Part shown: positions 1-44,880 of the stretch, one piece after another
Position numbering within the stretch: position 1 is the first letter of the stretch
Layout of the letters: each line of letters opens with the position of its first letter
NCBI GenBank assembly: GCA_964604245.1
Contig: CAZRYJ010000003.1
Location: 1-44,880 of the forward strand
Length of the DNA stretch: 44,880 nt
DNA from: an uncultured bacterium
GTDB taxonomy: Bacteria; Hydrothermota; UBA3072
Direction: 5' to 3'
Translations under genes and position numbers: made by a program
Notes under the pieces: model-generated
Told to the model about the DNA's origin: nothing
The model's input: only the letters and a program-made list of their open reading frames with translations
Databases searched by the model: none

Positions 1-493
1 CATTTTCAAATGTAACATCTACAGAGGTAAAGCGTATCTCTCTTGCTCTACTCTGTCCAAAACTTAAAGCTTCATTTGCACTTCCGCGAAGTCTATTCAT
101 TACAAAAAACAATAAAAATACCATTAACAAAACAGGCAATAAGAACTGCCCTACAATTTTTAACATATCTATCTTGATTTCTGTTTTTACTTCTATGCCT
201 CTTTTAACTAATTCCTTTGGCAACTGCGCATCTTCAAAAGCAAGACGAGTTTCTATTACTCCGTCCTGGTCAATTACTTCCGCAGTTATTTCCATACCCG
301 AAAAGGTTACCTTTCTTATCTTTTCTTCTTCTACCAATTGCCAAAATTTAGTAAAACTCACCTCTTTAGGTTTCTCAATCTGGGTATATTGAAGCAGAAT
401 GTACAAACCACCAAAAACTGCAACCCAGATTAGTACCGCTTTAAAAAACTGGTTTCTTCTTTGCTGTTCTTTTTTACTTTTTTTCTCCGGCAT
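1..493 (-). CDS. ftsH: ATP-dependent zinc metalloprotease FtsH, N-terminal fragment (continues beyond position 1)
   Basis: Absent from the ORF track because it is open at the window edge. My minus-strand translation from the ATG at 493..491 gives MPEKKSKKEQQRRNQFFKAVLIWVAVFGGLYILLQ (TM1). A periplasmic-type segment and TM2 (LKIVGQFLLPVLLMVFLLFFVM) follow, then NRLRGSANEALSFGQSRAREIRF..VDVTFEN, which is typical of the FtsH pre-AAA region. The start overlaps the tilS 3' end by 20 nt, and tilS-ftsH synteny is common. Confidence 0.8.
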   Translation of the reverse strand, partial: MPEKKSKKEQQRRNQFFKAVLIWVAVFGGLYILLQYTQIEKPKEVSFTKFWQLVEEEKIRKVTFSGMEITAEVIDQDGVIETRLAFEDAQLPKELVKRGIEVKTEIKIDMLKIVGQFLLPVLLMVFLLFFVMNRLRGSANEALSFGQSRAREIRFTSVDVTFEN

Positions 494-1829
494 TTGCCAC
501 CTCTTTGTATCTAATTTTTAGTATTTTCTCTGTTTTTTTGAGAACGGGTGCTCTATTACTTCTTTTAATACCCGGAATTAAAATTATACCCTTTTTATCG
601 TAAATAATCGGGTGAATGTTCCTTAGGACTCTGGGTACCTTATTGTTAATAAATAAATCTTTTATCTTTTTGCTATCCTCAGCTCCAAAAGTAACAAAAC
701 GATCTCCTGTTTTTTTTCTTCCCACCTTCAATGGCAATTCCAGACAATCAAGGTCAAAAAATTCACAACCATTTGCCTGCAATTTTACCGGCGGCGAGAT
801 AACTTCTGTTTCGATATTGTAATATCCATATAACGTTTCACCGGGTAAAGGCAATTCTTTTTCTTTTTCCGCTATATTTTTCGCAACAATTACCCGGGAA
901 GGCATTATCTCAAGGTACGCACTTTTCAATTTGACAATTCCTCTTGCCGGTAAATTCTTTAAATGAGCTCTTTTTAGTTCCAGATCGCTATTAAAAATTG
1001 AGAGCATTTTCTTTAAAATCAAGAACTTACAGGCAGAAGGAAGCTTTTCGAAATCATCTCTATCAATCTCCGCGTAATTTAAATGGTAAGTTATTTTAAT
1101 AGCATCTATAAGTCTTTCTAATGCTTTTTCTACATCTCTCAAATTATCAATACTCTTGCTTATATTCCCAATTGAACCTTCCTTAATTTCTTCCAATAAA
1201 GGAATAAGCTTTAATCTTATCTTATTTCTAAGATAAACCTCACTTTTATTGGAAGGGTCATTGTAAAAAGCTATTTTGTTTTCCTTAAGGTAATCAATTA
1301 TCTCACTTTTTCTAAAATCCAAAAGCGGACGTAGAATATTTCCATCCAGGTAGCTCATCTGAGAGAGACCAAATCCTGAACCTCTTAATAGTCTGATAAA
1401 AAAATTCTCTATTTTATCATCAAAGTTATGACCTAAGGCTATTAAATCAGCATTTTCTTCCTTTTTTGCATCTCTAAGACAAGAAAGCCTTAAATTTCTG
1501 GCACCTTCTTCAATAGAAAAAGAAAACTTATTACAGTAATCTCTGACGTCTGCCCCATTGATTAGCAACTTAAGTCCTCTTTTTTTTGCTTCTTTTTTCA
1601 CAAAATTCTCCTCATCTTTAGAATCTTCCCGAAGATTATGATTGAAATACGCAAGAACAACTTCTACATCACTATAATCCAAGAATGCCTCAGTAAGTAA
1701 TGTCGAATCCGGTCCTCCGGAGTATCCTATTATTATCTTCTGAACCCCCTTAAGGAGTCCCTTTTCTTTCAGCACATTTTTTATTCGTTTAATCACTGTT
1801 GAATATAACAATATATAGTCATTTTTCAA
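474..1829 (-). CDS. tilS: tRNA(Ile)-lysidine synthetase
   Basis: 451-aa ORF with the N-terminal PP-loop motif SGGPDS (GYSGGPDSTLL). Length and C-terminal domain organisation fit TilS, and ftsH lies directly downstream. Confidence 0.9.
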   Translation of the reverse strand: MKNDYILLYSTVIKRIKNVLKEKGLLKGVQKIIIGYSGGPDSTLLTEAFLDYSDVEVVLAYFNHNLREDSKDEENFVKKEAKKRGLKLLINGADVRDYCNKFSFSIEEGARNLRLSCLRDAKKEENADLIALGHNFDDKIENFFIRLLRGSGFGLSQMSYLDGNILRPLLDFRKSEIIDYLKENKIAFYNDPSNKSEVYLRNKIRLKLIPLLEEIKEGSIGNISKSIDNLRDVEKALERLIDAIKITYHLNYAEIDRDDFEKLPSACKFLILKKMLSIFNSDLELKRAHLKNLPARGIVKLKSAYLEIMPSRVIVAKNIAEKEKELPLPGETLYGYYNIETEVISPPVKLQANGCEFFDLDCLELPLKVGRKKTGDRFVTFGAEDSKKIKDLFINNKVPRVLRNIHPIIYDKKGIILIPGIKRSNRAPVLKKTEKILKIRYKEVANAGEKK

Positions 1830-1876
1830 GTGTAATCTTTGAAAAATAGTATTTTAAGCTAAAATTTGAGGAAATT

Positions 1877-1922
1877 AACCACAAGATTTCACAGATTAAC
1901 ACCAGATTACCCAACCCCTCCC
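1877..1922 (+). repeat. GATT-word element (full form with CCCAACC tail)
   Basis: aaCCACaagattt-CACagattaa-CACcagatta-CCCAACCcctccc. CAC occurs at 1880, 1890 and 1900, an exact 10-nt phase. Confidence 0.8.
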
Positions 1923-1977
1923 TTATTTAATTGTTTTTTGTTGCTAGCCAACATTGTTTGTGTTTTAGAATTTGTGC

Positions 1978-2006
1978 TTGACATTAATAAGGCTTCTCTT
2001 ATTATT
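1978..2006 (+). promoter_or_regulatory. putative sigma70-type promoter for the 2023 ORF
   Basis: TTGACA at 1978..1983, a 17-nt spacer, then ATTATT at 2001..2006, 16 nt upstream of the ATG. Confidence 0.45.
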
Positions 2007-2022
2007 AGTATAAAAGGTTAGT

Positions 2023-2934
2023 ATGAAAATAAGTAATTATTTAATACAATCGATTATATTTCTGTTATCTTTTAATTTACCTCTTTTCTCAGGAGATATT
2101 GATTTTAACATTTCTCTTAATAAGAAAAGTTTTCTTGAAAGAGAACCAATATGGGTAAAATGCCAGGTGAAGAATAATGGAAGTACTCCTCGAAATGTTC
2201 TTTCAATAAAACATACAACAATCAGAGGTATGGTCTTTTATTTGATTTCCGAGGATCCAAACACCTATTTACAAGATGTTAGTCTAAAATATAGCTATGG
2301 TTATGAGCTTCTTACAATTCTCAATCCTGGAGAGAGTATGGAAAGTTTTGCGAATATTTTAGAATACTATTCTTCGCCAAGTAAATCGCTTCTTTCAGGA
2401 ACAAACATATTCTCCCTTAATCCAGGGAGATATAAACTCTACACCCGTTATTATACCAGATGGTACGAGAAGGACGGAAGAGAAGATATATATTCCGATA
2501 CACTTGAATTCGAGGTAATACCTCCAATTGGAGAAGAAAAAGAAGCGTTGAAACTTCTTGAAGAAAGTAACTATAAAGAAGTTTTTGAGAGATATCCTGG
2601 AAGTGTTTATGCTCCTCTATCGCTCTATCGTTATTTCATTCGTCAATGTGTATTCTCTCAACGCGAGAAACAAAGAAAAGAAAATGTTAATGAACTTTTA
2701 ATGCAACAATTGGAAAGATATCCGGATTCCCCGACAATTAAATACATTGACTTGCAAATTTTTCTTCAGTCCCAGTCAGGCATAGGGATGCTAAAAGAAG
2801 GAAAGTCCAGAATCAAAAGTATCTTAGAAAAAAACCCAAATAGTTATGCCGCTAAAATGATCAAAGAGATTTTAGAATCGACGGAGAACAAAAGCACCTA
2901 TACAGCTGAAGATATAATAGAAGAGAATAGATAA
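2023..2934 (+). CDS. hypothetical secreted protein (N-terminal signal peptide)
   Basis: 303-aa ORF with a hydrophobic N-terminus (IIFLLSFNLPLFSG). I recognise no catalytic motif. The C-terminal third looks helical-repeat-like. Confidence 0.6.
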   Translation: MKISNYLIQSIIFLLSFNLPLFSGDIDFNISLNKKSFLEREPIWVKCQVKNNGSTPRNVLSIKHTTIRGMVFYLISEDPNTYLQDVSLKYSYGYELLTILNPGESMESFANILEYYSSPSKSLLSGTNIFSLNPGRYKLYTRYYTRWYEKDGREDIYSDTLEFEVIPPIGEEKEALKLLEESNYKEVFERYPGSVYAPLSLYRYFIRQCVFSQREKQRKENVNELLMQQLERYPDSPTIKYIDLQIFLQSQSGIGMLKEGKSRIKSILEKNPNSYAAKMIKEILESTENKSTYTAEDIIEENR

Positions 2935-2974
2935 AAAAAATTAAACACTCTTCTTAAAATTCAATTTTGCTCTC

Positions 2975-3001
2975 TTGACAGTTTAATTTTTTTATATAAC
3001 T
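2975..3001 (+). promoter_or_regulatory. possible promoter for tRNA-Leu
   Basis: TTGACA at 2975..2980, but the best -10 candidates (TATAAC/ATAACT near 2995..3001) have a short 14-15-nt spacer. Confidence 0.3.
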
Positions 3002-3015
3002 TTTTATCCATCTTA

Positions 3016-3100
3016 GCCGGGGTGGCGGAATCGGTAGACGCGCATGGTTGAGGGCCATGTGGGATATTATCCTGTGGGGGTTCAAATCCCCCCTCCGGCA
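3016..3100 (+). tRNA. tRNA-Leu (anticodon GAG), class II with long variable arm, no encoded CCA
   Basis: Hand-folded cloverleaf. Acceptor GCCGGGG pairs with CTCCGGC (one G-U). Anticodon stem is CATGG/CCATG with loop TTGAGGG (U33, GAG, G37). The variable arm is 15 nt. T arm is GGGGG-TTCAAAT-CCCCC, with discriminator A. Confidence 0.9.
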
Positions 3101-3201
3101 TTTAAAATCCCAATAAAAAGGGCAACCAAACCCATCAGAAGCCTCTCAGACGCCCATAAAAGCCTCACAAGACATTTTTTTCTTCTCTATTCATAAATTA
3201 C

Positions 3202-3230
3202 TTGACTTTAATCGAAATTTCTCTTATAAT
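3202..3230 (+). promoter_or_regulatory. consensus sigma70 promoter for the 3251 ORF
   Basis: TTGACT at 3202..3207, an exact 17-nt spacer, then TATAAT at 3225..3230. A strong RBS (AAGGAGGGGG, about 3238..3247) precedes the ATG at 3251. Confidence 0.75.
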
Positions 3231-3250
3231 TAAATAAAAGGAGGGGGAAA

Positions 3251-3628
3251 ATGGCAGTAAACGGAGATTTCAGCTCAATCGAACAGGCTTTCGCAAGTCT
3301 TGAAGGTGATGGTATTTCGTATAAAAAAGCTTTCATTTCTGCGGAAAACTTCAAAAATAAAAACCCAAAACTACTCGGAGAACTAATTGAAGAAACATCA
3401 ATTATACTTGAAGAAAGAGCCAGAAACATCGAATTCGAAGAGTGGGAAGGGACCGGTGAAGATATGCCTTACACCACCCTTCATCTTGGAATTCAAAGAA
3501 TCAGAGAATTAGGTGGATTTATAAAAAAATTAGAAAAAATTGACAGCTATCATCTGGATTGGATTATAATTGGTGAACTTATTAGAGTTATAGCTTCCTT
3601 ACTAAACCATATTAACAAAACAAGATAA
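3251..3628 (+). CDS. hypothetical small acidic protein
   Basis: 125-aa ORF behind a consensus promoter and a strong RBS. I recognise no family. Confidence 0.6.
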   Translation: MAVNGDFSSIEQAFASLEGDGISYKKAFISAENFKNKNPKLLGELIEETSIILEERARNIEFEEWEGTGEDMPYTTLHLGIQRIRELGGFIKKLEKIDSYHLDWIIIGELIRVIASLLNHINKTR

Positions 3629-3680
3629 CATAGCTAAATAAAATATTAAAATTTAAAAAGTAAAATGACAAATAATTATT

Positions 3681-3704
3681 TAGGATTTTGGGGTTAGGAT
3701 TTAG
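3681..3704 (-). repeat. CCCCAAA-TCCTAAA word module
   Basis: The reverse complement, ctaaatcctaaccccaaaatccta, has relatives at 15690 and 44597. Confidence 0.6.
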
Positions 3705-3716
3705 TTAAAACACAAT

Positions 3717-3767
3717 AAAAAAATGGAGCGGGGTGGGCTCTGTGTTCTCCGTGTCTCTGTGGCAAAA
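3717..3767 (-). repeat. CACAGAG-word element with CCCACCCC-T7 tail
   Basis: Reverse complement: ttttgCCACagagaCACggagaaCACagagcCCACCCCgctccattttttt. Confidence 0.8.
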
Positions 3768-3776
3768 CAAATTTTT

Positions 3777-3838
3777 GAACTTTGATTTGTCTTTTTTTAT
3801 TTTGATATTTGATTTTTACATTTTGGTAGCTTTGATAC
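3777..3838. repeat. TTTGAT word cluster
   Basis: gaacTTTGATttg..., tTTTGATaTTTGATtt..., gcTTTGATac. A relative lies at 22261. Confidence 0.5.
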
Positions 3839-3900
3839 ACCAATATAAGATTAGCCTCTTTAGCAAATAGATAGTATCAACTAAATAATACCAAAGAATT

Positions 3901-4467
3901 CTATTTTACAACAATATTACTATCTTCGTTTTGTTCGGCGGATCGCAAGGCTTCTTCCGCTTTAGCCAAAAATTCCTCAAGGATAGGATAGCCTTCCGCA
4001 ATTTCAACCCCACCCTGGCACAGGGTAATATCCATATCTCCTTTATCCGTAGTTACAGGTGAATTCGAAACGGCTTCTTGGAGCCTCTCGGCAATTTTTT
4101 GTACTGCAGATTTGTCAGCCTCCGGCAATAAAAGAACTAACCTATCATCATCGTAACGACCAAAATAATCAAGATCTCTAATTTTTAATTTACAACGATT
4201 TGTCACTTCAGAGAATACCTGATCAGCAATTTCCGCATTATGTTCAGACTTAATTAGACCAAAATTCTTAATAGTAATTAAAATTACCGATAGAGGTCTC
4301 TGGAAACGTTGAGAACGTATAAATTCACACTCGGCAAGATCAAGAAAATATTCCCTGTTATACAAACCTGTCAATTCATCAGTGGTTTCTTCTAAACCTG
4401 AAAGTCTCTTCCTCAACTCTTTCAATTCATTTATTAGTTGACCTTTTGACTGGTCCTTATAAGTCAT
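3901..4467 (-). CDS. coiled-coil protein with strongly degenerate GGDEF (diguanylate-cyclase-like) domain
   Basis: The N-terminal ~30 aa are a heptad-like helix, followed by the DELTGLYNREYF start typical of GGDEF domains. The DxD metal site reads ITIKNF, and the GGDEF position reads DDDRL. An RxxD (RDLD) sits 5 residues upstream of that position. The RBS AGGAGG precedes the ATG. Confidence 0.75.
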   Translation of the reverse strand: MTYKDQSKGQLINELKELRKRLSGLEETTDELTGLYNREYFLDLAECEFIRSQRFQRPLSVILITIKNFGLIKSEHNAEIADQVFSEVTNRCKLKIRDLDYFGRYDDDRLVLLLPEADKSAVQKIAERLQEAVSNSPVTTDKGDMDITLCQGGVEIAEGYPILEEFLAKAEEALRSAEQNEDSNIVVK

Positions 4468-4524
4468 ATATTCCTCCTAAATATCTTTAAACAACTAAAA
4501 AAAGATTTTATTTCCGTTTTCTTA

Positions 4525-4552
4525 ATTATAAAAAATTTTTTCACTGAGTCAA
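4525..4552 (-). promoter_or_regulatory. sigma70-type promoter for the 3901..4467 gene
   Basis: On the minus strand: TTGACT (4552..4547), a 16-nt spacer, then TATAAT (4530..4525). Confidence 0.6.
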
Positions 4553-4590
4553 GTGTTTAATTTGAATACATAAAAAAAACTTAAACAATA

Positions 4591-4619
4591 TCCCGCTATC
4601 GGCTATCCGCTTCCCGCTA
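4591..4619 (+). repeat. CCGCT(A) word triplet
   Basis: tCCCGCTAtcgGCTAtCCGCTtCCCGCTA. Confidence 0.55.
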
Positions 4620-4689
4620 ATTAAACACATCCCCATAAAAAATCTTGAAAAATAAATTTGGAGAGTTGTTACAAAGCGGTTTGCGGTAT

Positions 4690-5271
4690 TCAGTCACTGG
4701 TTGTTTCAACGCGATTACGTCCTTGATTCTTTGCTAAAAATAAAGCCTCTTCTGCTTTTTCAAGCAAAGAGGAAATATCTGGCATTTGGTCAGTTTTATC
4801 CGCAATTCCGATACTCACAGTCACATTAATTTTATCCCTTTGAGTGGAAATAGGTCTAGAAGAAATAATTTTGAGTAAACGGTCGGCAGCTTTCTTTGCA
4901 TCCGCTTTTTTAATTTCCAAAAGTAAAAGAATAAACTTTCCACCCTCATAACAACCAATAAAATCAAGATCTCGAATGTTATCTCTGCACCTTTTAGAGA
5001 CTTCCACTAAAATCTGATCGCCACACTTTTCATTATAAACCGTGTTCACTTCTTTCAGATGGTCAATATCGAGTAAAACGACCGACAAGGGTCTCTTAAA
5101 TCTACGGGCACGCTCAAATTCCCGTTCGGCGAAATTTAGGAAATATATCCAGTTATATAATCCTGTAAGCTCGTCTATTGGATTTTTTAGTTCTTTAACT
5201 CTTTCAAGAAGTTTCTCTACTTCCGTGAGAAGTTCTTCTTTTGTTTTTTTATTATTTTCTTTTTTTGACAT
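4690..5271 (-). CDS. coiled-coil protein with degenerate GGDEF domain (GGDEF replaced by EGGKF)
   Basis: The N-terminal helix is followed by DELTGLYNWIYF, LLDIDHLKEVN (metal site kept) and YNEKCGD (in place of YGHxxGD). It continues with RDLDFIGCYEGGKFILLL (RxxD kept, GGDEF lost) and SIGIA...AEEALFLAKNQGRNRV. Confidence 0.8.
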   Translation of the reverse strand: MSKKENNKKTKEELLTEVEKLLERVKELKNPIDELTGLYNWIYFLNFAEREFERARRFKRPLSVVLLDIDHLKEVNTVYNEKCGDQILVEVSKRCRDNIRDLDFIGCYEGGKFILLLLEIKKADAKKAADRLLKIISSRPISTQRDKINVTVSIGIADKTDQMPDISSLLEKAEEALFLAKNQGRNRVETTSD

Positions 5272-5278
5272 CTATATT

Positions 5279-5306
5279 ATTTTAAGATTTTTTTCATTTA
5301 CGTCAA
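5279..5306 (-). promoter_or_regulatory. sigma70-type promoter, apparently leaderless transcript for the 4690..5271 gene
   Basis: On the minus strand: TTGACG (5306..5301), a 16-nt spacer, then TAAAAT (5284..5279). Only 7 nt separate the -10 box from the ATG (5271), and there is no RBS. Confidence 0.5.
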
Positions 5307-5323
5307 GAGTAAAAATTATATAA

Positions 5324-5353
5324 ATCACGAAACACACAAAAAACACGAAAAAA
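5324..5353 (+). repeat. CACGAA-word module
   Basis: atCACGAAaCACacaaaaaaCACGAAaaaa. Confidence 0.75.
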
Positions 5354-5366
5354 TAAAAAAATAATT

Positions 5367-5408
5367 TTACCACAGAGAGCACAGAGCCACACCTCACCCC
5401 ATTTTTTT
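5367..5408 (+). repeat. CACAGAG-word element with CACCCC-T7 tail
   Basis: ttaCCACagagagCACagagCCACacctCACCCCattttttt. Confidence 0.8.
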
Positions 5409-5428
5409 ATTTTATTTTTCCTATTTGA

Positions 5429-5453
5429 CCATTCAACAATTCAACCGCACAAC
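5429..5453 (+). repeat. TTCAAC word pair
   Basis: ccaTTCAACaaTTCAACcgcacaac. Confidence 0.45.
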
Positions 5454-5477
5454 TTAGATTTGAAAAATCTAAGTTGT
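5449..5477 (-). terminator. perfect 13-bp hairpin spanning the ispD stop codon (terminator-like, no U-tract)
   Basis: acaacttagattt-gaa-aaatctaagttgt. The ispD stop codon (5469..5471) lies in the right arm. No T-run follows on the minus strand. Confidence 0.4.
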
Positions 5478-6176
5478 TGCCAAGTATCCGGCTATAGCCT
5501 CAGCGAGCTTCATATCTAAAGGATAAGTGATTTTTATATTGAATGGGTCGCCTTCCACCCAACGAATAGCATAATTCAATTTCTCCGCGAAAGCTAATTC
5601 ATCGGTAAAAACCTGCCCGGAAAATAGACTTACAATATGTCCTAATATTTTCCTACTAAAACCCTGCGGAGTCTGCACTTGCAGCAAATTACTTCTGGCT
5701 CTTGTCCATAAAATTTCACTTTCTTTGTACATCTTCAATGTATCTCTTACCGGTATACCCGGCGCGCAAACGCCAAATGCTTCAACGCCTTTTACTACTC
5801 TATCAATTAACTCAACACTAACAAAAGGTCTAACGGCATCATGAATCAGTACAATATCCTCAGAAGTTTCTTTAAACCCATTATACACGGAGTCCTGTCT
5901 CTTTTCTCCACCTGATACGACATTAACTTTACTGCCAAACTCAGCTATTATTTCTTCACCAATTGAAAGTTTTTCTTTCGGAACGACAAGGACAATTTTT
6001 TTAACTCCGTAATCAAGAAACTTTTCTATCGGATAAAATAAAATCTGTTTTCCCGCTACGGATGAAAATTGTTTGTAAACGCCTCCCATCCTCTCCCCTC
6101 TTCCTCCCGCAACAATTACAGCTTCAATCATTCTCGGCAATTTTCGCCCAAACTTTTCTGTTAAATCTGCTTTCAA
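5469..6176 (-). CDS. ispD: 2-C-methyl-D-erythritol 4-phosphate cytidylyltransferase
   Basis: AVIVAGGRGERMG nucleotide-binding loop and IspD-like length. A later start (MIEAVIVAGG, ATG at 6131) is likely and would cut the overlap with the upstream gene to 8 nt. Confidence 0.9.
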   Translation of the reverse strand: MKADLTEKFGRKLPRMIEAVIVAGGRGERMGGVYKQFSSVAGKQILFYPIEKFLDYGVKKIVLVVPKEKLSIGEEIIAEFGSKVNVVSGGEKRQDSVYNGFKETSEDIVLIHDAVRPFVSVELIDRVVKGVEAFGVCAPGIPVRDTLKMYKESEILWTRARSNLLQVQTPQGFSRKILGHIVSLFSGQVFTDELAFAEKLNYAIRWVEGDPFNIKITYPLDMKLAEAIAGYLATT

Positions 6177-6768
6177 TAATTGCTTCTACAATACATTCAA
6201 GCGAAACAGGCTGATTTTCAGGTATCTCCCCTTGGATCTCTACAAGAGTGCCGTCTTGCAAATAACCTCGAGCTTTATCATATCCATAATCCATGTAGTT
6301 TACGCAAATCCTTTCGCCTTTGACTATATTGGACTTTCCTATACTATCCAGGTCCTTTATATTAATGCAATCTATACCTTGAACTTCCAGTTCATCCTTA
6401 TTCTTTCCGGCTGTTATTGCCGGACAATTCAATATTTTGCAAATATCAGAAAAATTTCCCTTCATAATCTTTAAATCTAACTCGTTCAGAACTCTAATAT
6501 CATCTTTAACCCCTTCCGGAATCTCATTTGATTCTAAATACCGGGATACTCTTTTAACATCTTTTTCCGAAACTACAGGCATACCTTCGATTATTCCGGA
6601 TTTAAACAATTTTCCAACTCTTCCATCCTTAATAGCAGACAAATGTATCGCCTTGTAATTTTTCTCCTGCTCTGTCTTTATACATCGATATATAAACAAT
6701 ATCGCAAGAATCCATCCCACAAACCCAAGAATAATAACTGGAAATATTGAGGAAATCATAATTTGCAA
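6124..6768 (-). CDS. membrane-anchored PIN-like/TRAM domain protein (YacL-like, compact)
   Basis: One N-terminal TM helix. The segment LSAIKDGRVGKLFKSGIIEGMPVV resembles the start of YacL-type PIN domains, and the C-terminal IVKGERICVNY...GYLQDGTLVEIQGE...VSLECIVEAI resembles a TRAM barrel. The radA-(PIN/TRAM)-ispD order matches Firmicutes synteny. Confidence 0.5.
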   Translation of the reverse strand: MQIMISSIFPVIILGFVGWILAILFIYRCIKTEQEKNYKAIHLSAIKDGRVGKLFKSGIIEGMPVVSEKDVKRVSRYLESNEIPEGVKDDIRVLNELDLKIMKGNFSDICKILNCPAITAGKNKDELEVQGIDCINIKDLDSIGKSNIVKGERICVNYMDYGYDKARGYLQDGTLVEIQGEIPENQPVSLECIVEAIIESRFNRKVWAKIAEND

Positions 6769-8078
6769 ATCTCCTTTGCCTGCGTAACATTTGAAACTTT
6801 TAAAAGCTTTATATCAGACCTTATACTTCCTCCTTTATCCGGGACAATAATCCTTTTAAAGCCTATTCTGCTCGCTTCCTGGACTCTACTTGCTAAAAAG
6901 GGAACTCCCCTTATCTCTCCCGAAAGACCTACTTCACCAACAATACAGAGATCATCACTAATCGGTTTTTCAAGCAAACTGGATAAAATAGATAAAATAA
7001 CACCGAGATCGATGGAAGGCTCGAAAACATTCATCCCTCCCGCTATATTACAATAAACATCATAACCGCTCATATCAATCATCAACCGCTTCTGCAAAAC
7101 CGCCATCAAAAGATCGAGTTTCCTTTCGTTAAACCCCCTTGCAACGCGCTGAGGATAGGAAAAACGGGTCGGAGCGACAAGAGCCTGAATTTCAACCATA
7201 AGAGGTCTCGTACCCTCTACGGTAGGGGTAATTACAGAACCGGAAGTTTTTTTACCTTTGCCCGAAATCAAGTATAGAGAAGGATTTGGAACTTCCTTCA
7301 ACCCTTTTTCATCCATATCGAATATCCCGACTTCATTCGTTGATCCAAATCTATTTTTCTTTGAACGTAATAAGCGGAAAGAATGAGTGCTATCACCCTC
7401 CATAAAAAGTACAGCATCCACTATGTGTTCTAAAGTCATTGGTCCTGCAATATTACCTGATTTAGTAATATGCCCAACAATAAATATCGTTATATTATTC
7501 TTCTTGGCAATCTCCATTAATTCCGAAGTGATTTCCCGAACCAAAGAAACAGAACCCGGTATTGCACTTCCGTTAGAAAGAACCATAGTCTGTATTGAAT
7601 CGATAACAACCATCTTCGGTTTTTCCGATTTAACCAAAGAAAGAATGCTTTCAATATTAGTTTCAGAAACAGTCAATAATTTTTCTTCTCCCAACCCCAA
7701 TCTTTTAGCCCTCATCTTAATCTGACTCTCCGACTCTTCCCCTGAAACATAAAGAACTTTAAATGACCTTGAAAGAAATCCGGAAACCATAAGAAGCAAA
7801 GTCGATTTGCCAATACCCGGCTCACCGGAAATCAAAACCAAAGAACCCGAAACCACACCTCCGCCTACCACCCTATCAAATTCCTTAATACCGGTGGCGA
7901 ACCGCTTTTCTTCTTCTATGTTAATTTCACTTAATTTTTTAGGTTTTAAAGTTTTGGTTTTTAAGGACTTAAGTTTTCTATTTTCTACTCTTTCTTCAAG
8001 GGAATCCCAGCTGTTGCATTCAGGGCACCTTCCCATCCATTTAAGAGTTTTGTACCCGCAATTCCCGCAGATAAACAT
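6756..8078 (-). CDS. radA: DNA repair protein RadA/Sms
   Basis: N-terminal zinc ribbon CGNCGY..CPECNSW, Walker A GEPGIGKSTLLL, a KNRFG motif and a C-terminal Lon-like domain. Confidence 0.95.
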   Translation of the reverse strand: MFICGNCGYKTLKWMGRCPECNSWDSLEERVENRKLKSLKTKTLKPKKLSEINIEEEKRFATGIKEFDRVVGGGVVSGSLVLISGEPGIGKSTLLLMVSGFLSRSFKVLYVSGEESESQIKMRAKRLGLGEEKLLTVSETNIESILSLVKSEKPKMVVIDSIQTMVLSNGSAIPGSVSLVREITSELMEIAKKNNITIFIVGHITKSGNIAGPMTLEHIVDAVLFMEGDSTHSFRLLRSKKNRFGSTNEVGIFDMDEKGLKEVPNPSLYLISGKGKKTSGSVITPTVEGTRPLMVEIQALVAPTRFSYPQRVARGFNERKLDLLMAVLQKRLMIDMSGYDVYCNIAGGMNVFEPSIDLGVILSILSSLLEKPISDDLCIVGEVGLSGEIRGVPFLASRVQEASRIGFKRIIVPDKGGSIRSDIKLLKVSNVTQAKEICKL

Positions 8079-8083
8079 TAATT

Positions 8084-8821
8084 TTAAGCCGGCAAAGAAC
8101 TACTTTTGATAAATATCTTCATATAAGTATTATCGGTTTTTAACGCGTCCCTGGGAGTACCGTCAAAAACAATATTACCTCCCGAGAGCATTGCGATTCT
8201 ATCTGCAACCTTAAAAGCCGAATTAAGGTCATGTGTTACCATAATTGTCGTTTTTCCAAGTTTTCCCTTGAGGTGAAGCATAAGATCGTTCATTTTTTCA
8301 CACATTATCGGGTCAAGTCCGGTAGTAGGCTCATCATAAATAATATATTCCGGATCAAGGCTTATTGCTCTTGCGATAGCCACTCTTTTTTTCATACCTC
8401 CTGAGAGTTCCTGCGGTTTTTTATTCAAAGAAGATTCGTCAATATCAACGAGATTTAACTTCTCTTTTCCTATATCCTCCATTTCCTTTCTCTTCATACT
8501 TGGAAAATGCTCCTTTAAACCAATAATAACATTTTCAATGACATTCAAAGAATCAAAAAGAGCAGAACTCTGAAATACCATACCAAATTTTTTTCTTACT
8601 TCAAAAAGATGCGCAGAATTTTTGTTAATGTTAACACCATCAACCAAAACTTCTCCCCTGTCAGGCTCAAGTAAACCAAGAATATGTTTTAAAAGCACAG
8701 TCTTTCCGCAACCACTCGAACCGACAATTGCAATAGTTTCGCCTTTATCGATATTAATACTCAAGTTTCGAAGAACTTCGTTGTCTTCAAAATTTTTCCA
8801 GACATTTTTCACTTCTATCAT
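8084..8821 (-). CDS. ABC transporter ATP-binding protein (MlaF/Ttg2A-like), no adjacent permease
   Basis: Walker A GSSGCGKT, signature LSGGMKKRVAIARA, Walker B IIYDEPTTGLD, H-loop VTHD. Confidence 0.85.
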   Translation of the reverse strand: MIEVKNVWKNFEDNEVLRNLSINIDKGETIAIVGSSGCGKTVLLKHILGLLEPDRGEVLVDGVNINKNSAHLFEVRKKFGMVFQSSALFDSLNVIENVIIGLKEHFPSMKRKEMEDIGKEKLNLVDIDESSLNKKPQELSGGMKKRVAIARAISLDPEYIIYDEPTTGLDPIMCEKMNDLMLHLKGKLGKTTIMVTHDLNSAFKVADRIAMLSGGNIVFDGTPRDALKTDNTYMKIFIKSSSLPA

Positions 8822-10152
8822 TCCGTCTCCAAGCTTTTAAAATTATCAAAACGGGCATATTTTCTGCTGAAAGCCACACTAATATCACCTATAGGCCCAT
8901 TTCTCTGCTTCGCTATAATTAGTTCCGCTCTTTCCTCAGAGGCATCACTGCTTTTTTGAAATTGATCCTGACGGTGAATAAACATAACAAAATCCGCATC
9001 CTGTTCAATGGCTCCGGATTCTCTTAAATCTGAAAGTATAGGTTTAGAATCTTTTCCTCTTCTTTCGGGTTGTCTTGAAAGCTGTGAAAGAGCAACAACC
9101 GGAAGGTTTAACTCCATAGCAATCGATTTAAGAGCTCTACTTATAGCTGCGACTTCTTGTTCTCTAGTTTGGAACTGCGGACCTTTAATCAATTGAAGAT
9201 AATCCGCAAATATTATCCCGATATTGTATTTCTTTTTCATTCTTCTTGCTTTTGCCCTGAGTTCAAAAATAGTCATAGCAGGTGAGGCGTCTATGTAAAA
9301 AGGCGCTTCAGTCAACCTTGAAACTGCTGAAGTCAATCCAACCCATTCATCTCCTTTTATATACCCTCCTCTTATTCTATTACCTTCAATACGTGATTCA
9401 GCTGAAAGTAATCTAAAAATCAAACTCTCCCAGTGCATTTCGAGAGAAAAAAAAAGCACTGGAATCTCTTCTTTAAGAGAAATATGAGTAGCGAGATTAA
9501 GTGCTAAGGCTGTCTTCCCTACAGAAGGCCTGGCAGCTAATATTATCAATTCCGCGTTCTGAAAACCACAGCTTATCCTGTCAAGTTCTATAAGTCCTGT
9601 AGAAACACCGGTAATCAGATTTTTATTTTCTGCTCTCTCTTCAATAATCTTCATAACTTCTTTAAGTAAAGGAGTTATTGATTTAACTCTTTCATAACTC
9701 CTTTTCTTCCTGACTTCAAAAATCAAATTTTCAGCTTCATCAAGAATAACTTCCACTTCCTCTTTTGCGGAACTTGCTTTATCAATTATTAATTTACCTT
9801 TATTAATGAGATCTCTGAGAATTGCCTTTTCACTTACAATCTCAGCATAGTATATGACGTTCTCAGCCGAAACAGTACCCTTAACAAAAGAAGCCACATA
9901 ACCTGAACCTCCCACTTTTTCAAGAAAACCGCCTTTTTTTAACCGCTCAACCACTGTAACGATATCCACTTTTTGCCCTTTATTGTAGACTTCAAGAATA
10001 GCGTTATATATTATACCATGCGCGGGATAATAAAAATCGTCCGGACTTAAGGTAGTACTAACCTCCGCAGTAGCCCCCATATCCATAAGCATACTGGATA
10101 TAACAGCGGCTTCTGCCTCCTCTGAGTAAGGCATTCCTACTTTTTCTGTCAA
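8818..10152 (-). CDS. dnaB: replicative DNA helicase
   Basis: DnaB N-terminal domain (PYSEEAEAAVISSML), Walker A ARPSVGKTALAL, and SLEM and IIAKQRNGPIG motifs. Confidence 0.95.
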   Translation of the reverse strand: MTEKVGMPYSEEAEAAVISSMLMDMGATAEVSTTLSPDDFYYPAHGIIYNAILEVYNKGQKVDIVTVVERLKKGGFLEKVGGSGYVASFVKGTVSAENVIYYAEIVSEKAILRDLINKGKLIIDKASSAKEEVEVILDEAENLIFEVRKKRSYERVKSITPLLKEVMKIIEERAENKNLITGVSTGLIELDRISCGFQNAELIILAARPSVGKTALALNLATHISLKEEIPVLFFSLEMHWESLIFRLLSAESRIEGNRIRGGYIKGDEWVGLTSAVSRLTEAPFYIDASPAMTIFELRAKARRMKKKYNIGIIFADYLQLIKGPQFQTREQEVAAISRALKSIAMELNLPVVALSQLSRQPERRGKDSKPILSDLRESGAIEQDADFVMFIHRQDQFQKSSDASEERAELIIAKQRNGPIGDISVAFSRKYARFDNFKSLETE

Positions 10153-10784
10153 GATATACTCCTAATTGCCTTCTTAAAATCTTCAACAACTGTTTTTTCA
10201 CTGTTTGGATTTCTCGCTACATAAGCCGGATGAAATGTAGGAATAGCACGATATGACATGTATTCTAATGTTTTACCCCTTATTTTAGTAATACCGCTTG
10301 CCTCTCCGCTGACAAGAGATAACGCTATATTACCAAGCAATACAATAACTTTAGGGCGGATTACCTCCATTTGTTTGATTAAATAAGGATTACATTTCAT
10401 TATTTCATATCCTTGCGGATTTCTATTCCCCGGAGGTCTGCATTTAACTACATTAGTAATAAATACATCACTCATTTCAATACCTGCCGCACAAAGCATA
10501 TCATCTAATCTTTTACCCGCAACACCAACAAAGGGTATCCCTTGAAGATCTTCATCTCGACCCGGAGCTTCTCCTATAATCATAATGCTCGCATCAACGG
10601 GACCTTTTCCAAAAACCGCATTAGTTCTATTCTTATGGAGCTCACATTTCTTACATACCCGAACTTCTTCCCTCAAATCTTCAAAGGGAGAAATTTTCAA
10701 AAGCGAGCTGTCAACCTTATCGAAACCCATATATTTAAGCATATGTAAAATTTCTACGATTTTATTTTTTCGATAATTTTCCAT
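10149..10784 (-). CDS. uracil-DNA glycosylase, family 4
   Basis: GEAPGRDEDLQGIPFVGVAGKRLD motif with CKKCELHK and a C-terminal HPAY. A later start (M14, 10745) would remove the 31-nt overlap with coaBC. Confidence 0.85.
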   Translation of the reverse strand: MENYRKNKIVEILHMLKYMGFDKVDSSLLKISPFEDLREEVRVCKKCELHKNRTNAVFGKGPVDASIMIIGEAPGRDEDLQGIPFVGVAGKRLDDMLCAAGIEMSDVFITNVVKCRPPGNRNPQGYEIMKCNPYLIKQMEVIRPKVIVLLGNIALSLVSGEASGITKIRGKTLEYMSYRAIPTFHPAYVARNPNSEKTVVEDFKKAIRSIS

Positions 10785-11908
10785 GCAAGTTCATCTTTAG
10801 AACACTTAAATTCTTCTGCGCCCGAAATCGACACAATGATTCCGGCAGTTTTATCGCTTCCAATCGAATCCGGATAATTTCCAACCATCAAATCACAACC
10901 TTTTTCTTTCATTTTCTTAACGGTTGAAGTCTTTAGTTTCTCGGATTCAAGAGAAAAACCAACGATAAATTGATTTTTCTTTTTCTTCTTTAACTCCTTA
11001 AGAATATCAATATTATTCGTCAATTTCAGAATTAACTCTCCTGATTTTTTTATTTTTTTCTTTTTTGAATCAACGGTAAAATCAGATACAGCCGCGCTCA
11101 TAAAAAGATATTCAACATCCTTCCATCTGCTTAAAATTTTATTATACATTTCTTTTGCTGTCTCTATCTGTGTAATTTTATAAGGGGTGTCAGGATCCGG
11201 CATAATGGTATTTTTTCCTAAAATCAGTTCCACTTTACCACCAGCAAGATAACAATTTCTTGCAAGAGAATAAGCCATTTTACTCGAAGAACCGTTTGTC
11301 AAATATCTTACCGGGTCAATCTTTTCAAAAGTGCCCCCTCCTGTTATAAGGCAAAGAGCATTATTAAAAAGATCGGGAGAAAGAGCTTTTTCTGTTTCCA
11401 GAACTATCCGTTCAATAGAGGGCAGCCTTCCTTTTCCTTCCTTTCCGCATGCGAGAGGCCCCTGGCTCGGATCAACGATATAGTGACTACAACTTCTAAG
11501 ATAATCAATATTTTTTTGAAGAACCGGATTTCCATACATCCTGTTATTCATTGAGGGAAAAAACAGTAACTTCTTATTATAGGCTGCGATTGCAGAAGAA
11601 AGAAGGTCATCGGCAATACCAGAAGAAACCTTTCCTATAATATTATAATCGGCAGGCAGAATAACAAAAAGGTCCGCTTCCTGGCTTAAAGCTATATGCG
11701 GGATGCCGTTTTCCCAGAGAGAATCATAAACTCTATCACTTAAAACCGATAAAACTATAGGTGAAATAAAATTTTTTGCGTTCTCTGTTAAAATAACCTT
11801 AACAATCGCCCCTTTCTCCTTAAGCTCTCTCAGGAACAAAGGAACCTTATAAGCAGAAATACCTCCTGTAACACCTACAAGAATAACCTTTCCAGAAAGA
11901 GGATTCAA
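10754..11908 (-). CDS. coaBC: bifunctional phosphopantothenoylcysteine decarboxylase / phosphopantothenate-cysteine ligase
   Basis: N-terminal flavoprotein motif VGVTGGISAYK and a C-terminal DFP/CoaB domain. Sits in the gmk-rpoZ-coaBC synteny. Confidence 0.9.
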   Translation of the reverse strand: MNPLSGKVILVGVTGGISAYKVPLFLRELKEKGAIVKVILTENAKNFISPIVLSVLSDRVYDSLWENGIPHIALSQEADLFVILPADYNIIGKVSSGIADDLLSSAIAAYNKKLLFFPSMNNRMYGNPVLQKNIDYLRSCSHYIVDPSQGPLACGKEGKGRLPSIERIVLETEKALSPDLFNNALCLITGGGTFEKIDPVRYLTNGSSSKMAYSLARNCYLAGGKVELILGKNTIMPDPDTPYKITQIETAKEMYNKILSRWKDVEYLFMSAAVSDFTVDSKKKKIKKSGELILKLTNNIDILKELKKKKKNQFIVGFSLESEKLKTSTVKKMKEKGCDLMVGNYPDSIGSDKTAGIIVSISGAEEFKCSKDELAWKIIEKIKS

Positions 11909-11911
11909 AAA

Positions 11912-12121
11912 TTAATCCTCCTCCTCTTGAATTACTTCATATTCTATATTTCCATTAATAAATTCCTCAATAGCCTTATAGATAGGCTTCTTAATTGTTG
12001 TTCTCTTAAAAGTACTGAACCACAGAGCACTTTTACCCATAATGAGAACAGCCTTGTAAATATTCTCTTCTTTATTCTTAACTTCCTCTAATGGATAGAT
12101 CATATTTTGCCTCCAATTCAA
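11912..12121 (-). CDS. rpoZ: DNA-directed RNA polymerase subunit omega (probable)
   Basis: 69 aa. NIYKAVLIMGKSA resembles the omega core NRYxLvxxaakRA, and the position between gmk and coaBC fits. Confidence 0.55.
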   Translation of the reverse strand: MNWRQNMIYPLEEVKNKEENIYKAVLIMGKSALWFSTFKRTTIKKPIYKAIEEFINGNIEYEVIQEEED

Positions 12122-12678
12122 TTTTTTATTTTATGTCTTTCAGCTATAATTATAGCTTTAACGGTCGAAATTGTTTCTTTTAAGTTTTTATTGATAACCA
12201 GATAATTGAAATTTTTAATTTCTTTCACCTCAAAAGAAGCCGTTTTTATCCTGTTTTTTATTTCAATTTCTTTTTCATCATTACGATTTTTTATTCTTTT
12301 TACTGCTTCACCCATTGTTGGCGGCATCAGAAATATTGAAACCGCATTTTTTATTTTTTTGCAAAGATTTATCTTTCCTTTCACATCCATATCCATTAAT
12401 ATTTCCTTATCTCCTTTCTCTGATTCAACAATAACATCCTTTAAAGTTCCGTAATAATGACTATGCACTTTCTCACTTTCTAAGAACCTGCCTTCTTTCT
12501 CCCATTTTTTGAATTCTTTCTCAGAAATAAAATAATAATCAACTCCATCCCTCTCCCCTTTTCTTTTCTCTCTGGTAGTAGCAGAAACCGAGTATAAGAG
12601 CCTATCATCATCCTTAACAAGCGACTTGCAGACTGTTGTCTTACCTGCTCCCGAAGGACCGGCTATTATTATAATCAT
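12118..12678 (-). CDS. gmk: guanylate kinase
   Basis: P-loop AGPSGAGKTT and SATTREKRKGERDGVDYYF. Confidence 0.9.
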   Translation of the reverse strand: MIIIIAGPSGAGKTTVCKSLVKDDDRLLYSVSATTREKRKGERDGVDYYFISEKEFKKWEKEGRFLESEKVHSHYYGTLKDVIVESEKGDKEILMDMDVKGKINLCKKIKNAVSIFLMPPTMGEAVKRIKNRNDEKEIEIKNRIKTASFEVKEIKNFNYLVINKNLKETISTVKAIIIAERHKIKN

Positions 12679-13526
12679 TCGATATTTTCCACTTGTTCTC
12701 GAAGCTCATCAAGTAGCTCTTTGAGGTCAATAACCCTATGTACAACATCTGCAGTATAAGCTTTTGAACCTATTGTATTTGCTTCTCTAGCCATCTCCTG
12801 CAGTAAAAATTTCAATCTTTTCCCAACAGAATTATCACTTTTAATTAATTCTCGAAAATAATCAATATGACTTTTTAATCGCACCAATTCCTCATTGATA
12901 TCACCCTTGAAAGCAAAAAGATTAATATCTTCACGGGAAATTTGTATATCGAGGTCATTCAATCTTTTAATTTCTTTAAGTATTTTTTCCTTTTTTTCTT
13001 CTGAACCCGCATCGAATTTACTAAATATAAAATTAAGAATATCTTCAAAATTCCTTATTTTTTCCGCAAGATCCTTTTTTATAAACTCGCCTTCCCGTCT
13101 CTTAACTTCGTTGAGTTCGTTGAGTAAATTGTCCAAAAACGAATCGATTTCCTTCCATTCCAGATCCAATTTTGTAAAATCTCCCCAAACATCCGAAAAG
13201 TTCATAAGAATAGAAATGTCAATATCACCCTTTAATTTAAATTTCTCTTTTAAGTTACGCAGCTTTTTAATATCCTGCTCAATATTCTTTTGATATATGG
13301 GCGAATCAATAAAATCCCCATCCTCGAGATAAACTTGCATCTCTATTCTACCTCTTGCGAGCTTATCTTTAATTTTATCGTAAATGTTTACCCTGTAAGG
13401 TAACAAAAATTCCGGTAAAGTGAGATTTATATCAATAAATCTGCTATTATAGGAAGCAAGATTAACTCTCATAGTTAACCCTGAGATTTCCTTTATAGCA
13501 GAAACAAAAGCTGTCATTGACTTCAT
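12675..13526 (-). CDS. yicC: YicC family stress-induced protein
   Basis: Length is YicC-like, and the C-terminal LLQEMAREANTIGSKA motif is characteristic of the YicC/DUF1732 family. Confidence 0.85.
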   Translation of the reverse strand: MKSMTAFVSAIKEISGLTMRVNLASYNSRFIDINLTLPEFLLPYRVNIYDKIKDKLARGRIEMQVYLEDGDFIDSPIYQKNIEQDIKKLRNLKEKFKLKGDIDISILMNFSDVWGDFTKLDLEWKEIDSFLDNLLNELNEVKRREGEFIKKDLAEKIRNFEDILNFIFSKFDAGSEEKKEKILKEIKRLNDLDIQISREDINLFAFKGDINEELVRLKSHIDYFRELIKSDNSVGKRLKFLLQEMAREANTIGSKAYTADVVHRVIDLKELLDELREQVENIE

Positions 13527-13969
13527 TTTTCCACCATTAAGGTAACCGGACCATCGTTTATCAATTCAACTTCCATTTTTTCACCAAAAAATCCTTTTTT
13601 GCATGAAACATAACCACTTATTTGATTGCAGAAAAAATCAAATAAATCTTTTGCCCGCTGGGGTCTCTGGGCCTGCGTAAATTCGGGTCTTCTGCCTTTT
13701 TCCGTATCTCCATATAAAGTAAATTGAGGCACCGCTAAAACTTCTCCTTCTATATCAGCCAGAGATAAATCAAATTTGCCCTTATTTTCAAAAACTCTAA
13801 GCTTAAATATTTTCTCTGCCAAAAAAGCGGCCATATCCCGAGTGTCATTTTTCCCAATTCCGACAAAAAGTAAAAGCCCCTTTCCAATTGAAGTTTCATC
13901 TTTTTTAACCTTTTCATCTTTAATTAAACGAACTGAAGCAGAAAGCACTCTTTGTATTAGAACCTTCAA
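13523..13969 (-). CDS. dtd: D-aminoacyl-tRNA deacylase
   Basis: MKVLIQRV start, then VPQFTLYGDT..GRRP.F and a C-terminal NDGPVTL. Confidence 0.9.
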   Translation of the reverse strand: MKVLIQRVLSASVRLIKDEKVKKDETSIGKGLLLFVGIGKNDTRDMAAFLAEKIFKLRVFENKGKFDLSLADIEGEVLAVPQFTLYGDTEKGRRPEFTQAQRPQRAKDLFDFFCNQISGYVSCKKGFFGEKMEVELINDGPVTLMVEK

Positions 13970-13971
13970 AA

Positions 13972-14457
13972 TTACATCCTGAACTTTCCGAAATCTTCCG
14001 GCTTAATGTCCTCCATATACTTTTTTATATCTTGGACCTTTTTATTATCATCAAGATCCAATTTTATACCACCTTTATCCATCACTTTATCCTGTACATA
14101 GATAGGAATATGATTCTTAGAGGCCAGGGCAAGTGAATCACTAGGTCTCGAATCTATTCTGAATATTGCGTTGTCTTTCTTTAGATAAATTTCAGCAAAA
14201 TAGGTATCATCTTTTAAATCGGAAACCACAACTTTTGATATATCTACCTTCAAGCCCTTAAGTACATTCAAAAGTAAATCATGAGTAAGAGGACGCTTAA
14301 ACTGTTCGTTTTTCAGTCCTTGAGATATCGCTTCAGCTTCAAAAGGACCTATCCAAATAGGAAGAACCCTCTTCTTTTCGTCAATATCTCTTAAAAGTAC
14401 TACCGGAGTATTTGAGGTTCTGTCAATCGCAATACCTGCAATTTTAACTTCCCTCAC
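13972..14457 (-). CDS. bifunctional nuclease family protein (BFN/DUF151)
   Basis: PVVLLRD...RVLPIWIGPFEAEAI....RPLTHDL and RPSDSLALA motifs typical of the BFN domain. Confidence 0.8.
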   Translation of the reverse strand: MREVKIAGIAIDRTSNTPVVLLRDIDEKKRVLPIWIGPFEAEAISQGLKNEQFKRPLTHDLLLNVLKGLKVDISKVVVSDLKDDTYFAEIYLKKDNAIFRIDSRPSDSLALASKNHIPIYVQDKVMDKGGIKLDLDDNKKVQDIKKYMEDIKPEDFGKFRM

Positions 14458-15229
14458 TCTCCTCCTCCTTAAGAGAATTTTCTTCTGTCTCAGTAGCTTC
14501 TTCTCTTACCTCCGGAGATTCTTCTTCCTCCGAAGCAGACACTTCTTCTACTTTCGGAGACTCTTCTTTAACCTCTACCGGTTCTTCTTTCTCCTCAGGG
14601 GATGCCTCTGCTTCAGGTACTTCCTCTTTAACCTCTTCAGAAGATTCTTCTTCCTCCGAAGCAGACACTTCTTCTACTTCAGGAGATTCTTCTTTAACCT
14701 CTACCGATTCTTCTTTCTCCTCGGAAGATTTCTCTTCCTCAGCGGACTCATCTTTGACCTCTTGGGATTCTTCTTCTTCCTCAGAAGCTTCCCCCTCAAC
14801 GATAAGCTTAATATGGGCTTTTACATCCTTAAATAAATTCAATTGTATCTCATATGATCCGGTTTCTCTTATATGGTCTTCTATATCCATAATCTTTTTA
14901 TCAATAAGAAACCCTTCTTCCTTTAAAAGGTCTTCAATATCTTGTTTGGTTATAGAACCATACAGTTTACCCTCTTTACCGACTTTAGCCTCAACTTTAA
15001 ACTCTTTGCCATCGATTTTCTCTTTAATCTGCTCTGCAGACATCGTTTCCTTTTCCAATTTAATTTCTTCGAATTTGCCTTCTGCTTTGATGCTGGCTTT
15101 ATTACCGGGAGTGTTAAGAACCGCAATATTTTTTGGTATCAAGTAGTTTCTCGCATATCCATCAGCGACTTGAACAACCTTACCTCTCTCTCCTAAATGC
15201 GGATGATTTTCCTTAAGTATTACTTCCAT
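14444..15229 (-). CDS. rplI: 50S ribosomal protein L9 with long acidic C-terminal extension
   Basis: Canonical L9 N-terminus MEVILKENHPHLGERGKVVQVADGYARNYLIPKNIA. The core ends near aa 145, and aa 146-261 are an E/S/V/P-rich tail. Confidence 0.9.
   Translation of the reverse strand: MEVILKENHPHLGERGKVVQVADGYARNYLIPKNIAVLNTPGNKASIKAEGKFEEIKLEKETMSAEQIKEKIDGKEFKVEAKVGKEGKLYGSITKQDIEDLLKEEGFLIDKKIMDIEDHIRETGSYEIQLNLFKDVKAHIKLIVEGEASEEEEESQEVKDESAEEEKSSEEKEESVEVKEESPEVEEVSASEEEESSEEVKEEVPEAEASPEEKEEPVEVKEESPKVEEVSASEEEESPEVREEATETEENSLKEEESEGS
14474..14725 (-). repeat. 2 x 126-bp in-frame tandem repeat inside the rplI tail
   Basis: Protein units are SEEKEESVEVKEESPEVEEVSASEEEES.. (aa 169-210) and PEEKEEPVEVKEESPKVEEVSASEEEES.. 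(aa 211-252). The DNA string ttcttcctccgaagcagacacttcttctac recurs 126 nt apart (about 14521 and 14647). Confidence 0.85.
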
Positions 15230-15235
15230 ATCAAC

Positions 15236-15463
15236 CTACCAGTTTAAAGCCTTAACATAAGGCATTAATGCGACTTCCCTGGATTGTTTTATTGCCTTTT
15301 TTAATTTTCTTTGATGTTTCGGACAAACCCTCGTTATTCTGGAAGGAAGAATCTTACCGCTTGGAGTGACAAATTTACTCAATAATTCTACATTTTTATA
15401 ATCAATCTGATCTGATTTATTCTTACAAAAATGGCAATTCTTTTTCCTTCTATCCGTTGACAC
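15236..15463 (-). CDS. rpsR: 30S ribosomal protein S18
   Basis: CHFCKN...[13 protein letters not shown]...[31 protein letters not shown] start preceded by AAGAGGAGGAG. Confidence 0.9.
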
Positions 15464-15525
15464 TAATCTCCTCCTCTTTAATGTTGTTTTAAATAAAATA
15501 AACCTTATCTCAACAATACGTATTT

Positions 15526-15553
15526 AATTTATATAGATTGATAATATAGTCAA
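15526..15553 (-). promoter_or_regulatory. putative promoter for the rpsR-led gene string
   Basis: On the minus strand: TTGACT (15553..15548), a 16-nt spacer, then TAAATT (15531..15526). Confidence 0.4.
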
Positions 15554-15638
15554 GCCCTGAACAATAGCTTTTTTTATGACAGAAAGCAATAAGAAATATA
15601 GCGAATCCAATGCCAATGTCTAAAGTCTGATGACCGTT

Positions 15639-15668
15639 AACACAAAGCCCCTCCACACCCATTTTTTT
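15639..15668 (+). repeat. CACAAAG variant with CCACACCC-T7 tail
   Basis: aaCACAAAGCCCCtCCACACCCattttttt. Confidence 0.7.
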
Positions 15669-15689
15669 ATTTATTGTTTTTACTAGATT

Positions 15690-15750
15690 CCACTCCCCAA
15701 ATCTTAAATCCTAAAAAAAGACTGAATTAACAAGATTTACCGGATTTTTT
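15690..15750 (+). repeat. CCCCAAATC-TAAATCC module followed by a short GATT-word pair
   Basis: ccactCCCCAAATCttAAATCCtaaaaaaa ... aacaaGATTTaccgGATTTttt. Confidence 0.6.
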
Positions 15751-15818
15751 ATTTGTTTTTTTTGAAAGACCCGAAACTAGAAGCTCATAACTTGTAACTA
15801 TAATTCCACAAGCCTTCA

Positions 15819-17399
15819 TCAGGAATCCAGTATTTTTTGCGCTTCTTCTTTATCACATTTCATTATATATTGAATACCGCTTATCTCACTCGCTTCATGT
15901 GTTAAAGCAGCAATATCGTCCCGGGTAATATATTCCAGTGCAAATTTACGACAGCCCGCCATAATCTGCCTCAATCCTTGATTTAATCTCTCCATATAGG
16001 TATATAGACCCATCGCGCCTGTTGGAAGATTTTCAAAGTCGCTTCCGAGTTTTCTCTTAAGTGCCGGTGCTGTAACAAATATCTCTTCAGGCGTATTTCC
16101 AAATCTTTCAATGTATACAGGAACCATTCCCTCATTGATTGTCTTCCCGATTGTCTTGCCCACCATGGCTGCTGCAAGCGGAGCCCTCGCCATACCTATT
16201 AATTTAAAGTGTGGCGCACCAAGTGCCAATCCTTTCAACATCTGGTCCTCAAATGCGAATCCACCTGCTATAGCAATATCCGGAACATACTCCCCTCTCC
16301 TGGCAAGTCTATCAACATATTTGTAGAGTAAAGAATGCAATTCGACCTCCGGTACACCCCATTCGTTCATCATTCTCCAGGGACTCATACCTGTTCCGCC
16401 ACCGGCTGCATCTACGGTTAGCAAATCAATCTCTGCCTTTGATGAAAACTTCAATGCTCTTGCCAGATCTACAGGTCTGTATGCGCCTGTCTTGAGGAAA
16501 ACGTGTTTTGCGCCTAAACTTTTCAGTTCCTTTACCCTCTTCAAAAAACTTTCCTCAGTAACCATACCTACCCTGGAATGCCGTTCGAACTCTTTAAAAT
16601 TGCCTTTTTCAAATGCCTTGATAATATCCGGTTTTGTTGGATCAGGTAGGACAATGTACCCTCTTTTTTTCAGGAGCTGAGCTCTTTTCAAATCCTTGAT
16701 TTTAACCTCACCACCTATGTTTTTTGCTCCCTGCCCCCATTTCAGTTCAACAGCGTCAACATCCAGTTCCGAAATAGCATATTCATGAACCCCTAAATTT
16801 GTGTCCTCTACATTCGCCTGGACAATTATCGCACCATATCCGTCCTGCTGCCATTTTTTGTAGAGTTTTACTCTCCACTCAAGATCCGTTGAATGCTTTA
16901 CTTTTCCATCAACAATTTCAGATTCAGGGTCCATTCCGCACACATTTTCACCGATAGTTAAGGGTATACCTGTTAACGCCGCACCTATTGCCAGTCCCTC
17001 CCAGTTGTTTTTCGCTATGGCTGTCGAACCTAAACCGGGTATGATTACAGGCATCTTAAGTTTTATATCCTTATTTTTTCCAATATTCGTTTCTATATTT
17101 ACATTTGAGAATAACGCTTCATCGCTGTCAGCCTTTATTCCTTCAGCACCTACGATTCCTCCGAGTATTGTGAAATGAGACAGGTCAACAGGATAAATTT
17201 TTTCGTTTGCGGAAGTTATTATTCCAAAAGGCTGGGGATAAATCACCTCATGCCCTCGATAGGCGGATTTACCTATTTCGCACATCCCTATACATCCGTC
17301 TACACAGGTTGCGCACATTCCGCTCATTGAATTTATTGCCCCTTCAGTTCTATTTTTTGTCAGCGTTGCCGCTGTTGCGTTAATCTTTGTTAAAGACAT
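15819..17399 (-). CDS. glutamate synthase-related FMN subunit (GltB domain-2 type) with N-terminal Cys cluster
   Basis: 526 aa. N-terminal CATCVDGCIGMCEIGKS (CxxCxxxCxxxC), a TIM-barrel FMN region with VDAAGGGTGMSP and IAGGF. There is no glutamine amidotransferase domain and no GXGXG domain. Overlaps the upstream gene by 10 nt. Confidence 0.8.
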   Translation of the reverse strand: MSLTKINATAATLTKNRTEGAINSMSGMCATCVDGCIGMCEIGKSAYRGHEVIYPQPFGIITSANEKIYPVDLSHFTILGGIVGAEGIKADSDEALFSNVNIETNIGKNKDIKLKMPVIIPGLGSTAIAKNNWEGLAIGAALTGIPLTIGENVCGMDPESEIVDGKVKHSTDLEWRVKLYKKWQQDGYGAIIVQANVEDTNLGVHEYAISELDVDAVELKWGQGAKNIGGEVKIKDLKRAQLLKKRGYIVLPDPTKPDIIKAFEKGNFKEFERHSRVGMVTEESFLKRVKELKSLGAKHVFLKTGAYRPVDLARALKFSSKAEIDLLTVDAAGGGTGMSPWRMMNEWGVPEVELHSLLYKYVDRLARRGEYVPDIAIAGGFAFEDQMLKGLALGAPHFKLIGMARAPLAAAMVGKTIGKTINEGMVPVYIERFGNTPEEIFVTAPALKRKLGSDFENLPTGAMGLYTYMERLNQGLRQIMAGCRKFALEYITRDDIAALTHEASEISGIQYIMKCDKEEAQKILDS

Positions 17400-18106
17400 T
17401 TTTTTCCTCCATTATTATTCGTATTTTTATTTTTTTCTGATTCTGTTAACAAACATGCAGCACATGGGTCCATGTAACAGTGAACATCTTCGTACACATC
17501 AAGACATGGATATTCAATATTAAGACATCCTCCACACACAGCACCCGGTGGTTCGGGACCCTGACATCTAAGCTGACATGTCGGGCAAATATACATGCAC
17601 GCACCGCATGTTCTGCATACATCAGATTTAATATCAAATGGCGTTGTTATTTTCCTTTCTTTGCCTCTGTTTACAAAACCTATTGCCCGTGCATCCATCT
17701 GTTCTTCACACATTCTTGTACAAAGACCACAAAGTATGCAGTCATCGCTTTTTAACTTGAATCTTACACTGGTCACATTGTATTTGGATGCCAAATCCTG
17801 AATGGTTTTTGAAGTATGACATCTTGCGAGCATAAGTTCTATTATTAATTTTCTGTAATTTATAACCTTTTTAGAATGTGTTCTAACTACCAATCCTTCT
17901 TCTACCGGGTATGTACAGGATGAAACGAATTTTGCGTTTTTTCCTTCACCAATTTCCACTATACAAAGTCTGCAGGCGCCATAATCCGAGAGACCGTCAT
18001 GATGACATAATGTCGGGATTTCTATCCCATAAAACTCAGCAGCTTCCAATATTGTCCAACCCTCTTCCACCTGGACTTCCAGTCCATTAAGTTTTATCTT
18101 TACCAC
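17390..18106 (-). CDS. 2Fe-2S plus 2x[4Fe-4S] ferredoxin-domain protein (NuoG/HydA N-terminal-like, no catalytic domain) with Cys-rich tail
   Basis: MVKIKLNGLEVQVEEGWTILEAA..IPTLCHH...ACRLC...SSC (plant-type 2Fe-2S). CILCGLCTRMC and CRTCGACMYICP are ferredoxin-type clusters. The last ~50 aa carry 9 further Cys. Confidence 0.75.
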   Translation of the reverse strand: MVKIKLNGLEVQVEEGWTILEAAEFYGIEIPTLCHHDGLSDYGACRLCIVEIGEGKNAKFVSSCTYPVEEGLVVRTHSKKVINYRKLIIELMLARCHTSKTIQDLASKYNVTSVRFKLKSDDCILCGLCTRMCEEQMDARAIGFVNRGKERKITTPFDIKSDVCRTCGACMYICPTCQLRCQGPEPPGAVCGGCLNIEYPCLDVYEDVHCYMDPCAACLLTESEKNKNTNNNGGKKCL

Positions 18107-21100
18107 TTTCTACCTCTTCTTTAAACTGCTTTTTCCCATCCTCAGTTTCTAAATCGCACCTAACACAGCGCCTTGCCTCTCTAATAGCAGCTTCTTCGGT
18201 AAAACCTAACTCTACCTCATCGAAATTGTTAACCCTTTTACTCACTGATAAATATGGCATTGCTTGTCTTTCTGCTTCCATAACCTCTTCTTCTGTCAGT
18301 TCAACTGGCTCTACATACATTGATGGTCTAATTATTTTGTATTCTCTTACCAACGGCTTACCCTGCAGATACTTATCGATCATTTCTGCAGCTATTTTAC
18401 CGGACGACATAGCTTCTATCACTGTGTTGGGGCCCTTTACAACATCTCCTCCGGCAAAAACACCGGCTACACTTGTAACGAATGTCTCATGATTTACTAC
18501 TATAGTGTTGTGCTTACTTATTTCAAATTTGTTTCTGTCAAGGAAAGAAACATCCGGTTGTTCACCTATAGCTACTACTATCAGAGAGTCGATTTCAACA
18601 ACAAACTCTGAACCCTTAATCGGAATCGGTCTTTTTCTGCCGGATTCATCCATTTCCCCCAATTTCATCTTAATGCATTCAACCCCGGTAATTTTTCTAT
18701 TTTTAGTCAAAATCTTTACAGGTGCTGTCAGTAACTGCATCTCGATTTTTTCTTCGATAGCTGCATTTACCTCTTCCTTGATCGCAGGCATCTCATTTAT
18801 TGTTCTCCTGTATATTATAAAGACCTTTTCACAACCCTTTATACGGTTAGCGGCCCTGGCAGCATCAACAGCAGCATTACCTCCACCAATGACACCAACT
18901 CTTTTACCTATTTTAACCTCTTTTCCAAGGTTTATATCCTTCAAAAAATCCATAGCATGCAGAACACCAGCAGCATCTTCATTCGGGATACCTAACTTCA
19001 AAGATTTGTGTGCGCCAGTTGCAATGAATATGGCGTCGTACTTGTCTCGAAGTTCATCAAAAAGAATATCCTTTCCTACAGTAACATTGGTTTTGATTTC
19101 CACTCCTGCATTTCTGATATTCTCAATATCTTTATTTAAAATCTTCTTAGGAAGCCTGTAATCCGGTATGTATGCATACAACGCGCCACCAACGACAGGC
19201 AAAGATTCGAAAATAGTAACGGTATATCCTTTCCGAGCAAGATAATAACTCGCTGTAAGCCCGGCGGGTCCGGAGCCAATAACAGCAACTTTTTCTTTCT
19301 TTGGCTTTTCAGTTTTACAAGAAGGTTTAAATCCCTCTCTTAAAGCGTAATCTGTAACAAATCTTTTAAGTCCTCTGATAGATATAGGGTCGCCGAATTT
19401 ACCCGATTGGCATTTGAATTCGCATGGATGATGACACACCCTGGCACAAACAGACGGCAGGGGGTTATCTTTCCAGATTATATCGAATGCCTCTTTGAAT
19501 CTTCCTCTGGCAATCAGTGAAATGTAAACAGGAACTTCTGTATCTATAGGACAAGTATGCTGACAGGGCGAAGAGATGATTTCTTTACATACCGCGGCGG
19601 GACAATTTTTGTATTTAATATGCTGCTCATATTCATCTTTGAAGTATCTGATAGTCGAAAGCAAAGGATTCGGAGCGGTCTGCCCAAGCCCACACATGGA
19701 CGTATCTTTGACAAGTTCACCTAATTCTTTCAATAGTTCGATGTCTTCTTCCTTTCCTGTTCCCTCAATGATACCGGTAAGTATTTCAAGCAATCTCTCA
19801 ATACCTTCTCTGCAGGTAAGACATTTGCCGCAGGATTCCTCCTGAAGAAACTCAAGAAAGTATTTCGCGGTATCAACCATGCAAGTATCCTCATCCATCA
19901 CAACCATACCACCGGAACCCATTATAGACCCAAGTGCCTTTAAACTCTCATAATCAACAGGCGTATCTAAAAATTCTTCAGGTATACATCCTCCTGACGG
20001 TCCTCCCGTTTGGACTGCTTTAAACTTCTTACTCTGAGGTATACCCCCTCCGATATCGTACACCATCTCCCTCAACGTTATACCCATAGGAACTTCAACT
20101 AAACCCGTATTGTTTATCTTTCCAACCAACGAGAATATTTTTGTACCTTTGCTTCCTTCTGTTCCAATTTCCGAGAACCACTCTGCGCCGTTGTTAATAA
20201 TCAGCGGTACGTTCGCCCATGTTTCAACATTATTTATATTCGTCGGCTTTCTCCATATTCCTTTCTGAGCAGGAAACGGTGGTCTCTGTCTTGGCTCACC
20301 CTTCTTTCCCTCTATTGATGCAATAAGCGCCGTCTCTTCACCACAAACGAACGCACCAGCTCCTGTAATCACCTCTATATCAAAATTAAAATCTGTACCA
20401 AGTATCCCTTTGCCAAGCAATCCGTATTCTTCCATCTGGGTTATAGCTATTTTAACATTTTTTACGGCAAGAGGATACTCATGCCTGACATATATGAACC
20501 CTTCACTCGAACCAATAGCATATGCTCCAATCAGCATTCCTTCTAAAACAGAATGAGGATTTCCTTCCAGAAGGCTTCTATTCATATAGGCACCGGGGTC
20601 TCCTTCATCGGCATTACAAACAATGTATTTTACGTCACCCTTAGCCTTTCTGCAAAACTCCCATTTGATACCTGCCGGGAAACCAGCTCCACCCCTGCCA
20701 CGTAAACCCGATTTTTTCACCTCATATATTATCTCTTCAGGTTTCATTGTTTTGAGAGTTTTGCAGAATGCCGAATATCCACCAATTCCAATATAGTCCT
20801 CTATCTTATTGGGATCAATCAATACATTACTGGCTAAATGCGTTCTGACCTGTTTCTGGTAAAAGGGGATATCTTTTTCATATTTAATATTTTTACCGGT
20901 TTTTGGATCAACATACAGCAAACGATCAATAACTTTTTTATTGATAATAGCTTCAGATACAATTTCCTCTGCATCTTCCGGTTTAACACTTTGATAGAAT
21001 ATATTTTCAGGATTAACAATAACTATAGGCTCTACCTGACAAAAACCGTGACAGCCTGTTATCCTTGTATTCACCTTTTTGTCCAAATTGTGTTTTTTTA

Positions 21101-21263
21101 GCGATTCCCTTAATGCATCAATAACAGCTAAAGATCCTTTAGCTTGACCACACGTACCAGATGACACTATTAGACACAACTCATTAGATTCATTTTTTTT
21201 AGATTCACGAATTTCACCACACAATGATTCAAATTCACCTATATCCGAAAATCTCATATTCAT
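18087..21263 (-). CDS. NuoF-like (NADH/FMN/4Fe-4S) :: GltD/NfnB-like (FAD/NADPH) fusion flavoprotein with N-terminal thioredoxin-like 2Fe-2S domain
   Basis: 1058 aa. SSGTCGQAKG...GCHGFCQ (thioredoxin-like FeS), GLRGRGGAGFPAGIKW (NuoF FMN site) and ESCGKCLTCREG (N3-type cluster). NPLPSVCARVCHHPCEFKC is a GltD N-terminal FeS motif. VAVIGSGPAGLTASYYLARKG and VGVIGGGNAAVDAARAA are two Rossmann folds, followed by FAGGDVV. Confidence 0.85.
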   Translation of the reverse strand: MNMRFSDIGEFESLCGEIRESKKNESNELCLIVSSGTCGQAKGSLAVIDALRESLKKHNLDKKVNTRITGCHGFCQVEPIVIVNPENIFYQSVKPEDAEEIVSEAIINKKVIDRLLYVDPKTGKNIKYEKDIPFYQKQVRTHLASNVLIDPNKIEDYIGIGGYSAFCKTLKTMKPEEIIYEVKKSGLRGRGGAGFPAGIKWEFCRKAKGDVKYIVCNADEGDPGAYMNRSLLEGNPHSVLEGMLIGAYAIGSSEGFIYVRHEYPLAVKNVKIAITQMEEYGLLGKGILGTDFNFDIEVITGAGAFVCGEETALIASIEGKKGEPRQRPPFPAQKGIWRKPTNINNVETWANVPLIINNGAEWFSEIGTEGSKGTKIFSLVGKINNTGLVEVPMGITLREMVYDIGGGIPQSKKFKAVQTGGPSGGCIPEEFLDTPVDYESLKALGSIMGSGGMVVMDEDTCMVDTAKYFLEFLQEESCGKCLTCREGIERLLEILTGIIEGTGKEEDIELLKELGELVKDTSMCGLGQTAPNPLLSTIRYFKDEYEQHIKYKNCPAAVCKEIISSPCQHTCPIDTEVPVYISLIARGRFKEAFDIIWKDNPLPSVCARVCHHPCEFKCQSGKFGDPISIRGLKRFVTDYALREGFKPSCKTEKPKKEKVAVIGSGPAGLTASYYLARKGYTVTIFESLPVVGGALYAYIPDYRLPKKILNKDIENIRNAGVEIKTNVTVGKDILFDELRDKYDAIFIATGAHKSLKLGIPNEDAAGVLHAMDFLKDINLGKEVKIGKRVGVIGGGNAAVDAARAANRIKGCEKVFIIYRRTINEMPAIKEEVNAAIEEKIEMQLLTAPVKILTKNRKITGVECIKMKLGEMDESGRKRPIPIKGSEFVVEIDSLIVVAIGEQPDVSFLDRNKFEISKHNTIVVNHETFVTSVAGVFAGGDVVKGPNTVIEAMSSGKIAAEMIDKYLQGKPLVREYKIIRPSMYVEPVELTEEEVMEAERQAMPYLSVSKRVNNFDEVELGFTEEAAIREARRCVRCDLETEDGKKQFKEEVESGKDKT

Positions 21264-21736
21264 TATGCATTCTCACTCTTTTTGTATTTATTTAAAATTG
21301 TACCTACCATTCTTTGTGTTACATGAGAATAATAAGTATTACCTATGACTACAACTGGACCCAATGCACAGCATCCAAGACATCTAACAGTTTCTAAGGT
21401 GAATAGTTTGTCTCCTGTCGTTTCGCCAACATCAATGTCCAGTCTTCTTTTAACTTCATCAACAATCCTTTGCCCCCCTCTCACATGGCAGGCTGTGCCA
21501 ACACATACATTTATAATATGCTTTCCTCTTGGCTTCAAACTGAAAACTTTGTAAAACGTGGCTGCGGAATAGACCTGTATAAGCGGAATATTTAGTCTAT
21601 TTGCTACGGTTACAAGAGCTTCTTTTGGAAGATAATTGTACTCCGATTGAATATCTAACAGTATGGAAATCAATGAATCGTCCTCATTATTCCATTTATC
21701 CAAAATAGATTCAACAGATATTAATGATTCCATCAC
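21263..21736 (-). CDS. NuoE/HydC-like thioredoxin-fold 2Fe-2S subunit
   Basis: 157 aa. CVGTACHVRGG...CLGCCALGP four-Cys pattern of the 24-kDa subunit family. The ATG at 21733 is the likely start (the track uses the GTG at 21736). The stop overlaps the next ATG as TAATG. Confidence 0.85.
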   Translation of the reverse strand: MMESLISVESILDKWNNEDDSLISILLDIQSEYNYLPKEALVTVANRLNIPLIQVYSAATFYKVFSLKPRGKHIINVCVGTACHVRGGQRIVDEVKRRLDIDVGETTGDKLFTLETVRCLGCCALGPVVVIGNTYYSHVTQRMVGTILNKYKKSENA

Positions 21737-21792
21737 AACGATCTCTCATTTAATCGAGATAAAGTGATTCTAAAAGGATTCAACTCTTCCAT
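21733..21792 (-). CDS. candidate 19-codon upstream ORF derived from the gdhA 5' end (MEELNPFRITLSRLNERSL)
   Basis: ATG at 21792 behind GAAGGAGG plus a 7-nt spacer. The first 7 codons are identical in protein to the gdhA N-terminus (MEELNPF). The TGA stop (21735..21733) overlaps the nuoE-like ATG as TGATG. The nuoE-like gene has no RBS of its own. Confidence 0.4.
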   Translation of the reverse strand: MEELNPFRITLSRLNERSL

Positions 21793-21861
21793 TAATTCGA
21801 CCTCCTTCGAAGGACAAATTCGCACTACTCTCCAATTCGACTATTTATAAATTCAAGTTCG

Positions 21862-21889
21862 AATATATACACGTTATAAATAATGTCAA
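21862..21889 (-). promoter_or_regulatory. sigma70-type promoter of the nuoE-like operon (paralogous to the gdhA promoter)
   Basis: On the minus strand: TTGACA (21889..21884), a 16-nt spacer, then TATATT (21867..21862). The hexamers and spacing match the gdhA promoter. Confidence 0.65.
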
Positions 21890-21909
21890 GGCTAAAATTC
21901 GTTTTTTTA

Positions 21910-21923
21910 TGAATTTTTATTCA
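21910..21923. promoter_or_regulatory. conserved palindrome TGAAT-N4-ATTCA upstream of -35 (candidate regulator site)
   Basis: tgaatttttattca is identical to 23722..23735. It lies about 20 nt upstream of -35 in both paralogous promoter regions. Confidence 0.45.
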
Positions 21924-21981
21924 ATTCTATATGAATAATTCAAGAAATAAAGATTTTAAACTATCCAGAAAAAAAATTATA

Positions 21982-22014
21982 AACCACGAAACACACTAAA
22001 TACACGAAAAAAAC
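21982..22014 (+). repeat. CACGAA-word module
   Basis: aaCCACGAAaCACactaaataCACGAAaaaaac. Confidence 0.75.
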
Positions 22015-22030
22015 AAATAAATTTAAAAAA

Positions 22031-22083
22031 TCACCAAAGAGGACACAGAGAAGGAAGAACACACCGAGACCACAGAGAAAAAA
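22031..22083 (+). repeat. CACAGAG-word element
   Basis: tCACcaaagaggaCACAGAGaaggaagaaCACaccgagaCCACAGAGaaaaaa. Confidence 0.8.
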
Positions 22084-22100
22084 TAGTTTTGTTTATTTAA

Positions 22101-22164
22101 AACCCAACCCAGAACACCAATAATTAGCCACTGATTTTCACGGATTAACATGGACTTCCCAACC
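22101..22164 (+). repeat. CCCAACCC-CCAATAAT linker plus GATT-word element
   Basis: aaCCCAACCCagaacaCCAATAATtagCCACtgattttCACggattaaCAtggacttCCCAACC. Confidence 0.75.
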
Positions 22165-22200
22165 TTTCATCCCTAAATACTTTTTTTTAAAAAAAATTTT

Positions 22201-22233
22201 TCTATCAGTGTTTATCTGTGTTCATCCGCGGCT
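22201..22233 (-). repeat. GAT-word module, reverse orientation
   Basis: Reverse complement: agccgcGGATgaaCACAGATaaaCACTGATaga. Confidence 0.55.
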
Positions 22234-22260
22234 ATTTTCATTTTTTATGATTATCATTTT

Positions 22261-22284
22261 GCTCTTTGATATTTGATATTTAAT
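22261..22284. repeat. TTTGAT word cluster
   Basis: gctcTTTGATaTTTGATatttaat. Confidence 0.5.
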
Positions 22285-22297
22285 TTATTAATCAAGC

Positions 22298-22347
22298 ATA
22301 AGAAATAAAAACAGGCTAACGGACGTTAGCCTGTTTTTATTTCTTAT
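22298..22347. terminator. gdhA intrinsic terminator: 50-nt perfect palindrome, potentially bidirectional
   Basis: ataagaaataaaaacaggctaacg-ga-cgttagcctgtttttatttcttat. It has a GC-containing core stem with A-run/T-run flanks on both strands and starts 14 nt after the gdhA stop. Confidence 0.8.
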
Positions 22348-22361
22348 GGTAATTAAGCCTA

Positions 22362-23606
22362 CTACACCCAGCCTCTTATTTTCATCGCATCAACGACTCT
22401 CTTAACCGCAACCATATAAGCGGCAAGCCGGTTGTGTACTTTCTCATTAGCTCTCATATCATGAACAGCGTGAAAAGCTTTAGTCATATGCTCATCGAGT
22501 TCATTGTAAACCCTCTCAATAGGCCAGTAATAACCTGCTTCATTCTGAACCCATTCAAAATAAGAAACCGTTACACCACCAGCATTTGCAAGAAAATCAG
22601 GTATTACATAGCAATCATTATTATGAAGAATTTTATCCGCCTCAGGAGTTGTCGGTCCATTCGCGAGCTCTACGCTTATCTTAGCTTTAATCTTACTTGC
22701 ATTTTTTTCGGTAATAACATTTTCCAATGCTGCCGGGATTAGCACATCTACATCGAGCTCAAGTAATTCTTCATTACTAATTTTATCTTCGTCCAATTTA
22801 ACAACACTGCCTTTTTTTAATTTAGTGCTTATGCATTTCTTTGCTTTTAAACCGCTCTTATTCAATATTGCACCTTTTGAATCAGATATGGCGATTACTT
22901 TAGAACCAAACATTTCTTCTATTAGAGAATGAGCAAACTGTCCCGCATTACCGTATCCTTGAATTGCAACTGTCGCTTTAGAAAGATCTATGTCGTTTAT
23001 ATACGCGGCTTCCCTCAAAACAAACATTCCGCCTCTTGCTGTAGCATCTCCCCTGCCGAGTGAACCGCCGACATTAATCAACTTTCCGGTTATCACTCCG
23101 GGAGTGTTATAACCGGTTATATTTGAATATTCATCCATCATCCATGCCATAATCTGCGGCGTAGTGTAAACATCCGGAGCGGGAATGTCTTTCTTTGGGC
23201 CTATAAACCTGCCGAGAGCTCTGATATAACCCCTGGCAAGACGCTCTTTCTCACCCTCGGACATTTCTTTTGGATTACAGATAACACCACCCTTACTTCC
23301 ACCATAAGGGATATCAACTACAGAAGTCTTCCATGTCATCCAGGCCGCGAGAGCCCTGACTGTATCTATAGTTTCTTCGGGATGCCACCGTATACCGCCT
23401 TTTGTAGGTCCACGAGCGTCATTGTACTGGACCCTGAACCCCTGAAATACTTTTGTGGTACCGTCATCTATTTTAACCGGTATAGTAACATGAAGTTCAC
23501 GCATCGGCCACCTTAGCATCTCGTGAGTACCCGAATCGAGCTTAAGAAGCTTTGCAGCTTCATCTAACTGAGCCTGCGCGATTTTAAAAGGATTTAACTC
23601 TTCCAT
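22362..23606 (-). CDS. gdhA: glutamate dehydrogenase (Glu/Leu/Phe/Val dehydrogenase family)
   Basis: PYGGSKGGV catalytic Lys motif and the GYGNAGQ Rossmann motif. I place the start at the ATG at 23606 (MEELNPFK), 7 nt after GAAGGAGG. The track start (TTG 23624) lies inside that RBS. Confidence 0.95.
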
Positions 23607-23673
23607 CAAATTAACCTCCTTCAAAAGCTATTTTTTTACCTACTCCCCAATTCAATCCCTTACAATTAAATCG

Positions 23674-23701
23674 AATATACATAAGTTACAAATATTGTCA
23701 A
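23674..23701 (-). promoter_or_regulatory. sigma70-type gdhA promoter
   Basis: On the minus strand: TTGACA (23701..23696), a 16-nt spacer, then TATATT (23679..23674). Confidence 0.65.
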
Positions 23702-23721
23702 GGGTAAAAATTCATTATTTG

Positions 23722-23735
23722 TGAATTTTTATTCA
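23722..23735. promoter_or_regulatory. conserved palindrome TGAAT-N4-ATTCA upstream of the gdhA -35
   Basis: tgaatttttattca is identical to 21910..21923. Confidence 0.45.
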
Positions 23736-23780
23736 ATTTTTTCCGAATAATTTAAATCATAGCGCGGCAAAGCCGCTATT

Positions 23781-23857
23781 TTGCCACAAAGACACAAAGC
23801 CCCATTGCACCCAACCCAAATAATTAGACGCAGATTAAAAAAGATTGACAGGATTTA
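23781..23857 (+). repeat. CACAAAG element plus CCCAACCC-AATAAT linker plus GATT-word module
   Basis: ttgCCACAAAGaCACAAAGCCCCattgCACCCAACCCaaATAATtagaCGCAGATTaaaaaaGATTgaCAGGATTta. Confidence 0.75.
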
Positions 23858-23962
23858 TTATTTCGTTTTTTAAAACTTAGCTCAACACCCTAAATCAATC
23901 TCACAGGGAGATGTCGAGGACATGTAGCCCATACCACTTTTATTTTGTCGACGTTTCATCTG

Positions 23963-24026
23963 AAAAAATAAAAATTAAAGGGGATGAGTGGGTTTAGCGT
24001 TCTCTGTGCTCTCTGTGGTTAAAAAA
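23963..24026 (-). repeat. CACAGAG-word element, reverse orientation
   Basis: Reverse complement: ttttttaaCCACagagagCACagagaacgctaaaCCCACtCAtCCCCtttaatttttatttttt. Confidence 0.8.
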
Positions 24027-24054
24027 TTGGAGGTAGTATGGTGGAACATTACCA

Positions 24055-24082
24055 TTGACAACTTCGTCTTGAATTATATACT
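24055..24082 (+). promoter_or_regulatory. sigma70-type promoter, apparently leaderless, for the DUF2905 gene and glycan block
   Basis: TTGACA at 24055..24060, a 16-nt spacer, then TATACT at 24077..24082. Only 5 nt separate it from the ATG at 24088, and there is no RBS. Confidence 0.5.
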
Positions 24083-24087
24083 TTAAT

Positions 24088-24303
24088 ATGAAAATTGAGG
24101 CGCCTTTATTCTTGCTTGGATGTACTTTTGTAAGCATAGGAATTCTATTTATGTTATTTGCTAAAATTCCATTCTTTTCGCGTTTACCGGGAAGCATAGT
24201 AATTGAGAGAAGAAATTTTGTATTTCTCTTCCCCCTGGTTTTCTGTATTTCTGCTTCTATAATTCTAACGTTGGCACTAAATTTATTTTTTGCCAGAAAA
24301 TAG
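24088..24303 (+). CDS. small membrane protein, DUF2905-like
   Basis: 71 aa with two TM helices flanking RLPGSIVIERRNFVFLFP, which resembles the DUF2905 core (LPGDI.ieR.nf.fyfP). Confidence 0.6.
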   Translation: MKIEAPLFLLGCTFVSIGILFMLFAKIPFFSRLPGSIVIERRNFVFLFPLVFCISASIILTLALNLFFARK

Positions 24304-24312
24304 AGGCGGAAA

Positions 24313-25053
24313 GTGAAAACGGATTCTCTTGTTATTATCCCAACTTATAATGAGAATGATAACATTGCATCTATCATTAAAGAAGTTCTACTTCAAGGAA
24401 ACGAATTTGAGGTCTTGATTGTTGATGATAATTCTCCCGATGGCACCAGCAATACCGTTAAAAAAATCCAAAAAAGGGAATCTGACAAAAAGAACAAAAG
24501 AGTACATTTAATCCAGCGGGAAAAGAAAATGGGGTTAGGAAGCGCCTATATTGCCGGTTTCAAGTGGGCATTGGAAAGAAATTATGATTTCATATTTGAA
24601 ATGGATGCCGATTTCTCCCACGATCCTTCTAACCTTGTAAAATTACAAAAAACCCTAATTGAAGATAAAATGGATCTTGTACTTGGCTCGAGGTACAAAA
24701 AAGGCGTCAATGTAATAAACTGGCCTATGTCGCGCCTTATCTTAAGCTATTTTGCAAATATTTTTGCTAAAACGGTAACCGGGGTACCTCTCACCGATCT
24801 TACCAGTGGTTTTAAGGGCATAAGAAAATCTGTCCTTGAAAATCTAAATTTTGAAAAATTTGATGCCGAAGGATATGGATTTCAGATAGAAATCCATTTT
24901 TACACATATTGGAAGAGATTTAAAATCAAGGAAATTCCCATTGTTTTCGTCGAACGCAGAATTGGAAATTCCAAAATGTCAAAAAAAATCGTATGGGAAG
25001 CTTTCTGGCTGGTCTGGAAGTTGGGGTTACGCAGATTAATTAAAAAAATATGA
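24313..25053 (+). CDS. GT2 polyprenol-phosphate mannosyl/glycosyltransferase (Dpm1-like)
   Basis: IIPTYNENDNI, VDDNSPDGT, EMDADFSHDP, with a GTG start. Confidence 0.85.
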   Translation: MKTDSLVIIPTYNENDNIASIIKEVLLQGNEFEVLIVDDNSPDGTSNTVKKIQKRESDKKNKRVHLIQREKKMGLGSAYIAGFKWALERNYDFIFEMDADFSHDPSNLVKLQKTLIEDKMDLVLGSRYKKGVNVINWPMSRLILSYFANIFAKTVTGVPLTDLTSGFKGIRKSVLENLNFEKFDAEGYGFQIEIHFYTYWKRFKIKEIPIVFVERRIGNSKMSKKIVWEAFWLVWKLGLRRLIKKI

Positions 25054-25916
25054 CCCTTATTATCGGGATTGTAAACTATAACACAAAAAAGGATTTAAAA
25101 AAATGTATAAAATCAATACTACAGAAACCTCCAGAGTGTAGCTTCCGAATCATTATTGTGGATAACAATTCGAAAGACGGAAGTAAAATATTTCTAAAAC
25201 AAATAAAACAAAAAAATATTAAGTACATTTTAAATAAGGAAAACAGGGGATTTGGTGCAGCGTGTAATCAGATAGCAAAAACGCAGAATTCTTCCTATAT
25301 TTTATTTTTAAATCCCGATGTTGAAATTAGAAAAAATTCGATAGATAAACTTATAAATTTTTTAAAAAAGAATGAAAAAGTAGGTATAGTTACGGGGAAA
25401 TTACTTTTCCCCGATGGTTCCCTCCAACTTTCTTGCAGGAAATTCCCTACGATTCTAAGAGCTCTTTTTGGGAGGGAGTCAACCTTGCGAAAAATTTTTC
25501 CCAATAACATGATTTCAAAAGAATACTTGATGTCGGAGCTTGATTACAATAAAATCCAATTTCCTGATTGGGTGAGAGGCGCTGTGATACTTTTTAAAAC
25601 AGATATTTTTGAAAAAATCGGCGGTTTTGACGAAAAATTCTTTCTGTATTTTGAAGATACGGACATTTGCCTGCGTCTCAGAGAAAAAGGCTATAAAACA
25701 GCATATCTACCTGAAGCTGTTTTTTACCACAAATTGGGATCAAGCACAAAAAAAGAACAGTTAAAAACAAAAATTATCCATAATATATCTATGTTTCATT
25801 ATATTAAAAAAAATATGAATTATAATTTCATCTTTCTTTCTTTCCTTTTCATCGCTCTGATAACAAGACTTATTTTTGTTTTTATGGTATTATCTATAAA
25901 GGATATGAAAAAATGA
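25050..25916 (+). CDS. GT2 family glycosyltransferase with C-terminal TM helix
   Basis: IVNYNTKKDL, VDNNSKDGS, YFEDTDICLRL (rhamnosyltransferase-like GT2). 4-nt overlap with the upstream gene. Confidence 0.85.
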   Translation: MTLIIGIVNYNTKKDLKKCIKSILQKPPECSFRIIIVDNNSKDGSKIFLKQIKQKNIKYILNKENRGFGAACNQIAKTQNSSYILFLNPDVEIRKNSIDKLINFLKKNEKVGIVTGKLLFPDGSLQLSCRKFPTILRALFGRESTLRKIFPNNMISKEYLMSELDYNKIQFPDWVRGAVILFKTDIFEKIGGFDEKFFLYFEDTDICLRLREKGYKTAYLPEAVFYHKLGSSTKKEQLKTKIIHNISMFHYIKKNMNYNFIFLSFLFIALITRLIFVFMVLSIKDMKK

Positions 25917-27253
25917 TTCAAGAAAAAAAGCACTATATAAGATTCACGATAACTTTATTTGATATCATTATCTTGATATTTACCTACTGGTTAACAGTAA
26001 TAATCAGAGCAAATATACCCTCCTCAACAGGACAAATCACCGAATGGTACTTTTCTTATTACGTAAAAATATTTCCAATCTTTTTAATCACATTCGCACC
26101 CGTCATATACCTCAACAATTTAACTTTGCAGAATTTTCCTGTTGATAAATATAATTTCTATTTAAGAACAACTCTCTCGTTTCTAATAGCCATTGCAATA
26201 TATATAGTCATACTTTATTATTTTAAATTATTCAATCAGAGTCGTGTTGCTCTTTTATTCTTTGGACTTTTCTCGGTAACTCTTATGATATTAAATAGAG
26301 AATTGATTTCAAAAAATCCTAAGAACTCGATAAAAACGATTGTGTTTGGGAAAGTAAAAGCCGCAAAAGAGCTTGAAACCTTATTTTCACTTCACGATTT
26401 TTTTGGGATAAAAATAGTAGAAGTGCTCAATAAAGTTCCTGAAAATTTAACGGAACTTTTGAAAGATGAACCTATCGAATGGATTATAATTACGGAAAAA
26501 ACCCACAAAAAATATATCAACAAACTCGAGAATCTTGGGATAACCGTTTCTTATTATCTAAAAGAAGTATTTGGAAGCATACCCGGTTTTGTTTCTCTTG
26601 AAACTTCTTTACCATCACCAATAATCACTTTTCACCCCTTCCCACCCCATTATGCGGGATTATTTATTAAATATACATTAGACCGAATATTGTCTTTCAT
26701 GGCAATATTTCTTTTGTTTCCAATATTCGTTATAATCACCATTTCAATAAAATTAACTTCAAAAGGAGCTGTAATATATAAACATCCCAGAGTAGGTTTA
26801 AATGGGAAAATTTTTTCTATGTTTAAATTCAGAACAATGTTTGAAAATGCCGACGAAACAAAGAAAAACCTACAACATTTAAATAAAATGGATAAGGTAG
26901 TATTTAAAATAAAAAACGATCCGAGAATAACAAGAATCGGAAGACTTCTCAGGCGTTTCAGTCTTGATGAACTACCTCAATTATTTAATGTCTTAAAAGG
27001 AAATATGTCACTGGTTGGGCCCAGACCCCCTCTAATTGAAGAAGTGAACCAATACGAAAATTGGCAAAGGAAAAGACTATCTATAAAACCGGGATTAACC
27101 TGTCTATGGCTAATAAATGGACGTTCCGATTTACCATTTGAGGAATGGATGGAACTCGATTTGGAATACATAAATAACTGGTCATTAAGCCTGGATTTCT
27201 TCATTCTCTTAAAAACAATCCCGGTTATTTTATCAGGAAAGGGAGCTTATTGA
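25913..27253 (+). CDS. exopolysaccharide polyprenyl-phosphate glycosylphosphotransferase (bacterial sugar transferase family)
   Basis: Multi-TM N-terminus and a C-terminal catalytic domain with KFRTM, DELPQLFNVLKGNMSLVGPRP. Confidence 0.9.
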   Translation: MIQEKKHYIRFTITLFDIIILIFTYWLTVIIRANIPSSTGQITEWYFSYYVKIFPIFLITFAPVIYLNNLTLQNFPVDKYNFYLRTTLSFLIAIAIYIVILYYFKLFNQSRVALLFFGLFSVTLMILNRELISKNPKNSIKTIVFGKVKAAKELETLFSLHDFFGIKIVEVLNKVPENLTELLKDEPIEWIIITEKTHKKYINKLENLGITVSYYLKEVFGSIPGFVSLETSLPSPIITFHPFPPHYAGLFIKYTLDRILSFMAIFLLFPIFVIITISIKLTSKGAVIYKHPRVGLNGKIFSMFKFRTMFENADETKKNLQHLNKMDKVVFKIKNDPRITRIGRLLRRFSLDELPQLFNVLKGNMSLVGPRPPLIEEVNQYENWQRKRLSIKPGLTCLWLINGRSDLPFEEWMELDLEYINNWSLSLDFFILLKTIPVILSGKGAY

Positions 27254-29313
27254 ATTTTTTAATTCTACTTTTATTTTTTAACACTTCAGAAAATAAACAG
27301 TTAAAGAAACTCAGAAACTTTTATCAGCTACCGCTGTTAATCGAACCTTCATTTGTGAAAAAGGAAGAAGCCTATTTAAATCTAGCTGTTATAGATATAA
27401 GGCTTAATGAATTAGAAAGAGCTTTGAATGAGGCAAAAAAAGCAGAATACTATGATAGAAAAATCGAAGCCACTTATCTCGAAGGAGTTATTTATCACCT
27501 CAAAGGAGATAATGAAAAAGCTACTTTAAAATTTAAAGAACTTAACCAGTGGGAATATACCTGCTTTTTAGAAAACCTTTACCTTCTTTCTATGGAAAAA
27601 GGGTTACCTCCTCAAATGGTAAAAACTCTACCTGACTCTCTCAGTTTTTATTTTATTTTTTATGAAAAAGATACATCGAAAATTTTAAACCAGATAGACA
27701 ACTCAATTCTGCCTCTGTGGCAAAATTTTCTTGGAAGAGGTTACTTATGTTACAAAAGAGAAAAATTTAGAAGAGCTTTAAATTATTTTAATGAATCTTA
27801 TAAAATCCAACCCGCCAAATATACCGGCATATATATAATCTCTACGCTATTTCAACTTAATGAATTTGATAGCCTTTTATCTTTTAAAGCAAAGCATTCT
27901 ATAAATACCCCCCTAACAAATTATCTCGAAGGTGAAGTCTTCTATAAAAAAGGAGAAATAGAAAGGGCGCTAGAAATTTTTCTATCCGATACCAATTCTA
28001 AATATAAAACGCATGCTATTTTCGGAGCGGGATGGAGTCAATATCATTTGGCAAAATATTCAAAAAGCGCTAAATTATTTGAGAGGTTTCTTGAAGTTTA
28101 CGAAGAAAAAGAATTAGAACAATATGCCTTATATCGTCTTGCGCGTGCTCAACTTAAACAAGGCAAAGTTGAAAGCCTGGAATACTTTAAAAGAATAGTG
28201 AAAGAATACCCTGATTCTCCCCTTAGAGACGATGCCTGTCTCCTCCTTGGTAAAATCAACTTTTTACTCAACAATTACGAAGAAGCAATTAAATGGTTAA
28301 ATCTCTTCACAAAAGAGTTCCCTTCATCTCGTTGGGCACCAAATGTCTATAAATACCTTGGGGAAATTTTCAAAAATAAGGAAGAGTACGATACAGCTTT
28401 AAATTACTATGAAAAAATATTATCACTCAGCTGGGCTTCTTCAGATTTGTTTGACGAAGCAAGATATAGTATAGAGGAAATCAAATGGAAAAAAGGTGAA
28501 TATCCCACAAAGATAAATATGTATAAAGCTTTCACAAATAAGTATCCTGAAAATCGAAGGACTCCATCCTTGCTTTTAAAAATAGGTGAATACTACCATG
28601 CGGCAAAAAGATACGATTTAGCAATTCAATATAACAATAAAATCCTATTAAATCATTCCGAATCCGAAGAAGCGAATGAATCCCTATTAATTCTTGTAAA
28701 AATTTACCGGGAGATGGGTGACAGAAAAAGTGCTATTGAGTTACTAAAAAAAGGGTTACAGGAAAGACCGGAATTAAACAATGAAATAAACCTGAAACTT
28801 GGTGAGATTTATTACGAAGCCGGCGAATTAAAAAAATCAATCAAATATTACAAAGAAGTCACCTCAAAAATTCTCAAACCCTATACTCTATATCAAATCA
28901 GTATAATTTATCAAGAACTCGGTCTTTTTAAAGAAGCTCGAATACCTTTAAAAAATATCATAGATAATTTTCAGGGATCGGAATACTTAGACGAAGCTTA
29001 TTTACTTATCGCAAAAACTTATATGCATGATGGCTCTCTAAAAAAAGCAATTGAAATCTTAAACGAAGGTTTAGCAAAATTAGAACATAAAGAAATAGGA
29101 CCTTTGCTTTCCTTCAAAGCTGAAATCTACTGTGAATTCAAAGATGAAGAAGCTCTCGACTTATATTTAGAAAGCGTCAAATTAACTTATGATAATAAAA
29201 GGAAAATAAAAATTTTAGAAAATGGTAGAAAATGTGCAATAAGACTTAACCGGTACGATAAGGCTGAAATGTTCGAAGACCTTATAAATGAACTTAAATT
29301 CCCAAAAGAATAA
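27250..29313 (+). CDS. TPR repeat protein
   Basis: 687 aa with many 34-aa A/Y/L-patterned repeats (e.g. AIKWLNLFTKEFPSSRWAPNVYKYLGEIF, ALNYYEKIL). Overlaps the sugar transferase by 4 nt. Confidence 0.8.
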   Translation: MNFLILLLFFNTSENKQLKKLRNFYQLPLLIEPSFVKKEEAYLNLAVIDIRLNELERALNEAKKAEYYDRKIEATYLEGVIYHLKGDNEKATLKFKELNQWEYTCFLENLYLLSMEKGLPPQMVKTLPDSLSFYFIFYEKDTSKILNQIDNSILPLWQNFLGRGYLCYKREKFRRALNYFNESYKIQPAKYTGIYIISTLFQLNEFDSLLSFKAKHSINTPLTNYLEGEVFYKKGEIERALEIFLSDTNSKYKTHAIFGAGWSQYHLAKYSKSAKLFERFLEVYEEKELEQYALYRLARAQLKQGKVESLEYFKRIVKEYPDSPLRDDACLLLGKINFLLNNYEEAIKWLNLFTKEFPSSRWAPNVYKYLGEIFKNKEEYDTALNYYEKILSLSWASSDLFDEARYSIEEIKWKKGEYPTKINMYKAFTNKYPENRRTPSLLLKIGEYYHAAKRYDLAIQYNNKILLNHSESEEANESLLILVKIYREMGDRKSAIELLKKGLQERPELNNEINLKLGEIYYEAGELKKSIKYYKEVTSKILKPYTLYQISIIYQELGLFKEARIPLKNIIDNFQGSEYLDEAYLLIAKTYMHDGSLKKAIEILNEGLAKLEHKEIGPLLSFKAEIYCEFKDEEALDLYLESVKLTYDNKRKIKILENGRKCAIRLNRYDKAEMFEDLINELKFPKE

Positions 29314-29316
29314 AAT

Positions 29317-29349
29317 GAACCACGAAAAGAAACAAAGAAACAACGAATT
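29317..29349 (+). repeat. CACGAA-word module
   Basis: gaaCCACGAAaagaaacaaagaaaCAACGAAtt. Confidence 0.7.
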
Positions 29350-29411
29350 ACACCCCGATACAGTCATTCTTCCTTACGGGGCTGGCAAATAACACAAATC
29401 AATTAAAAAAA

Positions 29412-29492
29412 TTTACCACAGAGGACACAGAGAAAAAGACACACAGAGCACACAATACTCCAATAATAGCCACGGATGTACACAGATTTAAT
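29412..29492 (+). repeat. CACAGAG element plus CCAATAAT linker plus GAT-word module
   Basis: tttaCCACAGAGgaCACAGAGaaaaagaCACACAGAGcacacaatactCCAATAATagCCACGGATgtaCACAGATTtaat. Confidence 0.8.
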
Positions 29493-29526
29493 ATATATTT
29501 TTTTGATTTAACAACAATAAAGGATA

Positions 29527-29570
29527 GGGTGGTTGGGTAATCTTGTGTTAATCTGTACAATCTCGTGGTT
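29527..29570 (-). repeat. GATT-word element (full form), reverse orientation, abutting the purC stop
   Basis: Reverse complement: aaCCACgagattgtACAgattaaCACaagattaCCCAACCaccc. Confidence 0.8.
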
Positions 29571-29575
29571 ACTAG

Positions 29576-30583
29576 TTATTTCACCAGATCTGATAAATTT
29601 TTTACTATTTTATCCAGAGAGGGTACATCGAAGAATTTTTTCCCGGAAATCAAGTTTGCAACTGACTGATACATCTGGGAAACCGCTTTTTTCAACTCCT
29701 TCGGCAAAGGCTCAGGGGAAATCTTTATAAGAGACTTCCAATCCTTAAAATTCTTTTCTTTTGCTTTTTTAACTTCTTTGTACCATTTGGACTTTCTGTA
29801 GTGTTTACGTAGTATTTCCTTACTTAAAGCAATCTCATTAAAAAGGAATCGGCATTCATCAAGTGTTCCCAATGCATCAACCACCATAATAAAACCTCTA
29901 TCATCCATTGCAAATTCAAGTTTTCCGTCCTGATTAACAATACCGGCTTTCTCCGTTACTTCTGTAATAATATTACTAACATTTAAAAGCATACTCTTTA
30001 TTTCTTCGATCTGGTCGGTGTCAAGATTGGATAACCGCCTTGCTTCTTCCCACGATAAATATCTATCAGTTTCTTCCAATTTTGTCGATACATCCAGAAT
30101 AGGTTTTTCTAAAGAGACATTGGGAGTTATTTCATGTTCGTATTTAATCTCTCCCCTGTTGTATCTTTCCCAGAAAGAAGAACCTTCGGGTACAGAATTC
30201 CTATAAATGCATTCCAGGGGAATGAGAAAATTCTTTAAGACATTTTTGTAAACAGAATAATCATATTCTCCATTTTTTATCTCAGGTTTTACCACACGAA
30301 CAAGTTTAACTTTAATTGTATTGAAAGGTTTATCGACTTTACCGAAATCATGTGTTTTTCCACCGATAACAGCTCCGAGGTAATGATTGGGAATACCTCT
30401 TTTTCTCAGAATCTCGAAGAAATGGGAAGTAATTATTGCCAGAGATGAACCTTTATTGGGTATATGATCCGGCATCTCCCCCCAATCAAAAACCGAGTAC
30501 CTATCAGAGAATTCAAAAAATCCAAATCCTAACTTACTATCTGTGGGTTTCTCAACCACCGAAAGATCCTTTACGCTACCCAT
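29576..30583 (-). CDS. purC: phosphoribosylaminoimidazole-succinocarboxamide synthase (long form)
   Basis: GSVKDL....F.FSDRYSVFDWG N-terminal SAICAR synthetase signature. Overlaps purE by 8 nt. Confidence 0.9.
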   Translation of the reverse strand: MGSVKDLSVVEKPTDSKLGFGFFEFSDRYSVFDWGEMPDHIPNKGSSLAIITSHFFEILRKRGIPNHYLGAVIGGKTHDFGKVDKPFNTIKVKLVRVVKPEIKNGEYDYSVYKNVLKNFLIPLECIYRNSVPEGSSFWERYNRGEIKYEHEITPNVSLEKPILDVSTKLEETDRYLSWEEARRLSNLDTDQIEEIKSMLLNVSNIITEVTEKAGIVNQDGKLEFAMDDRGFIMVVDALGTLDECRFLFNEIALSKEILRKHYRKSKWYKEVKKAKEKNFKDWKSLIKISPEPLPKELKKAVSQMYQSVANLISGKKFFDVPSLDKIVKNLSDLVK

Positions 30584-31046
30584 TAATCTTTTTATCCTCC
30601 TTATCTATCTTTTGCTTATAAACTTTTTGATATTCAAATATTTTCTCCTGTAAACTATTATCACGAAGTCCAAGTATTTTAATAGCAGCGAGTGCAGCCT
30701 GCTCCGAACCAAGCACAACCATAGGAGCAACCCCACTTGGCATTCTAAGGCTCGAAAAAATATCTGCTCCTCCAAACTTCTCAGAATATGGGGGTGCAGC
30801 GATAACCGGTTTAGTCGTGTTAGCGTCTATGAAACCACTCAAAGCATTACTTCTTCCCGCAATTGTGATATAAACAACTTCTTCATCTATGTTCTCTTTC
30901 AATATTTCAAGAACCTTATCCGGAGTTTTATGTGCTGAAGCGACCCTTAACTCACAATGAATCCCAAACTCTCTTGCTACTTTTTCTACCTTTTTAGCAT
31001 AGTCCAGATCTTTAGACGAACCCATAATAATTAAAATTTTAGCCAT
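30576..31046 (-). CDS. purE: 5-(carboxyamino)imidazole ribonucleotide mutase / AIR carboxylase catalytic subunit
   Basis: IIMGSSKDL......L.EFGI..ELRVASAHKTPDKV, then GRSNALSG and VPMV-like motifs. Confidence 0.9.
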   Translation of the reverse strand: MAKILIIMGSSKDLDYAKKVEKVAREFGIHCELRVASAHKTPDKVLEILKENIDEEVVYITIAGRSNALSGFIDANTTKPVIAAPPYSEKFGGADIFSSLRMPSGVAPMVVLGSEQAALAAIKILGLRDNSLQEKIFEYQKVYKQKIDKEDKKING

Positions 31047-31048
31047 AA

Positions 31049-31639
31049 TTATCCTTTTGTACCCCCTCCAGGGATTACTATTCTAGATTTTACTTTATCT
31101 TTTAGCTCTTTTTTCTTTGGAGTTAAAAGTCCGGATCCGCTTTCTTCAAATTCCTCTTCGGAAACACCTTTAAATTTAGGCTTTTCTATGTTCTCAGTAT
31201 CATTCGTTTCAACTTTTTTGGGCAAAAATTCGTACAAAAAAGCCCAGACCCTACTATTATCTGCAAGAGAACTATTGAGGGCGCTTCTTATAAAGACCGC
31301 TATAAAAAAGACATTCGCATCTAACGGAAGACCTTGATATAAAAATTGAAGTACCATAAGTGTCGCCTCGCCTTTTGGATTATCCCTATATTTCTCCGCA
31401 TACCTTTTTAATTTCTCTTTAATTACTGAAAGAAGAGCAGGAGTCACTGTCCTTTTAAGACCTTCCTGAAGAAATTCCTTACTATCTTTTATCTTCCCCT
31501 CAGCCACTTCCTTTAGAAAGGCATCCAGTTCTTTAGTTTTAACCTTAACTCTACGAAACTCATCTTCGTAAGGTAAATTGATCATTAAAGCAGTCAAATT
31601 ATAAAAACGCTCATCTGATATTTTCTTATTTTTGTTCAT
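31049..31639 (-). CDS. hypothetical protein (first gene of the purE-purC transcription unit)
   Basis: The ORF is real by length and by coupling (2-nt gap to purE). I move the start to the ATG at 31639 (MNKNKKISDERF) because the track TTG start at 31663 lies inside the promoter spacer. No family recognised. Confidence 0.55.
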   Translation of the reverse strand: MNKNKKISDERFYNLTALMINLPYEDEFRRVKVKTKELDAFLKEVAEGKIKDSKEFLQEGLKRTVTPALLSVIKEKLKRYAEKYRDNPKGEATLMVLQFLYQGLPLDANVFFIAVFIRSALNSSLADNSRVWAFLYEFLPKKVETNDTENIEKPKFKGVSEEEFEESGSGLLTPKKKELKDKVKSRIVIPGGGTKG

Positions 31640-31645
31640 ATTTTC

Positions 31646-31673
31646 ATTATAAAAAACAGACAACTTTTGTCAA
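31646..31673 (-). promoter_or_regulatory. consensus sigma70 promoter, apparently leaderless
   Basis: On the minus strand: TTGACA (31673..31668), a 16-nt spacer, then TATAAT (31651..31646). The ATG at 31639 follows after 6 nt. Confidence 0.6.
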
Positions 31674-31691
31674 GGAAAAAAAAGATGAACT

Positions 31692-31726
31692 TAGCCACGA
31701 AGACACCAAGGCTCCAAGAAAAAAGG
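31692..31726 (+). repeat. CACGAAG/CACCAAG word module
   Basis: tagCCACGAAGaCACCAAGgctCCAAGaaaaaagg. Confidence 0.65.
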
Positions 31727-31750
31727 AAAGTTTTTTATTAAATTTTAAAT

Positions 31751-31778
31751 CCTTAGTGTCTTTGTGTCTTTGTGGCAT
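31751..31778 (-). repeat. CACAAAG word module, inverted relative to 31692..31726
   Basis: Reverse complement: atgCCACAAAGaCACAAAGaCACtaagg. Confidence 0.7.
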
Positions 31779-31780
31779 AA

Positions 31781-33829
31781 TCAACGGACAACAACGAATT
31801 TCCCTTTATGTATTATTCTTCCTTCATCGACTATGAAATACATGTATAAACCAGAAGTCAGATCCAAATGATCTCTCTCAATCCAAAAAACTTCCTTTTC
31901 AGGAGGCACTTCATATTCTTCTTTTATATCACCAATTATATCATAAATAAATATATTTTTCCCTCCAAGATCTCTTGCCGAAAAATTCAACCTATTGTGC
32001 CTCTCATAATTAAATGGATTAGGATAAACATTAATTTTGCCGGAGTCGGGGTAATTAAAATCAAGATCGAATTCATACAAACCGGCATAAGTTCCCACAA
32101 ACAAATTATTATTATCAGTGAAATGAAGGGGAGAAATAACGTCCTCTAAAATAAATGCCGGTAAATTTTCCGATTCTAGTGGTAATGAACTTCCTTCAGG
32201 ATCAAAATAACTCAACCCTGATTCGCTATTATAGCACCAAATTCCTCCCTGAAAATCAACAGCAAGACCATCAACTCTATCCGAACTTAACCCCGAATTA
32301 CTCGCAGTGTATATCATATCAACACTTTCTCCTGTAATATAAGCAAGACCTGTTTCCAGACCCGCCCAAATATTACCTTCAATATCTGCACTCATTGAAA
32401 CTGTACTCGAGCCGAGATTTCCTATTACTTTTTCAATCGTTCTGTCATCATACAAAATATGGATACCCGCACCTCCCATAGATGGAGAATTTCCGCAATA
32501 AATACCTTCAGACCCTTCGGCAAAAACTCTTTTCCATATAATCTCGGGATCGCTGTATATGGTCCATTCAAGCGAATCTTCACTTACCCAATGCATTCTT
32601 AAAACCCAATTGTTGCTATTAAATCTATTCATTAAGCCAAGCCATAAATCATCATTACTATCCACAAGCATACCGGTGACAGTAGTCGCAGGAATCGGAA
32701 GGTCGATGGGACGAGGCATTGTATCATTCTGCGTGTCCCAACAGTACAAAATGGTATCAAGTTCCCAGTACCATAAACCGAAATATATTCTACCTTCAGA
32801 ATCGGACTCAATATTAAAAAGATACCCACCAGAAAGTCCCCAGGAATTTCCCCTGTTAAGAACTTCCCATCCGACACCATCAAATACAGAAATGCTTCTA
32901 CTGTACTTATGGCATACATAAATTTTCCCATCCGGAGTTTGAACCAAATCGGTAACTAAATTGGAAGCGAGCCCGGGAGTATAGATATAATCGGATGAAC
33001 CCACTAATCCAATTCCATTTCCTCTAACAACTAAAACTATTGGATCAAGAGGTGAAACTCTGGCAAATCCTCTCACGTCTCCCCCATGTATCCTCTGCCA
33101 AACACCCTCATATCTATAAAGACCTCTCCTGGTGCCTATGTAAATATCTTCGTCAATCTCCCCAATAGTCCATACAGTATCATCAGAAAAAATCGCTGTA
33201 TCGGCTGTAATTTCTTTACAACCCCAACTCCCCCCAGCCCATATTGAATTACCAGACACAAAAAGAGAATAAGTATCTCCGGAAGAATCAATCATAGTCG
33301 TATCTTCAAAATTAGAATCAGATTTAAAAACTCCTCTATTGGTCCCAAGTAAATAGCAGGTGTCAAGGGGTAGAATTTCAAAAACCTGAAAATCATAATC
33401 TCTACGTTCAACTCGACTCAGATTGTCAAAATTGTTTAAATTAAACCACTGAATGCCTCTTTGTCCACCAAGTATGACTTTGTTCTTGTTCAATCTAATA
33501 CAATATGGGTCAGTGTCCTGCGTAAATAAAATAGGATTAAAAGTCTGAAAGCTTATCAAAGTAAGATCCTCATTAAATATTGAAATACCACCTTTTGATA
33601 AAACAAAAACCGAATCTCCTTTTATAAAAAGGTCCTTCGTCTCGTTACTCGGAAGACCGGAAGTAGAATTTACCGAATTCCAGCTGCTATCCTGAGGGTT
33701 AAATGAAACCAATCCGCCGTCGTCAGTAGTCATATAAATATGATTTGAATACACACTATTATTAAATAAATCCATTCTCAAATAAAGGTCTCTTGCGTTG
33801 ACAGTTATGGAAAGTAAAAATAGAAACAA
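31781..33829 (-). CDS. secreted beta-propeller repeat protein with T9SS (Por) C-terminal sorting domain
   Basis: Signal peptide MFLFLLSITVNA. Repeated W/G-rich blades (IWAG, GGIWCY, LWLG, two-component-regulator-propeller-like). The last ~80 aa, NVYPNPFN....LNFS....IFIYDIIGD.......LTSGLYMYFIV....HKGKFVVVR, match the T9SS CTD pattern. Confidence 0.75.
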   Translation of the reverse strand: MFLFLLSITVNARDLYLRMDLFNNSVYSNHIYMTTDDGGLVSFNPQDSSWNSVNSTSGLPSNETKDLFIKGDSVFVLSKGGISIFNEDLTLISFQTFNPILFTQDTDPYCIRLNKNKVILGGQRGIQWFNLNNFDNLSRVERRDYDFQVFEILPLDTCYLLGTNRGVFKSDSNFEDTTMIDSSGDTYSLFVSGNSIWAGGSWGCKEITADTAIFSDDTVWTIGEIDEDIYIGTRRGLYRYEGVWQRIHGGDVRGFARVSPLDPIVLVVRGNGIGLVGSSDYIYTPGLASNLVTDLVQTPDGKIYVCHKYSRSISVFDGVGWEVLNRGNSWGLSGGYLFNIESDSEGRIYFGLWYWELDTILYCWDTQNDTMPRPIDLPIPATTVTGMLVDSNDDLWLGLMNRFNSNNWVLRMHWVSEDSLEWTIYSDPEIIWKRVFAEGSEGIYCGNSPSMGGAGIHILYDDRTIEKVIGNLGSSTVSMSADIEGNIWAGLETGLAYITGESVDMIYTASNSGLSSDRVDGLAVDFQGGIWCYNSESGLSYFDPEGSSLPLESENLPAFILEDVISPLHFTDNNNLFVGTYAGLYEFDLDFNYPDSGKINVYPNPFNYERHNRLNFSARDLGGKNIFIYDIIGDIKEEYEVPPEKEVFWIERDHLDLTSGLYMYFIVDEGRIIHKGKFVVVR

Positions 33830-33841
33830 AATCCCTCCTTA

Positions 33842-34579
33842 TTACGTATTATTTTTTTTAACTTTTTGCCATATCTCTTCAAGCTCCCGAACCGAAAAAT
33901 CAGTCATATCTCTATTTTTTAAGATTTTTTCAAGTTTATGGAACCGCATCTCGAATTTATTATTTGCTCTCTGTAGAGCGATTTCGGGATTGATATTCAG
34001 AAAATTGCCAAGATGGGCTACCGCAAAGAGTATATCACCTAATTCTTCTATTTTTTCTTCCTCATTTTTTGAATTCTTAAGTTCCTCAAGTTCTTCATCT
34101 ATTTTTTCGAATACTCCGCTGATTTCCTCCCAATCAAAACCCTTTCTCGAAGCCCTTTTTTGAATTTTAGACGAACGCAACAGCGCCGGCAAACCTCTCC
34201 CAATCTTCCATTTTTTACCCTTTCTTTCGTCCCAATTCTCCAATACTTCTTCTGCAGAATTTGCCACCTCCTCGCCAAAAACGTGAGGATGCCGCACAAT
34301 CATCTTTTTTGAGACTTTATCAAATACCTTATCAAAAGTTGTATTATTCTCTTCCAATATAACTCCCATCATAAAAACGGTAAGAATAACATCACCAAAT
34401 TCCTCAATGATATTTTCTAAATTATCTTCCGTTATCTCCGCATTAAGCTCATAAACTTCTTCTAAAAGCTCGGGAATGAGGCTTTTTAGAGTCTGCACTC
34501 TATCCCAGGGACATTTTTTTCTTAGAGTTCTTACCAGTTCCAAAAAGTCATTCATAAAAGGAAAGATAAGCGTAAACAA
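33842..34579 (-). CDS. mazG: nucleoside triphosphate pyrophosphohydrolase MazG
   Basis: LR.KCPWDRVQT..SL...LEEVYEL, plus a second EEL.E...GDILF MazG repeat. The ATG at 34555 (MNDFLELVRTLRKKCPWD) may be the true start, since the track start is a TTG. Confidence 0.9.
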   Translation of the reverse strand: MFTLIFPFMNDFLELVRTLRKKCPWDRVQTLKSLIPELLEEVYELNAEITEDNLENIIEEFGDVILTVFMMGVILEENNTTFDKVFDKVSKKMIVRHPHVFGEEVANSAEEVLENWDERKGKKWKIGRGLPALLRSSKIQKRASRKGFDWEEISGVFEKIDEELEELKNSKNEEEKIEELGDILFAVAHLGNFLNINPEIALQRANNKFEMRFHKLEKILKNRDMTDFSVRELEEIWQKVKKNNT

Positions 34580-34597
34580 CCATATGTCAACTTTAAA

Positions 34598-34646
34598 TTA
34601 ACCACAAGATTACACAGATTATCACAAGATTTTTGTTGTTGTTTTT
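34598..34646 (+). repeat. GATT-word element (TTTTGTTG-tail form)
   Basis: ttaaCCACaagattaCACagattatCACaagatttttgttgttgttttt. CAC occurs at 34603, 34613 and 34623, an exact 10-nt phase. Confidence 0.8.
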
Positions 34647-34650
34647 AACT

Positions 34651-34725
34651 AAGACCAAAACCAAAGACCTAAATGAGTGTTTTTTTACTAATTCACTAAT
34701 TAACCATTTCACTAATAAACTAAAA
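34651..34725 (+). repeat. locus-specific word pairs (AAGACC, CACTAAT)
   Basis: AAGACCaaaaccaAAGACCta ... ctaattCACTAATtaaccatttCACTAATaaactaaaa. Confidence 0.5.
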
Positions 34726-35439
34726 TTATGGCTCAATAATCCCAACTGTTATATTACGCTGTGTGTCTCCTTTTCTGTACGAATAAAAAACTTTTGAGGT
34801 ATAAGTTTTCTCAGGAAACGGAAAAATTTTACTAACGCCGTATTTTTTAATAATTTTGATATTAGCTTCTTCAATATCCAGAAAATAGCGATTTTTTTTG
34901 ATGTTTATACCACCTATGTAAAATTTATTGAAAAACTCAAATACTTCTTTTCCGACTTCGTAATTTTCAGGGTCAATACAGGGTCCAAGAGCAACTTCCC
35001 AGTTGCGAGGATTTAAATTATATAGTTGTTCCATTTTTAACAAGAACTTTTTAGCAATCATAAGCACAGTTCCTTTCCAACCCATATGGAGAAGTGCAAG
35101 TATTTCCTTCTCTGGATGGTAGAAAATCATAGGAAGACAATCCGCGGTTCTTATATATAAATTCAATCCTTTCTCATTCGTAAAGAGTCCATCTCCTACC
35201 AGTTTTATATCCGTTCTTGCCCTATGGATGATTGAAGAATGAATCTGGGTAAGATCAATAAATTCACCTTTAATTTCACGGAGCGGATTAAAAGATTTTG
35301 TTCCCTGAAATATTCTCACTTTTGAGTCAAAGGCGAATTCATACCATTCTTTTATATTTCTCTTTTTCTTCTGCCATATTTTAAATTTATTGTTTCTTTT
35401 ACCCATATTTGATTCTATATGTTTTTTTATCAAAATCAA
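34726..35439 (-). CDS. pgeF: peptidoglycan editing factor PgeF / YfiH-family (DUF152) protein
   Basis: RTADCLPMIFY and HMGWKG motifs, then CI....YEVG. The track start is a TTG, and the ATG at 35406 is an alternative. Confidence 0.85.
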   Translation of the reverse strand: MILIKKHIESNMGKRNNKFKIWQKKKRNIKEWYEFAFDSKVRIFQGTKSFNPLREIKGEFIDLTQIHSSIIHRARTDIKLVGDGLFTNEKGLNLYIRTADCLPMIFYHPEKEILALLHMGWKGTVLMIAKKFLLKMEQLYNLNPRNWEVALGPCIDPENYEVGKEVFEFFNKFYIGGINIKKNRYFLDIEEANIKIIKKYGVSKIFPFPEKTYTSKVFYSYRKGDTQRNITVGIIEP

Positions 35440-35483
35440 GTTTCATTTAAATGTAATTTTAGAGTTTTTTAAATATTTTCCCC

Positions 35484-35511
35484 TTGACTAAAATGATTTT
35501 TTTCGTATATT
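35484..35511 (+). promoter_or_regulatory. sigma70-type promoter for the first small OMP gene
   Basis: TTGACT at 35484..35489, a 16-nt spacer, then TATATT at 35506..35511. Confidence 0.6.
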
Positions 35512-35563
35512 TCTTTATAAAAGGCGGATGGTGCCTTAAAAAGAAACCTAAGGAGGGATGTAT

Positions 35564-36046
35564 ATGCGTAAAATTTTAGTCGTTTTAATGTTAGTGTGTG
35601 TGCTTGGTCTCTTTGCACAGATTCCGGCAGGCACAAAATCCGTAGCAGTTCTCGCCGGTGGAACCGGTGATCTCCTTGATAGTGTCGGGTTTTCCTATGG
35701 AATTGACGTAAATGCCGGTTATTTTATAATGGATGCCCTCGAAGTAGACGCTATTCTCGGTTTTAATGGTTCAACCGTAGAAGGTGTAGACGCAGTATTT
35801 GATTTGGGTATTGGTCTTCTTTACCATATGCCGCTTAGCCCGATGCTTGGTCTGTATGGCGGAGCTGCGTTCACATATACCAGTGCGGGAGATGGTGCAA
35901 TGGCTGTTCCAATCGATGTAGGTTTGGAACTCTTCTTGACTCAAAACAATGCCGTAAGAATAGCAAATAGATTTACATTAAATATGGAAGAAGGTGCGGA
36001 TAATACCGACAAAATTATGATCGGTACAGTTCACTACTTTCAGTAA
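35564..36046 (+). CDS. small outer-membrane beta-barrel protein (OmpA-TM/OmpW-like porin-family fold)
   Basis: Signal peptide MRKILVVLMLVCVLGLFAQ, then alternating Gly/aromatic amphipathic strands, ending HYFQ. I start at the ATG at 35564, 7 nt after AGGAGG. The track ATG at 35558 abuts the RBS. Confidence 0.6.
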   Translation: MRKILVVLMLVCVLGLFAQIPAGTKSVAVLAGGTGDLLDSVGFSYGIDVNAGYFIMDALEVDAILGFNGSTVEGVDAVFDLGIGLLYHMPLSPMLGLYGGAAFTYTSAGDGAMAVPIDVGLELFLTQNNAVRIANRFTLNMEEGADNTDKIMIGTVHYFQ

Positions 36047-36112
36047 GTAAGGACAGAAATTTACTTTCGGCACCATCTGTTCTTTATTACTCAAAGGTAG
36101 TTAATAAAAAAA

Positions 36113-36139
36113 CGGAATTTGAAAAAATTCCGTTTTTTT
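36113..36139 (+). terminator. intrinsic terminator
   Basis: cggaatt-tgaaaa-aattccg followed by TTTTTTT. Confidence 0.8.
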
Positions 36140-36181
36140 ATTTTATCTTTCTTTTATATAACAAATATGCACCAAAAACCC

Positions 36182-36209
36182 TTGACATTTATACTTAAAA
36201 GAGTATACT
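36182..36209 (+). promoter_or_regulatory. sigma70-type promoter for the second small OMP gene
   Basis: TTGACA at 36182..36187, a 16-nt spacer, then TATACT at 36204..36209. The RBS GGGAGG precedes the ATG at 36244. Confidence 0.6.
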
Positions 36210-36243
36210 ATATAAACAAAAACCTTACAAAAAGGGAGGTCAT

Positions 36244-36771
36244 ATGAAAAAATTTGCAGTTTGTTTAGTATTATTGTTAGCGAGCATGCCACTTTTAGCA
36301 ATAGGAACAGGTATCGGAATTGGTCTAACCGGTGGCATCGAGATGATGGTACCCGATTCAGGGGAAACCCAGAACTATACAGCGATTGGAGGCGTAGTCG
36401 ATTTTTCTCTTCCCGGCATGCCGATAGGTCTACGTGGCGGCGTCGAATACGCATGGAAGTCTTTTGAGGGAGATGTTAGTTCTAGTGCTATATTTATTCT
36501 TCTTGCCGGTCAGTATAATATCGTTCTTCCAGGCGCTCCTATGAGTTTTTACATCGGGGCAGGCGGAGAAATGGTTATGTCTAGTACCGACTTACCAGAC
36601 CCACTACCAGACCCTGACGGTGAAACTAACTTCGGTATCCTCGGTTATGTGGGAGCAAATTACAGTATGGGCGGCATGGGATTATTCGCGGAAGTTGGTT
36701 ACGGAATGATATTCTCCGATCCATCAGGCACCCATATACCAATCAGAGGCGGAATTAAGATTAGTCTATAA
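36244..36771 (+). CDS. small outer-membrane beta-barrel protein (second, divergent paralogue-like)
   Basis: Signal peptide MKKFAVCLVLLLASMPLLA, followed by Gly-rich amphipathic strands (GGVEYAW, FYIGAGGEMV, GLFAEVGYGMIF). Confidence 0.6.
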   Translation: MKKFAVCLVLLLASMPLLAIGTGIGIGLTGGIEMMVPDSGETQNYTAIGGVVDFSLPGMPIGLRGGVEYAWKSFEGDVSSSAIFILLAGQYNIVLPGAPMSFYIGAGGEMVMSSTDLPDPLPDPDGETNFGILGYVGANYSMGGMGLFAEVGYGMIFSDPSGTHIPIRGGIKISL

Positions 36772-36800
36772 ATTAAAGAAGTTTTAGTAAAAACAAAAAG

Positions 36801-36826
36801 GCGTATATTCAAATATACGCTTTTTT
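36801..36826 (+). terminator. intrinsic terminator
   Basis: gcgtatat-tcaa-atatacgc followed by TTTTTT. Confidence 0.8.
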
Positions 36827-36856
36827 GGTTTTCATAGCACAGAGAAATTATTTGGG

Positions 36857-36921
36857 CTATTCGTGCAATTCGTTGTTACTTCTTTTGTTGGTTCGTTGGC
36901 TCGTTAGGTCGTTGGGTGGTT
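36857..36921 (-). repeat. AACGA/CACGAA-word tract (near-tandem 9-10-mers)
   Basis: Reverse complement: aaCCACCCAACGAcCTAACGAgCCAACGAaCCAACAAaagaagtaaCAACGAAttgCACGAAtag. Confidence 0.7.
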
Positions 36922-36933
36922 AAAACAAAAGAT

Positions 36934-36967
36934 AAAATCCTGTAAATCCGTGTTAATCTTGTCAAAA
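36934..36967 (-). repeat. GATT-word module, reverse orientation
   Basis: Reverse complement: ttttgaCAAGATTaaCACGGATTtaCAGGATTtt. Confidence 0.7.
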
Positions 36968-36990
36968 TTTTTGGGTTGTGAAGGGTAAAA

Positions 36991-37014
36991 CGTGTCTCTG
37001 TGCCTCAGTGTGAG
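36991..37014 (-). repeat. CACAGAG-word module abutting the mrdA stop
   Basis: Reverse complement: ctCACACTGAGgCACAGAGaCACg. Confidence 0.65.
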
Positions 37015-37015
37015 A

Positions 37016-38758
37016 TTAATTTAGGGGTGTAGCGTGGTTCTGTTTTTCCGTTTTAGAAAGGTATCTTTTTATCAATTTCGTGGTAACCGGAGCCGCATGA
37101 GTACTGCCATGACCCGCGTTTTCGATTACCGTAAATATTACAATCTCAGGATCTTCAAATGGCGCAAATCCAACGAAAAGAGAATGATCCTCCCCGTGCG
37201 GATTTTGCGCTGTGCCGGTTTTGCCCGCAACCGTTATATCGTTTAACCGTGACCAGTATGCAGTACCCTTAAGTGTATTCACTACATTTTTCATGGCTTC
37301 TCTTACGAATTGCAAATTTTCGTCTGAAACCGGCAAATTTATTTTTTTAGGCCTGAGCTTCTTAATTGTATTTCCCTCGTTATCTGTTATTTTCTTTAGT
37401 ACATGAGGTTGGTAGGTCCAACCACCGTTTGCAACAGCTGCGAAAAAAGTAGCTCCTTGCAGAGGGGTAACAAGTATCTCTCCCTGACCAATTGCAAGAT
37501 TTGCCAGAACCCCCCTTCCCCAACCCCTCTTACCATACTTTTTGTCATACCATTCTTTTGAAGGTAGAAAACCAGATCTTTCCCCCGGCACATCAACTCC
37601 GCACTTTCTGCTAAAACCTAACTTGCTGGCGTTATCTACAAACAACTCAAGAGTCATCGACATGCCGACCTGGTAAAAATATATATCGCAGGATTGAATT
37701 ATAGCATCAATCAGTTTCAAAGACCTATGTCTCTTCCAACAACTAAAATAACGATTCCCAATCCAATACATACTGTCACACGGAGTGAATCTTGTTTCTT
37801 TTTTCACCAGTTTATTTTCCAATCCTATAATAGCAGTCCATATTTTCGCGATTGAACCCGGAGGATATTCCCCTGCTATTACCCTATCCCAGAGTGGCGC
37901 GCTCTCATTATTACGCAGCGAATCCCATTCAATGTTAGAGATTCCTGCCGCAAGCTTATTTGACTTATATCCGGGTTTTGAATAATAAAGAAGAATTTCT
38001 CCGTTTTTCGGATTCATAGCCACACATGCTCCGCTCTCAAACTCTAAAAAAAGAGAATCCGCGTAAAGGGTTAGAGGTTTAGATACTGTTAGATAAACAT
38101 TAAAACCTCTTCCCGGAGATTTACCGTAAGAATCATCAAATCTTCTTACCACCACACCCCTCGCATCAACTTCATAAATGGAAACGCCATTTTTGCCTCT
38201 AAGAAATGGTTCATATTCTAATTCGAGTCCTTTCTTTCCTACAATGTCTCCCATTATATAGTCACCGGCAAATTTTTCCAACTCCTCTCTGGTAATTTCT
38301 CCCGCGTAACCTAATAGATGCGAAAACATTTTATCCTTTTCATAAAAACGTACTGGTTCCGTAATCAATCTAACTGAAGGAAAGTTTTCCTGTTTTTCTA
38401 CTATTTTTGATGTAGTTTCAAAAGAAAGTCTTCTTATCCTGCAGGTTCTAAAATTTGGATTTATCCTTTTTCTTAACTCTTTTATATTAATTCCAAGTGG
38501 TTCACATAAACCTTTAACTTCAAGCGAATCAAGATAGTAAGGATATATAATTAATGAATAAGAAGGTCGAGATTCGGCCAAGACCTCCCCTTCCCTTGAT
38601 AAGATTTTTCCTCGCGGAGGAGTAATCATATCTCTTCGCATTCGATTTTTCTCAGACAGATTCCTGTAATAGTCTTTTTTTACTAATTGAAGTTGAAATA
38701 GTCTAAAAACTAAGGTTAATAGTATAAATAGAGTTAATATTCTCGGAGCTTTTCTCAT
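37016..38758 (-). CDS. mrdA: penicillin-binding protein 2 (elongasome transpeptidase)
   Basis: N-terminal TM helix, a PBP dimerisation domain, active-site SIAK (PGSIAKIW), KTGTA, and a position after mreBCD. Confidence 0.9.
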   Translation of the reverse strand: MRKAPRILTLFILLTLVFRLFQLQLVKKDYYRNLSEKNRMRRDMITPPRGKILSREGEVLAESRPSYSLIIYPYYLDSLEVKGLCEPLGINIKELRKRINPNFRTCRIRRLSFETTSKIVEKQENFPSVRLITEPVRFYEKDKMFSHLLGYAGEITREELEKFAGDYIMGDIVGKKGLELEYEPFLRGKNGVSIYEVDARGVVVRRFDDSYGKSPGRGFNVYLTVSKPLTLYADSLFLEFESGACVAMNPKNGEILLYYSKPGYKSNKLAAGISNIEWDSLRNNESAPLWDRVIAGEYPPGSIAKIWTAIIGLENKLVKKETRFTPCDSMYWIGNRYFSCWKRHRSLKLIDAIIQSCDIYFYQVGMSMTLELFVDNASKLGFSRKCGVDVPGERSGFLPSKEWYDKKYGKRGWGRGVLANLAIGQGEILVTPLQGATFFAAVANGGWTYQPHVLKKITDNEGNTIKKLRPKKINLPVSDENLQFVREAMKNVVNTLKGTAYWSRLNDITVAGKTGTAQNPHGEDHSLFVGFAPFEDPEIVIFTVIENAGHGSTHAAPVTTKLIKRYLSKTEKQNHATPLN

Positions 38759-39216
38759 TTGAATTTTTTTATGAAATATAAAATAACTAAACCAACTGCG
38801 CTGTTTAATACAGCTTCCGGTATCGATTGGGTAAAAACTATATAAAATATAGCGTCTATCTTATCGGCTTCAATTACAACCTGCAGGACACCAATAAGTA
38901 AAACAGTACAAAATAACAAAATAAGAGAATTATATCTAAATTTAAATATTTTATTTTCCACTACCTTTAAGCCAAGTACAACAGAAGTAAATATCAAAGG
39001 ATAAGTACCGGTAAAAACCGGAAAATATATTTCATATAGGAATCCAAGGAAAAAACCTGCAAAAAGTCCGTATAATGGATTCCAGTATAAAGTTACAAAA
39101 TAAAGTAAAATAATTATGGGTTTAAACGAAATATTTCCTATCAAGAAAATTTTGCCCGAATTTAGAGAAAGAAAAAGCGCAAAAGAAGATAACAGAAATA
39201 AAGTAAGGATTTTCAC
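38755..39216 (-). CDS. mreD: rod shape-determining protein MreD
   Basis: 153-aa polytopic membrane protein between mreC and mrdA, with 4-nt overlaps on both sides. Confidence 0.75.
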   Translation of the reverse strand: MKILTLFLLSSFALFLSLNSGKIFLIGNISFKPIIILLYFVTLYWNPLYGLFAGFFLGFLYEIYFPVFTGTYPLIFTSVVLGLKVVENKIFKFRYNSLILLFCTVLLIGVLQVVIEADKIDAIFYIVFTQSIPEAVLNSAVGLVILYFIKKFK

Positions 39217-39965
39217 TTTTTTATAATAAAGACCACGTCTATTTTGTTAAAGTTCTCAAAAGGGGTAACCTCCGTATCTAATGAATAATCATTTGGTTTT
39301 TTCCTGACATAAGTAACTATACCGACAGGCAATCCTTTTGGGAAAACAGAACCTTTTCCTGAAGTTACGAGAGTATCTCCTTCTTTTAAATCCGCATATT
39401 CCGGTATTCCTTCAATAAAAAACTTTTTGTTCCACTTAAGAATTCCCTGCGCTTCACTTCTCGTATCCTTTATTGAAATTGCAGAATTATAATTTTTTAA
39501 TGTTTGAACAATAGAAGTATTTTTACCTACTTTCAGGACTTTACCAACAACGCCTTTAAAACTTATAACAACAGCGTTTCTTTCTATTCCGTCAGAAGTA
39601 CCTTTCGCAATCTGGTATGAAAGATTAATTTCTTCGGGCGTTCTTCTTTCAACCTCAACGGGTATTATAACATTCGGATAGTTAAATCTAAATTCTAATA
39701 TTTTCTTTAATTCCTGATTTTCTTTCTTTAATTCATCAAATACTTGTCTTTCATATGAAAGTGTAGCGATTTTATTAAGCAATCTTGAATTTTCTTCTTT
39801 CAAACCGTCACCGGGCAATAACCTGGAAAAGAAGTTACGAAAATTTAGTGAAAGAAAATCGTAGGATTTATCCCGCAGTTCGATATCACTAAATCCGTCT
39901 ATCACTATGAATAATAATGATATACAAAAAAGTAAAAGATAAACCCGCAGGATCTTTTTTTCCAC
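39213..39965 (-). CDS. mreC: rod shape-determining protein MreC
   Basis: N-terminal TM helix, a coiled coil (LKKENQELKKIL), and beta domains with GDTLVTSG..SVFPKGLPVG. Confidence 0.85.
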   Translation of the reverse strand: MEKKILRVYLLLFCISLLFIVIDGFSDIELRDKSYDFLSLNFRNFFSRLLPGDGLKEENSRLLNKIATLSYERQVFDELKKENQELKKILEFRFNYPNVIIPVEVERRTPEEINLSYQIAKGTSDGIERNAVVISFKGVVGKVLKVGKNTSIVQTLKNYNSAISIKDTRSEAQGILKWNKKFFIEGIPEYADLKEGDTLVTSGKGSVFPKGLPVGIVTYVRKKPNDYSLDTEVTPFENFNKIDVVFIIKK

Positions 39966-41005
39966 TATATAGATTCCATCAATAGATTTCTGTTTTCTTC
40001 GATATTATTAAGAATTATACCGGCACCCATAACAACAGATCTAAGAGGATCTTCTGCAATTTCGACTTTTAAATCCGTTTCCTCCTGTATCATTTTATCA
40101 ATATCTCTTATCAGGGCGCCACCACCGGTAAGAAATACACCTTTCTCCACTATATCAGACGCTAACTCGGGAGGCGTTTCGGACAAAGCCTTTTTGATTG
40201 CATTTTTCATAAGACCAAGCGCCTCTTTCATCGCTTCATAAACTTCGTTTGTCTTTATTTTAATAGATTTTGGAAGACCATCAACAAGATCACGCCCGCT
40301 TATCTCCATCTCCCTATCTTCTGCAGATGTTACAGCAGCACCTATTTCTTTCTTTACTTTTTCGGCAAAAGCTTTTCCTATGGCCATATTGTATTCATCA
40401 TATAAGTAAGTTTGGATTGAATCATTCAGTTCACTACCAGCTATTTTAATTGAAACCTGATTTACAATTCCAGATAAAGCAATTACTGCGATCTCTGTGG
40501 TTCCTCCGCCAATATCAATAACCATATGCCCTGTAGGCTCTTTTACAGGGAGGTGCATTCCCATAGCCCCGGCTATGGGCTCGGAAACCAGCAAAACTTC
40601 CCTTGCTCCTGCTTCCTGAACAGTATTCATCACAGCTTTTTTCTCAACAGGAGTTATTCCTGAGGGAACGGCAACCAGGACCCTTGGTCTGATGAACAAT
40701 TTTTTCTTTTGTACTTTTTCAATAAAAAACCTCAGCATACTTTCAACAACCTTGAAATCAGCTATAACACCATCTTCAAGGGGTTCAGAGATGATAATGT
40801 CTTCAGGCGTACGACCAAGCATAGGGATAACTTCTTTTCCTGCTGTAATCAATTCTTTTGTACCCTTCTTCAGGGCAACCATAGAGTTTTCGTCAAGAAC
40901 AACACCATCTGTCTTTGTGTAAATTAATGTGTTAGATGTACCAAGGTCAATAGCCATGTTTGAGCCTTCAAGCGAAAACCATTTAAATAAACGATTCAAT
41001 TTCAT
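39965..41005 (-). CDS. mreB: rod shape-determining protein MreB
   Basis: Actin-fold motifs MAIDLGTSNT, DIGGGTTE and LTGGGALIRDIDK. Confidence 0.95.
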   Translation of the reverse strand: MKLNRLFKWFSLEGSNMAIDLGTSNTLIYTKTDGVVLDENSMVALKKGTKELITAGKEVIPMLGRTPEDIIISEPLEDGVIADFKVVESMLRFFIEKVQKKKLFIRPRVLVAVPSGITPVEKKAVMNTVQEAGAREVLLVSEPIAGAMGMHLPVKEPTGHMVIDIGGGTTEIAVIALSGIVNQVSIKIAGSELNDSIQTYLYDEYNMAIGKAFAEKVKKEIGAAVTSAEDREMEISGRDLVDGLPKSIKIKTNEVYEAMKEALGLMKNAIKKALSETPPELASDIVEKGVFLTGGGALIRDIDKMIQEETDLKVEIAEDPLRSVVMGAGIILNNIEENRNLLMESI

Positions 41006-41035
41006 CTGTCCTCCTTTCTCCGCTATCTTTCTTAA

Positions 41036-41064
41036 CTATGCTAATACCAAGAGGCGCTTATGTC
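41036..41064 (-). promoter_or_regulatory. putative internal promoter for mreBCD-mrdA
   Basis: On the minus strand: TTGACA (41064..41059), a 17-nt spacer, then TAGCAT (41041..41036). GGAGAAAGGAGG precedes the ATG. Confidence 0.45.
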
Positions 41065-41072
41065 AAGGGTTT

Positions 41073-42185
41073 CTAAGTAAATCCTAAAGATTTATATATA
41101 TTCATTGTTTTCTTTATCATTTTTTCATAGGAAAAATACTTTTCAACTCTTTCTCTTCCTTTTTCACCCATTTTCCTTCTCTCTTCCGAGTCTTTTATTA
41201 ATTCTTCCAACTTCTCAATATAGCCTTTTAAATCATCAGGAGATACTAGATACCCGGTTATCGAATCCAAAACTGCTTCAGCCGTTCCATCCACCGAAGA
41301 AGCAACTACAGGAAGACCAGAGGCCATCGCTTCTAAAACAGTTCTGGGTAATCCTTCCCATTTCGAAGGCAAAAAGAAAATATCCATACCCTTTAGTATT
41401 TTTGGAATATCTTCCTGCCAACCGGGAAATTTTATTCTTTTGCTATCACCTACTAACTTTTTGGTCTTATTTTTTAATGGCCCGTCTCCAACATATATAA
41501 ACTCAACTTCGGGATATTTGCTTACGACTTTTTTTGCTACTTTCGCCCAAATAAGCGGATTTTTTTGAGGTTTGAAGTTGGCAATTGTTCCTATGACAAT
41601 TTTTTTTCTTTTATTTTTCCCGGAAGAACTATTAAAATCGGAATAATTTATTGAATTTGCAATCCAGACAAGCCTATTTTTACTGCCTATTCCCCATTCC
41701 CTCAATCTATCAATGTGTACTCGTGCCTGGGTTATAATAACATCACCGAAGAAAGAGGAAATTCTCTCGGCATTCAAATATATAAACCTTTTAAAAACTT
41801 TGACATAGGGATTTATTGCAAAACCGTGAACCGTGTGTACAGAGTAAACAAAAGGCAGCGTCCCACAAATCAGTCTTCCGATTACACCTGCTTTGGACCC
41901 ATGAGTATGCAGGATTATTCTATCATATTTTTTATACAATTTAATCAAAAAAGTTCTTAATTTAAAAAAACAAATAATATCGCGTATCGGGGTTATTTCC
42001 CTTGTTAAACAAGAAAATGTTATATGTCTATTTTTAAATTCCTCTGTTACTTCGTCATAAAGGTTGCCGCCTTTTCCAGTTATTAGAATTCCCTTACCCT
42101 TCAGTTCTCGCATTAATTCTAAAACTCTTTTCTGAGCGCCTCCCAATTCTAATTTTGCCATACATTGAACGACTATTACTGACAT
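41073..42185 (-). CDS. glycosyltransferase family 4 (GT-B, RfaG-like)
   Basis: The C-terminal EGLPRTVLEAMASGLPVVAS (E-x7-E region) is typical of GT4. Confidence 0.85.
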   Translation of the reverse strand: MSVIVVQCMAKLELGGAQKRVLELMRELKGKGILITGKGGNLYDEVTEEFKNRHITFSCLTREITPIRDIICFFKLRTFLIKLYKKYDRIILHTHGSKAGVIGRLICGTLPFVYSVHTVHGFAINPYVKVFKRFIYLNAERISSFFGDVIITQARVHIDRLREWGIGSKNRLVWIANSINYSDFNSSSGKNKRKKIVIGTIANFKPQKNPLIWAKVAKKVVSKYPEVEFIYVGDGPLKNKTKKLVGDSKRIKFPGWQEDIPKILKGMDIFFLPSKWEGLPRTVLEAMASGLPVVASSVDGTAEAVLDSITGYLVSPDDLKGYIEKLEELIKDSEERRKMGEKGRERVEKYFSYEKMIKKTMNIYKSLGFT

Positions 42186-43441
42186 AATTCGAAAGCTAAC
42201 CTCCTACCTTCTAAAATGGATTCCTCCATATAGGAATATTCCCAATTTCCGAATCTTCCCGCTAAAGTAATATTATATTTTTTCAGAAAATCTTTTATTT
42301 CTTCAAGAATCTTTTCCCTGTTTTTATTGTAAATCGGATACGCATACGGAATATCAAGAAAAGAAACGTGCTCTATTGCTTCCTTCTTAAATAAACCTAT
42401 TTCTACTAAAGCTTTAATAACATCATCATTTATACTTTTATCCGGTTTATTTTCCCTGTAAGAAATCTCTATCCATATTGAAGAGTGATCATCCGGAGCC
42501 AACCTGGATGAAACATTAGAAAGAGAACCAATACGGTAAAAAGGAAATTTTGTTTCCGGGAAATATATCCAGTGGAATTCAGAAGGATTGAAATTATCTT
42601 TCCTTGTTTTTTTGACTAAGTTACCAAACGAGATTTCACCCTTAATACCAATATTTATACATAGAACGGAATTCCATACCAAATCTCCATCTCTTGACTC
42701 AAATTTTTTCCCATTTATACTAAACATTTTCAGAAGTTCCGGAAGAGGAATTGTTGAGATAAGATTGTCATACTTTATTTCTCCCGCGTCAAAATATACA
42801 TAATTCTTATCCATTTTCTTAACCTCACCATGGAAAATATCGATACCTTTGGAAAAAGAAGAAATAAGATCACCAATTCCCTTTTCCGGGTAAAGAAACT
42901 CTGCGTTGTATTCGATTGTTTCTTCCGAAGAATCAGGAAAAGTTCGCGGAACGTAACTCGCAAGAAAATCAGGTGAAATATCTTTTAGCGGATATCTCCA
43001 TAACTTTTCATTGTAAGGTAAAAAAAATATATTATACAATTCTCGACCAAAGTTATAAATAAACCAATCTTCGAGATTTTCAGGTTTTTTCTTACTTCTT
43101 AAAAAGTAACCCAATAATGATTTAATTCTGGACTTAGGAGGTAAATATTTTCTGTTTGATTGGATAGGATAAGGTATAATTCTTTTGTTCAAATATATAT
43201 ACGAATTTCGCTTAATTGTCTTAATATCGGGTATAAGTTTTCTCGCTAAGTTCCGAACATATGAAGTTTTGCAATGAAGAAAATGTCCGGTATAATTAAA
43301 AGTATACCCGTCAATATTTATATTACTACAGAGTCCACCAGGATTTTTTTCTCTCTCAATAATAGTAAAATCAATATTTTTTTCTTTAAGATAGTACGCA
43401 ATCGACAAGCCTGTGATACCTGCTCCGAGGATTACCGTCAA
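42176..43441 (-). CDS. FAD/NAD(P)-binding oxidoreductase, UDP-galactopyranose-mutase-like
   Basis: N-terminal VILGAGITGLSIAYYL dinucleotide fold. The C-terminal LAGRFGNWEYSYMEESI resembles the GR(L/F)xxYxYxNMD tail of Glf and amine-oxidase-like enzymes found in glycan loci. Confidence 0.65.
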   Translation of the reverse strand: MTVILGAGITGLSIAYYLKEKNIDFTIIEREKNPGGLCSNINIDGYTFNYTGHFLHCKTSYVRNLARKLIPDIKTIKRNSYIYLNKRIIPYPIQSNRKYLPPKSRIKSLLGYFLRSKKKPENLEDWFIYNFGRELYNIFFLPYNEKLWRYPLKDISPDFLASYVPRTFPDSSEETIEYNAEFLYPEKGIGDLISSFSKGIDIFHGEVKKMDKNYVYFDAGEIKYDNLISTIPLPELLKMFSINGKKFESRDGDLVWNSVLCINIGIKGEISFGNLVKKTRKDNFNPSEFHWIYFPETKFPFYRIGSLSNVSSRLAPDDHSSIWIEISYRENKPDKSINDDVIKALVEIGLFKKEAIEHVSFLDIPYAYPIYNKNREKILEEIKDFLKKYNITLAGRFGNWEYSYMEESILEGRRLAFELCQ

Positions 43442-44391
43442 GTTTTACTCCTGAAGATTATACCGAAAAAAACGAATATTAAGGTTGCAATCGAATACAG
43501 AATTATCGCGCCTTTAATACTAAGCCGTGTAATGATAAAAGCCGCTTCGCAAAGTGCTATTGTAGCCAGATATATTATGGCAATTACAGAAGGTGTGGGT
43601 AAACCGCTTGCTTTAAGTTTTAAAACGAAATGGTCATGAGAACCTCTAAGAGGGTTTCTTTTTTTTGCGATTCGAAGAACAACCACATAAGCTGTATCAA
43701 ACAAGGGTATAAAGAGAATAAGCAGCGGAACAAAGAATGCAATTGGGTTTGCATCCGTATATCTTGTTATTATAGCTAAAACGGAAAGCATATAACCGAG
43801 AAAAAGACTTCCGGAGTCACCCATAAAAATTTTTGCTTTTGGCAGATTAAAAGGCAAAAAACCAAGACAGCTTCCCGCAAGTGTGACGGCAACAATAGGA
43901 TATGTTCCACTCCCGGAAACCGAAATAAAAATAAAACTGAATGCCGCAAAAAAACCTACGCCAGCGGAAATACCATCCATTACGTCTATTATATTAAAAG
44001 CATTTGTTATTCCAACGATCCAGATTATAGATAAAACAATGTTAAGGTATTCAGGTAAAATTTTAACATTCATTCTTATTCCGGACCAGACTGTAAATAT
44101 AGCGATCAGAAATTGAAATAAAAGCTTTAAATATTTTGAATATGGACGTATATCATCAAAGAAACCAAGAAGAAAAATAGAAAAACCGAAGACCAATATT
44201 TTCCATTCATTAGTAAAAAAAGCGTAAGTCAAAGTTCCGAGGAAAATTGCAATACCACCACCATAAGGTGTTGGTTTCGAATGATCTTTAATCCCCTTCG
44301 GTCTGTCTATGAAACCTATTCTCGGAGCTACTTTTGAAAGTACGAATGATAAAAGAAAAGTAAGAACAAAGGCTATAGCAAAATAAATCAA
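43438..44391 (-). CDS. MraY/WecA-family polyprenyl-phosphate N-acetylhexosamine-1-phosphate transferase
   Basis: About 10 TM helices, with FDDI, NAFNIIDVMDG and MGDSGSLFLGY motifs. Confidence 0.85.
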   Translation of the reverse strand: MIYFAIAFVLTFLLSFVLSKVAPRIGFIDRPKGIKDHSKPTPYGGGIAIFLGTLTYAFFTNEWKILVFGFSIFLLGFFDDIRPYSKYLKLLFQFLIAIFTVWSGIRMNVKILPEYLNIVLSIIWIVGITNAFNIIDVMDGISAGVGFFAAFSFIFISVSGSGTYPIVAVTLAGSCLGFLPFNLPKAKIFMGDSGSLFLGYMLSVLAIITRYTDANPIAFFVPLLILFIPLFDTAYVVVLRIAKKRNPLRGSHDHFVLKLKASGLPTPSVIAIIYLATIALCEAAFIITRLSIKGAIILYSIATLIFVFFGIIFRSKT

Positions 44392-44467
44392 TTTTCACTC
44401 TCCCCGATCAATTTCAAGGTAAGGAAATTATTTTTTTTCTTCGATAAATCCATAATTTTTCTATCTA

Positions 44468-44495
44468 AATTTATGATTTTATGAAAATTAGTCAA
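44468..44495 (-). promoter_or_regulatory. putative promoter for the wecA-like operon
   Basis: On the minus strand: TTGACT (44495..44490), a 16-nt spacer, then TAAATT (44473..44468). Confidence 0.4.
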
Positions 44496-44510
44496 GGTAA
44501 ACATCATATT

Positions 44511-44556
44511 CTAACCACAAGATTCCACAGATTAGCACAAGATTTTTCTTGTTTTC
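44511..44556 (+). repeat. GATT-word element (TTTT-tail form)
   Basis: ctaaCCACaagattcCACagattagCACaagatttttcttgttttc. CAC occurs at 44516, 44526 and 44536. Confidence 0.8.
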
Positions 44557-44564
44557 GGACAAGA

Positions 44565-44623
44565 GACCAGCGACTAATGACCAGTGACCATATTTACTAA
44601 ATCCCAACCCCCAAATCCCAGAT
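44565..44623 (+). repeat. GACCAG word pair, then CCCAACCCCCAAATCCC module
   Basis: GACCAGcgactaatGACCAGtGACCAt ... ctAAATCCCAACCCCCAAATCCCagat. Confidence 0.55.
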
Positions 44624-44630
44624 ATTAATT

Positions 44631-44698
44631 TCACCGCAGAGACACAGAGAACACAGAGATATTGGGACGCAGATAAACGCAGATTTACAGGATTTTTT
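44631..44698 (+). repeat. CACAGAG element followed by a GAT-word triplet
   Basis: tCACcGCAGAGaCACAGAGaaCACAGAGatattgggaCGCAGATaaaCGCAGATttaCAGGATttttt. Confidence 0.8.
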
Positions 44699-44710
44699 CT
44701 TTTTTGTTTT

Positions 44711-44746
44711 GACACAAGACTCACTACGCACGACTCAAGACTCAAT
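44711..44746 (+). repeat. AAGACTCA word pair
   Basis: gacaCAAGACTCActacgcacgaCTCAAGACTCAat. Confidence 0.5.
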
Positions 44747-44781
44747 TACACACAGATTATCACAAGATTTTTTGTTGTTTT
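44747..44781 (+). repeat. GATT-word module (TTTTGTTG-tail form)
   Basis: tacaCACagattatCACaagattttttgttgtttt. Confidence 0.75.
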
Positions 44782-44784
44782 ATT

Positions 44785-44828
44785 CTAACTACTAACTTCC
44801 AACTTCTAGCTACTTCTTCTCACTTTTC
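44785..44828 (+). repeat. CTAAC/ACTTC word tract
   Basis: CTAACtaCTAACTTCcaACTTCtagctACTTCttctcACTTttc. Confidence 0.45.
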
Positions 44829-44862
44829 AAGGTCCAACCCCGTTTACACGTAAATTAAATGC

Positions 44863-44880
44863 TTGACATTTATATAAAAT
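44863..44880 (+). promoter_or_regulatory. -35 box of a plus-strand promoter cut by the window end
   Basis: gcTTGACAtttatataaaat has the same context (cTTGACAttta) as the promoters at 1978 and 36182. The -10 box would lie beyond 44880. Confidence 0.35.

Follow-up and report, generated by a model that had tools for sequence, protein, structure and literature searches.

Pneumococcal BOX, Neisseria NIME and Correia elements are modular intergenic repeats with variable module number and order and no transposase of their own, a description that also fits the modules reported here. They are, however, restricted to a genus or family and possess stable folds or fixed bounding inverted repeats, whereas here word triplets followed by a T-run tail are shared across phyla. 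Eukaryotic foldback (FB) elements and the ends of transposons such as Tn7, Mu and IS21, where the transposase binds several subterminal repeats, have arms of short, tandem direct repeats that terminate the element on the outer side. The module arms share this layout as a resemblance only: the former have defined transposases and duplications, which were not found for the modules, and the module arms measure only about 33 nt. The BIMEs of E. coli and relatives are, like the modules, extragenic, high-copy mosaics of few short motif families, often situated at gene 3' ends and free of coding capacity. Their REP units are imperfect palindromes tied to RAYT transposases (see also PMC3184786), while single modules are unstructured, built from tandem words and spread across domains. 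MITEs are small, occur in many copies and in inverted-repeat forms, differ in presence or absence among relatives and have internal tandem repeats, e.g., a minisatellite in a P. gingivalis MITE (PMC4596501). The modules share these traits, but no target-site duplication or same-ended autonomous partner was found for them, and their copies in the analysed window are mostly single arms. STRRs are 7-bp tandem repeats in the non-coding DNA of filamentous cyanobacteria, conserved within the group and of unknown function (PMC2670836). The CCGCTAT, GACCAGT, AAATCCC, GACTCAA and CTAACTA heptamer tracts resemble them, but form just one part of a larger module system that also includes heads and T-run tails. 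STAR of S. aureus is an interspersed intergenic direct repeat as well (PMC3532100), but with a different G+C-rich unit and limited to staphylococci. Rut sites share with the modules an excess of C over G, the lack of structure and regularly spaced C-containing words 3' of stop codons; rut sites are neither conserved in sequence nor organized as dispersed repeat families. Intergenic repeats of a dispersed, mosaic or modular build are a known kind (BIME, BOX, NIME, STRR, minisatellite-bearing MITEs), and the view of an earlier note that the architecture matches no known class was not supported. Its separation from REP/BIME, ERIC and CRISPR was supported, and there was no Rfam match even at E <= 1. 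Plasmids and IMG/VR gave no match for the modules, and no database entry or publication describing the 33-base module was found.

Repeat modules in the intergenic gaps

The window, i.e., the whole analysed stretch of 44,880 nt, had been described as carrying repeats in all gaps longer than 115 nt, and twelve gaps were listed (1830-2022, 3629-3900, 4468-4689, 5272-5468, 15464-15818, 21737-22361, 23625-24087, 29314-29575, 31664-31780, 34580-34725, 36772-37015 and 44392-44880). The tracts exceed chance: short-range direct repeats reached z = 9-13 against dinucleotide shuffles, with 281 7-mer repeats in the gaps (7-12 nt range, at most one mismatch) versus 84.7 +/- 15 in the shuffles (z = 13) and a density of 69 per kb in gaps versus 22 per kb in the remainder of the window. 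The triplet CCAC-N5-8-CAC-N5-8-CAC was present seven times against 0.14 expected, always between genes. Ten of the twelve listed gaps had p < 0.05. In per-gap tests 4468-4689 was borderline, and 1830-2022 had no self-repeat excess, yet holds one genuine module A. The generalization to all long gaps did not stand: no repeat excess was detected in 35440-35557, 36047-36243 and 11909-12117 (per-gap tests), and 3101-3250 has a weak tract only.

Every example sequence quoted in the earlier note was located at its position, the recurrent families GATT, CACAGAG and CACGAA were recovered by TRF and repeat search, and the strand asymmetry of the words was confirmed in 41 oriented tracts (A 42 %, C 28 %, G 13 %, T 17 %). 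Both spurious low-complexity ORFs (23994..24197 and 44488..44745) were verified, and the tracts have no coding capacity. Tracts had been said to open nearly always with RCCAC; within the listed gaps RCCAC/GTGGY was counted 20 times and thus stands at the head of roughly half of the 41 tracts. Words regarded as locus-specific form families as well, with CTAAC, TTTGAT, CCAACGA and AAATCCC tracts found again in other genomes at 80-90 % identity.

A module of about 33-55 nt has a TA(A/G)CCAC head, continues with two to four tandem, CAC-anchored repeats of a short C/A-rich word and closes with a T-run, with or without a C-string in between. The word period varies from 7 to 11 nt between families. 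Module A, AACCACAAGATT-n-CACAGATTA-n-CACAAGATT, has GATT-type words, module B CACAGAG or CACAAAG and module C CACGAA. The head (left) edge of module A is sharp. Words are conserved while the linkers between them vary, with 0.3-0.55 bits in the linkers of module A and 0.8-1.3 bits in the third word, which lies outside the search pattern. Single modules do not fold (two modules had an MFE of -1.3 kcal/mol and another -5.5, with z about 0 in each case). The following features were identified in the window (D and I numbers, repeat families; L numbers, compared genomes):

1877..1922 (+): module A with three GATT words and C-string ACCCAACCCCTCCC; D2, I1; 81 % identity over 54 nt with an inverted copy at 29518-29571, 88-97 % with copies in L046, L068, L027 and L052
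3139..3181 (+): weak AAGCCTC word tract with T-run after tRNA-Leu; no significant self-repeat excess
3678..3704 (-): AAATCC/CCTAAAT heptamer words, period 7 x 3.9
3725..3765 (-): module B (CACAGAG words) with C-string; I2, I6, I7
3773..3826 (-): ATCAAA (TTTGAT) word tract; 83-89 % to L081, L036, L024, L105, L104 and L103
4592..4634 (+): CCGCTAT heptamer words with C-string
5322..5353 (+): module C (CACGAA words); D3
5366..5419 (+): module B with C-string and T-run; D5, D11, I17
5429..5453 (+): ATTCAAC words
15637..15681 (+): head-truncated module B (one word) with C-string and T-run; D11, I7; 95.5 % to the L101 ortholog
15727..15763 (+): two-word module A variant with T-run
21981..22014 (+): module C; D3
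22030..22083 (+): module B with four words; L101 shorter by 27 nt (two words)
22124..22235: composite inverted pair of arm TTAGCCACTGATT.. (+), C-string, T8A8 centre and arm ..GCGGCTAT (-); fold z -3.4; about 98 % identity with L101
22262..22286 (-): ATCAAA (TTTGATA) words; D15
23781..23817 (+): module B (CACAAAG) with C-string, directly 3' of the hairpin 23764-23776
23825..23871 (+): module A' (GACGCAGATT words) with T-run
23980..24022 (-): module B with C-string; I17; head points to the promoter at 24055
29317..29352 (+): module C, beginning 4 nt past the stop codon of a + strand TPR gene
29353..29385 (+): 33-nt G+C-rich hairpin inserted in the array; missing from L101
29412..29452 (+): module B; three-state indel at the 3' end (window, L100, L101)
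29466..29572: composite inverted pair of about 107 nt, arm ATAGCCACGGATG.. (+), T-run, G-string and module A arm (-); I1; fold z -2.3/-2.9; 80 % over 128 nt to L081, 99 % to L100
31691..31724 (+): module C variant, head toward the promoter at 31673
31750..31780 (-): module B (CACAAAG), its head directly at the upstream gene's stop codon; L100 has an A(+)/A(-) pair in place of the entire cassette
34598..34646 (+): module A with T-run; D2; head 9 nt from a -35 box
34647..34723 (+): GACCAAA and CACTAAT words, head-to-tail with the preceding module A; 93 % identity with L106, different in L100
36854..36963 (-): block of C' (CCAACGA words) and A'; I3, I21; inside a 138-nt segment (window about 36840-36975) that matches a different L100 locus at 85.5 % identity
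36973..37015 (-): C-string and module B, beginning at the PBP2 stop codon; gap content differs in L083, a relative 96 % identical
44511..44816 (+): head-to-tail array of eight modules (A, GACCAGT words, AAATCCC words, B, A', GACTCAA words, head-truncated A, CTAAC words); D2, I2, I3

Distribution and turnover

The cross-phylum and cross-domain spread, the cassette turnover among close relatives and the evidence for sequence constraint were absent from the earlier note. Over 33 bases, module A is present near letter-for-letter in methane-oxidising archaea and across more than ten phyla of Bacteria. Its core of 21 specified bases has at least 99 exact matches in species-representative genomes, those of ANME-1 and Methanosarcinales among them, for an estimated chance expectation of about 0.3. 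The archaeal copies adjoin archaeal housekeeping genes, with flanks verified for cmk, pelota, AhaC and FrhB. Many module copies lie near contig ends, and the carrier genomes are MAGs.

Most other carrier lineages have module A as the two arms of intergenic inverted repeats of 50-130 nt, whereas in the clade of the window, probably WOR-3, the arms are mostly single or fill gaps as head-to-tail arrays. Two composite inverted pairs are present in the window, within 22120-22245 and 29462-29580 (z -2.3 to -3.5). The earlier description as hairpin-free and devoid of inverted repeats is correct for single modules, but not for these pairs, and a purely non-palindromic, lineage-local architecture is contradicted by the modules serving as arms of inverted-repeat elements in many phyla. 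The mismatches of the inverted pairs sit in the linkers, therefore the arms are conserved as words and not for pairing. No recurrent transposase or integrase was present among 134 neighbouring genes (217 Pfam families), and long-range module pairs enclose ordinary genes. Transposition is only a putative means of spread, because neither a target-site duplication, an autonomous partner with the same ends nor a clean empty-versus-filled site for any single module was found.

Between relatives 90-95 % identical, whole cassettes are swapped, blocks appear at other loci and the word number is altered, including the 27-nt change, the three-state indel and the 138-nt multi-module block at two different loci. 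Even relatives 95-96 % identical in sequence have different modules in the same gap. Long gaps make up 65-143 nt per kb in module-carrying relatives versus 11.7 in L108. A 6.7-kb operon has 91 % identity to L106, against 76-83 % for the sequence on either side of it, and the gap 34580-34725 has 93 % identity with the same genome. Recombination among these lineages is frequent, and some of the apparent conservation could stem from recent exchange.

Sequence constraint and possible roles

Retained copies evolve slower than synonymous sites. Identity between orthologous modules is 94.6 %, higher than the 80.9 % of four-fold sites (p = 7e-26) and the 88 % of other intergenic DNA; seven separate orthologous segments each show 93-97 % to L101 with four-fold sites at 81 %. 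Concerted homogenisation does not explain the conservation, since orthologs are about 98 % identical (by eye, alignments) versus 81 % for one measured paralog pair. The module B upstream of the promoter at 24055 is kept in all relatives examined, down to about 75 % nucleotide identity, and module A is kept 16 nt upstream of truA in four species. The uniformity of the seven segments is not expected under random transfer times and, together with the retained copies and the conserved words with free linkers, argues against purely selfish or decaying repeat DNA without a host role, whose conservation would reflect recent insertion or recombinational cassette exchange between lineages. The patchy phylogenetic distribution, cassette swaps that do not track the flanking-gene phylogeny, operon-level exchange or indels adjoining mosaic gaps and the expanded gaps of carrier genomes speak for such DNA, which we consider improbable. 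Local microsatellite-like repeats at unrelated loci, arisen by replication slippage in AT-rich spacers, have a precedent in the cyanobacterial STRRs (PMC2670836) and would fit the many arrays of period 7 to 8 and the change in word number. Slippage accounts for copy-number change, not for origin or spread: whole modules, including the differences among their own words, recur at many loci and phyla. Similarity between loci and between genomes largely refutes this very improbable origin. Chance, sequence composition, faulty assembly or contamination, for which the many copies near contig ends and the MAG nature of the genomes could be cited, are practically negligible explanations in view of the z values against shuffles, the orthologous copies in syntenic relatives and the recurrence of the modules in assemblies made independently by different laboratories, within contigs of at least 100 kb and beside lineage-typical genes.

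Hairpin-less, strand-specific transcript-end elements, acting on the RNA and insulating neighbouring genes, are possible, though unlikely. In Bacteria, a termination factor would be recruited by the unstructured, C/A-rich and G-poor RNA ahead of a U-tract, either at a Rho-type rut site or through NusG-assisted pausing; in Archaea, the oligo-U itself would be the terminator. The C/A strand is essentially structureless and has more C than G, a T5 or longer follows within 45 nt in 35 % of 256 modules, and 28 of 67 heads lie at most 25 nt from a co-oriented stop codon. A scan of about 10 kb of gap sequence gave only three or four canonical hairpin terminators, which leaves many genes without one. 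The word spacing recalls the regularly spaced C residues that are the basis for predicting rut sites. A compositional signal, however, needs neither a 33-nt identity across domains nor conserved words with free linkers; the tracts are richer in A than in C, many archaeal copies have no T-run, and Archaea are not known to possess Rho. The orientation relative to flanking genes, when tabulated, favoured C/A-sense positions downstream of genes in archaea (12 versus 3), but was inconsistent in bacteria, with 13 antisense versus 10 sense in tandem gaps of low-GC bacteria and 25 of 28 tandem-gap modules antisense in the window (hand count). Small RNA genes or RNA-protein platforms, in which transcribed C/A-rich repeats and C-strings would anneal to ribosome-binding sites or tie up an RNA-binding protein, appear quite improbable. 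C-strings such as CACCUCACCCC exactly mimic the anti-SD core, the host has strong GGAGG Shine-Dalgarno sites, U-rich tails follow the words and the sequences are constrained; against this stand promoter-like sites upstream of heads not beyond chance in gap scans, the lack of terminator hairpins and Rfam similarity, and both orientations relative to genes.

We give about an even chance to a superfamily of non-autonomous modular ("foldback-like") repeats that spreads horizontally and is under sequence constraint. Word periods of 7-11 nt, which one protein or one helical phasing cannot cover, the inconsistent orientation to transcription in bacteria and a constraint unexpected for purely selfish DNA count against it. 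The tracts are whole, truncated or rearranged copies of a superfamily of short, dispersed DNA modules, whose horizontal spread would span uncultivated and for the most part anaerobic bacterial and archaeal lineages. The words may be recognition sites on duplex DNA for a putative sequence-specific trans-acting factor, a recombinase-like or nucleoid-type protein presumably encoded elsewhere. The head would mark the end of the element, and modules may be moved or exchanged via recombination at the junctions of T-run and head. Retained copies may be useful to the host at gene boundaries.

Repeat tracts and module anatomy

The repeat system in the intergenic gaps is real and statistically robust, and the examples quoted in the earlier note were found in the sequence. 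Direct repeats at short range (7-12 nt) were in excess of dinucleotide-preserving shuffles within the gaps (z = 9-13) and 3.5-5 times denser there than in the remaining window. The triplet CCAC-N5-8-CAC-N5-8-CAC was observed seven times against 0.14 expected, every time in gaps, and TRF and find_repeats recovered the three main families together with inverted copies. Repeats had been claimed for all twelve long gaps; ten of these were individually significant. Of further long gaps, 35440-35557, 36047-36243 and 11909-12117 had no excess, and 3101-3250 contained a weak tract only. The claimed strand asymmetry was confirmed by the composition of 41 delimited tracts on the word strand (A 42 %, C 28 %, G 13 %, T 17 %). 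An RCCAC opening, described as nearly constant, headed only about half of the tracts. The reported lack of hairpins and inverted repeats applied to single modules, which folded like shuffles (z -0.96 to +0.95), but not to two composite inverted pairs within 22120-22245 and 29462-29580 (z -2.3 to -3.5). Words regarded as locus-specific were found again in other genomes at 80-90 % identity. A literature search with sequence strings and by topic yielded no description of the repeat system.

On the C/A-rich strand a module opens with the head (T)TA(A/G)CCAC, continues with two to four tandem words anchored by CAC, occasionally CGC, and often contains a C-string such as ACCCAACCCCTCCC or CACCTCACCCC, followed by a T-run. 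The following words were distinguished.

Word families of the modules
Family A: CACAAGATT / CACAGATTA
Family A': GACGCAGATT
Family B: CACAGAG / CACAAAG
Family C: CACGAAA
Family E: CACGGAT / CACTGAT
Heptamer/octamer word sets: CCGCTAT, GACCAGT, AAATCCC, GACTCAA, CTAACTA, ATCAAA, CACTAAT, CCAACGA

About 41 tracts were present in 45 kb, 29 on the (+) and 12 on the (-) strand; the elements measure 33-130 nt. Most window copies were single arms or arrays of the same orientation, joined head to tail at T-run/head junctions (e.g., eight modules at 44511-44816); alternatively, modules faced each other as inverted pairs. TRF reported period-7 arrays at 3678, 4593, 44565, 44599, 44711 and 44785. The module orders C-B and C-B-E were repeated at 5322, 21981 and 29317, indicating larger composite units. 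An alignment of 101 distinct copies of module A had a sharp left edge, and the information ended after about 33 nt. The third word was conserved at 0.8-1.3 bits, though located outside the search pattern, while the two linker positions were nearly free (0.3-0.55 bits).

Small G+C-rich hairpins of about 25-40 nt (e.g., CCCCGATACAGTCATTCTTCCTTACGGGGCTGG) were located inside or between modules, at window 29353-29385 and in six loci of other genomes (L022, L023, L064, L066, L098 and L100). The window copy was absent from the 92 %-identical relative L101, and L100 has a hairpin inserted behind its homologue of the module B at window 29412-29452. These hairpins seem to form a separate, second family of very small insertions.

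The window itself has a G+C content of 35 %, is about 90 % coding with genes mostly on the (-) strand, and carries housekeeping genes of an ordinary kind for a Gram-negative anaerobe: TilS, two GGDEF proteins, IspD, a NuoE/NuoF-GltD-type operon, an archaeal-type Gdh, a GT2 glycosyltransferase, a YbgF-like TPR protein, SAICAR synthetase, PBP2 and a protein with a weak T9SS sorting domain. Transposase, integrase and cas genes were not detected in the window. Further features are the following.

Features of the window other than modules
3016-3100, tRNA-Leu, the sole Rfam match at gathering score
5272-5310, 31646-31673 and 34563-34590, near-perfect sigma-70 promoters (TTGACA-16-TATAAT)
14511-14762, 126-nt tandem duplication (84 % identity, 21-nt sub-period) within ORF 14444..15229 (-)
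15567-22303, 6.7-kb NuoE/F-GltD operon: Glu-synthase-domain protein, ferredoxin, NuoF-GltD fusion and NuoE-like protein, with a mosaic gap on either side
21746-21943 and 23560-23755, duplicated 5' region of the NuoE-like gene and gdh
22297-22348, 36103-36142 and 36794-36827, long-stem intrinsic terminators at a few gene ends

Promoters of the flanking genes were very canonical (CTTGACA-N16-TATAAT) and separate from the modules, at which promoter-like sites were not in excess over chance. The three near-perfect sigma-70 promoters extend over the 5' ends of ORFs that were called mechanically from TTG codons; the actual start codons therefore lie more internally. For the GGDEF gene ending at 5271 the -10 box is only about 7 nt ahead of the ATG, and its mRNA may thus be leaderless. 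The gdh promoter, 5' UTR and first codons (MEELNPF..) recur before the NuoE-like gene with 76-80 % identity over about 190 nt, which suggests that the two adjacent transcription units may share regulation; the NuoE-like ORF therefore probably starts near 21793, not 21736. The protein segment encoded by the tandem duplication at 14511-14762 is probably repetitive and either acidic or rich in serine. A recognisable hairpin terminator was missing from most transcription units of the window.

Turnover and conservation among relatives

The closest public genome, MAG CAYYUB01, had 96 % nucleotide identity to the window over 3.6 kb; a CAYYUB01 contig matched, with 80.6 % identity over 2.1 kb, a MAG that is labelled as candidate division WOR-3, which makes a WOR-3 bacterium the probable host. 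An exact-protein look-up of Gdh for strain-level contigs gave no record. When metagenomes were scanned with the GT2 protein as query, syntenic relatives of decreasing similarity were recovered: L100 (about 90-96 % nucleotide identity by block), L101 (92 %), L102-L107 (75-85 %) and L108-L111 (about 65 %).

Differences in cassettes and indels were already present between relatives of 92-96 % identity. Gap 36772-37015 has the order B-A'-C' in the window versus A-B in the 96 %-identical relative L083, gap 31664-31780 has C(+) and B(-) versus an A(+)/A(-) pair in L100, and gap 34580-34725 is 93 % identical to L106, with flanking genes at only about 76 %, but wholly different in L100. One junction in gap 29314-29575 had three states, and a 33-nt G+C-rich hairpin there was present or absent. 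The module B at 22030 differed in length between relatives, by exactly 27 nt of words. A 138-nt block of C-string, A' and C' was shared with 85.5 % identity between window 36840-36975 and a different locus of L100. Long gaps contributed 65-143 nt per kb in module-carrying genomes versus 11.7 in L108, whose GT2 protein has 70 % amino-acid identity to that of the window; L110 (67 %) carried CGC-type mosaics. Exchange probably also concerned whole genes: the 6.7-kb NuoE/F-GltD operon was absent from L100 and 91 % identical to L106, with flanks at 76-83 %, which suggests horizontal exchange or an indel in the recent past. Recombination between modules was rejected for the L100 indel, as the junction has no shared module.

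Retained modules were strongly conserved. Between window and L101 they had 94.6 % identity, compared to 80.9 % at four-fold degenerate sites (Fisher p = 7e-26) and 88 % in other intergenic DNA (p = 9e-7), and all seven retained segments fell within 93-97 %. A module B copy just upstream of the GT2-operon promoter persisted in every relative examined, even where nucleotide identity was as low as about 75 %. Gene conversion among copies does not account for this conservation, because orthologous copies were about 98 % identical in alignments judged by eye versus 81 % for the one same-genome paralog pair measured. Recombination among lineages is evident from the 6.7-kb operon, so part of the conservation signal could reflect recent exchange. 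Mismatches in inverted pairs were located in linkers or were A.C and did not preserve wobble pairing. On this pattern, selection for an RNA hairpin was rejected; the arms are thus conserved as words.

Distribution and gene context

The module A core AACCACAAGATTNCACAGATTA, with 21 specified bases and by our own estimate about 0.3 chance matches, had at least 99 exact matches in species-representative genomes. Among the matches listed were many low-GC MAGs of the clade of the window and WOR-3, further Planctomycetota, Elusimicrobia, Anaerolineales (60 % G+C), Dehalococcoidia, Nitrospinae, Spirochaetes, Desulfuromonadales, Acidobacteriota, Bacteroidales, Clostridia and Poribacteria, and about 29 archaeal loci of ANME-1/Methanophagales, Methanosarcinales and other Methanomicrobia. 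The archaeal loci include a single-cell genome with a 141-kb contig, and copies adjoin archaeal cytidylate kinase, pelota, A1-ATPase subunit C and FrhB/FpoF; contamination is therefore no explanation. Facing A arms 50-130 nt apart (AACCAC...GTGGTT) were present at about 12 loci in other phyla and ANME-1. IMG/VR and the PLSDB plasmids gave no hits, and INPHARED a single marginal match (MT838324.1, positions 16-46; 33 nt, 94 % identity, E = 1e-3). This 5.4-kb 'Bacteriophage sp.' contig from human faeces is the only module A match outside MAGs; the match lies near the contig end and could be due to chance. To our knowledge, near-exact identity over 33 nt across domains is rare except in rRNA and tRNA. 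Such a distribution points to either a very promiscuous mobile element or a portable cis signal read by conserved machinery.

Heads were nearer to flanking genes than tails (94 versus 41, p = 6e-6), in part a trivial result of head-out pairing. After a co-oriented gene, 28 of 67 heads lay within 25 nt of the stop codon, several overlapping it. Some copies were located just upstream of -35 boxes, with no fixed spacing between head and box. In tandem gaps the orientation was mixed in low-GC bacteria (13 antisense versus 10 sense) and mostly sense in archaea (12 versus 3); a polarity linked to transcription was thus dismissed as a general trait in bacteria.

Two local contexts recurred. In four species (L005, L009, L046 and L068; e.g., L009 4029-4090) a module A, read in G/T-sense, lies upstream of truA and stops 16 nt short of its start codon. 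These loci have no Shine-Dalgarno sequence between module and start codon, and a good promoter lies further upstream, which places the module probably in the truA 5' UTR. In four ANME-1 loci (L041, L042, L054 and L076) a TATA-box-like TATATAAAG precedes an A'-type head (GGACGCAGATTTACGCGG..) by about 24 nt; the module could thus start a small transcript in archaea.

Relation to known repeats and possible function

An enzyme encoded in cis was found neither in the window nor in neighbouring genes or the 179 loci. The 134 genes next to module A (217 Pfam families) held no recurrent transposase or integrase, the 179 loci no IS-like long dispersed repeats, and long-range head-out pairs enclosed ordinary genes. 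By eye, inverted-pair copies were not flanked by direct duplications of 2-9 nt; a fixed target word was not found, the upstream preference being A/T-richness only.

By its kind, the module system groups with known mosaic or modular repeats dispersed in intergenic DNA: BIME/REP, BOX, NIME, MITE, STAR and STRR. Its arms, built of tandem words, have some resemblance to foldback elements and to transposon ends with several repeats. Comparable repeats are also MITEs with internal minisatellites (PMC4596501) and STAR (PMC3532100). With MITEs the modules share small size, high copy number and insertion polymorphism. Inverted termini were present at the roughly 12 loci with A pairs and in the two composite pairs of the window; most window copies are single arms or arrays of one orientation. 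The inverted-pair copies have so far provided no target-site duplication, and the 179 loci and 134 neighbouring genes no autonomous partner with the same ends. A REP unit is a 20-40-nt imperfect palindrome, whereas single modules fold no better than shuffles, and a RAYT (Y1 transposase) gene was absent from the window and the neighbouring genes. CRISPR arrays combine a constant repeat of 24-40 nt with unique spacers; here, 7-11-nt words without spacers are dispersed in nearly every gap, and no cas-like gene was among the 27 window proteins scanned. Tandem heptanucleotides in non-coding DNA are shared with STRR, the heptamer repeats of cyanobacteria (PMC2670836), but those occur in filamentous cyanobacteria and consist of other units than in this non-photosynthetic, WOR-3-like anaerobe. 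Rfam gave nothing relevant in the window at E <= 1 besides the tRNA-Leu, and, at gathering and permissive thresholds for the window and eight loci, only tRNA and one group II intron fragment. Also dropped, after inspection by eye and for lack of collinearity or because of the distribution, were DnaA boxes, parS, Pho-box-like direct repeats, a similarity to the 16S 3'-end (helix 45), box C/D sRNAs, attC sites and type III toxin-antitoxin repeats. The module system differs from the systems compared in its architecture of word triplets, in a 33-nt module that is nearly identical across domains, and in the rapid cassette turnover together with strong conservation of retained copies.

The best-supported interpretation is a horizontally spreading, non-autonomous, modular repeat superfamily with words under sequence-specific constraint. 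Units would be exchanged, copied and resized at module junctions, the words would serve as putative duplex-DNA recognition sites for a trans-acting factor, and retained copies may act at gene boundaries. The main rival is a polar terminator without hairpin that acts at the RNA level by unstructured C/A-rich RNA followed by a U-tract. It accounts for the proximity to stop codons, the T-runs, the missing structure and the scarcity of canonical terminators, of which the scanned gaps held only three or four of the classical hairpin type. The high C and low G content, the unstructured nature of the modules and the heads near co-oriented stop codons would suit a Rho-dependent terminator (rut site), yet A exceeds C and the orientation is mixed; A-richness and mixed orientation remain unexplained by the terminator, as does the sequence identity across domains. 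Pure junk DNA, small RNA genes, local slippage or an artefact are less likely.

A further step from the superfamily interpretation is rather improbable in our judgement: a new class of horizontally mobile gene-boundary element of about 33 nt, without hairpin, whose exact words would be recognised in Bacteria and Archaea. Words read by the machinery of both domains would explain the purifying selection as well as the colonised intergenic space in many phyla. Such an element could act as a portable terminator or insulator, or as an array bound by a nucleoid or recombination protein that has itself been transferred widely.

If true, several percent of the genome of this clade, and nearly all its long intergenic DNA, are an unannotated repeat system, the same as in ANME-1 archaea, Planctomycetota, Chloroflexota, Nitrospinota, Elusimicrobiota and others. 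The modules break assemblies, as indicated by many copies at contig ends, and give rise to spurious ORFs. Hot spots at which cassettes and operons are exchanged are marked by them, and with their help the boundaries of transcription units would become testable in uncultivated lineages, most of which are devoid of canonical terminators.

Follow-up and report, generated by a model that had tools for sequence, protein, structure and literature searches.

An apparently new member of the Bfu enzyme family with a highly conserved, divergent glutamate-synthase-like subunit

Results and discussion

A four-gene operon next to gdhA

The window analysed here is a stretch of 44,880 nucleotides (contig CAZRYJ010000003.1) from an uncultured bacterium of the phylum Hydrothermota. 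Its minus strand carries, from position 21736 to 15819, an operon of four genes encoding, in this order, a NuoE-like protein, a NuoF::GltD fusion, a 238-aa FeS protein and a GltB-like protein, with successive overlaps of 1, 20 and 10 nt (table 1). The translational coupling that the initial annotation had read from these overlaps is borne out by the ORF coordinates, and JGI gene calls, made independently on identical contigs, place the gene boundaries at the same positions. Likewise, Pfam and NCBIfam searches recovered every one of its domain assignments for the four genes, and the motifs it had quoted (GLRGRGGAGFP, ESCGKCLTCREG, GGTGMSP and CATCVDGCIGMC) are all located in the translations.

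The same arrangement recurs across a non-redundant sample of 83 loci drawn from many phyla of anaerobes. Among loci with enough DNA to be informative, the gene for the 238-aa FeS protein immediately precedes the GltB-like gene in all 76, and genes for a NuoF-type and a NuoE-type subunit are found ahead of it in 63 of 63 and 57 of 57, respectively. As this order, which spans over 20 phyla of bacteria and archaea, repeats in all 57–76 informative loci, the arrangement is far from chance; together with the gene overlaps, it marks the four genes as one unit, and their products would form one complex. The survey decisively answers whether the GltB-like gene is conserved with the three-gene module, its companion genes being always there. 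The GltB-like gene occurs in at least 596 (about 600) species of anaerobic bacteria and archaea. No description of the operon was found in the literature searched.

The operon is indeed adjacent to gdhA, a gene for glutamate dehydrogenase (GDH) with a likely start at the ATG at 23606 (MEELNPF...), preceded by GAAGGAGG. The 'shared leader' proposed for the two proved to be right in one respect and wrong in another: approximately 170 nt comprising the promoter, 5'UTR, ribosome-binding site (RBS) and first nine codons of gdhA are duplicated before the nuoE-like gene with ~80% identity, but the genes are not co-transcribed. Because gdhA has its own terminator, consisting of a hairpin and a T-run, gdhA and the operon are transcribed separately, each under its own copy of one control region. 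Weak Rfam hairpin matches all fall within this terminator. The short upstream ORF derives from the 5' end of gdhA and ends in a TGA that overlaps the GTG with which bfuC begins.

The link to GDH is stronger than the window alone could show. A GDH gene is present within 17 of the 83 loci (~20%), in many cases immediately adjacent and in some as 2–4 copies, and is missing from ~75–80% of neighbourhoods; the link extends to relatives whose input module is of the F420 type, where FrhB(F420)::GltB-like fusions are located immediately after two GDH genes. GlnA neighbours the operon in four loci, and part of the family has NtrC-type sigma54 regulators with matching promoters. The regulators encoded nearby are diverse (NtrC-type, IclR, GAF-ANTAR).

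Table 1. Features of the operon and the gdhA region in the window.
Feature	Position	Strand	Basis
GltB-synthase-domain-like FMN TIM-barrel subunit, 526 aa	15819..17399	-	Pfam PF01645
Putative [4Fe-4S] motif C29-x2-C32-x3-C36-x3-C40, N-terminus of GltB-like subunit	17280..17315	-	alignment
bfuA-like subunit, 238 aa	17390..18106	-	Fer2_4 and 4Fe-4S dicluster (Pfam/NCBIfam)
Cys-rich tail of bfuA-like subunit, aa 175-218 (C177, C181, C191, C194, C201, C210, C215, C218)	17453..17584	-	alignment, 80 homologues
bfuB::gltD fusion, 1058 aa	18087..21263	-	Pfam, NCBIfam and PDB matches
GltD/NfnL-type module of fusion, aa 556-1040	18144..19598	-	Fer4_20 and Pyr_redox_2
NuoF core of fusion, aa 151-549, FMN/NADH site	19617..20813	-	TIGR01959 nuoF_fam, 499 bits
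[quoted passage not shown]
bfuC (NuoE-like), thioredoxin-like [2Fe-2S] (C1 cluster), 157 aa	21263..21736	-	Pfam 2Fe-2S_thioredx, 171 bits, full length
Upstream ORF, 19 codons, MEELNPFRITLSRLNERSL	21733..21792	-	sequence and gdhA-leader alignment
Operon control region, duplicate of gdhA promoter/leader	21765..21935	-	sequence and alignment
Operon promoter TTGACA-16-TATATT, then RBS	21889..21862	-	
Palindrome in operon control region, AATTGAATAAAAATTCA	21926..21910	-	
gdhA intrinsic terminator, CAGGCTAACG..CGTTAGCCTG then TTTTTATTT	22300..22335	-	read from sequence
gdhA, glutamate dehydrogenase	22362..23606	-	ELFV_dehydrog and ELFV_dehydrog_N; GdhA_Arch, 602 bits
gdhA promoter	23701..23674	-	

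A flavin module of the Bfu type

The likeness of the first three gene products to the core of NuoEF-type bifurcating enzymes, suggested at the outset, holds: all three subunits score best against bifurcating enzymes (7t2r, 9mqx, 8a6t, 9n5u, 8oh5), and their best solved relatives are Bfu enzymes. For BfuC these are the C subunits 7t2r_C, 9mqx_C and 8a6t_C, which come ahead of complex I NuoE. The fusion protein combines a weakly matching N-terminal 2Fe-2S_thioredx domain, in which C71 and C75 are invariant and C30 and C38 variable among homologues, with Complex1_51K, NADH_4Fe-4S, Fer4_20 and Pyr_redox_2 domains. Its residues 32–564 find Bfu B subunits as top PDB matches (7t2r_B, 772 bits), and the ligands of the B1 cluster (C478/C481/C484/C524) as well as the residues of the B2 zinc site (C461, H548, C554, C559) are conserved without exception among homologues, 41 of them fused and 27 unfused. 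The flavin module thereby keeps the His/Cys zinc site characteristic of Bfu enzymes, the B2-site His being a hallmark of Bfu B subunits (PMC12018979).

The remainder of the fusion (residues 565–1037) is closest to the GltD-like modules of 9bov_A, 9n5u_A and 8oh5_C. It comprises a circularly permuted domain with two [4Fe-4S] clusters followed by FAD and NADPH Rossmann folds with the conserved motifs GxGPAGL, GGGNxAxDAAR...YRRTxxEMPA and GVFAGGD; when its tail, EARRC1033VRC1036, is joined to the start of the module, the sequence aligns with residues 28–137 of E. coli GltD (9e-19). The fusion is not, however, a defining part of the system, as had been assumed: it is found in 41 of 63 operons (65%), whereas the other 22 (35%) encode an ordinary HydB-like subunit with a ferredoxin domain that carries both CX2CX2CX3C motifs of B3/B4, and the two forms are interleaved on crude trees.

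The BfuA-like subunit contains the [2Fe-2S] cluster A1 and two [4Fe-4S] clusters (A2/A4), without the His-ligated A3 and without a catalytic domain. Its nearest solved relative is WorA (9mqx_A; 247 aa, 1e-37), a Type-2 BfuA that passes electrons to a separate catalytic subunit.

Could the first three genes encode a self-sufficient NADH/NADPH/ferredoxin transhydrogenase like Stn or Nfn, with the GltB-like protein as a separate enzyme of the same operon? The window's fusion does combine sites for NADH (FMN) and for NADPH (the FAD of GltD), its GltD module resembles those of StnC/NfnA, permuted FeS motif included, and NfnL-type modules can bind ferredoxin at the distal cluster, as in NfnSL. Yet the architecture is not that of Stn/NfnABC. 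In Stn/NfnABC the GltD-like NADPH module belongs to the large BfuA subunit (8oh5_C, 9n5u_A, 9bov_A), and B3/B4 is present and, according to mutagenesis of NfnABC, required for bifurcation, whereas here BfuA is short and the GltD module sits in BfuB, whose C-terminal ferredoxin-like domain it replaces. Moreover, the 22 operons lacking GltD keep the BfuA-like and GltB-like subunits; such unfused complexes cannot be transhydrogenases and, without the fourth subunit, would have no third substrate. The linkage of the GltB-like gene in all 76 loci, its translational coupling and the cysteine motifs described below, which are exclusive to this system, point the same way. We thus consider a transhydrogenase highly improbable, and a Stn/Nfn enzyme with a passenger gene was rejected because the three subunits match Bfu best and keep the zinc site and because BfuA is WorA-like. 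The most fitting reading of the operon product is a Bfu complex in which the GltB-like FMN/[4Fe-4S] subunit would be the third-substrate module.

The fourth subunit and its possible substrate

Nine cysteines had been counted beyond the second ferredoxin motif of the BfuA-like subunit; they are present, and eight are essentially invariant, each being kept in 76–80 of 80 homologues. This tail matches no Pfam family and may hold one or two more clusters bridging to the fourth subunit. It is co-conserved with the Cys4 motif of the GltB-like protein, whose only invariant cysteines (84 of 84) these are; the motif likewise has no Pfam match and lies in a region of low pLDDT in a model built without cofactor. 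The GltB-like protein as a whole is predicted with confidence to be an FMN TIM barrel (AF2, pLDDT 85.4), and it is conserved more strongly than the other three subunits, with a mean pairwise identity of 72% and identities of 69–94% across phyla.

Domain searches confirm that the glutaminase and GXGXG domains of glutamate synthase (GOGAT) are missing, and hhalign against GltB found no 3Fe-4S site. The label 'GltB domain-2' nevertheless proved too strong. The match to Glu_synthase (PF01645) meets the threshold at 56.8 bits but is partial (~residues 279–400), and genuine GltB lies at the limit of what pairwise and profile searches detect: three blocks are collinear with the FMN domain of E. coli GltB, with an hhalign probability of 64–77% over ~84 residues only, and the family profile matches 1ea0 with E = 0.1. 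The protein thus appears remotely tied to the GltB synthase site through motif-level, collinear similarity only (QGAK, GGTG, C-terminal helix). Within its invariant ELKWGQGAK-x-IGGE, which includes the synthase-site motif QGAK, Q223 and K226 correspond to Q969 and K972 of Synechocystis Fd-GOGAT; R246 may be the counterpart of R992, while an invariant Glu occupies the position of Q978.

A fold search places the GltB-like protein at the same distance from GOGAT as from alpha-hydroxy-acid oxidases, IDI-2 and IMPDH, with flavocytochrome b2, lactate/glycolate oxidases and IDI-2 ranking as high, and the substrate is therefore not established. The FMN subunit of a Bfu-type complex might act on a 2-hydroxy acid, on a different 2-oxo or imino acid, or on some unrelated compound with a C=C or C=N bond; the linkage to GDH would then mean that the two enzymes have a pathway, but not a substrate, in common. 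Besides the fold ranking, the restriction of GltB similarity to FMN-binding elements and one motif, the replacement of Q978, the majority of neighbourhoods without GDH and the diversity of regulators would fit this. We nevertheless regard it as distinctly unlikely. Pfam FMN_dh has no match to the window's protein, which carries the GltB-type GGGTGMSP where, by our reading, the oxidases have their catalytic His-x-x-Arg strand; QGAK, with its 2-oxoglutarate-binding Lys, is invariant; the numerous invariant Arg, Lys, Glu and Asp residues suit a small polar dicarboxylate; and GDH is associated with two unrelated input modules. The substrate couple is probably 2-oxoglutarate + NH3/glutamate.

A possible mechanism

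There is about an even chance that the operon encodes a cytoplasmic flavin/FeS enzyme of the electron-bifurcating BfuABC (HydABC-type) family with the divergent glutamate-synthase-like subunit as its third reaction site. We infer the electron path, stoichiometry, direction and the very occurrence of bifurcation as follows. BfuC and BfuB would form the NAD(H)-binding FMN-B1-C1 core, and the BfuA-like subunit (A1, A2, A4, no A3) the wire, from whose 8-Cys tail electrons would pass to the N-terminal Cys4 cluster and on to the FMN of the fourth subunit. There, in a divergent relative of the 'synthase' domain, 2-oxoglutarate and NH3 would be interconverted with L-glutamate, with free ammonia as the nitrogen source since the glutaminase is missing. 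In the presumably ancestral unfused form, the coupling may be Glu + H2O + 2 NAD+ + Fd(red, 2e-) <=> 2-OG + NH4+ + 2 NADH + Fd(ox). With textbook potentials of ~-0.13 V for 2-oxoglutarate + NH3/glutamate, ~-0.45 to -0.5 V for ferredoxin and -0.32 V for NAD(H), the substrate couple and ferredoxin straddle NAD(H), as the couples do in lactate dehydrogenase/Etf or Bcd/Etf. In the fused form, present in the window and in 65% of operons, the full GltD/NfnL-type FeS-FAD-NADPH module replaces B3/B4 of BfuB, and NADP(H), possibly with ferredoxin docked on the GltD clusters, would substitute for the low-potential partner. As B3/B4, needed in NfnABC, is missing from this form, the enzyme may differ from canonical Bfu.

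A couple at ~-0.13 V needs no bifurcation, and a plain NADH-driven reductase would therefore suffice thermodynamically. The enzyme could accordingly be a non-bifurcating glutamate synthase or reductase that depends on NAD(P)H and uses ammonia, without ferredoxin or energy coupling, and in which NuoE, NuoF and the short NuoG serve as a diaphorase wire, like HoxEFU for the NiFe hydrogenase, and NADH, plus NADPH via GltD, feed the GltB-like FMN downhill. By textbook thermodynamics the presumed couple lies far above NAD(P)H; HoxE and HoxU are the top named NCBIfam matches of subunits 1 and 3, although well below the cut-offs (146 versus 224 and 128 versus 333, respectively); and the window's fused form, which lacks B3/B4, carries an NADPH-FAD module resembling the small subunit of GOGAT, GltD being the natural electron donor of GltB in real GOGAT. 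We still deem this unlikely, given that proven bifurcating enzymes are the top matches of every subunit, that canonical B3/B4 without GltD in 35% of operons is hard to explain without a role for ferredoxin, and that the plain NAD(P)H reaction is already performed by GDH, often encoded next door. Our best reading remains an ammonia-dependent or reverse-running glutamate-synthase-like enzyme that would operate on a bifurcating module.

The operon looks like a new member of the Bfu enzyme family, with a very conserved and so far uncharacterised relative of the glutamate synthase flavin domain at its working end. In the organism studied here, the duplication of promoter and leader appears to put its enzyme under common control with GDH, and thus within the metabolism of glutamate and ammonia.

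Structure of the operon

The four genes described in the initial annotation were recovered exactly, on the minus strand, by our ORF reading of the window, including their successive overlaps of 1, 20 and 10 nt, and the same boundaries appear in independent calls on identical JGI metagenome contigs. The domain assignments made in that annotation were likewise all reproduced with Pfam and NCBIfam. The first gene encodes a full-length thioredoxin-like [2Fe-2S] protein of the NuoE/HoxE type (Pfam 2Fe-2S_thioredx). The second encodes a fusion protein in which a weak thioredoxin-like domain is followed by a NuoF core (nuoF_fam, 499 bits, NCBIfam) and a complete GltD-type module (Fer4_20, Pyr_redox_2), and the third an FeS protein with Fer2_4 and 4Fe-4S dicluster domains (Pfam). 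The product of the fourth gene has a partial match, over approximately residues 279–400, to PF01645 (Glu_synthase; 56.8 bits, cut-off 20.4), and no NCBIfam model matched it. The gdhA gene is located upstream of the operon on the same strand, the remainder of the window being taken up by housekeeping genes. Two further features of the window may be mentioned: ribosomal protein L9 carries a C-terminal extension of approximately 110 residues whose composition is extremely acidic, with abundant Glu, Ser and Lys (EEEESQEVKDESAEEEKSSEEKEES...), which is unusual for L9, and two small stand-alone GGDEF-domain proteins are encoded in tandem.

Coordinates of the operon and of other features in the window and in homologous loci (handles beginning with L).
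Feature	Locus	Coordinates	Strand	Length
NuoE-like, gene 1	window	21736..21263	minus	157 aa
NuoF::GltD fusion, gene 2	window	21263..18087	minus	1058 aa
BfuA-like FeS protein, gene 3	window	18106..17390	minus	238 aa
GltB-like, gene 4	window	17399..15819	minus	526 aa
Hairpin and T-run ending gdhA	window	22335..22300	minus	
Duplicated leader, copy before bfuC	window	21733-21935	minus	~170 nt
Duplicated leader, gdhA copy	window	23580-23747	minus	~170 nt
gdhA start	window	23606-23624		
Ribosomal protein L9	window	14444-15229	minus	
Tandem GGDEF-domain genes	window	3901-5271	minus	188 + 193 aa
Extra segment between NuoE and NuoF genes	L005	3715-4131		~450 nt
Cys-rich ORF upstream of nuoE	L059	6102-6443		~113 aa
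Second NuoE/NuoF/molybdopterin cluster	L001	1-2675		
Second GltB-like paralogue	L021	5015-6604		
Second GltB-like paralogue	L048	4129-5712		
Second GltB-like paralogue	L054	2997-4643		
GDH and FrhB::GltB-like cluster	L090	1-10887		

The predicted Bfu-type core

Judged by sequence, the first three proteins represent the core of a predicted enzyme of the HydABC-type, electron-bifurcating BfuABC (Bfu) family, and not one of the Stn type. According to the literature, the Bfu core contains FMN and the metal sites B1, B2 (a zinc site) and C1, with B3 and B4 located in a C-terminal ferredoxin-like domain and B5 in an N-terminal thioredoxin-like domain. The B2 histidine is kept in Bfu B subunits and missing in non-bifurcating homologues, and bifurcation needs B3/B4, beside which the docking site for ferredoxin is found (PMC12018979).

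Residues 32–564 of the fusion (BfuB) have their best solved-structure matches in B subunits of enzymes proven to bifurcate, with the NiFe-HydB 7t2r_B first (772 bits), followed by FeFe-HydBs, NfnB (9n5u_B), WorB (9mqx_B) and the Stn subunit 8oh5_B, with complex I NuoF at approximately 400 bits; the Pfam scores are 157 bits for Complex1_51K and 110 bits for NADH_4Fe-4S. Across 68 homologues the B1 ligands (C478, C481, C484 and C524) are invariant, as are the B2 residues (C461, H548, C554 and C559), the latter in fused and unfused forms alike. [quoted passage not shown] The B3/B4 domain (2 x CX2CX2CX3CP) is replaced by the Fer4_20 domain of the GltD module in the window protein and in 41 of 63 orthologues (65% of the operons), and is kept in the 22 of 63 that have no fusion, where the NuoF-type protein of about 617 aa ends in two classical CX2CX2CX3C motifs. 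The loss of B3/B4 from the fused form would fit a plain, non-bifurcating NAD(P)H-dependent reductase, which would also be thermodynamically sufficient, but such an enzyme would leave unexplained both the retained Bfu hallmarks and the third of the operons that bear B3/B4, and we consider it unlikely.

The NuoE-like protein is assigned as BfuC, the subunit holding C1: its top PDB matches are the BfuC subunits 7t2r_C, 9mqx_C and 8a6t_C, which rank above NuoE. In the 238-aa protein the Fer2_4 and dicluster domains correspond to the sites A1 and A2/A4 of a Type-2 BfuA lacking A3. Its 12 cluster-ligand cysteines are invariant or nearly so (77–80 of 78–80 homologues), and no motif for the His-ligated cluster A3 was found in its alignment with WorA, the best solved relative (9mqx_A, 247 aa, E = 1e-37). 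Beyond these ligands extends a tail with eight further cysteines (C177, C181, C191, C194, C201, C210, C215 and C218), each present in 76–80 of 80 homologues, to which Pfam yielded no known domain or homologue.

WorABCSL from Acetomicrobium mobile (PDB 9mqx) is a Type-2 Bfu enzyme acting as a tungsten aldehyde oxidoreductase, in which WorA holds A1, A2 and A4 without the His-ligated A3 and links the core to a separate catalytic subunit (PMC12318220). The likeness comprises the BfuBC core and a short BfuA (~240 aa) without A3, which here too would wire the core to a separate catalytic subunit, and WorB and WorC are also among the top matches of BfuB and BfuC from the window. The difference lies in the partner: WorA uses a Zn finger and a C-terminal helix to recruit the tungstopterin nanowire WorSL, whereas the window system has a predicted FMN TIM-barrel protein, a BfuA-like protein ending in the 8-Cys tail and a BfuB with GltD in the place of B3/B4. 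A HoxEFU diaphorase was rejected as an identity of the module, the HoxE and HoxU scores (145.7 and 127.8) falling below the respective NCBIfam cut-offs (224 and 333). Hydrogenase genes were found neither in the window nor among recurrent neighbours of the operon.

The GltD module of the fusion

In the window protein the GltD module takes the place of B3/B4 straight after the B2 motif. Both the FAD site and the NADPH site of the module are complete, with conserved motifs (GxGPAGL, GGGNxAxDAAR...YRRTxxEMPA, GVFAGGD), and its FeS domain is circularly permuted: once linked to the domain's start, the invariant C-terminal 'EARRC1033xRC1036' aligns together with it, without a break, to residues 28–137 of E. 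coli GltD (E = 9e-19). Modules of the Stn type are permuted in the same way, their alignment to the fusion reaching residue 1037, while that of NfnL ends at 967; scores of the module against those of Stn/NfnABC are 400–418 bits. A fusion of this kind has a precedent in the archaeal hybrid [FeFe]/[NiFe] hydrogenases, for which HydB subunits bearing a GltA/GltD-like domain are reported (Cell 2024, PMC11216029). These enzymes are alike in having a NuoF/HydB protein with a GltA(GltD)-like domain in a bifurcating module of the NuoE/NuoF type, and differ in that the partner is a hydrogenase. Most simply, since C1 normally passes low-potential electrons to B3/B4, NADP(H) would take the role of the low-potential partner in the fused enzymes; alternatively, ferredoxin may dock on the GltD clusters in an NfnL-like manner.

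The initial annotation had likened the first three proteins to the Sporomusa-type Nfn (Stn) transhydrogenase. Transhydrogenases of this Stn/NfnABC (Nfn-Bfu) type are known from Sporomusa ovata, Caldicellulosiruptor and Thermococcus sibiricus (8oh5, 9n5u; PMC10482914, PMC11829005, PMC12018979). They and the window system alike combine a BfuBC core with a GltD/NfnL-like module of the same permuted-FeS subtype, and both have NADH and NADPH sites in one enzyme. However, Stn/NfnABC consists of three subunits with NADP(H) as the sole third substrate, its BfuB has B3/B4, and the module resides inside a large BfuA (963–1178 aa), followed by a NuoG/Fdh-like domain. Here, the module forms the C-terminus of BfuB, BfuA is minimal (238 aa, without such domains), a fourth, putatively catalytic subunit is universal, and one operon in three does without the GltD module. 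The proposed likeness therefore breaks down in three defining features: the position of the module inside a large BfuA, the presence of B3/B4 in BfuB and the number of subunits. A self-contained Stn-like transhydrogenase with the GltB-like gene as a mere passenger is contradicted by the GltD-less operons as well as by the universal linkage of that gene, and we regard it as highly improbable.

The fourth subunit

The fourth protein is isolated in sequence space. Some 1,060 of 1.84 billion cluster representatives match it at E <= 0.001, canonical GltB not being among them, and phmmer returned no match to solved structures. A profile built from 21 family sequences aligned residues 315–408 with residues 1011–1099 of A. 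brasilense GltB at E = 0.1, with 1ea0/2vdc at this value ranked below spurious designed TIM barrels, and hhalign against E. coli GltB assigned a probability of 64–77% to the same ~84 residues. A direct identification with a solved GOGAT by sequence was rejected on the outcome of the phmmer and profile searches. The AlphaFold model (pLDDT 85.4, pTM 0.87, with a disordered Cys-motif N-terminus) predicts an FMN TIM barrel, for which flavocytochrome b2, lactate and glycolate oxidases, IDI-2, GOGAT (1ofd, 1llw, 7mfm) and IMPDH are equal fold matches; with TMq values of 0.44–0.48 shared by many FMN barrels, the fold search singled out no substrate. This unselective result, along with the remote similarity to GltB, speaks for the possibility that the FMN subunit acts on a substrate other than 2-oxoglutarate/glutamate, although we think it improbable. 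IDI-2 and alpha-hydroxy-acid oxidases were rejected as specific identities because their motifs do not fit. Despite the similar fold, the window protein gave no match to PF01070 (FMN_dh), and its GGGTGMSP motif presumably occupies the strand position of the catalytic His-x-x-Arg of alpha-hydroxy-acid oxidases.

The tie to GltB consists in collinear motifs, as aligned by hhalign with the E. coli protein: 'DVDAVELKWGQGAKNIGG' pairs with 'NADVIQIKVAQGAKPGEG' of E. coli, and is followed by a GGGTGMSP...AGGF..ED..K block and then by a C-terminal helix. In alignments to 1ea0/1llw, and in the numbering of Synechocystis Fd-GOGAT, the QGAK motif corresponds to Q969/K972, the Gln of GGQ to Q978 and the Arg of ARLR to R992, which we take to be 2-oxoglutarate-binding residues of the synthase site of Fd-GOGAT; that the numbering lands exactly on a conserved K, Q and R supports these presumed roles. 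The equivalents of Q969 and K972 (Q223 and K226) are invariant in all 84 family members, the position of Q978 is an invariant Glu (E231), and R246, present in 82 of 84 members within a collinear 'A-x-x-L-x-x-R-G', is a plausible counterpart of R992. The 3Fe-4S segment that separates the last two collinear blocks in GltB has no Cys counterpart in the fourth subunit (residues 411–464), and the Cx5Cx4C signature of that cluster is missing; the only invariant cysteines are C29, C32, C36 and C40, which constitute an N-terminal Cys4 motif. Neither a glutaminase (GATase) nor a GXGXG domain or gene occurs in the protein, in the window (20 other ORFs scanned, among which there is also no 2-oxoacid oxidoreductase gene) or among the recurrent neighbours of 83 homologous loci, and a tblastn search, which covered the window and related loci totalling 1.2 Mb, turned up no canonical gltB in them.

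Given the missing domains, the missing 3Fe-4S cysteines and the remoteness of the similarity, the fourth subunit is therefore not a GltB, and appears to be a distinct clade of the PF01645 superfamily in which the synthase site is partly retained and the N-terminus, putatively cluster-binding, is peculiar to the clade. With GOGAT, both as GltB/GltD and in the split archaeal type, it shares a predicted FMN TIM barrel with a partial match to PF01645, the collinear QGAK, GGTGxSP and C-terminal helix elements and, in the 65% of operons with the fusion, a GltD-type NADPH/FAD/2x[4Fe-4S] module in the same predicted enzyme. It differs in lacking the glutaminase, central and GXGXG domains, in having the N-terminal Cys4 motif instead of Cx5Cx4C, in the position of GltD, which is fused to the NuoF subunit here and bound to GltB in GOGAT, and in the lack of a significant match to GltB in sequence searches.

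Conservation and distribution

Homologues 76–94% identical to the 526-aa protein occur in WOR-3 (94%), which is probably the lineage of the window itself, and in Theionarchaea, Thermoplasmatota, Omnitrophota, Aminicenantes and Acidobacteriota. When one genome per species was scanned, GltB-like relatives turned up in at least 596 species, the best 80 of which are 69–89% identical and represent more than 20 phyla, including Promethearchaeota, Methanophagales, Methanoperedens, Zixibacteria, Planctomycetota, Dehalococcoidia, Bacteroidota, Firmicutes and Deltaproteobacteria. The carriers are uncultured anaerobes, with Asgard archaea, ANME, Thermoplasmatota, Aminicenantes, Zixibacteria, Planctomycetota and WOR-3 among them. 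When the window proteins were mapped onto the 83 non-redundant loci, counting those with enough upstream DNA, the gene for the 238-aa protein stood directly upstream of the GltB-like gene every time (76/76 loci), and was itself preceded by a NuoF-type gene (63/63), which in turn followed a NuoE-type gene (57/57). The association of the GltB-like gene with the three-gene module, on which the initial annotation had made its reading depend, is thus firmly upheld. Mean pairwise identity is highest for the GltB-like protein (72%), followed by the NuoF core (68%), the BfuA-like protein (60%) and NuoE (49%); the 69–94% identity of the GltB-like subunit across two domains of life points to strong constraint combined with frequent transfer.

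Fused and unfused BfuB proteins are interleaved on crude NJ trees, whether inferred from the NuoF core or from the GltB-like protein, with approximately 15 changes of state, a count in which a few partial ORFs are misclassified. A single origin of the fusion was rejected on these trees, and from the interleaving we infer that the GltD module is a facultative add-on outside the conserved core.

Several variants of the operon deserve a note. Many operons, though not that of the window, have an extra segment between the NuoE and NuoF genes, which encodes a Cys-rich zinc-ribbon-like protein of ~138 aa or lengthens NuoE to 280–330 aa. At 14 loci (L059 and 13 others) nuoE has a small Cys-rich ORF immediately upstream of it, in which CxxC...FCE(Q/E)F motifs are repeated and for which Pfam gave no match; this ORF is preceded by a sigma54-type promoter and seemingly opens the operon in Planctomycetota, Deltaproteobacteria and related lineages. 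In a theionarchaeal locus (L001) a divergent second NuoE/NuoF/molybdopterin (formate-dehydrogenase-like) cluster lies immediately upstream, so that two NuoEF-type modules are adjacent. A Zixibacteria locus (L014) is the sole one with a non-NuoF gene upstream of the BfuA-like gene, two GDH genes being present there instead, on a 5.3-kb contig too short to reach possible NuoEF genes further upstream. Finally, Methanoperedens, Dethiobacter and a Desulfatiglandales MAG have a second GltB-like paralogue, 50–59% identical and without its own Bfu module, a few kb upstream of the operon; it is flanked by IclR-type regulator genes on both sides in Dethiobacter, and by riboflavin/FMN biosynthesis genes (DHBP synthase, CTP-dependent riboflavin kinase) in Methanoperedens.

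Association with glutamate dehydrogenase and regulation

A GDH gene is present in 17 of the 83 loci, often as an immediate neighbour, and in two to four copies at L014 and three other loci (L027, L029, L063). Of the 44 loci whose flanks are long on either side, 9–12 have one, against a chance expectation of ~1%, itself a rough estimate based on one to three GDH genes per genome. The association extends to rare relatives (P0228/P0274, found in a handful of clusters) in which the catalytic domain is fused to a ferredoxin and an FrhB (F420H2 dehydrogenase) module. The GltB-like domain of P0228 belongs to the same subfamily (40% identity over residues 26–406), and these fusions resemble the window system in having an electron-input module, an N-terminal Cys4 motif and GDH neighbours, and in lacking glutaminase and GXGXG genes. 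They differ in that the FrhB and ferredoxin (F420H2) input is contained in one 800-aa chain instead of a three-subunit Bfu core. The fusion directly follows two GDH genes, the order at two loci (L090 and L091) being two GDH paralogues, a small ferredoxin, the FrhB::GltB-like fusion and a LarA-type gene. It is therefore the catalytic domain, and not the input module, with which GDH is associated. The L090 contig also carries the pyrrolysine biosynthesis genes PylC and PylD. The FrhB::GltB-like architecture is that of 'FGltS(I)', a putative enzyme of the literature that has never been purified.

In the window, gdhA and the operon form two transcription units: a strong hairpin with a T-run ends gdhA, and co-transcription was rejected in view of this terminator and a second promoter in between. 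Approximately 170 nt of the front of gdhA are duplicated before bfuC with ~80% identity. The copy takes in a 17-nt palindrome, a promoter close to consensus (TTGACA-16-TATATT), 5'UTR and RBS, as well as gdhA codons 1–9. The palindrome, AATTGAATAAAAATTCA, occurs as an exact 17-nt sequence at only these two places in the window and is a candidate operator for a regulator. The leader copy forms a 19-codon uORF (MEELNPF...) whose TGA overlaps the bfuC start. ORF calling places the start of gdhA itself at a TTG, and the conserved RBS GAAGGAGG and the duplicated leader favour an ATG at 23606 (MEELNPF...). The duplication of promoter and leader argues for co-regulation of GDH and the predicted four-gene enzyme in the window organism.

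Elsewhere, NtrC-family sigma54 activators adjoin 37 loci, and a sigma54-type promoter precedes the operon at 13 of 27 loci with an adjacent activator versus 1 of 29 without; GlnA adjoins 4 loci. No sigma54 promoter was found near the window operon, where a sigma70-type promoter is present instead, and a search for a riboswitch or structured leader in the window gave no Rfam match and a fold no better than that of shuffled sequences.

Possible function

We think it probable that the operon encodes one Bfu-type complex with the GltB-like protein as its module for the third substrate. That this substrate is the glutamate couple has, in our estimation, nearly even chances, both gradings being judgements and not computed values; for any specific stoichiometry our expectation is lower still. 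All four proteins would form one complex, in which electrons might pass from FMN/B1 through A1, A2 and A4 to the cluster(s) of the BfuA-like tail, and from there through the Cys4 cluster to the FMN of the fourth subunit; the Cys tail and the Cys4 motif are both specific to this system. The fourth subunit would catalyse 2-oxoglutarate + NH3 + 2e- <=> glutamate, using free ammonia. The textbook redox potential of the 2-oxoglutarate/glutamate couple is about -0.13 V, that of NAD -0.32 V and that of ferredoxin about -0.45 to -0.5 V, so NADH lies between the glutamate couple and ferredoxin. When balanced, the reversible reaction could read Glu + 2 NAD+ + Fd(red) <=> 2-OG + NH4+ + 2 NADH + Fd(ox), with NADPH in the role of ferredoxin in the fused enzymes, a coupling analogous to that of Ldh/Etf or Bcd/Etf.

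In the forward direction, reduced ferredoxin from 2-oxoacid oxidoreductases, or NADPH, would drive the otherwise very unfavourable NAD+-linked deamination of glutamate to 2-oxoglutarate. For anaerobes that ferment peptides, this would ease the thermodynamic bottleneck at which glutamate is oxidised, their 2-oxoacid oxidoreductases supplying the reduced ferredoxin in a 1:1 ratio. In reverse, glutamate would be made from free ammonia and the low-potential reductant regenerated. The full proposal, that the operon encodes a widespread and previously unrecognised electron-bifurcating/confurcating glutamate:NAD+/ferredoxin (or NADP+) oxidoreductase, is tentative, and we hold it to be rather doubtful as a whole.

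Novelty and implications

Bfu enzymes are the least understood class of flavin-based electron-bifurcating enzymes, and the third substrates known for them comprise H2, formate, NADP and aldehydes, along with a small number of predicted ones. Full-text searches of the literature outside subscription, and the key Bfu papers, yielded no description of an enzyme combining Bfu/NuoEF with a GltB-like protein, and the word 'glutamate' does not occur in a survey of 57 Bfu clades. The survey leaves 18 of these clades without assignment; it retrieved BfuB by a domain architecture requiring the C-terminal ferredoxin domain, and would thus miss the fused BfuB::GltD forms. On the comparisons made here, the operon would encode a Bfu enzyme resembling Type 2 whose catalytic partner is new, as is the BfuB::GltD architecture found in most of the operons. 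Current pipelines label the proteins 'FMN-binding glutamate synthase family protein' and NADH dehydrogenase subunits, and with such generic labels metabolic reconstructions of the carrier lineages probably misread the operon.

The natural variants at the same position of BfuB, a B3/B4 ferredoxin domain or a GltD module, offer a ready-made experiment on the low-potential branch. If glutamate/2-oxoglutarate is indeed coupled to NADH and ferredoxin/NADPH, an amino-acid couple would join the third substrates of Bfu enzymes, and the energetics so far assumed for anaerobic amino-acid degradation and ammonia assimilation would change. Anaerobic peptide degraders, syntrophs and several archaeal lineages would then possess a new energy-coupling step, situated at the hub of amino-acid catabolism and nitrogen assimilation.

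What the first reader, a model, noticed from the sequence alone, without database searches (positions are those of the whole stretch)
21733..21942. The gdhA promoter, 5'UTR and first codons were duplicated and now drive the nuoE-like operon through a coupled uORF
By hand alignment, minus-strand 21942..21733 is paralogous to 23755..23547. The shared blocks run in order: GAATAATT, ATTGAATAAAAATTCA, TTGACA-16 nt-TATATTCGA, GAATTGGRGAGTAG, GAAGGAGGT and ATGGAAGAGTTRAATCCTTTT. Weaker similarity continues for about 10 more codons ([10 protein letters not shown] versus RITLSRLNER). In the copy, the reading frame ends after 19 codons with a TGA that overlaps the ATG of the nuoE-like gene (TGATG). That gene has no Shine-Dalgarno of its own. 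A fragment of gdhA therefore seems to have been co-opted as a leader peptide or translational coupler. The two glutamate-related units would then share transcription and translation-initiation signals.
Basis: seen in the sequence. Interest (0 to 1): 0.8.

Follow-up and report, generated by a model that had tools for sequence, protein, structure and literature searches.

The report
Duplicated gdh promoter heads neighbouring operon
About 195 bases from the front of the glutamate dehydrogenase gene (a textbook arginine-repressor binding site, the promoter, the ribosome-binding site and the first 16 codons) were copied in front of a neighbouring redox-enzyme operon in an uncultured WOR-3-type bacterium, giving a natural example of promoter capture in which the leftover gene fragment probably hands ribosomes on to the next gene.

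Summary
Minus-strand 21940..21745 is a paralogue of 23752..23559 (local alignment z = 40 against shuffles). Ten related metagenomic lineages carry the copy in front of nuoE, and the eight that also reach the gdh 5' region carry both copies. Copies cluster by type, so there was one old duplication. The copied codons are a native Gdh N-terminus, so the direction is gdh to nuoE.

New here: the shared 'ATTGAATAAAAATTCA' block is a canonical ARG box, the ArgR/AhrC operator. In the gdh copy a second, degenerate box lies 3 bp downstream and overlaps the -35 hexamer, as in the classical E. coli operator. Both units are therefore probably arginine-controlled. This is inferred: no argR gene was seen.

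The 19-codon ORF keeps the strongest Shine-Dalgarno in the region (-12.4 kcal/mol). nuoE has almost none (-2.9). The TGATG stop/start overlap is kept in 8 of 10 lineages. The peptide evolves without coding constraint (variable sites 10/8/8 by codon position, against 3/3/16 in gdh), yet it stays open (P about 0.04-0.07). One lineage with a premature stop has gained its own GGAG before nuoE. This fits a ribosome-delivery coupler, not a functional peptide.

No riboswitch or attenuator was found. It is a new member of a known kind: promoter capture plus translational coupling.

The parts
23559..23752 (-). Source segment: gdh control region, 5'UTR and codons 1-16
   Evidence: Aligns with 21745-21940. 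Limits were refined with relatives and coordinates checked.
23720..23737 (-). ARG box 1 of gdh (ATTGAATAAAAATTCACA), putative ArgR operator
   Evidence: Matches the published consensus TNTGAATWWWWATTCANW / CATGAATAAAAATKCAAK (PMC5291005). The 14-nt core is kept in 14 of the 16 distinct copies listed. Perfect cores expected by chance in the window: 0.04; found: 2.
23699..23716 (-). ARG box 2 of gdh (AATGAATTTTTACCCTTG), degenerate, 3 bp after box 1, overlapping the -35 hexamer by 3 nt
   Evidence: The left half TGAAT is invariant in the nine orthologous gdh copies, 21 bp from the TGAAT of box 1. The two-box, 3-bp architecture is canonical (PMC6640053; PMC4381063).
23674..23701 (-). gdh promoter TTGACA-16-TATATT
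   Evidence: Matches the consensus at 11 of 12 positions. The -35 hexamer is invariant in relatives; the -10 hexamer TATATT is present in 13 of the 16 copies listed.
23614..23622 (-). gdh Shine-Dalgarno GAAGGAGGT, 7 nt before the ATG
   Evidence: Predicted anti-SD pairing of -12.4 kcal/mol.
22362..23606 (-). gdh (414 aa, hexameric Glu/Leu/Phe/Val dehydrogenase type)
   Evidence: Pfam PF00208 and PF02812; NCBIfam GdhA_Arch 602 bits, below that model's 750-bit cut-off.
22303..22333 (-). Intrinsic terminator of gdh (CAGGCTAAC-GTCC-GTTAGCCTG + T run)
   Evidence: Read directly from the sequence. Conserved in L111, L116 and L119. It separates the two transcription units.
21745..21940 (-). Duplicated segment in front of the nuoE-like operon
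   Evidence: Present in ten related lineages; absent from outgroups L095 and L097.
21908..21925 (-). ARG box 1 of the copy (ATTGAATAAAAATTCATA)
21886..21903 (-). ARG box 2 of the copy (AACGAATTTTAGCCTTGA): CGAAT instead of TGAAT, 4-bp spacer, overlapping the -35 hexamer by 4 nt
21862..21889 (-). Promoter copy TTGACA-16-TATATT
21800..21808 (-). Shine-Dalgarno copy GAAGGAGGT, able to pair with the preceding CCUUC in a small hairpin
   Evidence: Anti-SD pairing of -12.4 kcal/mol. Hairpin of -7.9 kcal/mol, z = -1.5, not significant.
21733..21792 (-). 19-codon ORF derived from the Gdh N-terminus (MEELNPFRITLSRLNERSL*); its TGA overlaps the nuoE ATG (TGATG)
   Evidence: Nineteen codons with -1 spacing in 8 of 10 lineages.
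21263..21733 (-). nuoE-like [2Fe-2S] thioredoxin-like ferredoxin (156 aa), weak SD
   Evidence: PF01257. Anti-SD pairing of -2.9 kcal/mol.
18087..21263 (-). NuoF-GltD fusion (1058 aa); its start overlaps the nuoE stop (TAATG)
17390..18106 (-). HoxU/NuoG-N-terminal-like Fe-S subunit (238 aa)
15819..17399 (-). FMN-binding glutamate synthase family protein (526 aa), last gene of the operon
   Evidence: PF01645, 56.8 bits. Source names. No PDB sequence relative.

Best explanation
A segment of about 195 bp was duplicated once in an ancestor of this WOR-3-type clade. It now sits 1.8 kb downstream, in front of the nuoE-like operon.

What the segment contains:
- the gdh operator, made of two tandem ARG boxes;
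- a near-consensus sigma-70 promoter;
- the 5'UTR with a strong Shine-Dalgarno;
- the first 16 codons of gdh.

Shown:
- the homology, its extent and its direction (gdh to nuoE);
- its conservation in ten related lineages;
- its absence from outgroups, whose nuoE operon sits elsewhere behind an unrelated upstream region.

Inferred:
(a) The copy is the operon's promoter, since gdh ends in a strong terminator.
(b) Both promoters are bound by an ArgR/AhrC-type arginine regulator at the ARG boxes. Repression is the more likely sign, because box 2 overlaps the -35 hexamer. If so, gdh and the NuoEF/GltD/GltB-like complex respond together to arginine, the end product made from glutamate.
(c) Ribosomes load at the inherited strong SD, translate the 19-codon relic of Gdh, and terminate at a TGA that shares a base with the nuoE ATG. 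They then reinitiate on nuoE, or unfold its start region. nuoE has almost no SD of its own.

On this reading the short ORF works as a ribosome-delivery element, a natural counterpart of engineered two-cistron 'bicistronic design' leaders. Its peptide is irrelevant.
For: Duplication:
- z = 40 against shuffles; repeats D4 and D7; alignments.
- Ten lineages carry the copy in front of nuoE; the eight whose contigs also reach the gdh 5' region carry both copies.
- A neighbour-joining tree separates all gdh-type copies from all nuoE-type copies.
- Outgroups L095 and L097 (NuoE 74% and 83% identical) lack the copy.
- Gdh N-termini of other phyla share the NPFxxAQxQxD motif.

Separate transcription units:
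- A terminator lies at 22333..22303.
- The two promoter-like sites are the best in the region.

ARG operator:
- Box 1 equals the published consensus and the E. coli MEME motif CTTTATGAATAAAAATTCAC.
- Perfect 14-nt cores: 2 found against 0.04 expected in the window.
- No perfect core occurs in the 80 unrelated loci L011-L090 or in the outgroups.
- The box-1 core is kept in 14 of the 16 copies listed. The TGAAT of box 2 sits exactly 21 bp downstream in the nine orthologous gdh copies.
- The design of two 18-bp boxes 3 bp apart overlapping the -35 hexamer is canonical.
- ArgR represses E. coli gltBDF as feedback on glutamate supply.

Coupling:
- SD energies are -12.4 kcal/mol (short ORF) against -2.9 (nuoE).
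- TGATG is -1 spacing, one of the enriched coupling motifs. Coupling is most efficient between -4 and +3 nt.
- The same TAATG junction links nuoE to the next gene.
- The ORF is 19 codons with -1 spacing in 8 of 10 lineages.
- Variable sites by codon position are 10/8/8 in the short ORF, against 3/3/16 in the same gdh codons.
- P(no premature stop after at least 30 random substitutions) = 0.04.
- L092 gained a premature TGA by substitution and at the same time carries a new GGAG 7 nt before the nuoE ATG.
- A 5-bp hairpin over the nuoE AUG is kept in 7 of 7 sequences, with one-sided changes.
Against: - There are no expression data of any kind. The transcription start site, promoter activity, ArgR binding and coupling are all untested.
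- No argR gene and no arginine genes lie in the 44.9-kb window. Presence of ArgR in the genome could not be checked.
- The promoter is near-consensus and box 1 is centred near -61, so an activator role or an UP-element contribution is possible.
- In the nuoE copies, box 2 has CGAAT and a 4-bp spacer, which is non-canonical.
- The evidence for maintenance of the open frame is weak. P = 0.04 excluding L092; my estimate with L092 included is about 0.07.
- L122 has lost the TGA. Its ORF ends 13 nt inside nuoE, which there starts with GTG.
- The leader RNA is not unusually structured (z = +1.25), and the small hairpins are not significant.
- nuoE keeps a conserved GAGAGA 8 nt upstream of its start, which could act as a weak SD.
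Confidence: 0.6

Rival explanations
1. The short ORF is only an evolutionary relic. It is translated because it inherited a strong SD, but nuoE is initiated independently, from the weak GAGAGA/GTG-ATG region or through standby binding. The stop/start overlap then has no functional role.
For: - The peptide is unconstrained.
- L122 lost the TGATG overlap and L092 truncated the ORF, so the arrangement can be dispensed with or modified.
- GAGAGA is conserved 8 nt before the nuoE start.
- Support for retention of the open frame is only P = 0.04-0.07.
Against: - nuoE has one of the weakest SDs among first genes of operons in this window, -2.9 kcal/mol against about -12 for rpsR, purC, mreB and coaBC.
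- The one lineage that truncated the ORF acquired a GGAG at the right spacing.
- There are no indels in the 57 nt across nine lineages, while the UTR just upstream has several.
- -1 spacing is within the optimal range for coupling.
Confidence: 0.25
2. The conserved palindrome is not an ArgR site. It is bound by a different regulator, for example a nitrogen or redox regulator acting as a class I activator near -61, or it acts mainly as an A+T-rich UP element.
For: - No argR gene was seen.
- Box 1 is centred near -61, a classical activator position (my inference).
- The whole -40 to -70 region is A+T-rich.
- Box 2 is degenerate, and in the nuoE copies it is non-canonically spaced.
Against: - The 14-nt core, and 17 of the 18 positions, match the ARG box.
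- The gdh copies have exactly the two-box, 3-bp architecture that overlaps the -35 hexamer.
- The ARG box is recognised in very different bacteria: E. coli, Bacillus, Listeria, Streptomyces and Chlamydia.
- ArgR control of glutamate synthesis genes has precedent.
Confidence: 0.3
3. The short ORF encodes a functional leader peptide, either an attenuation or ribosome-stalling sensor or a small protein, and is not a mere coupler.
For: - It is always present with a strong SD.
- The N-terminal MEELNPF and the C-terminal ..ER.L are relatively conserved.
Against: - Substitutions are spread evenly over codon positions (10/8/8).
- Eleven of 16 residues vary, against 3 of 16 in Gdh.
- There is no run of regulatory codons.
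- No terminator or antiterminator follows. The leader folds no better than shuffles, and there is no Rfam match.
- Conservation of the first seven codons is equally explained by constraints on translation initiation.
Confidence: 0.05
4. The similarity is convergence on the same promoter, operator and SD consensus, or it is an assembly artefact, and there was no duplication.
For: The most conserved blocks are functional consensus elements: ARG box, -35, -10 and SD.
Against: - Homology is collinear over about 195 nt. It includes non-consensus UTR blocks (GAATTGGRGAGTAG) and 16 codons of a Gdh N-terminus.
- The same arrangement is found in more than 20 independent contigs from JGI, ENA and Logan assemblies.
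Confidence: 0.01

Closest known systems
ARG operator of the ArgR/AhrC arginine repressor (E. coli artJ/artP/argCBH type; B. subtilis AhrC boxes)
   Same: - An 18-bp palindrome matching TNTGAATWWWWATTCANW / CATGAATAAAAATKCAAK.
- Two boxes 3 bp apart in the gdh copy, one of them more degenerate, overlapping the -35 hexamer.
- The targets supply glutamate, as with ArgR repression of E. coli gltBDF.
   Different: - The nuoE copies have CGAAT and a 4-bp spacer.
- The regulator itself was not found in the data available, and the sign of regulation is unknown.
- In E. coli gltBDF the boxes lie far upstream (-361 to -318), not over the promoter.
Translational coupling by termination-reinitiation or RNA unfolding, and the engineered two-cistron 'bicistronic design' (BCD) leaders
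   Same: - A short, efficiently initiated first cistron whose stop overlaps the start of the gene of interest (TGATG, -1 spacing).
- The downstream gene has a weak SD lying inside the leader ORF.
- The peptide sequence is irrelevant.
- The review PMC12548453 describes short upstream ORFs that 'deliver' a ribosome. BCD papers are listed.
   Different: - This one is natural, and was generated from a fragment of another gene's coding region.
- Coupling is not demonstrated.
- Variants exist with -13 overlap (L122) or with +22 spacing plus its own SD (L092).
Promoter capture / promoter reuse ('putative mobile promoters', Matus-Garcia, Nijveen & van Passel 2012; rnk-citT capture in the E. coli long-term evolution experiment)
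   Same: - Highly similar upstream regions in front of non-homologous genes within one genome. The pair here is 80% identical over 85 nt, which meets the criterion of at least 80% over at least 50 nt.
- No insertion sequence is involved.
- The effect is to rewire regulation.
   Different: - The copied piece runs into the coding region and keeps 16 codons. The PMP survey filtered out such cases by design.
- The copy is old and conserved across species, so it is not a recent event.
- It carries a recognisable operator.
Leader-peptide attenuators (trpL, pheL, ermCL and similar)
   Same: A short ORF with its own SD lies in the 5' leader of an amino-acid-related operon.
   Different: - There are no regulatory codon runs.
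- There are no alternative terminator/antiterminator hairpins.
- The peptide is unconstrained, and the stop overlaps the next start.

Membership tests
ARG operator (ArgR/AhrC regulon member) | An 18-bp imperfect palindrome matching TNTGAATWWWWATTCANW | tested here: met
   ATTGAATAAAAATTCACA and ATTGAATAAAAATTCATA match the 14-nt core perfectly and 17 of 18 positions overall. Chance expectation is 0.04 per window.
ARG operator (ArgR/AhrC regulon member) | Two boxes separated by 2-3 bp | tested here: inconclusive
   The gdh copies have a second box exactly 3 bp downstream, with a perfect TGAAT-WWWW left half and a degenerate right half. The nuoE copies have CGAAT and a 4-bp spacer.
ARG operator (ArgR/AhrC regulon member) | Operator overlaps or adjoins the regulated promoter | tested here: met
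   Box 2 overlaps TTGACA by 3 nt (gdh) or 4 nt (copy). Compare artJ/artP.
ARG operator (ArgR/AhrC regulon member) | An ArgR/AhrC protein is encoded in the genome and binds in an arginine-dependent way | not testable with these tools
   No argR lies in the window or in the flanks fetched. The rest of the genome was not available.
Translationally coupled gene pair (termination-reinitiation) | Co-directional ORFs with stop/start spacing of -4 to +3 nt | tested here: met
   TGATG is -1 spacing. It is kept in 8 of 10 lineages. The range is taken from the review.
Translationally coupled gene pair (termination-reinitiation) | The upstream ORF is efficiently initiated and the downstream start is poorly accessible or lacks an SD | tested here: met
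   SD pairing of -12.4 against -2.9 kcal/mol. A 5-bp hairpin over the nuoE AUG is kept in 7 of 7 sequences, although it is not energetically significant.
Translationally coupled gene pair (termination-reinitiation) | Downstream translation depends on upstream translation | not testable with these tools
   This needs reporter fusions or ribosome profiling.
Putative mobile promoter / promoter reuse | At least 80% identity over at least 50 nt upstream of non-homologous genes in one genome | tested here: met
   D4 is 85 nt at 80% identity. The downstream genes are gdh and nuoE-like. The criterion is from PMC3575422.
Leader-peptide transcription attenuator | Regulatory codons plus alternative terminator/antiterminator structures between the leader ORF and the first gene | tested here: not met
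   No terminator-like site lies between 21792 and 21700. The leader folds no better than shuffles, and the peptide is unconstrained.
Known cis-regulatory RNA (riboswitch, T-box, glutamine-type motifs) | A match to an Rfam covariance model | tested here: not met
   No match falls in either leader, even at E <= 10.

The most novel reading that the evidence does not exclude
The ARG-box promoter downstream of gdh may be a reusable 'landing pad' that recruits different cargo into the arginine regulon.
- In the window's clade it drives the nuoE operon, in two forms: with a NuoF-GltD fusion or with an unfused NuoF.
- In L119 a promoter about 88% identical to the nuoE-type copy (identity estimated by eye) sits at the same place and drives a second, distantly related gdh.
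- In L103, L111 and L116 the whole cassette is missing.

If this is true, promoter-plus-leader modules would be exchanged by recombination among WOR-3 populations as units of regulatory evolution. The Gdh-derived short ORF would be the generic translational adaptor that lets any incoming gene be expressed without an SD of its own.
Probability: 0.15. Interest if true: 0.6.

Novelty: new member of a known kind. Interest (0 to 1): 0.4.

Why it matters
It is a clean, phylogenetically dated natural case of regulatory rewiring in bacteria. One duplication of about 195 bp moved an operator, a promoter and a translation-initiation region in a single step. It put a NuoEF-type, glutamate-synthase-like redox complex under the same control as glutamate dehydrogenase, probably arginine-responsive.

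It also shows how a gene fragment can survive as a purely mechanical 'ribosome-delivery' ORF. This is the natural counterpart of the bicistronic leaders that synthetic biologists design.

For WOR-3-type bacteria, which have a single recently cultured representative, it gives a first concrete and testable regulatory prediction: ArgR, ARG boxes, gdh and this operon.

It does not reveal a new mechanism.

Tried and rejected
- Rfam scan of both leaders at a permissive threshold: only chance matches at the gdh terminator, nothing in the UTRs.
- RNA folding of the whole leader: no more stable than shuffles, z = +1.25.
- Local hairpins: the SD-sequestering CCUUC-GAA-GGAGG hairpin, the AUCUC..GAGAU hairpin inside the ORF and the hairpin over the nuoE AUG are conserved but not energetically significant.
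- A long-range helix between the short ORF's start and nuoE codons 5-8, predicted by RNAalifold, has one compensatory change only. I did not rely on it.
- Rex, FNR/CRP, NtcA, GlnR/TnrA and NrpR consensus sites were compared from memory with the palindrome and rejected. Their half-sites or spacing do not fit, whereas the ARG box fits exactly.
- Looked for further ARG boxes or an argR gene in the window: none.
- Metagenome-wide scan for the box + spacer + TTGACA pattern, to find other regulon members: only gdh-type and nuoE-type promoters of this clade were true homologues. The other hits were unrelated chance matches.
- Tried to resolve the tandem-gdh hypothesis by searching for homologues of the second gdh of L119. 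Only short fragments at most 80% identical, from many phyla, came back, with no usable context.
- GTDB genome scan with the NuoF-GltD fusion: the nearest relatives are only 58-65% identical, too distant to compare promoters. It did show the four-gene operon, and occasional gdh adjacency, in several phyla.
- PDB sequence search for the 526-aa protein: no hit.
Full report

Yes. On the minus strand, 21942..21733 and 23755..23547 align collinearly.
- The local score is 135, against 20.8 +/- 2.8 for 500 dinucleotide-preserving shuffles (z = 40). Apart from itself, the only other strong match of the copy anywhere in the window is the gdh 5' region.
- The repeat finder reports the pair independently: 85 nt at 80% identity and 66 nt at 76%.
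- The short ORF (21792..21733, MEELNPFRITLSRLNERSL*) ends in a TGA whose A is the A of the nuoE ATG.
- With relatives as a guide, homology runs from about 15 nt upstream of the palindrome to codon 16. The segments are 23752..23559 and 21940..21745, about 195 nt each.

**2. Gene context**

All of these genes lie on the minus strand.

| Gene | Coordinates | Notes |
|---|---|---|
| gdh | 22362..23606 | 414 aa; ends in a strong intrinsic terminator at 22333..22303 |
| nuoE-like | 21263..21733 | follows the duplicated segment and the short ORF |
| NuoF-GltD fusion | 18087..21263 | 1058 aa |
| HoxU-like Fe-S protein | 17390..18106 | |
| FMN-binding glutamate synthase family protein | 15819..17399 | 526 aa |

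- The operon's genes overlap one another. The nuoE/nuoF junction is TAATG.
- The complex resembles NuoEF-based Stn/Nfn-type modules.
- It has no amidotransferase domain and no solved-structure relative for its last subunit. 'Glutamate-related' is therefore plausible but unproven.
- The organism is a relative of candidate division WOR-3, going by the source names of P0006 and P0241.

**3. Relatives**

The identical NuoE occurs on 18 JGI contigs with the same arrangement.

Nine more lineages, with NuoE 84-94% identical, carry the copy in front of nuoE: L091, L092, L093, L094, L096, L113, L120, L121 and L122. All except L093 and L122, whose contigs do not reach the gdh 5' region, also show the gdh-type copy.

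In an 11-sequence alignment, all gdh-type copies cluster together and all nuoE-type copies cluster together. This means one duplication before these lineages split, and no ongoing gene conversion.

Two outgroups (L095 at 74% and L097 at 83%) have the nuoE operon elsewhere. It lies next to a divergent MshEN/DUF6982 gene, behind an unrelated upstream region.

Three close relatives of gdh (L103, L111 and L116, about 90% identical) go straight from the gdh terminator to rpsR-rplI. They lack the whole cassette.

Distant Gdh proteins start with ..NPF[EK][IM]AQxQFD... The copied codons are therefore native to gdh, and the direction is gdh to nuoE.

**4. What the shared upstream palindrome is**

ATTGAATAAAAATTCA(N)(W) is a canonical ARG box.
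- The published consensus is TNTGAATWWWWATTCANW for E. coli and CATGAATAAAAATKCAAK for B. subtilis (PMC5291005).
- The E. coli MEME motif is CTTTATGAATAAAAATTCAC (PMC2811016).
- The 14-nt core occurs twice in the window, against 0.04 expected.
- It does not occur in the 80 unrelated loci or in the outgroups.
- It is kept in 14 of the 16 distinct copies listed.

In the nine orthologous gdh copies a second box (AATGAATTTTTACCCTTG) follows after exactly 3 bp and overlaps the -35 hexamer by 3 nt. Two 18-bp boxes 3 bp apart, overlapping the -35, is the canonical E. coli operator design (PMC6640053; PMC4381063).

The nuoE copies have CGAAT and a 4-bp spacer. The two promoters may therefore differ in affinity.

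ArgR repression of glutamate synthesis genes has precedent: E. coli gltBDF, interpreted there as feedback because glutamate is the precursor of arginine (PMC1784095).

I therefore infer, but cannot show, that both units belong to an ArgR/AhrC regulon. No argR gene lies in the sequence available.

**5. The short ORF**
- SD pairing to a canonical anti-SD is -12.4 kcal/mol for gdh and for the short ORF. This is among the strongest in the window. For nuoE it is -2.9.
- Across nine full-length lineages, the ORF has 26 variable sites spread 10/8/8 over codon positions, and 11 of 16 residues vary. The same gdh codons show 3/3/16, and 3 of 16 residues vary. The peptide is therefore not under amino-acid constraint.
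- Even so there are no indels and no premature stops. After at least 30 random substitutions this has P = 0.04. With L092 included, my estimate is about 0.07.
- Eight of ten lineages keep 19 codons and the TGATG (or ATGATG) overlap.
- L122 lost the TGA. Its ORF ends 13 nt inside nuoE, which there starts with GTG.
- L092 acquired a premature TGA by substitution and at the same time has a GGAG 7 nt before the nuoE ATG. This is a natural 'compensation' of the kind expected if nuoE normally depends on the upstream ORF.
- -1 spacing lies within the optimal coupling range, and short ORFs that deliver ribosomes have been proposed before (PMC12548453).

**6. What it is not**
- No Rfam family matches either leader.
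- The leader is not unusually structured.
- There is no terminator between the short ORF and nuoE.
- There are no regulatory codon runs. Riboswitch and attenuator models are rejected.
- Small conserved hairpins exist, one sequestering the SD and one over the nuoE AUG. They are weak.

**7. Origin**

The cassette (promoter copy through the last operon gene) is present or absent among close relatives.

In L119, a 1.4-kb contig that ends in adapter sequence, a promoter very similar to the nuoE-type copy sits in the same place after gdh. There it drives a second gdh, only 63% identical.

This hints at a tandem-gdh intermediate, or at reuse of the promoter as a landing pad. The follow-up search was uninformative. 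I leave this open.

**8. Verdict**

The main additions are:
- the ARG-box identification;
- the comparative dating of the duplication;
- the evidence that the ORF is kept open while its peptide drifts.

Promoter capture or reuse (PMC3575422) and translational coupling are both known phenomena. This is a well-documented new member of known kinds, not a new mechanism. Interest is moderate (0.4).

Noticed in passing
window 1876-1917, 5308-5391, 21967-22082, 29387-29437, 34599-34640, 44512-44778: Families of short GTG/CAC-rich intergenic repeats, with units of about 8-11 nt such as CACAAGATT and CACAGAGRA (minus strand: AATCTTGTG, TCTCTGTG). One block lies directly upstream of the duplicated promoter. 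Relatives L096, L113, L121 and L122 carry another variant of the family at the same position. The function is unknown: a protein-binding array or a small repeat element are possibilities.
   Followed up: partly
window 14444-15229 (-), repeats at 14511-14762: Ribosomal protein L9 (rplI) is 261 aa. It has a long acidic Glu/Ser-rich C-terminal extension built from a 126-nt tandem duplication. The homologue in L111 has a similar tail.
   Followed up: no
window 18087-21263 (-); L092, L093, L122, L097: The 1058-aa NuoF-GltD fusion is replaced in close relatives by an unfused NuoF of 618-620 aa with extra 4Fe-4S domains. Both forms occur behind the same duplicated promoter, and both occur at the outgroup location, which implies module swapping within the operon.
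   Followed up: no
window 15819-17399 (-): The 526-aa FMN-binding glutamate synthase family protein is 76-94% identical across WOR-3, Theionarchaea, Thermoplasmatota, Omnitrophica, Aminicenantes, Acidobacteriota and Bacteroidota. It has no sequence relative in the PDB. No amidotransferase domain is encoded in the operon, so the true substrate is unknown.
   Followed up: partly
L103, L111, L116 (gdh to rpsR); window 15540-21950: The whole cassette, from the promoter copy through the last operon gene (about 6.2 kb), is missing between gdh and the rpsR promoter in relatives whose Gdh is about 90% identical. It is an insertion/deletion polymorphism within the clade.
   Followed up: partly
L119:1-1386 (read on the minus strand): A short contig carries, in order: a gdh C-terminus, the terminator, a homologous spacer, a promoter close to the nuoE-type copy, and then a second, distantly related gdh (63% identical, N-terminus MRKINPFEIAQEQFDEVADQL). 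The contig ends in Nextera adapter sequence, so a chimera cannot be excluded.
   Followed up: partly
L095:4900-5000; L097:3480-3590: Outgroup nuoE operons lack the duplication. They do have an 8-codon mini-ORF (MKFFLHFL* / MEFFLHFL*) with an SD-like AAGGA/GGAG just upstream, and its TGA overlaps a TTG (TTGA). A leader ORF in front of nuoE may therefore predate the promoter replacement.
   Followed up: no
window 23994-24197 (-) and 24088-24303 (+): The 67-aa minus-strand gene called in the JGI contigs upstream of gdh has no family match. It overlaps a plus-strand 71-aa ORF that is DUF2905 (PF11146, E = 5.6e-13) and has its own TTGACA-16-TATACT promoter-like site at 24055-24082. The minus-strand call is probably spurious.
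   Followed up: yes
L092:3790-3860: In one relative, the ARG box in front of nuoE is tandemly duplicated (two copies of TTGAATAAAATTTCA 23 bp apart, plus the half box at the -35 hexamer). This is the same lineage whose short ORF is truncated.
   Followed up: no
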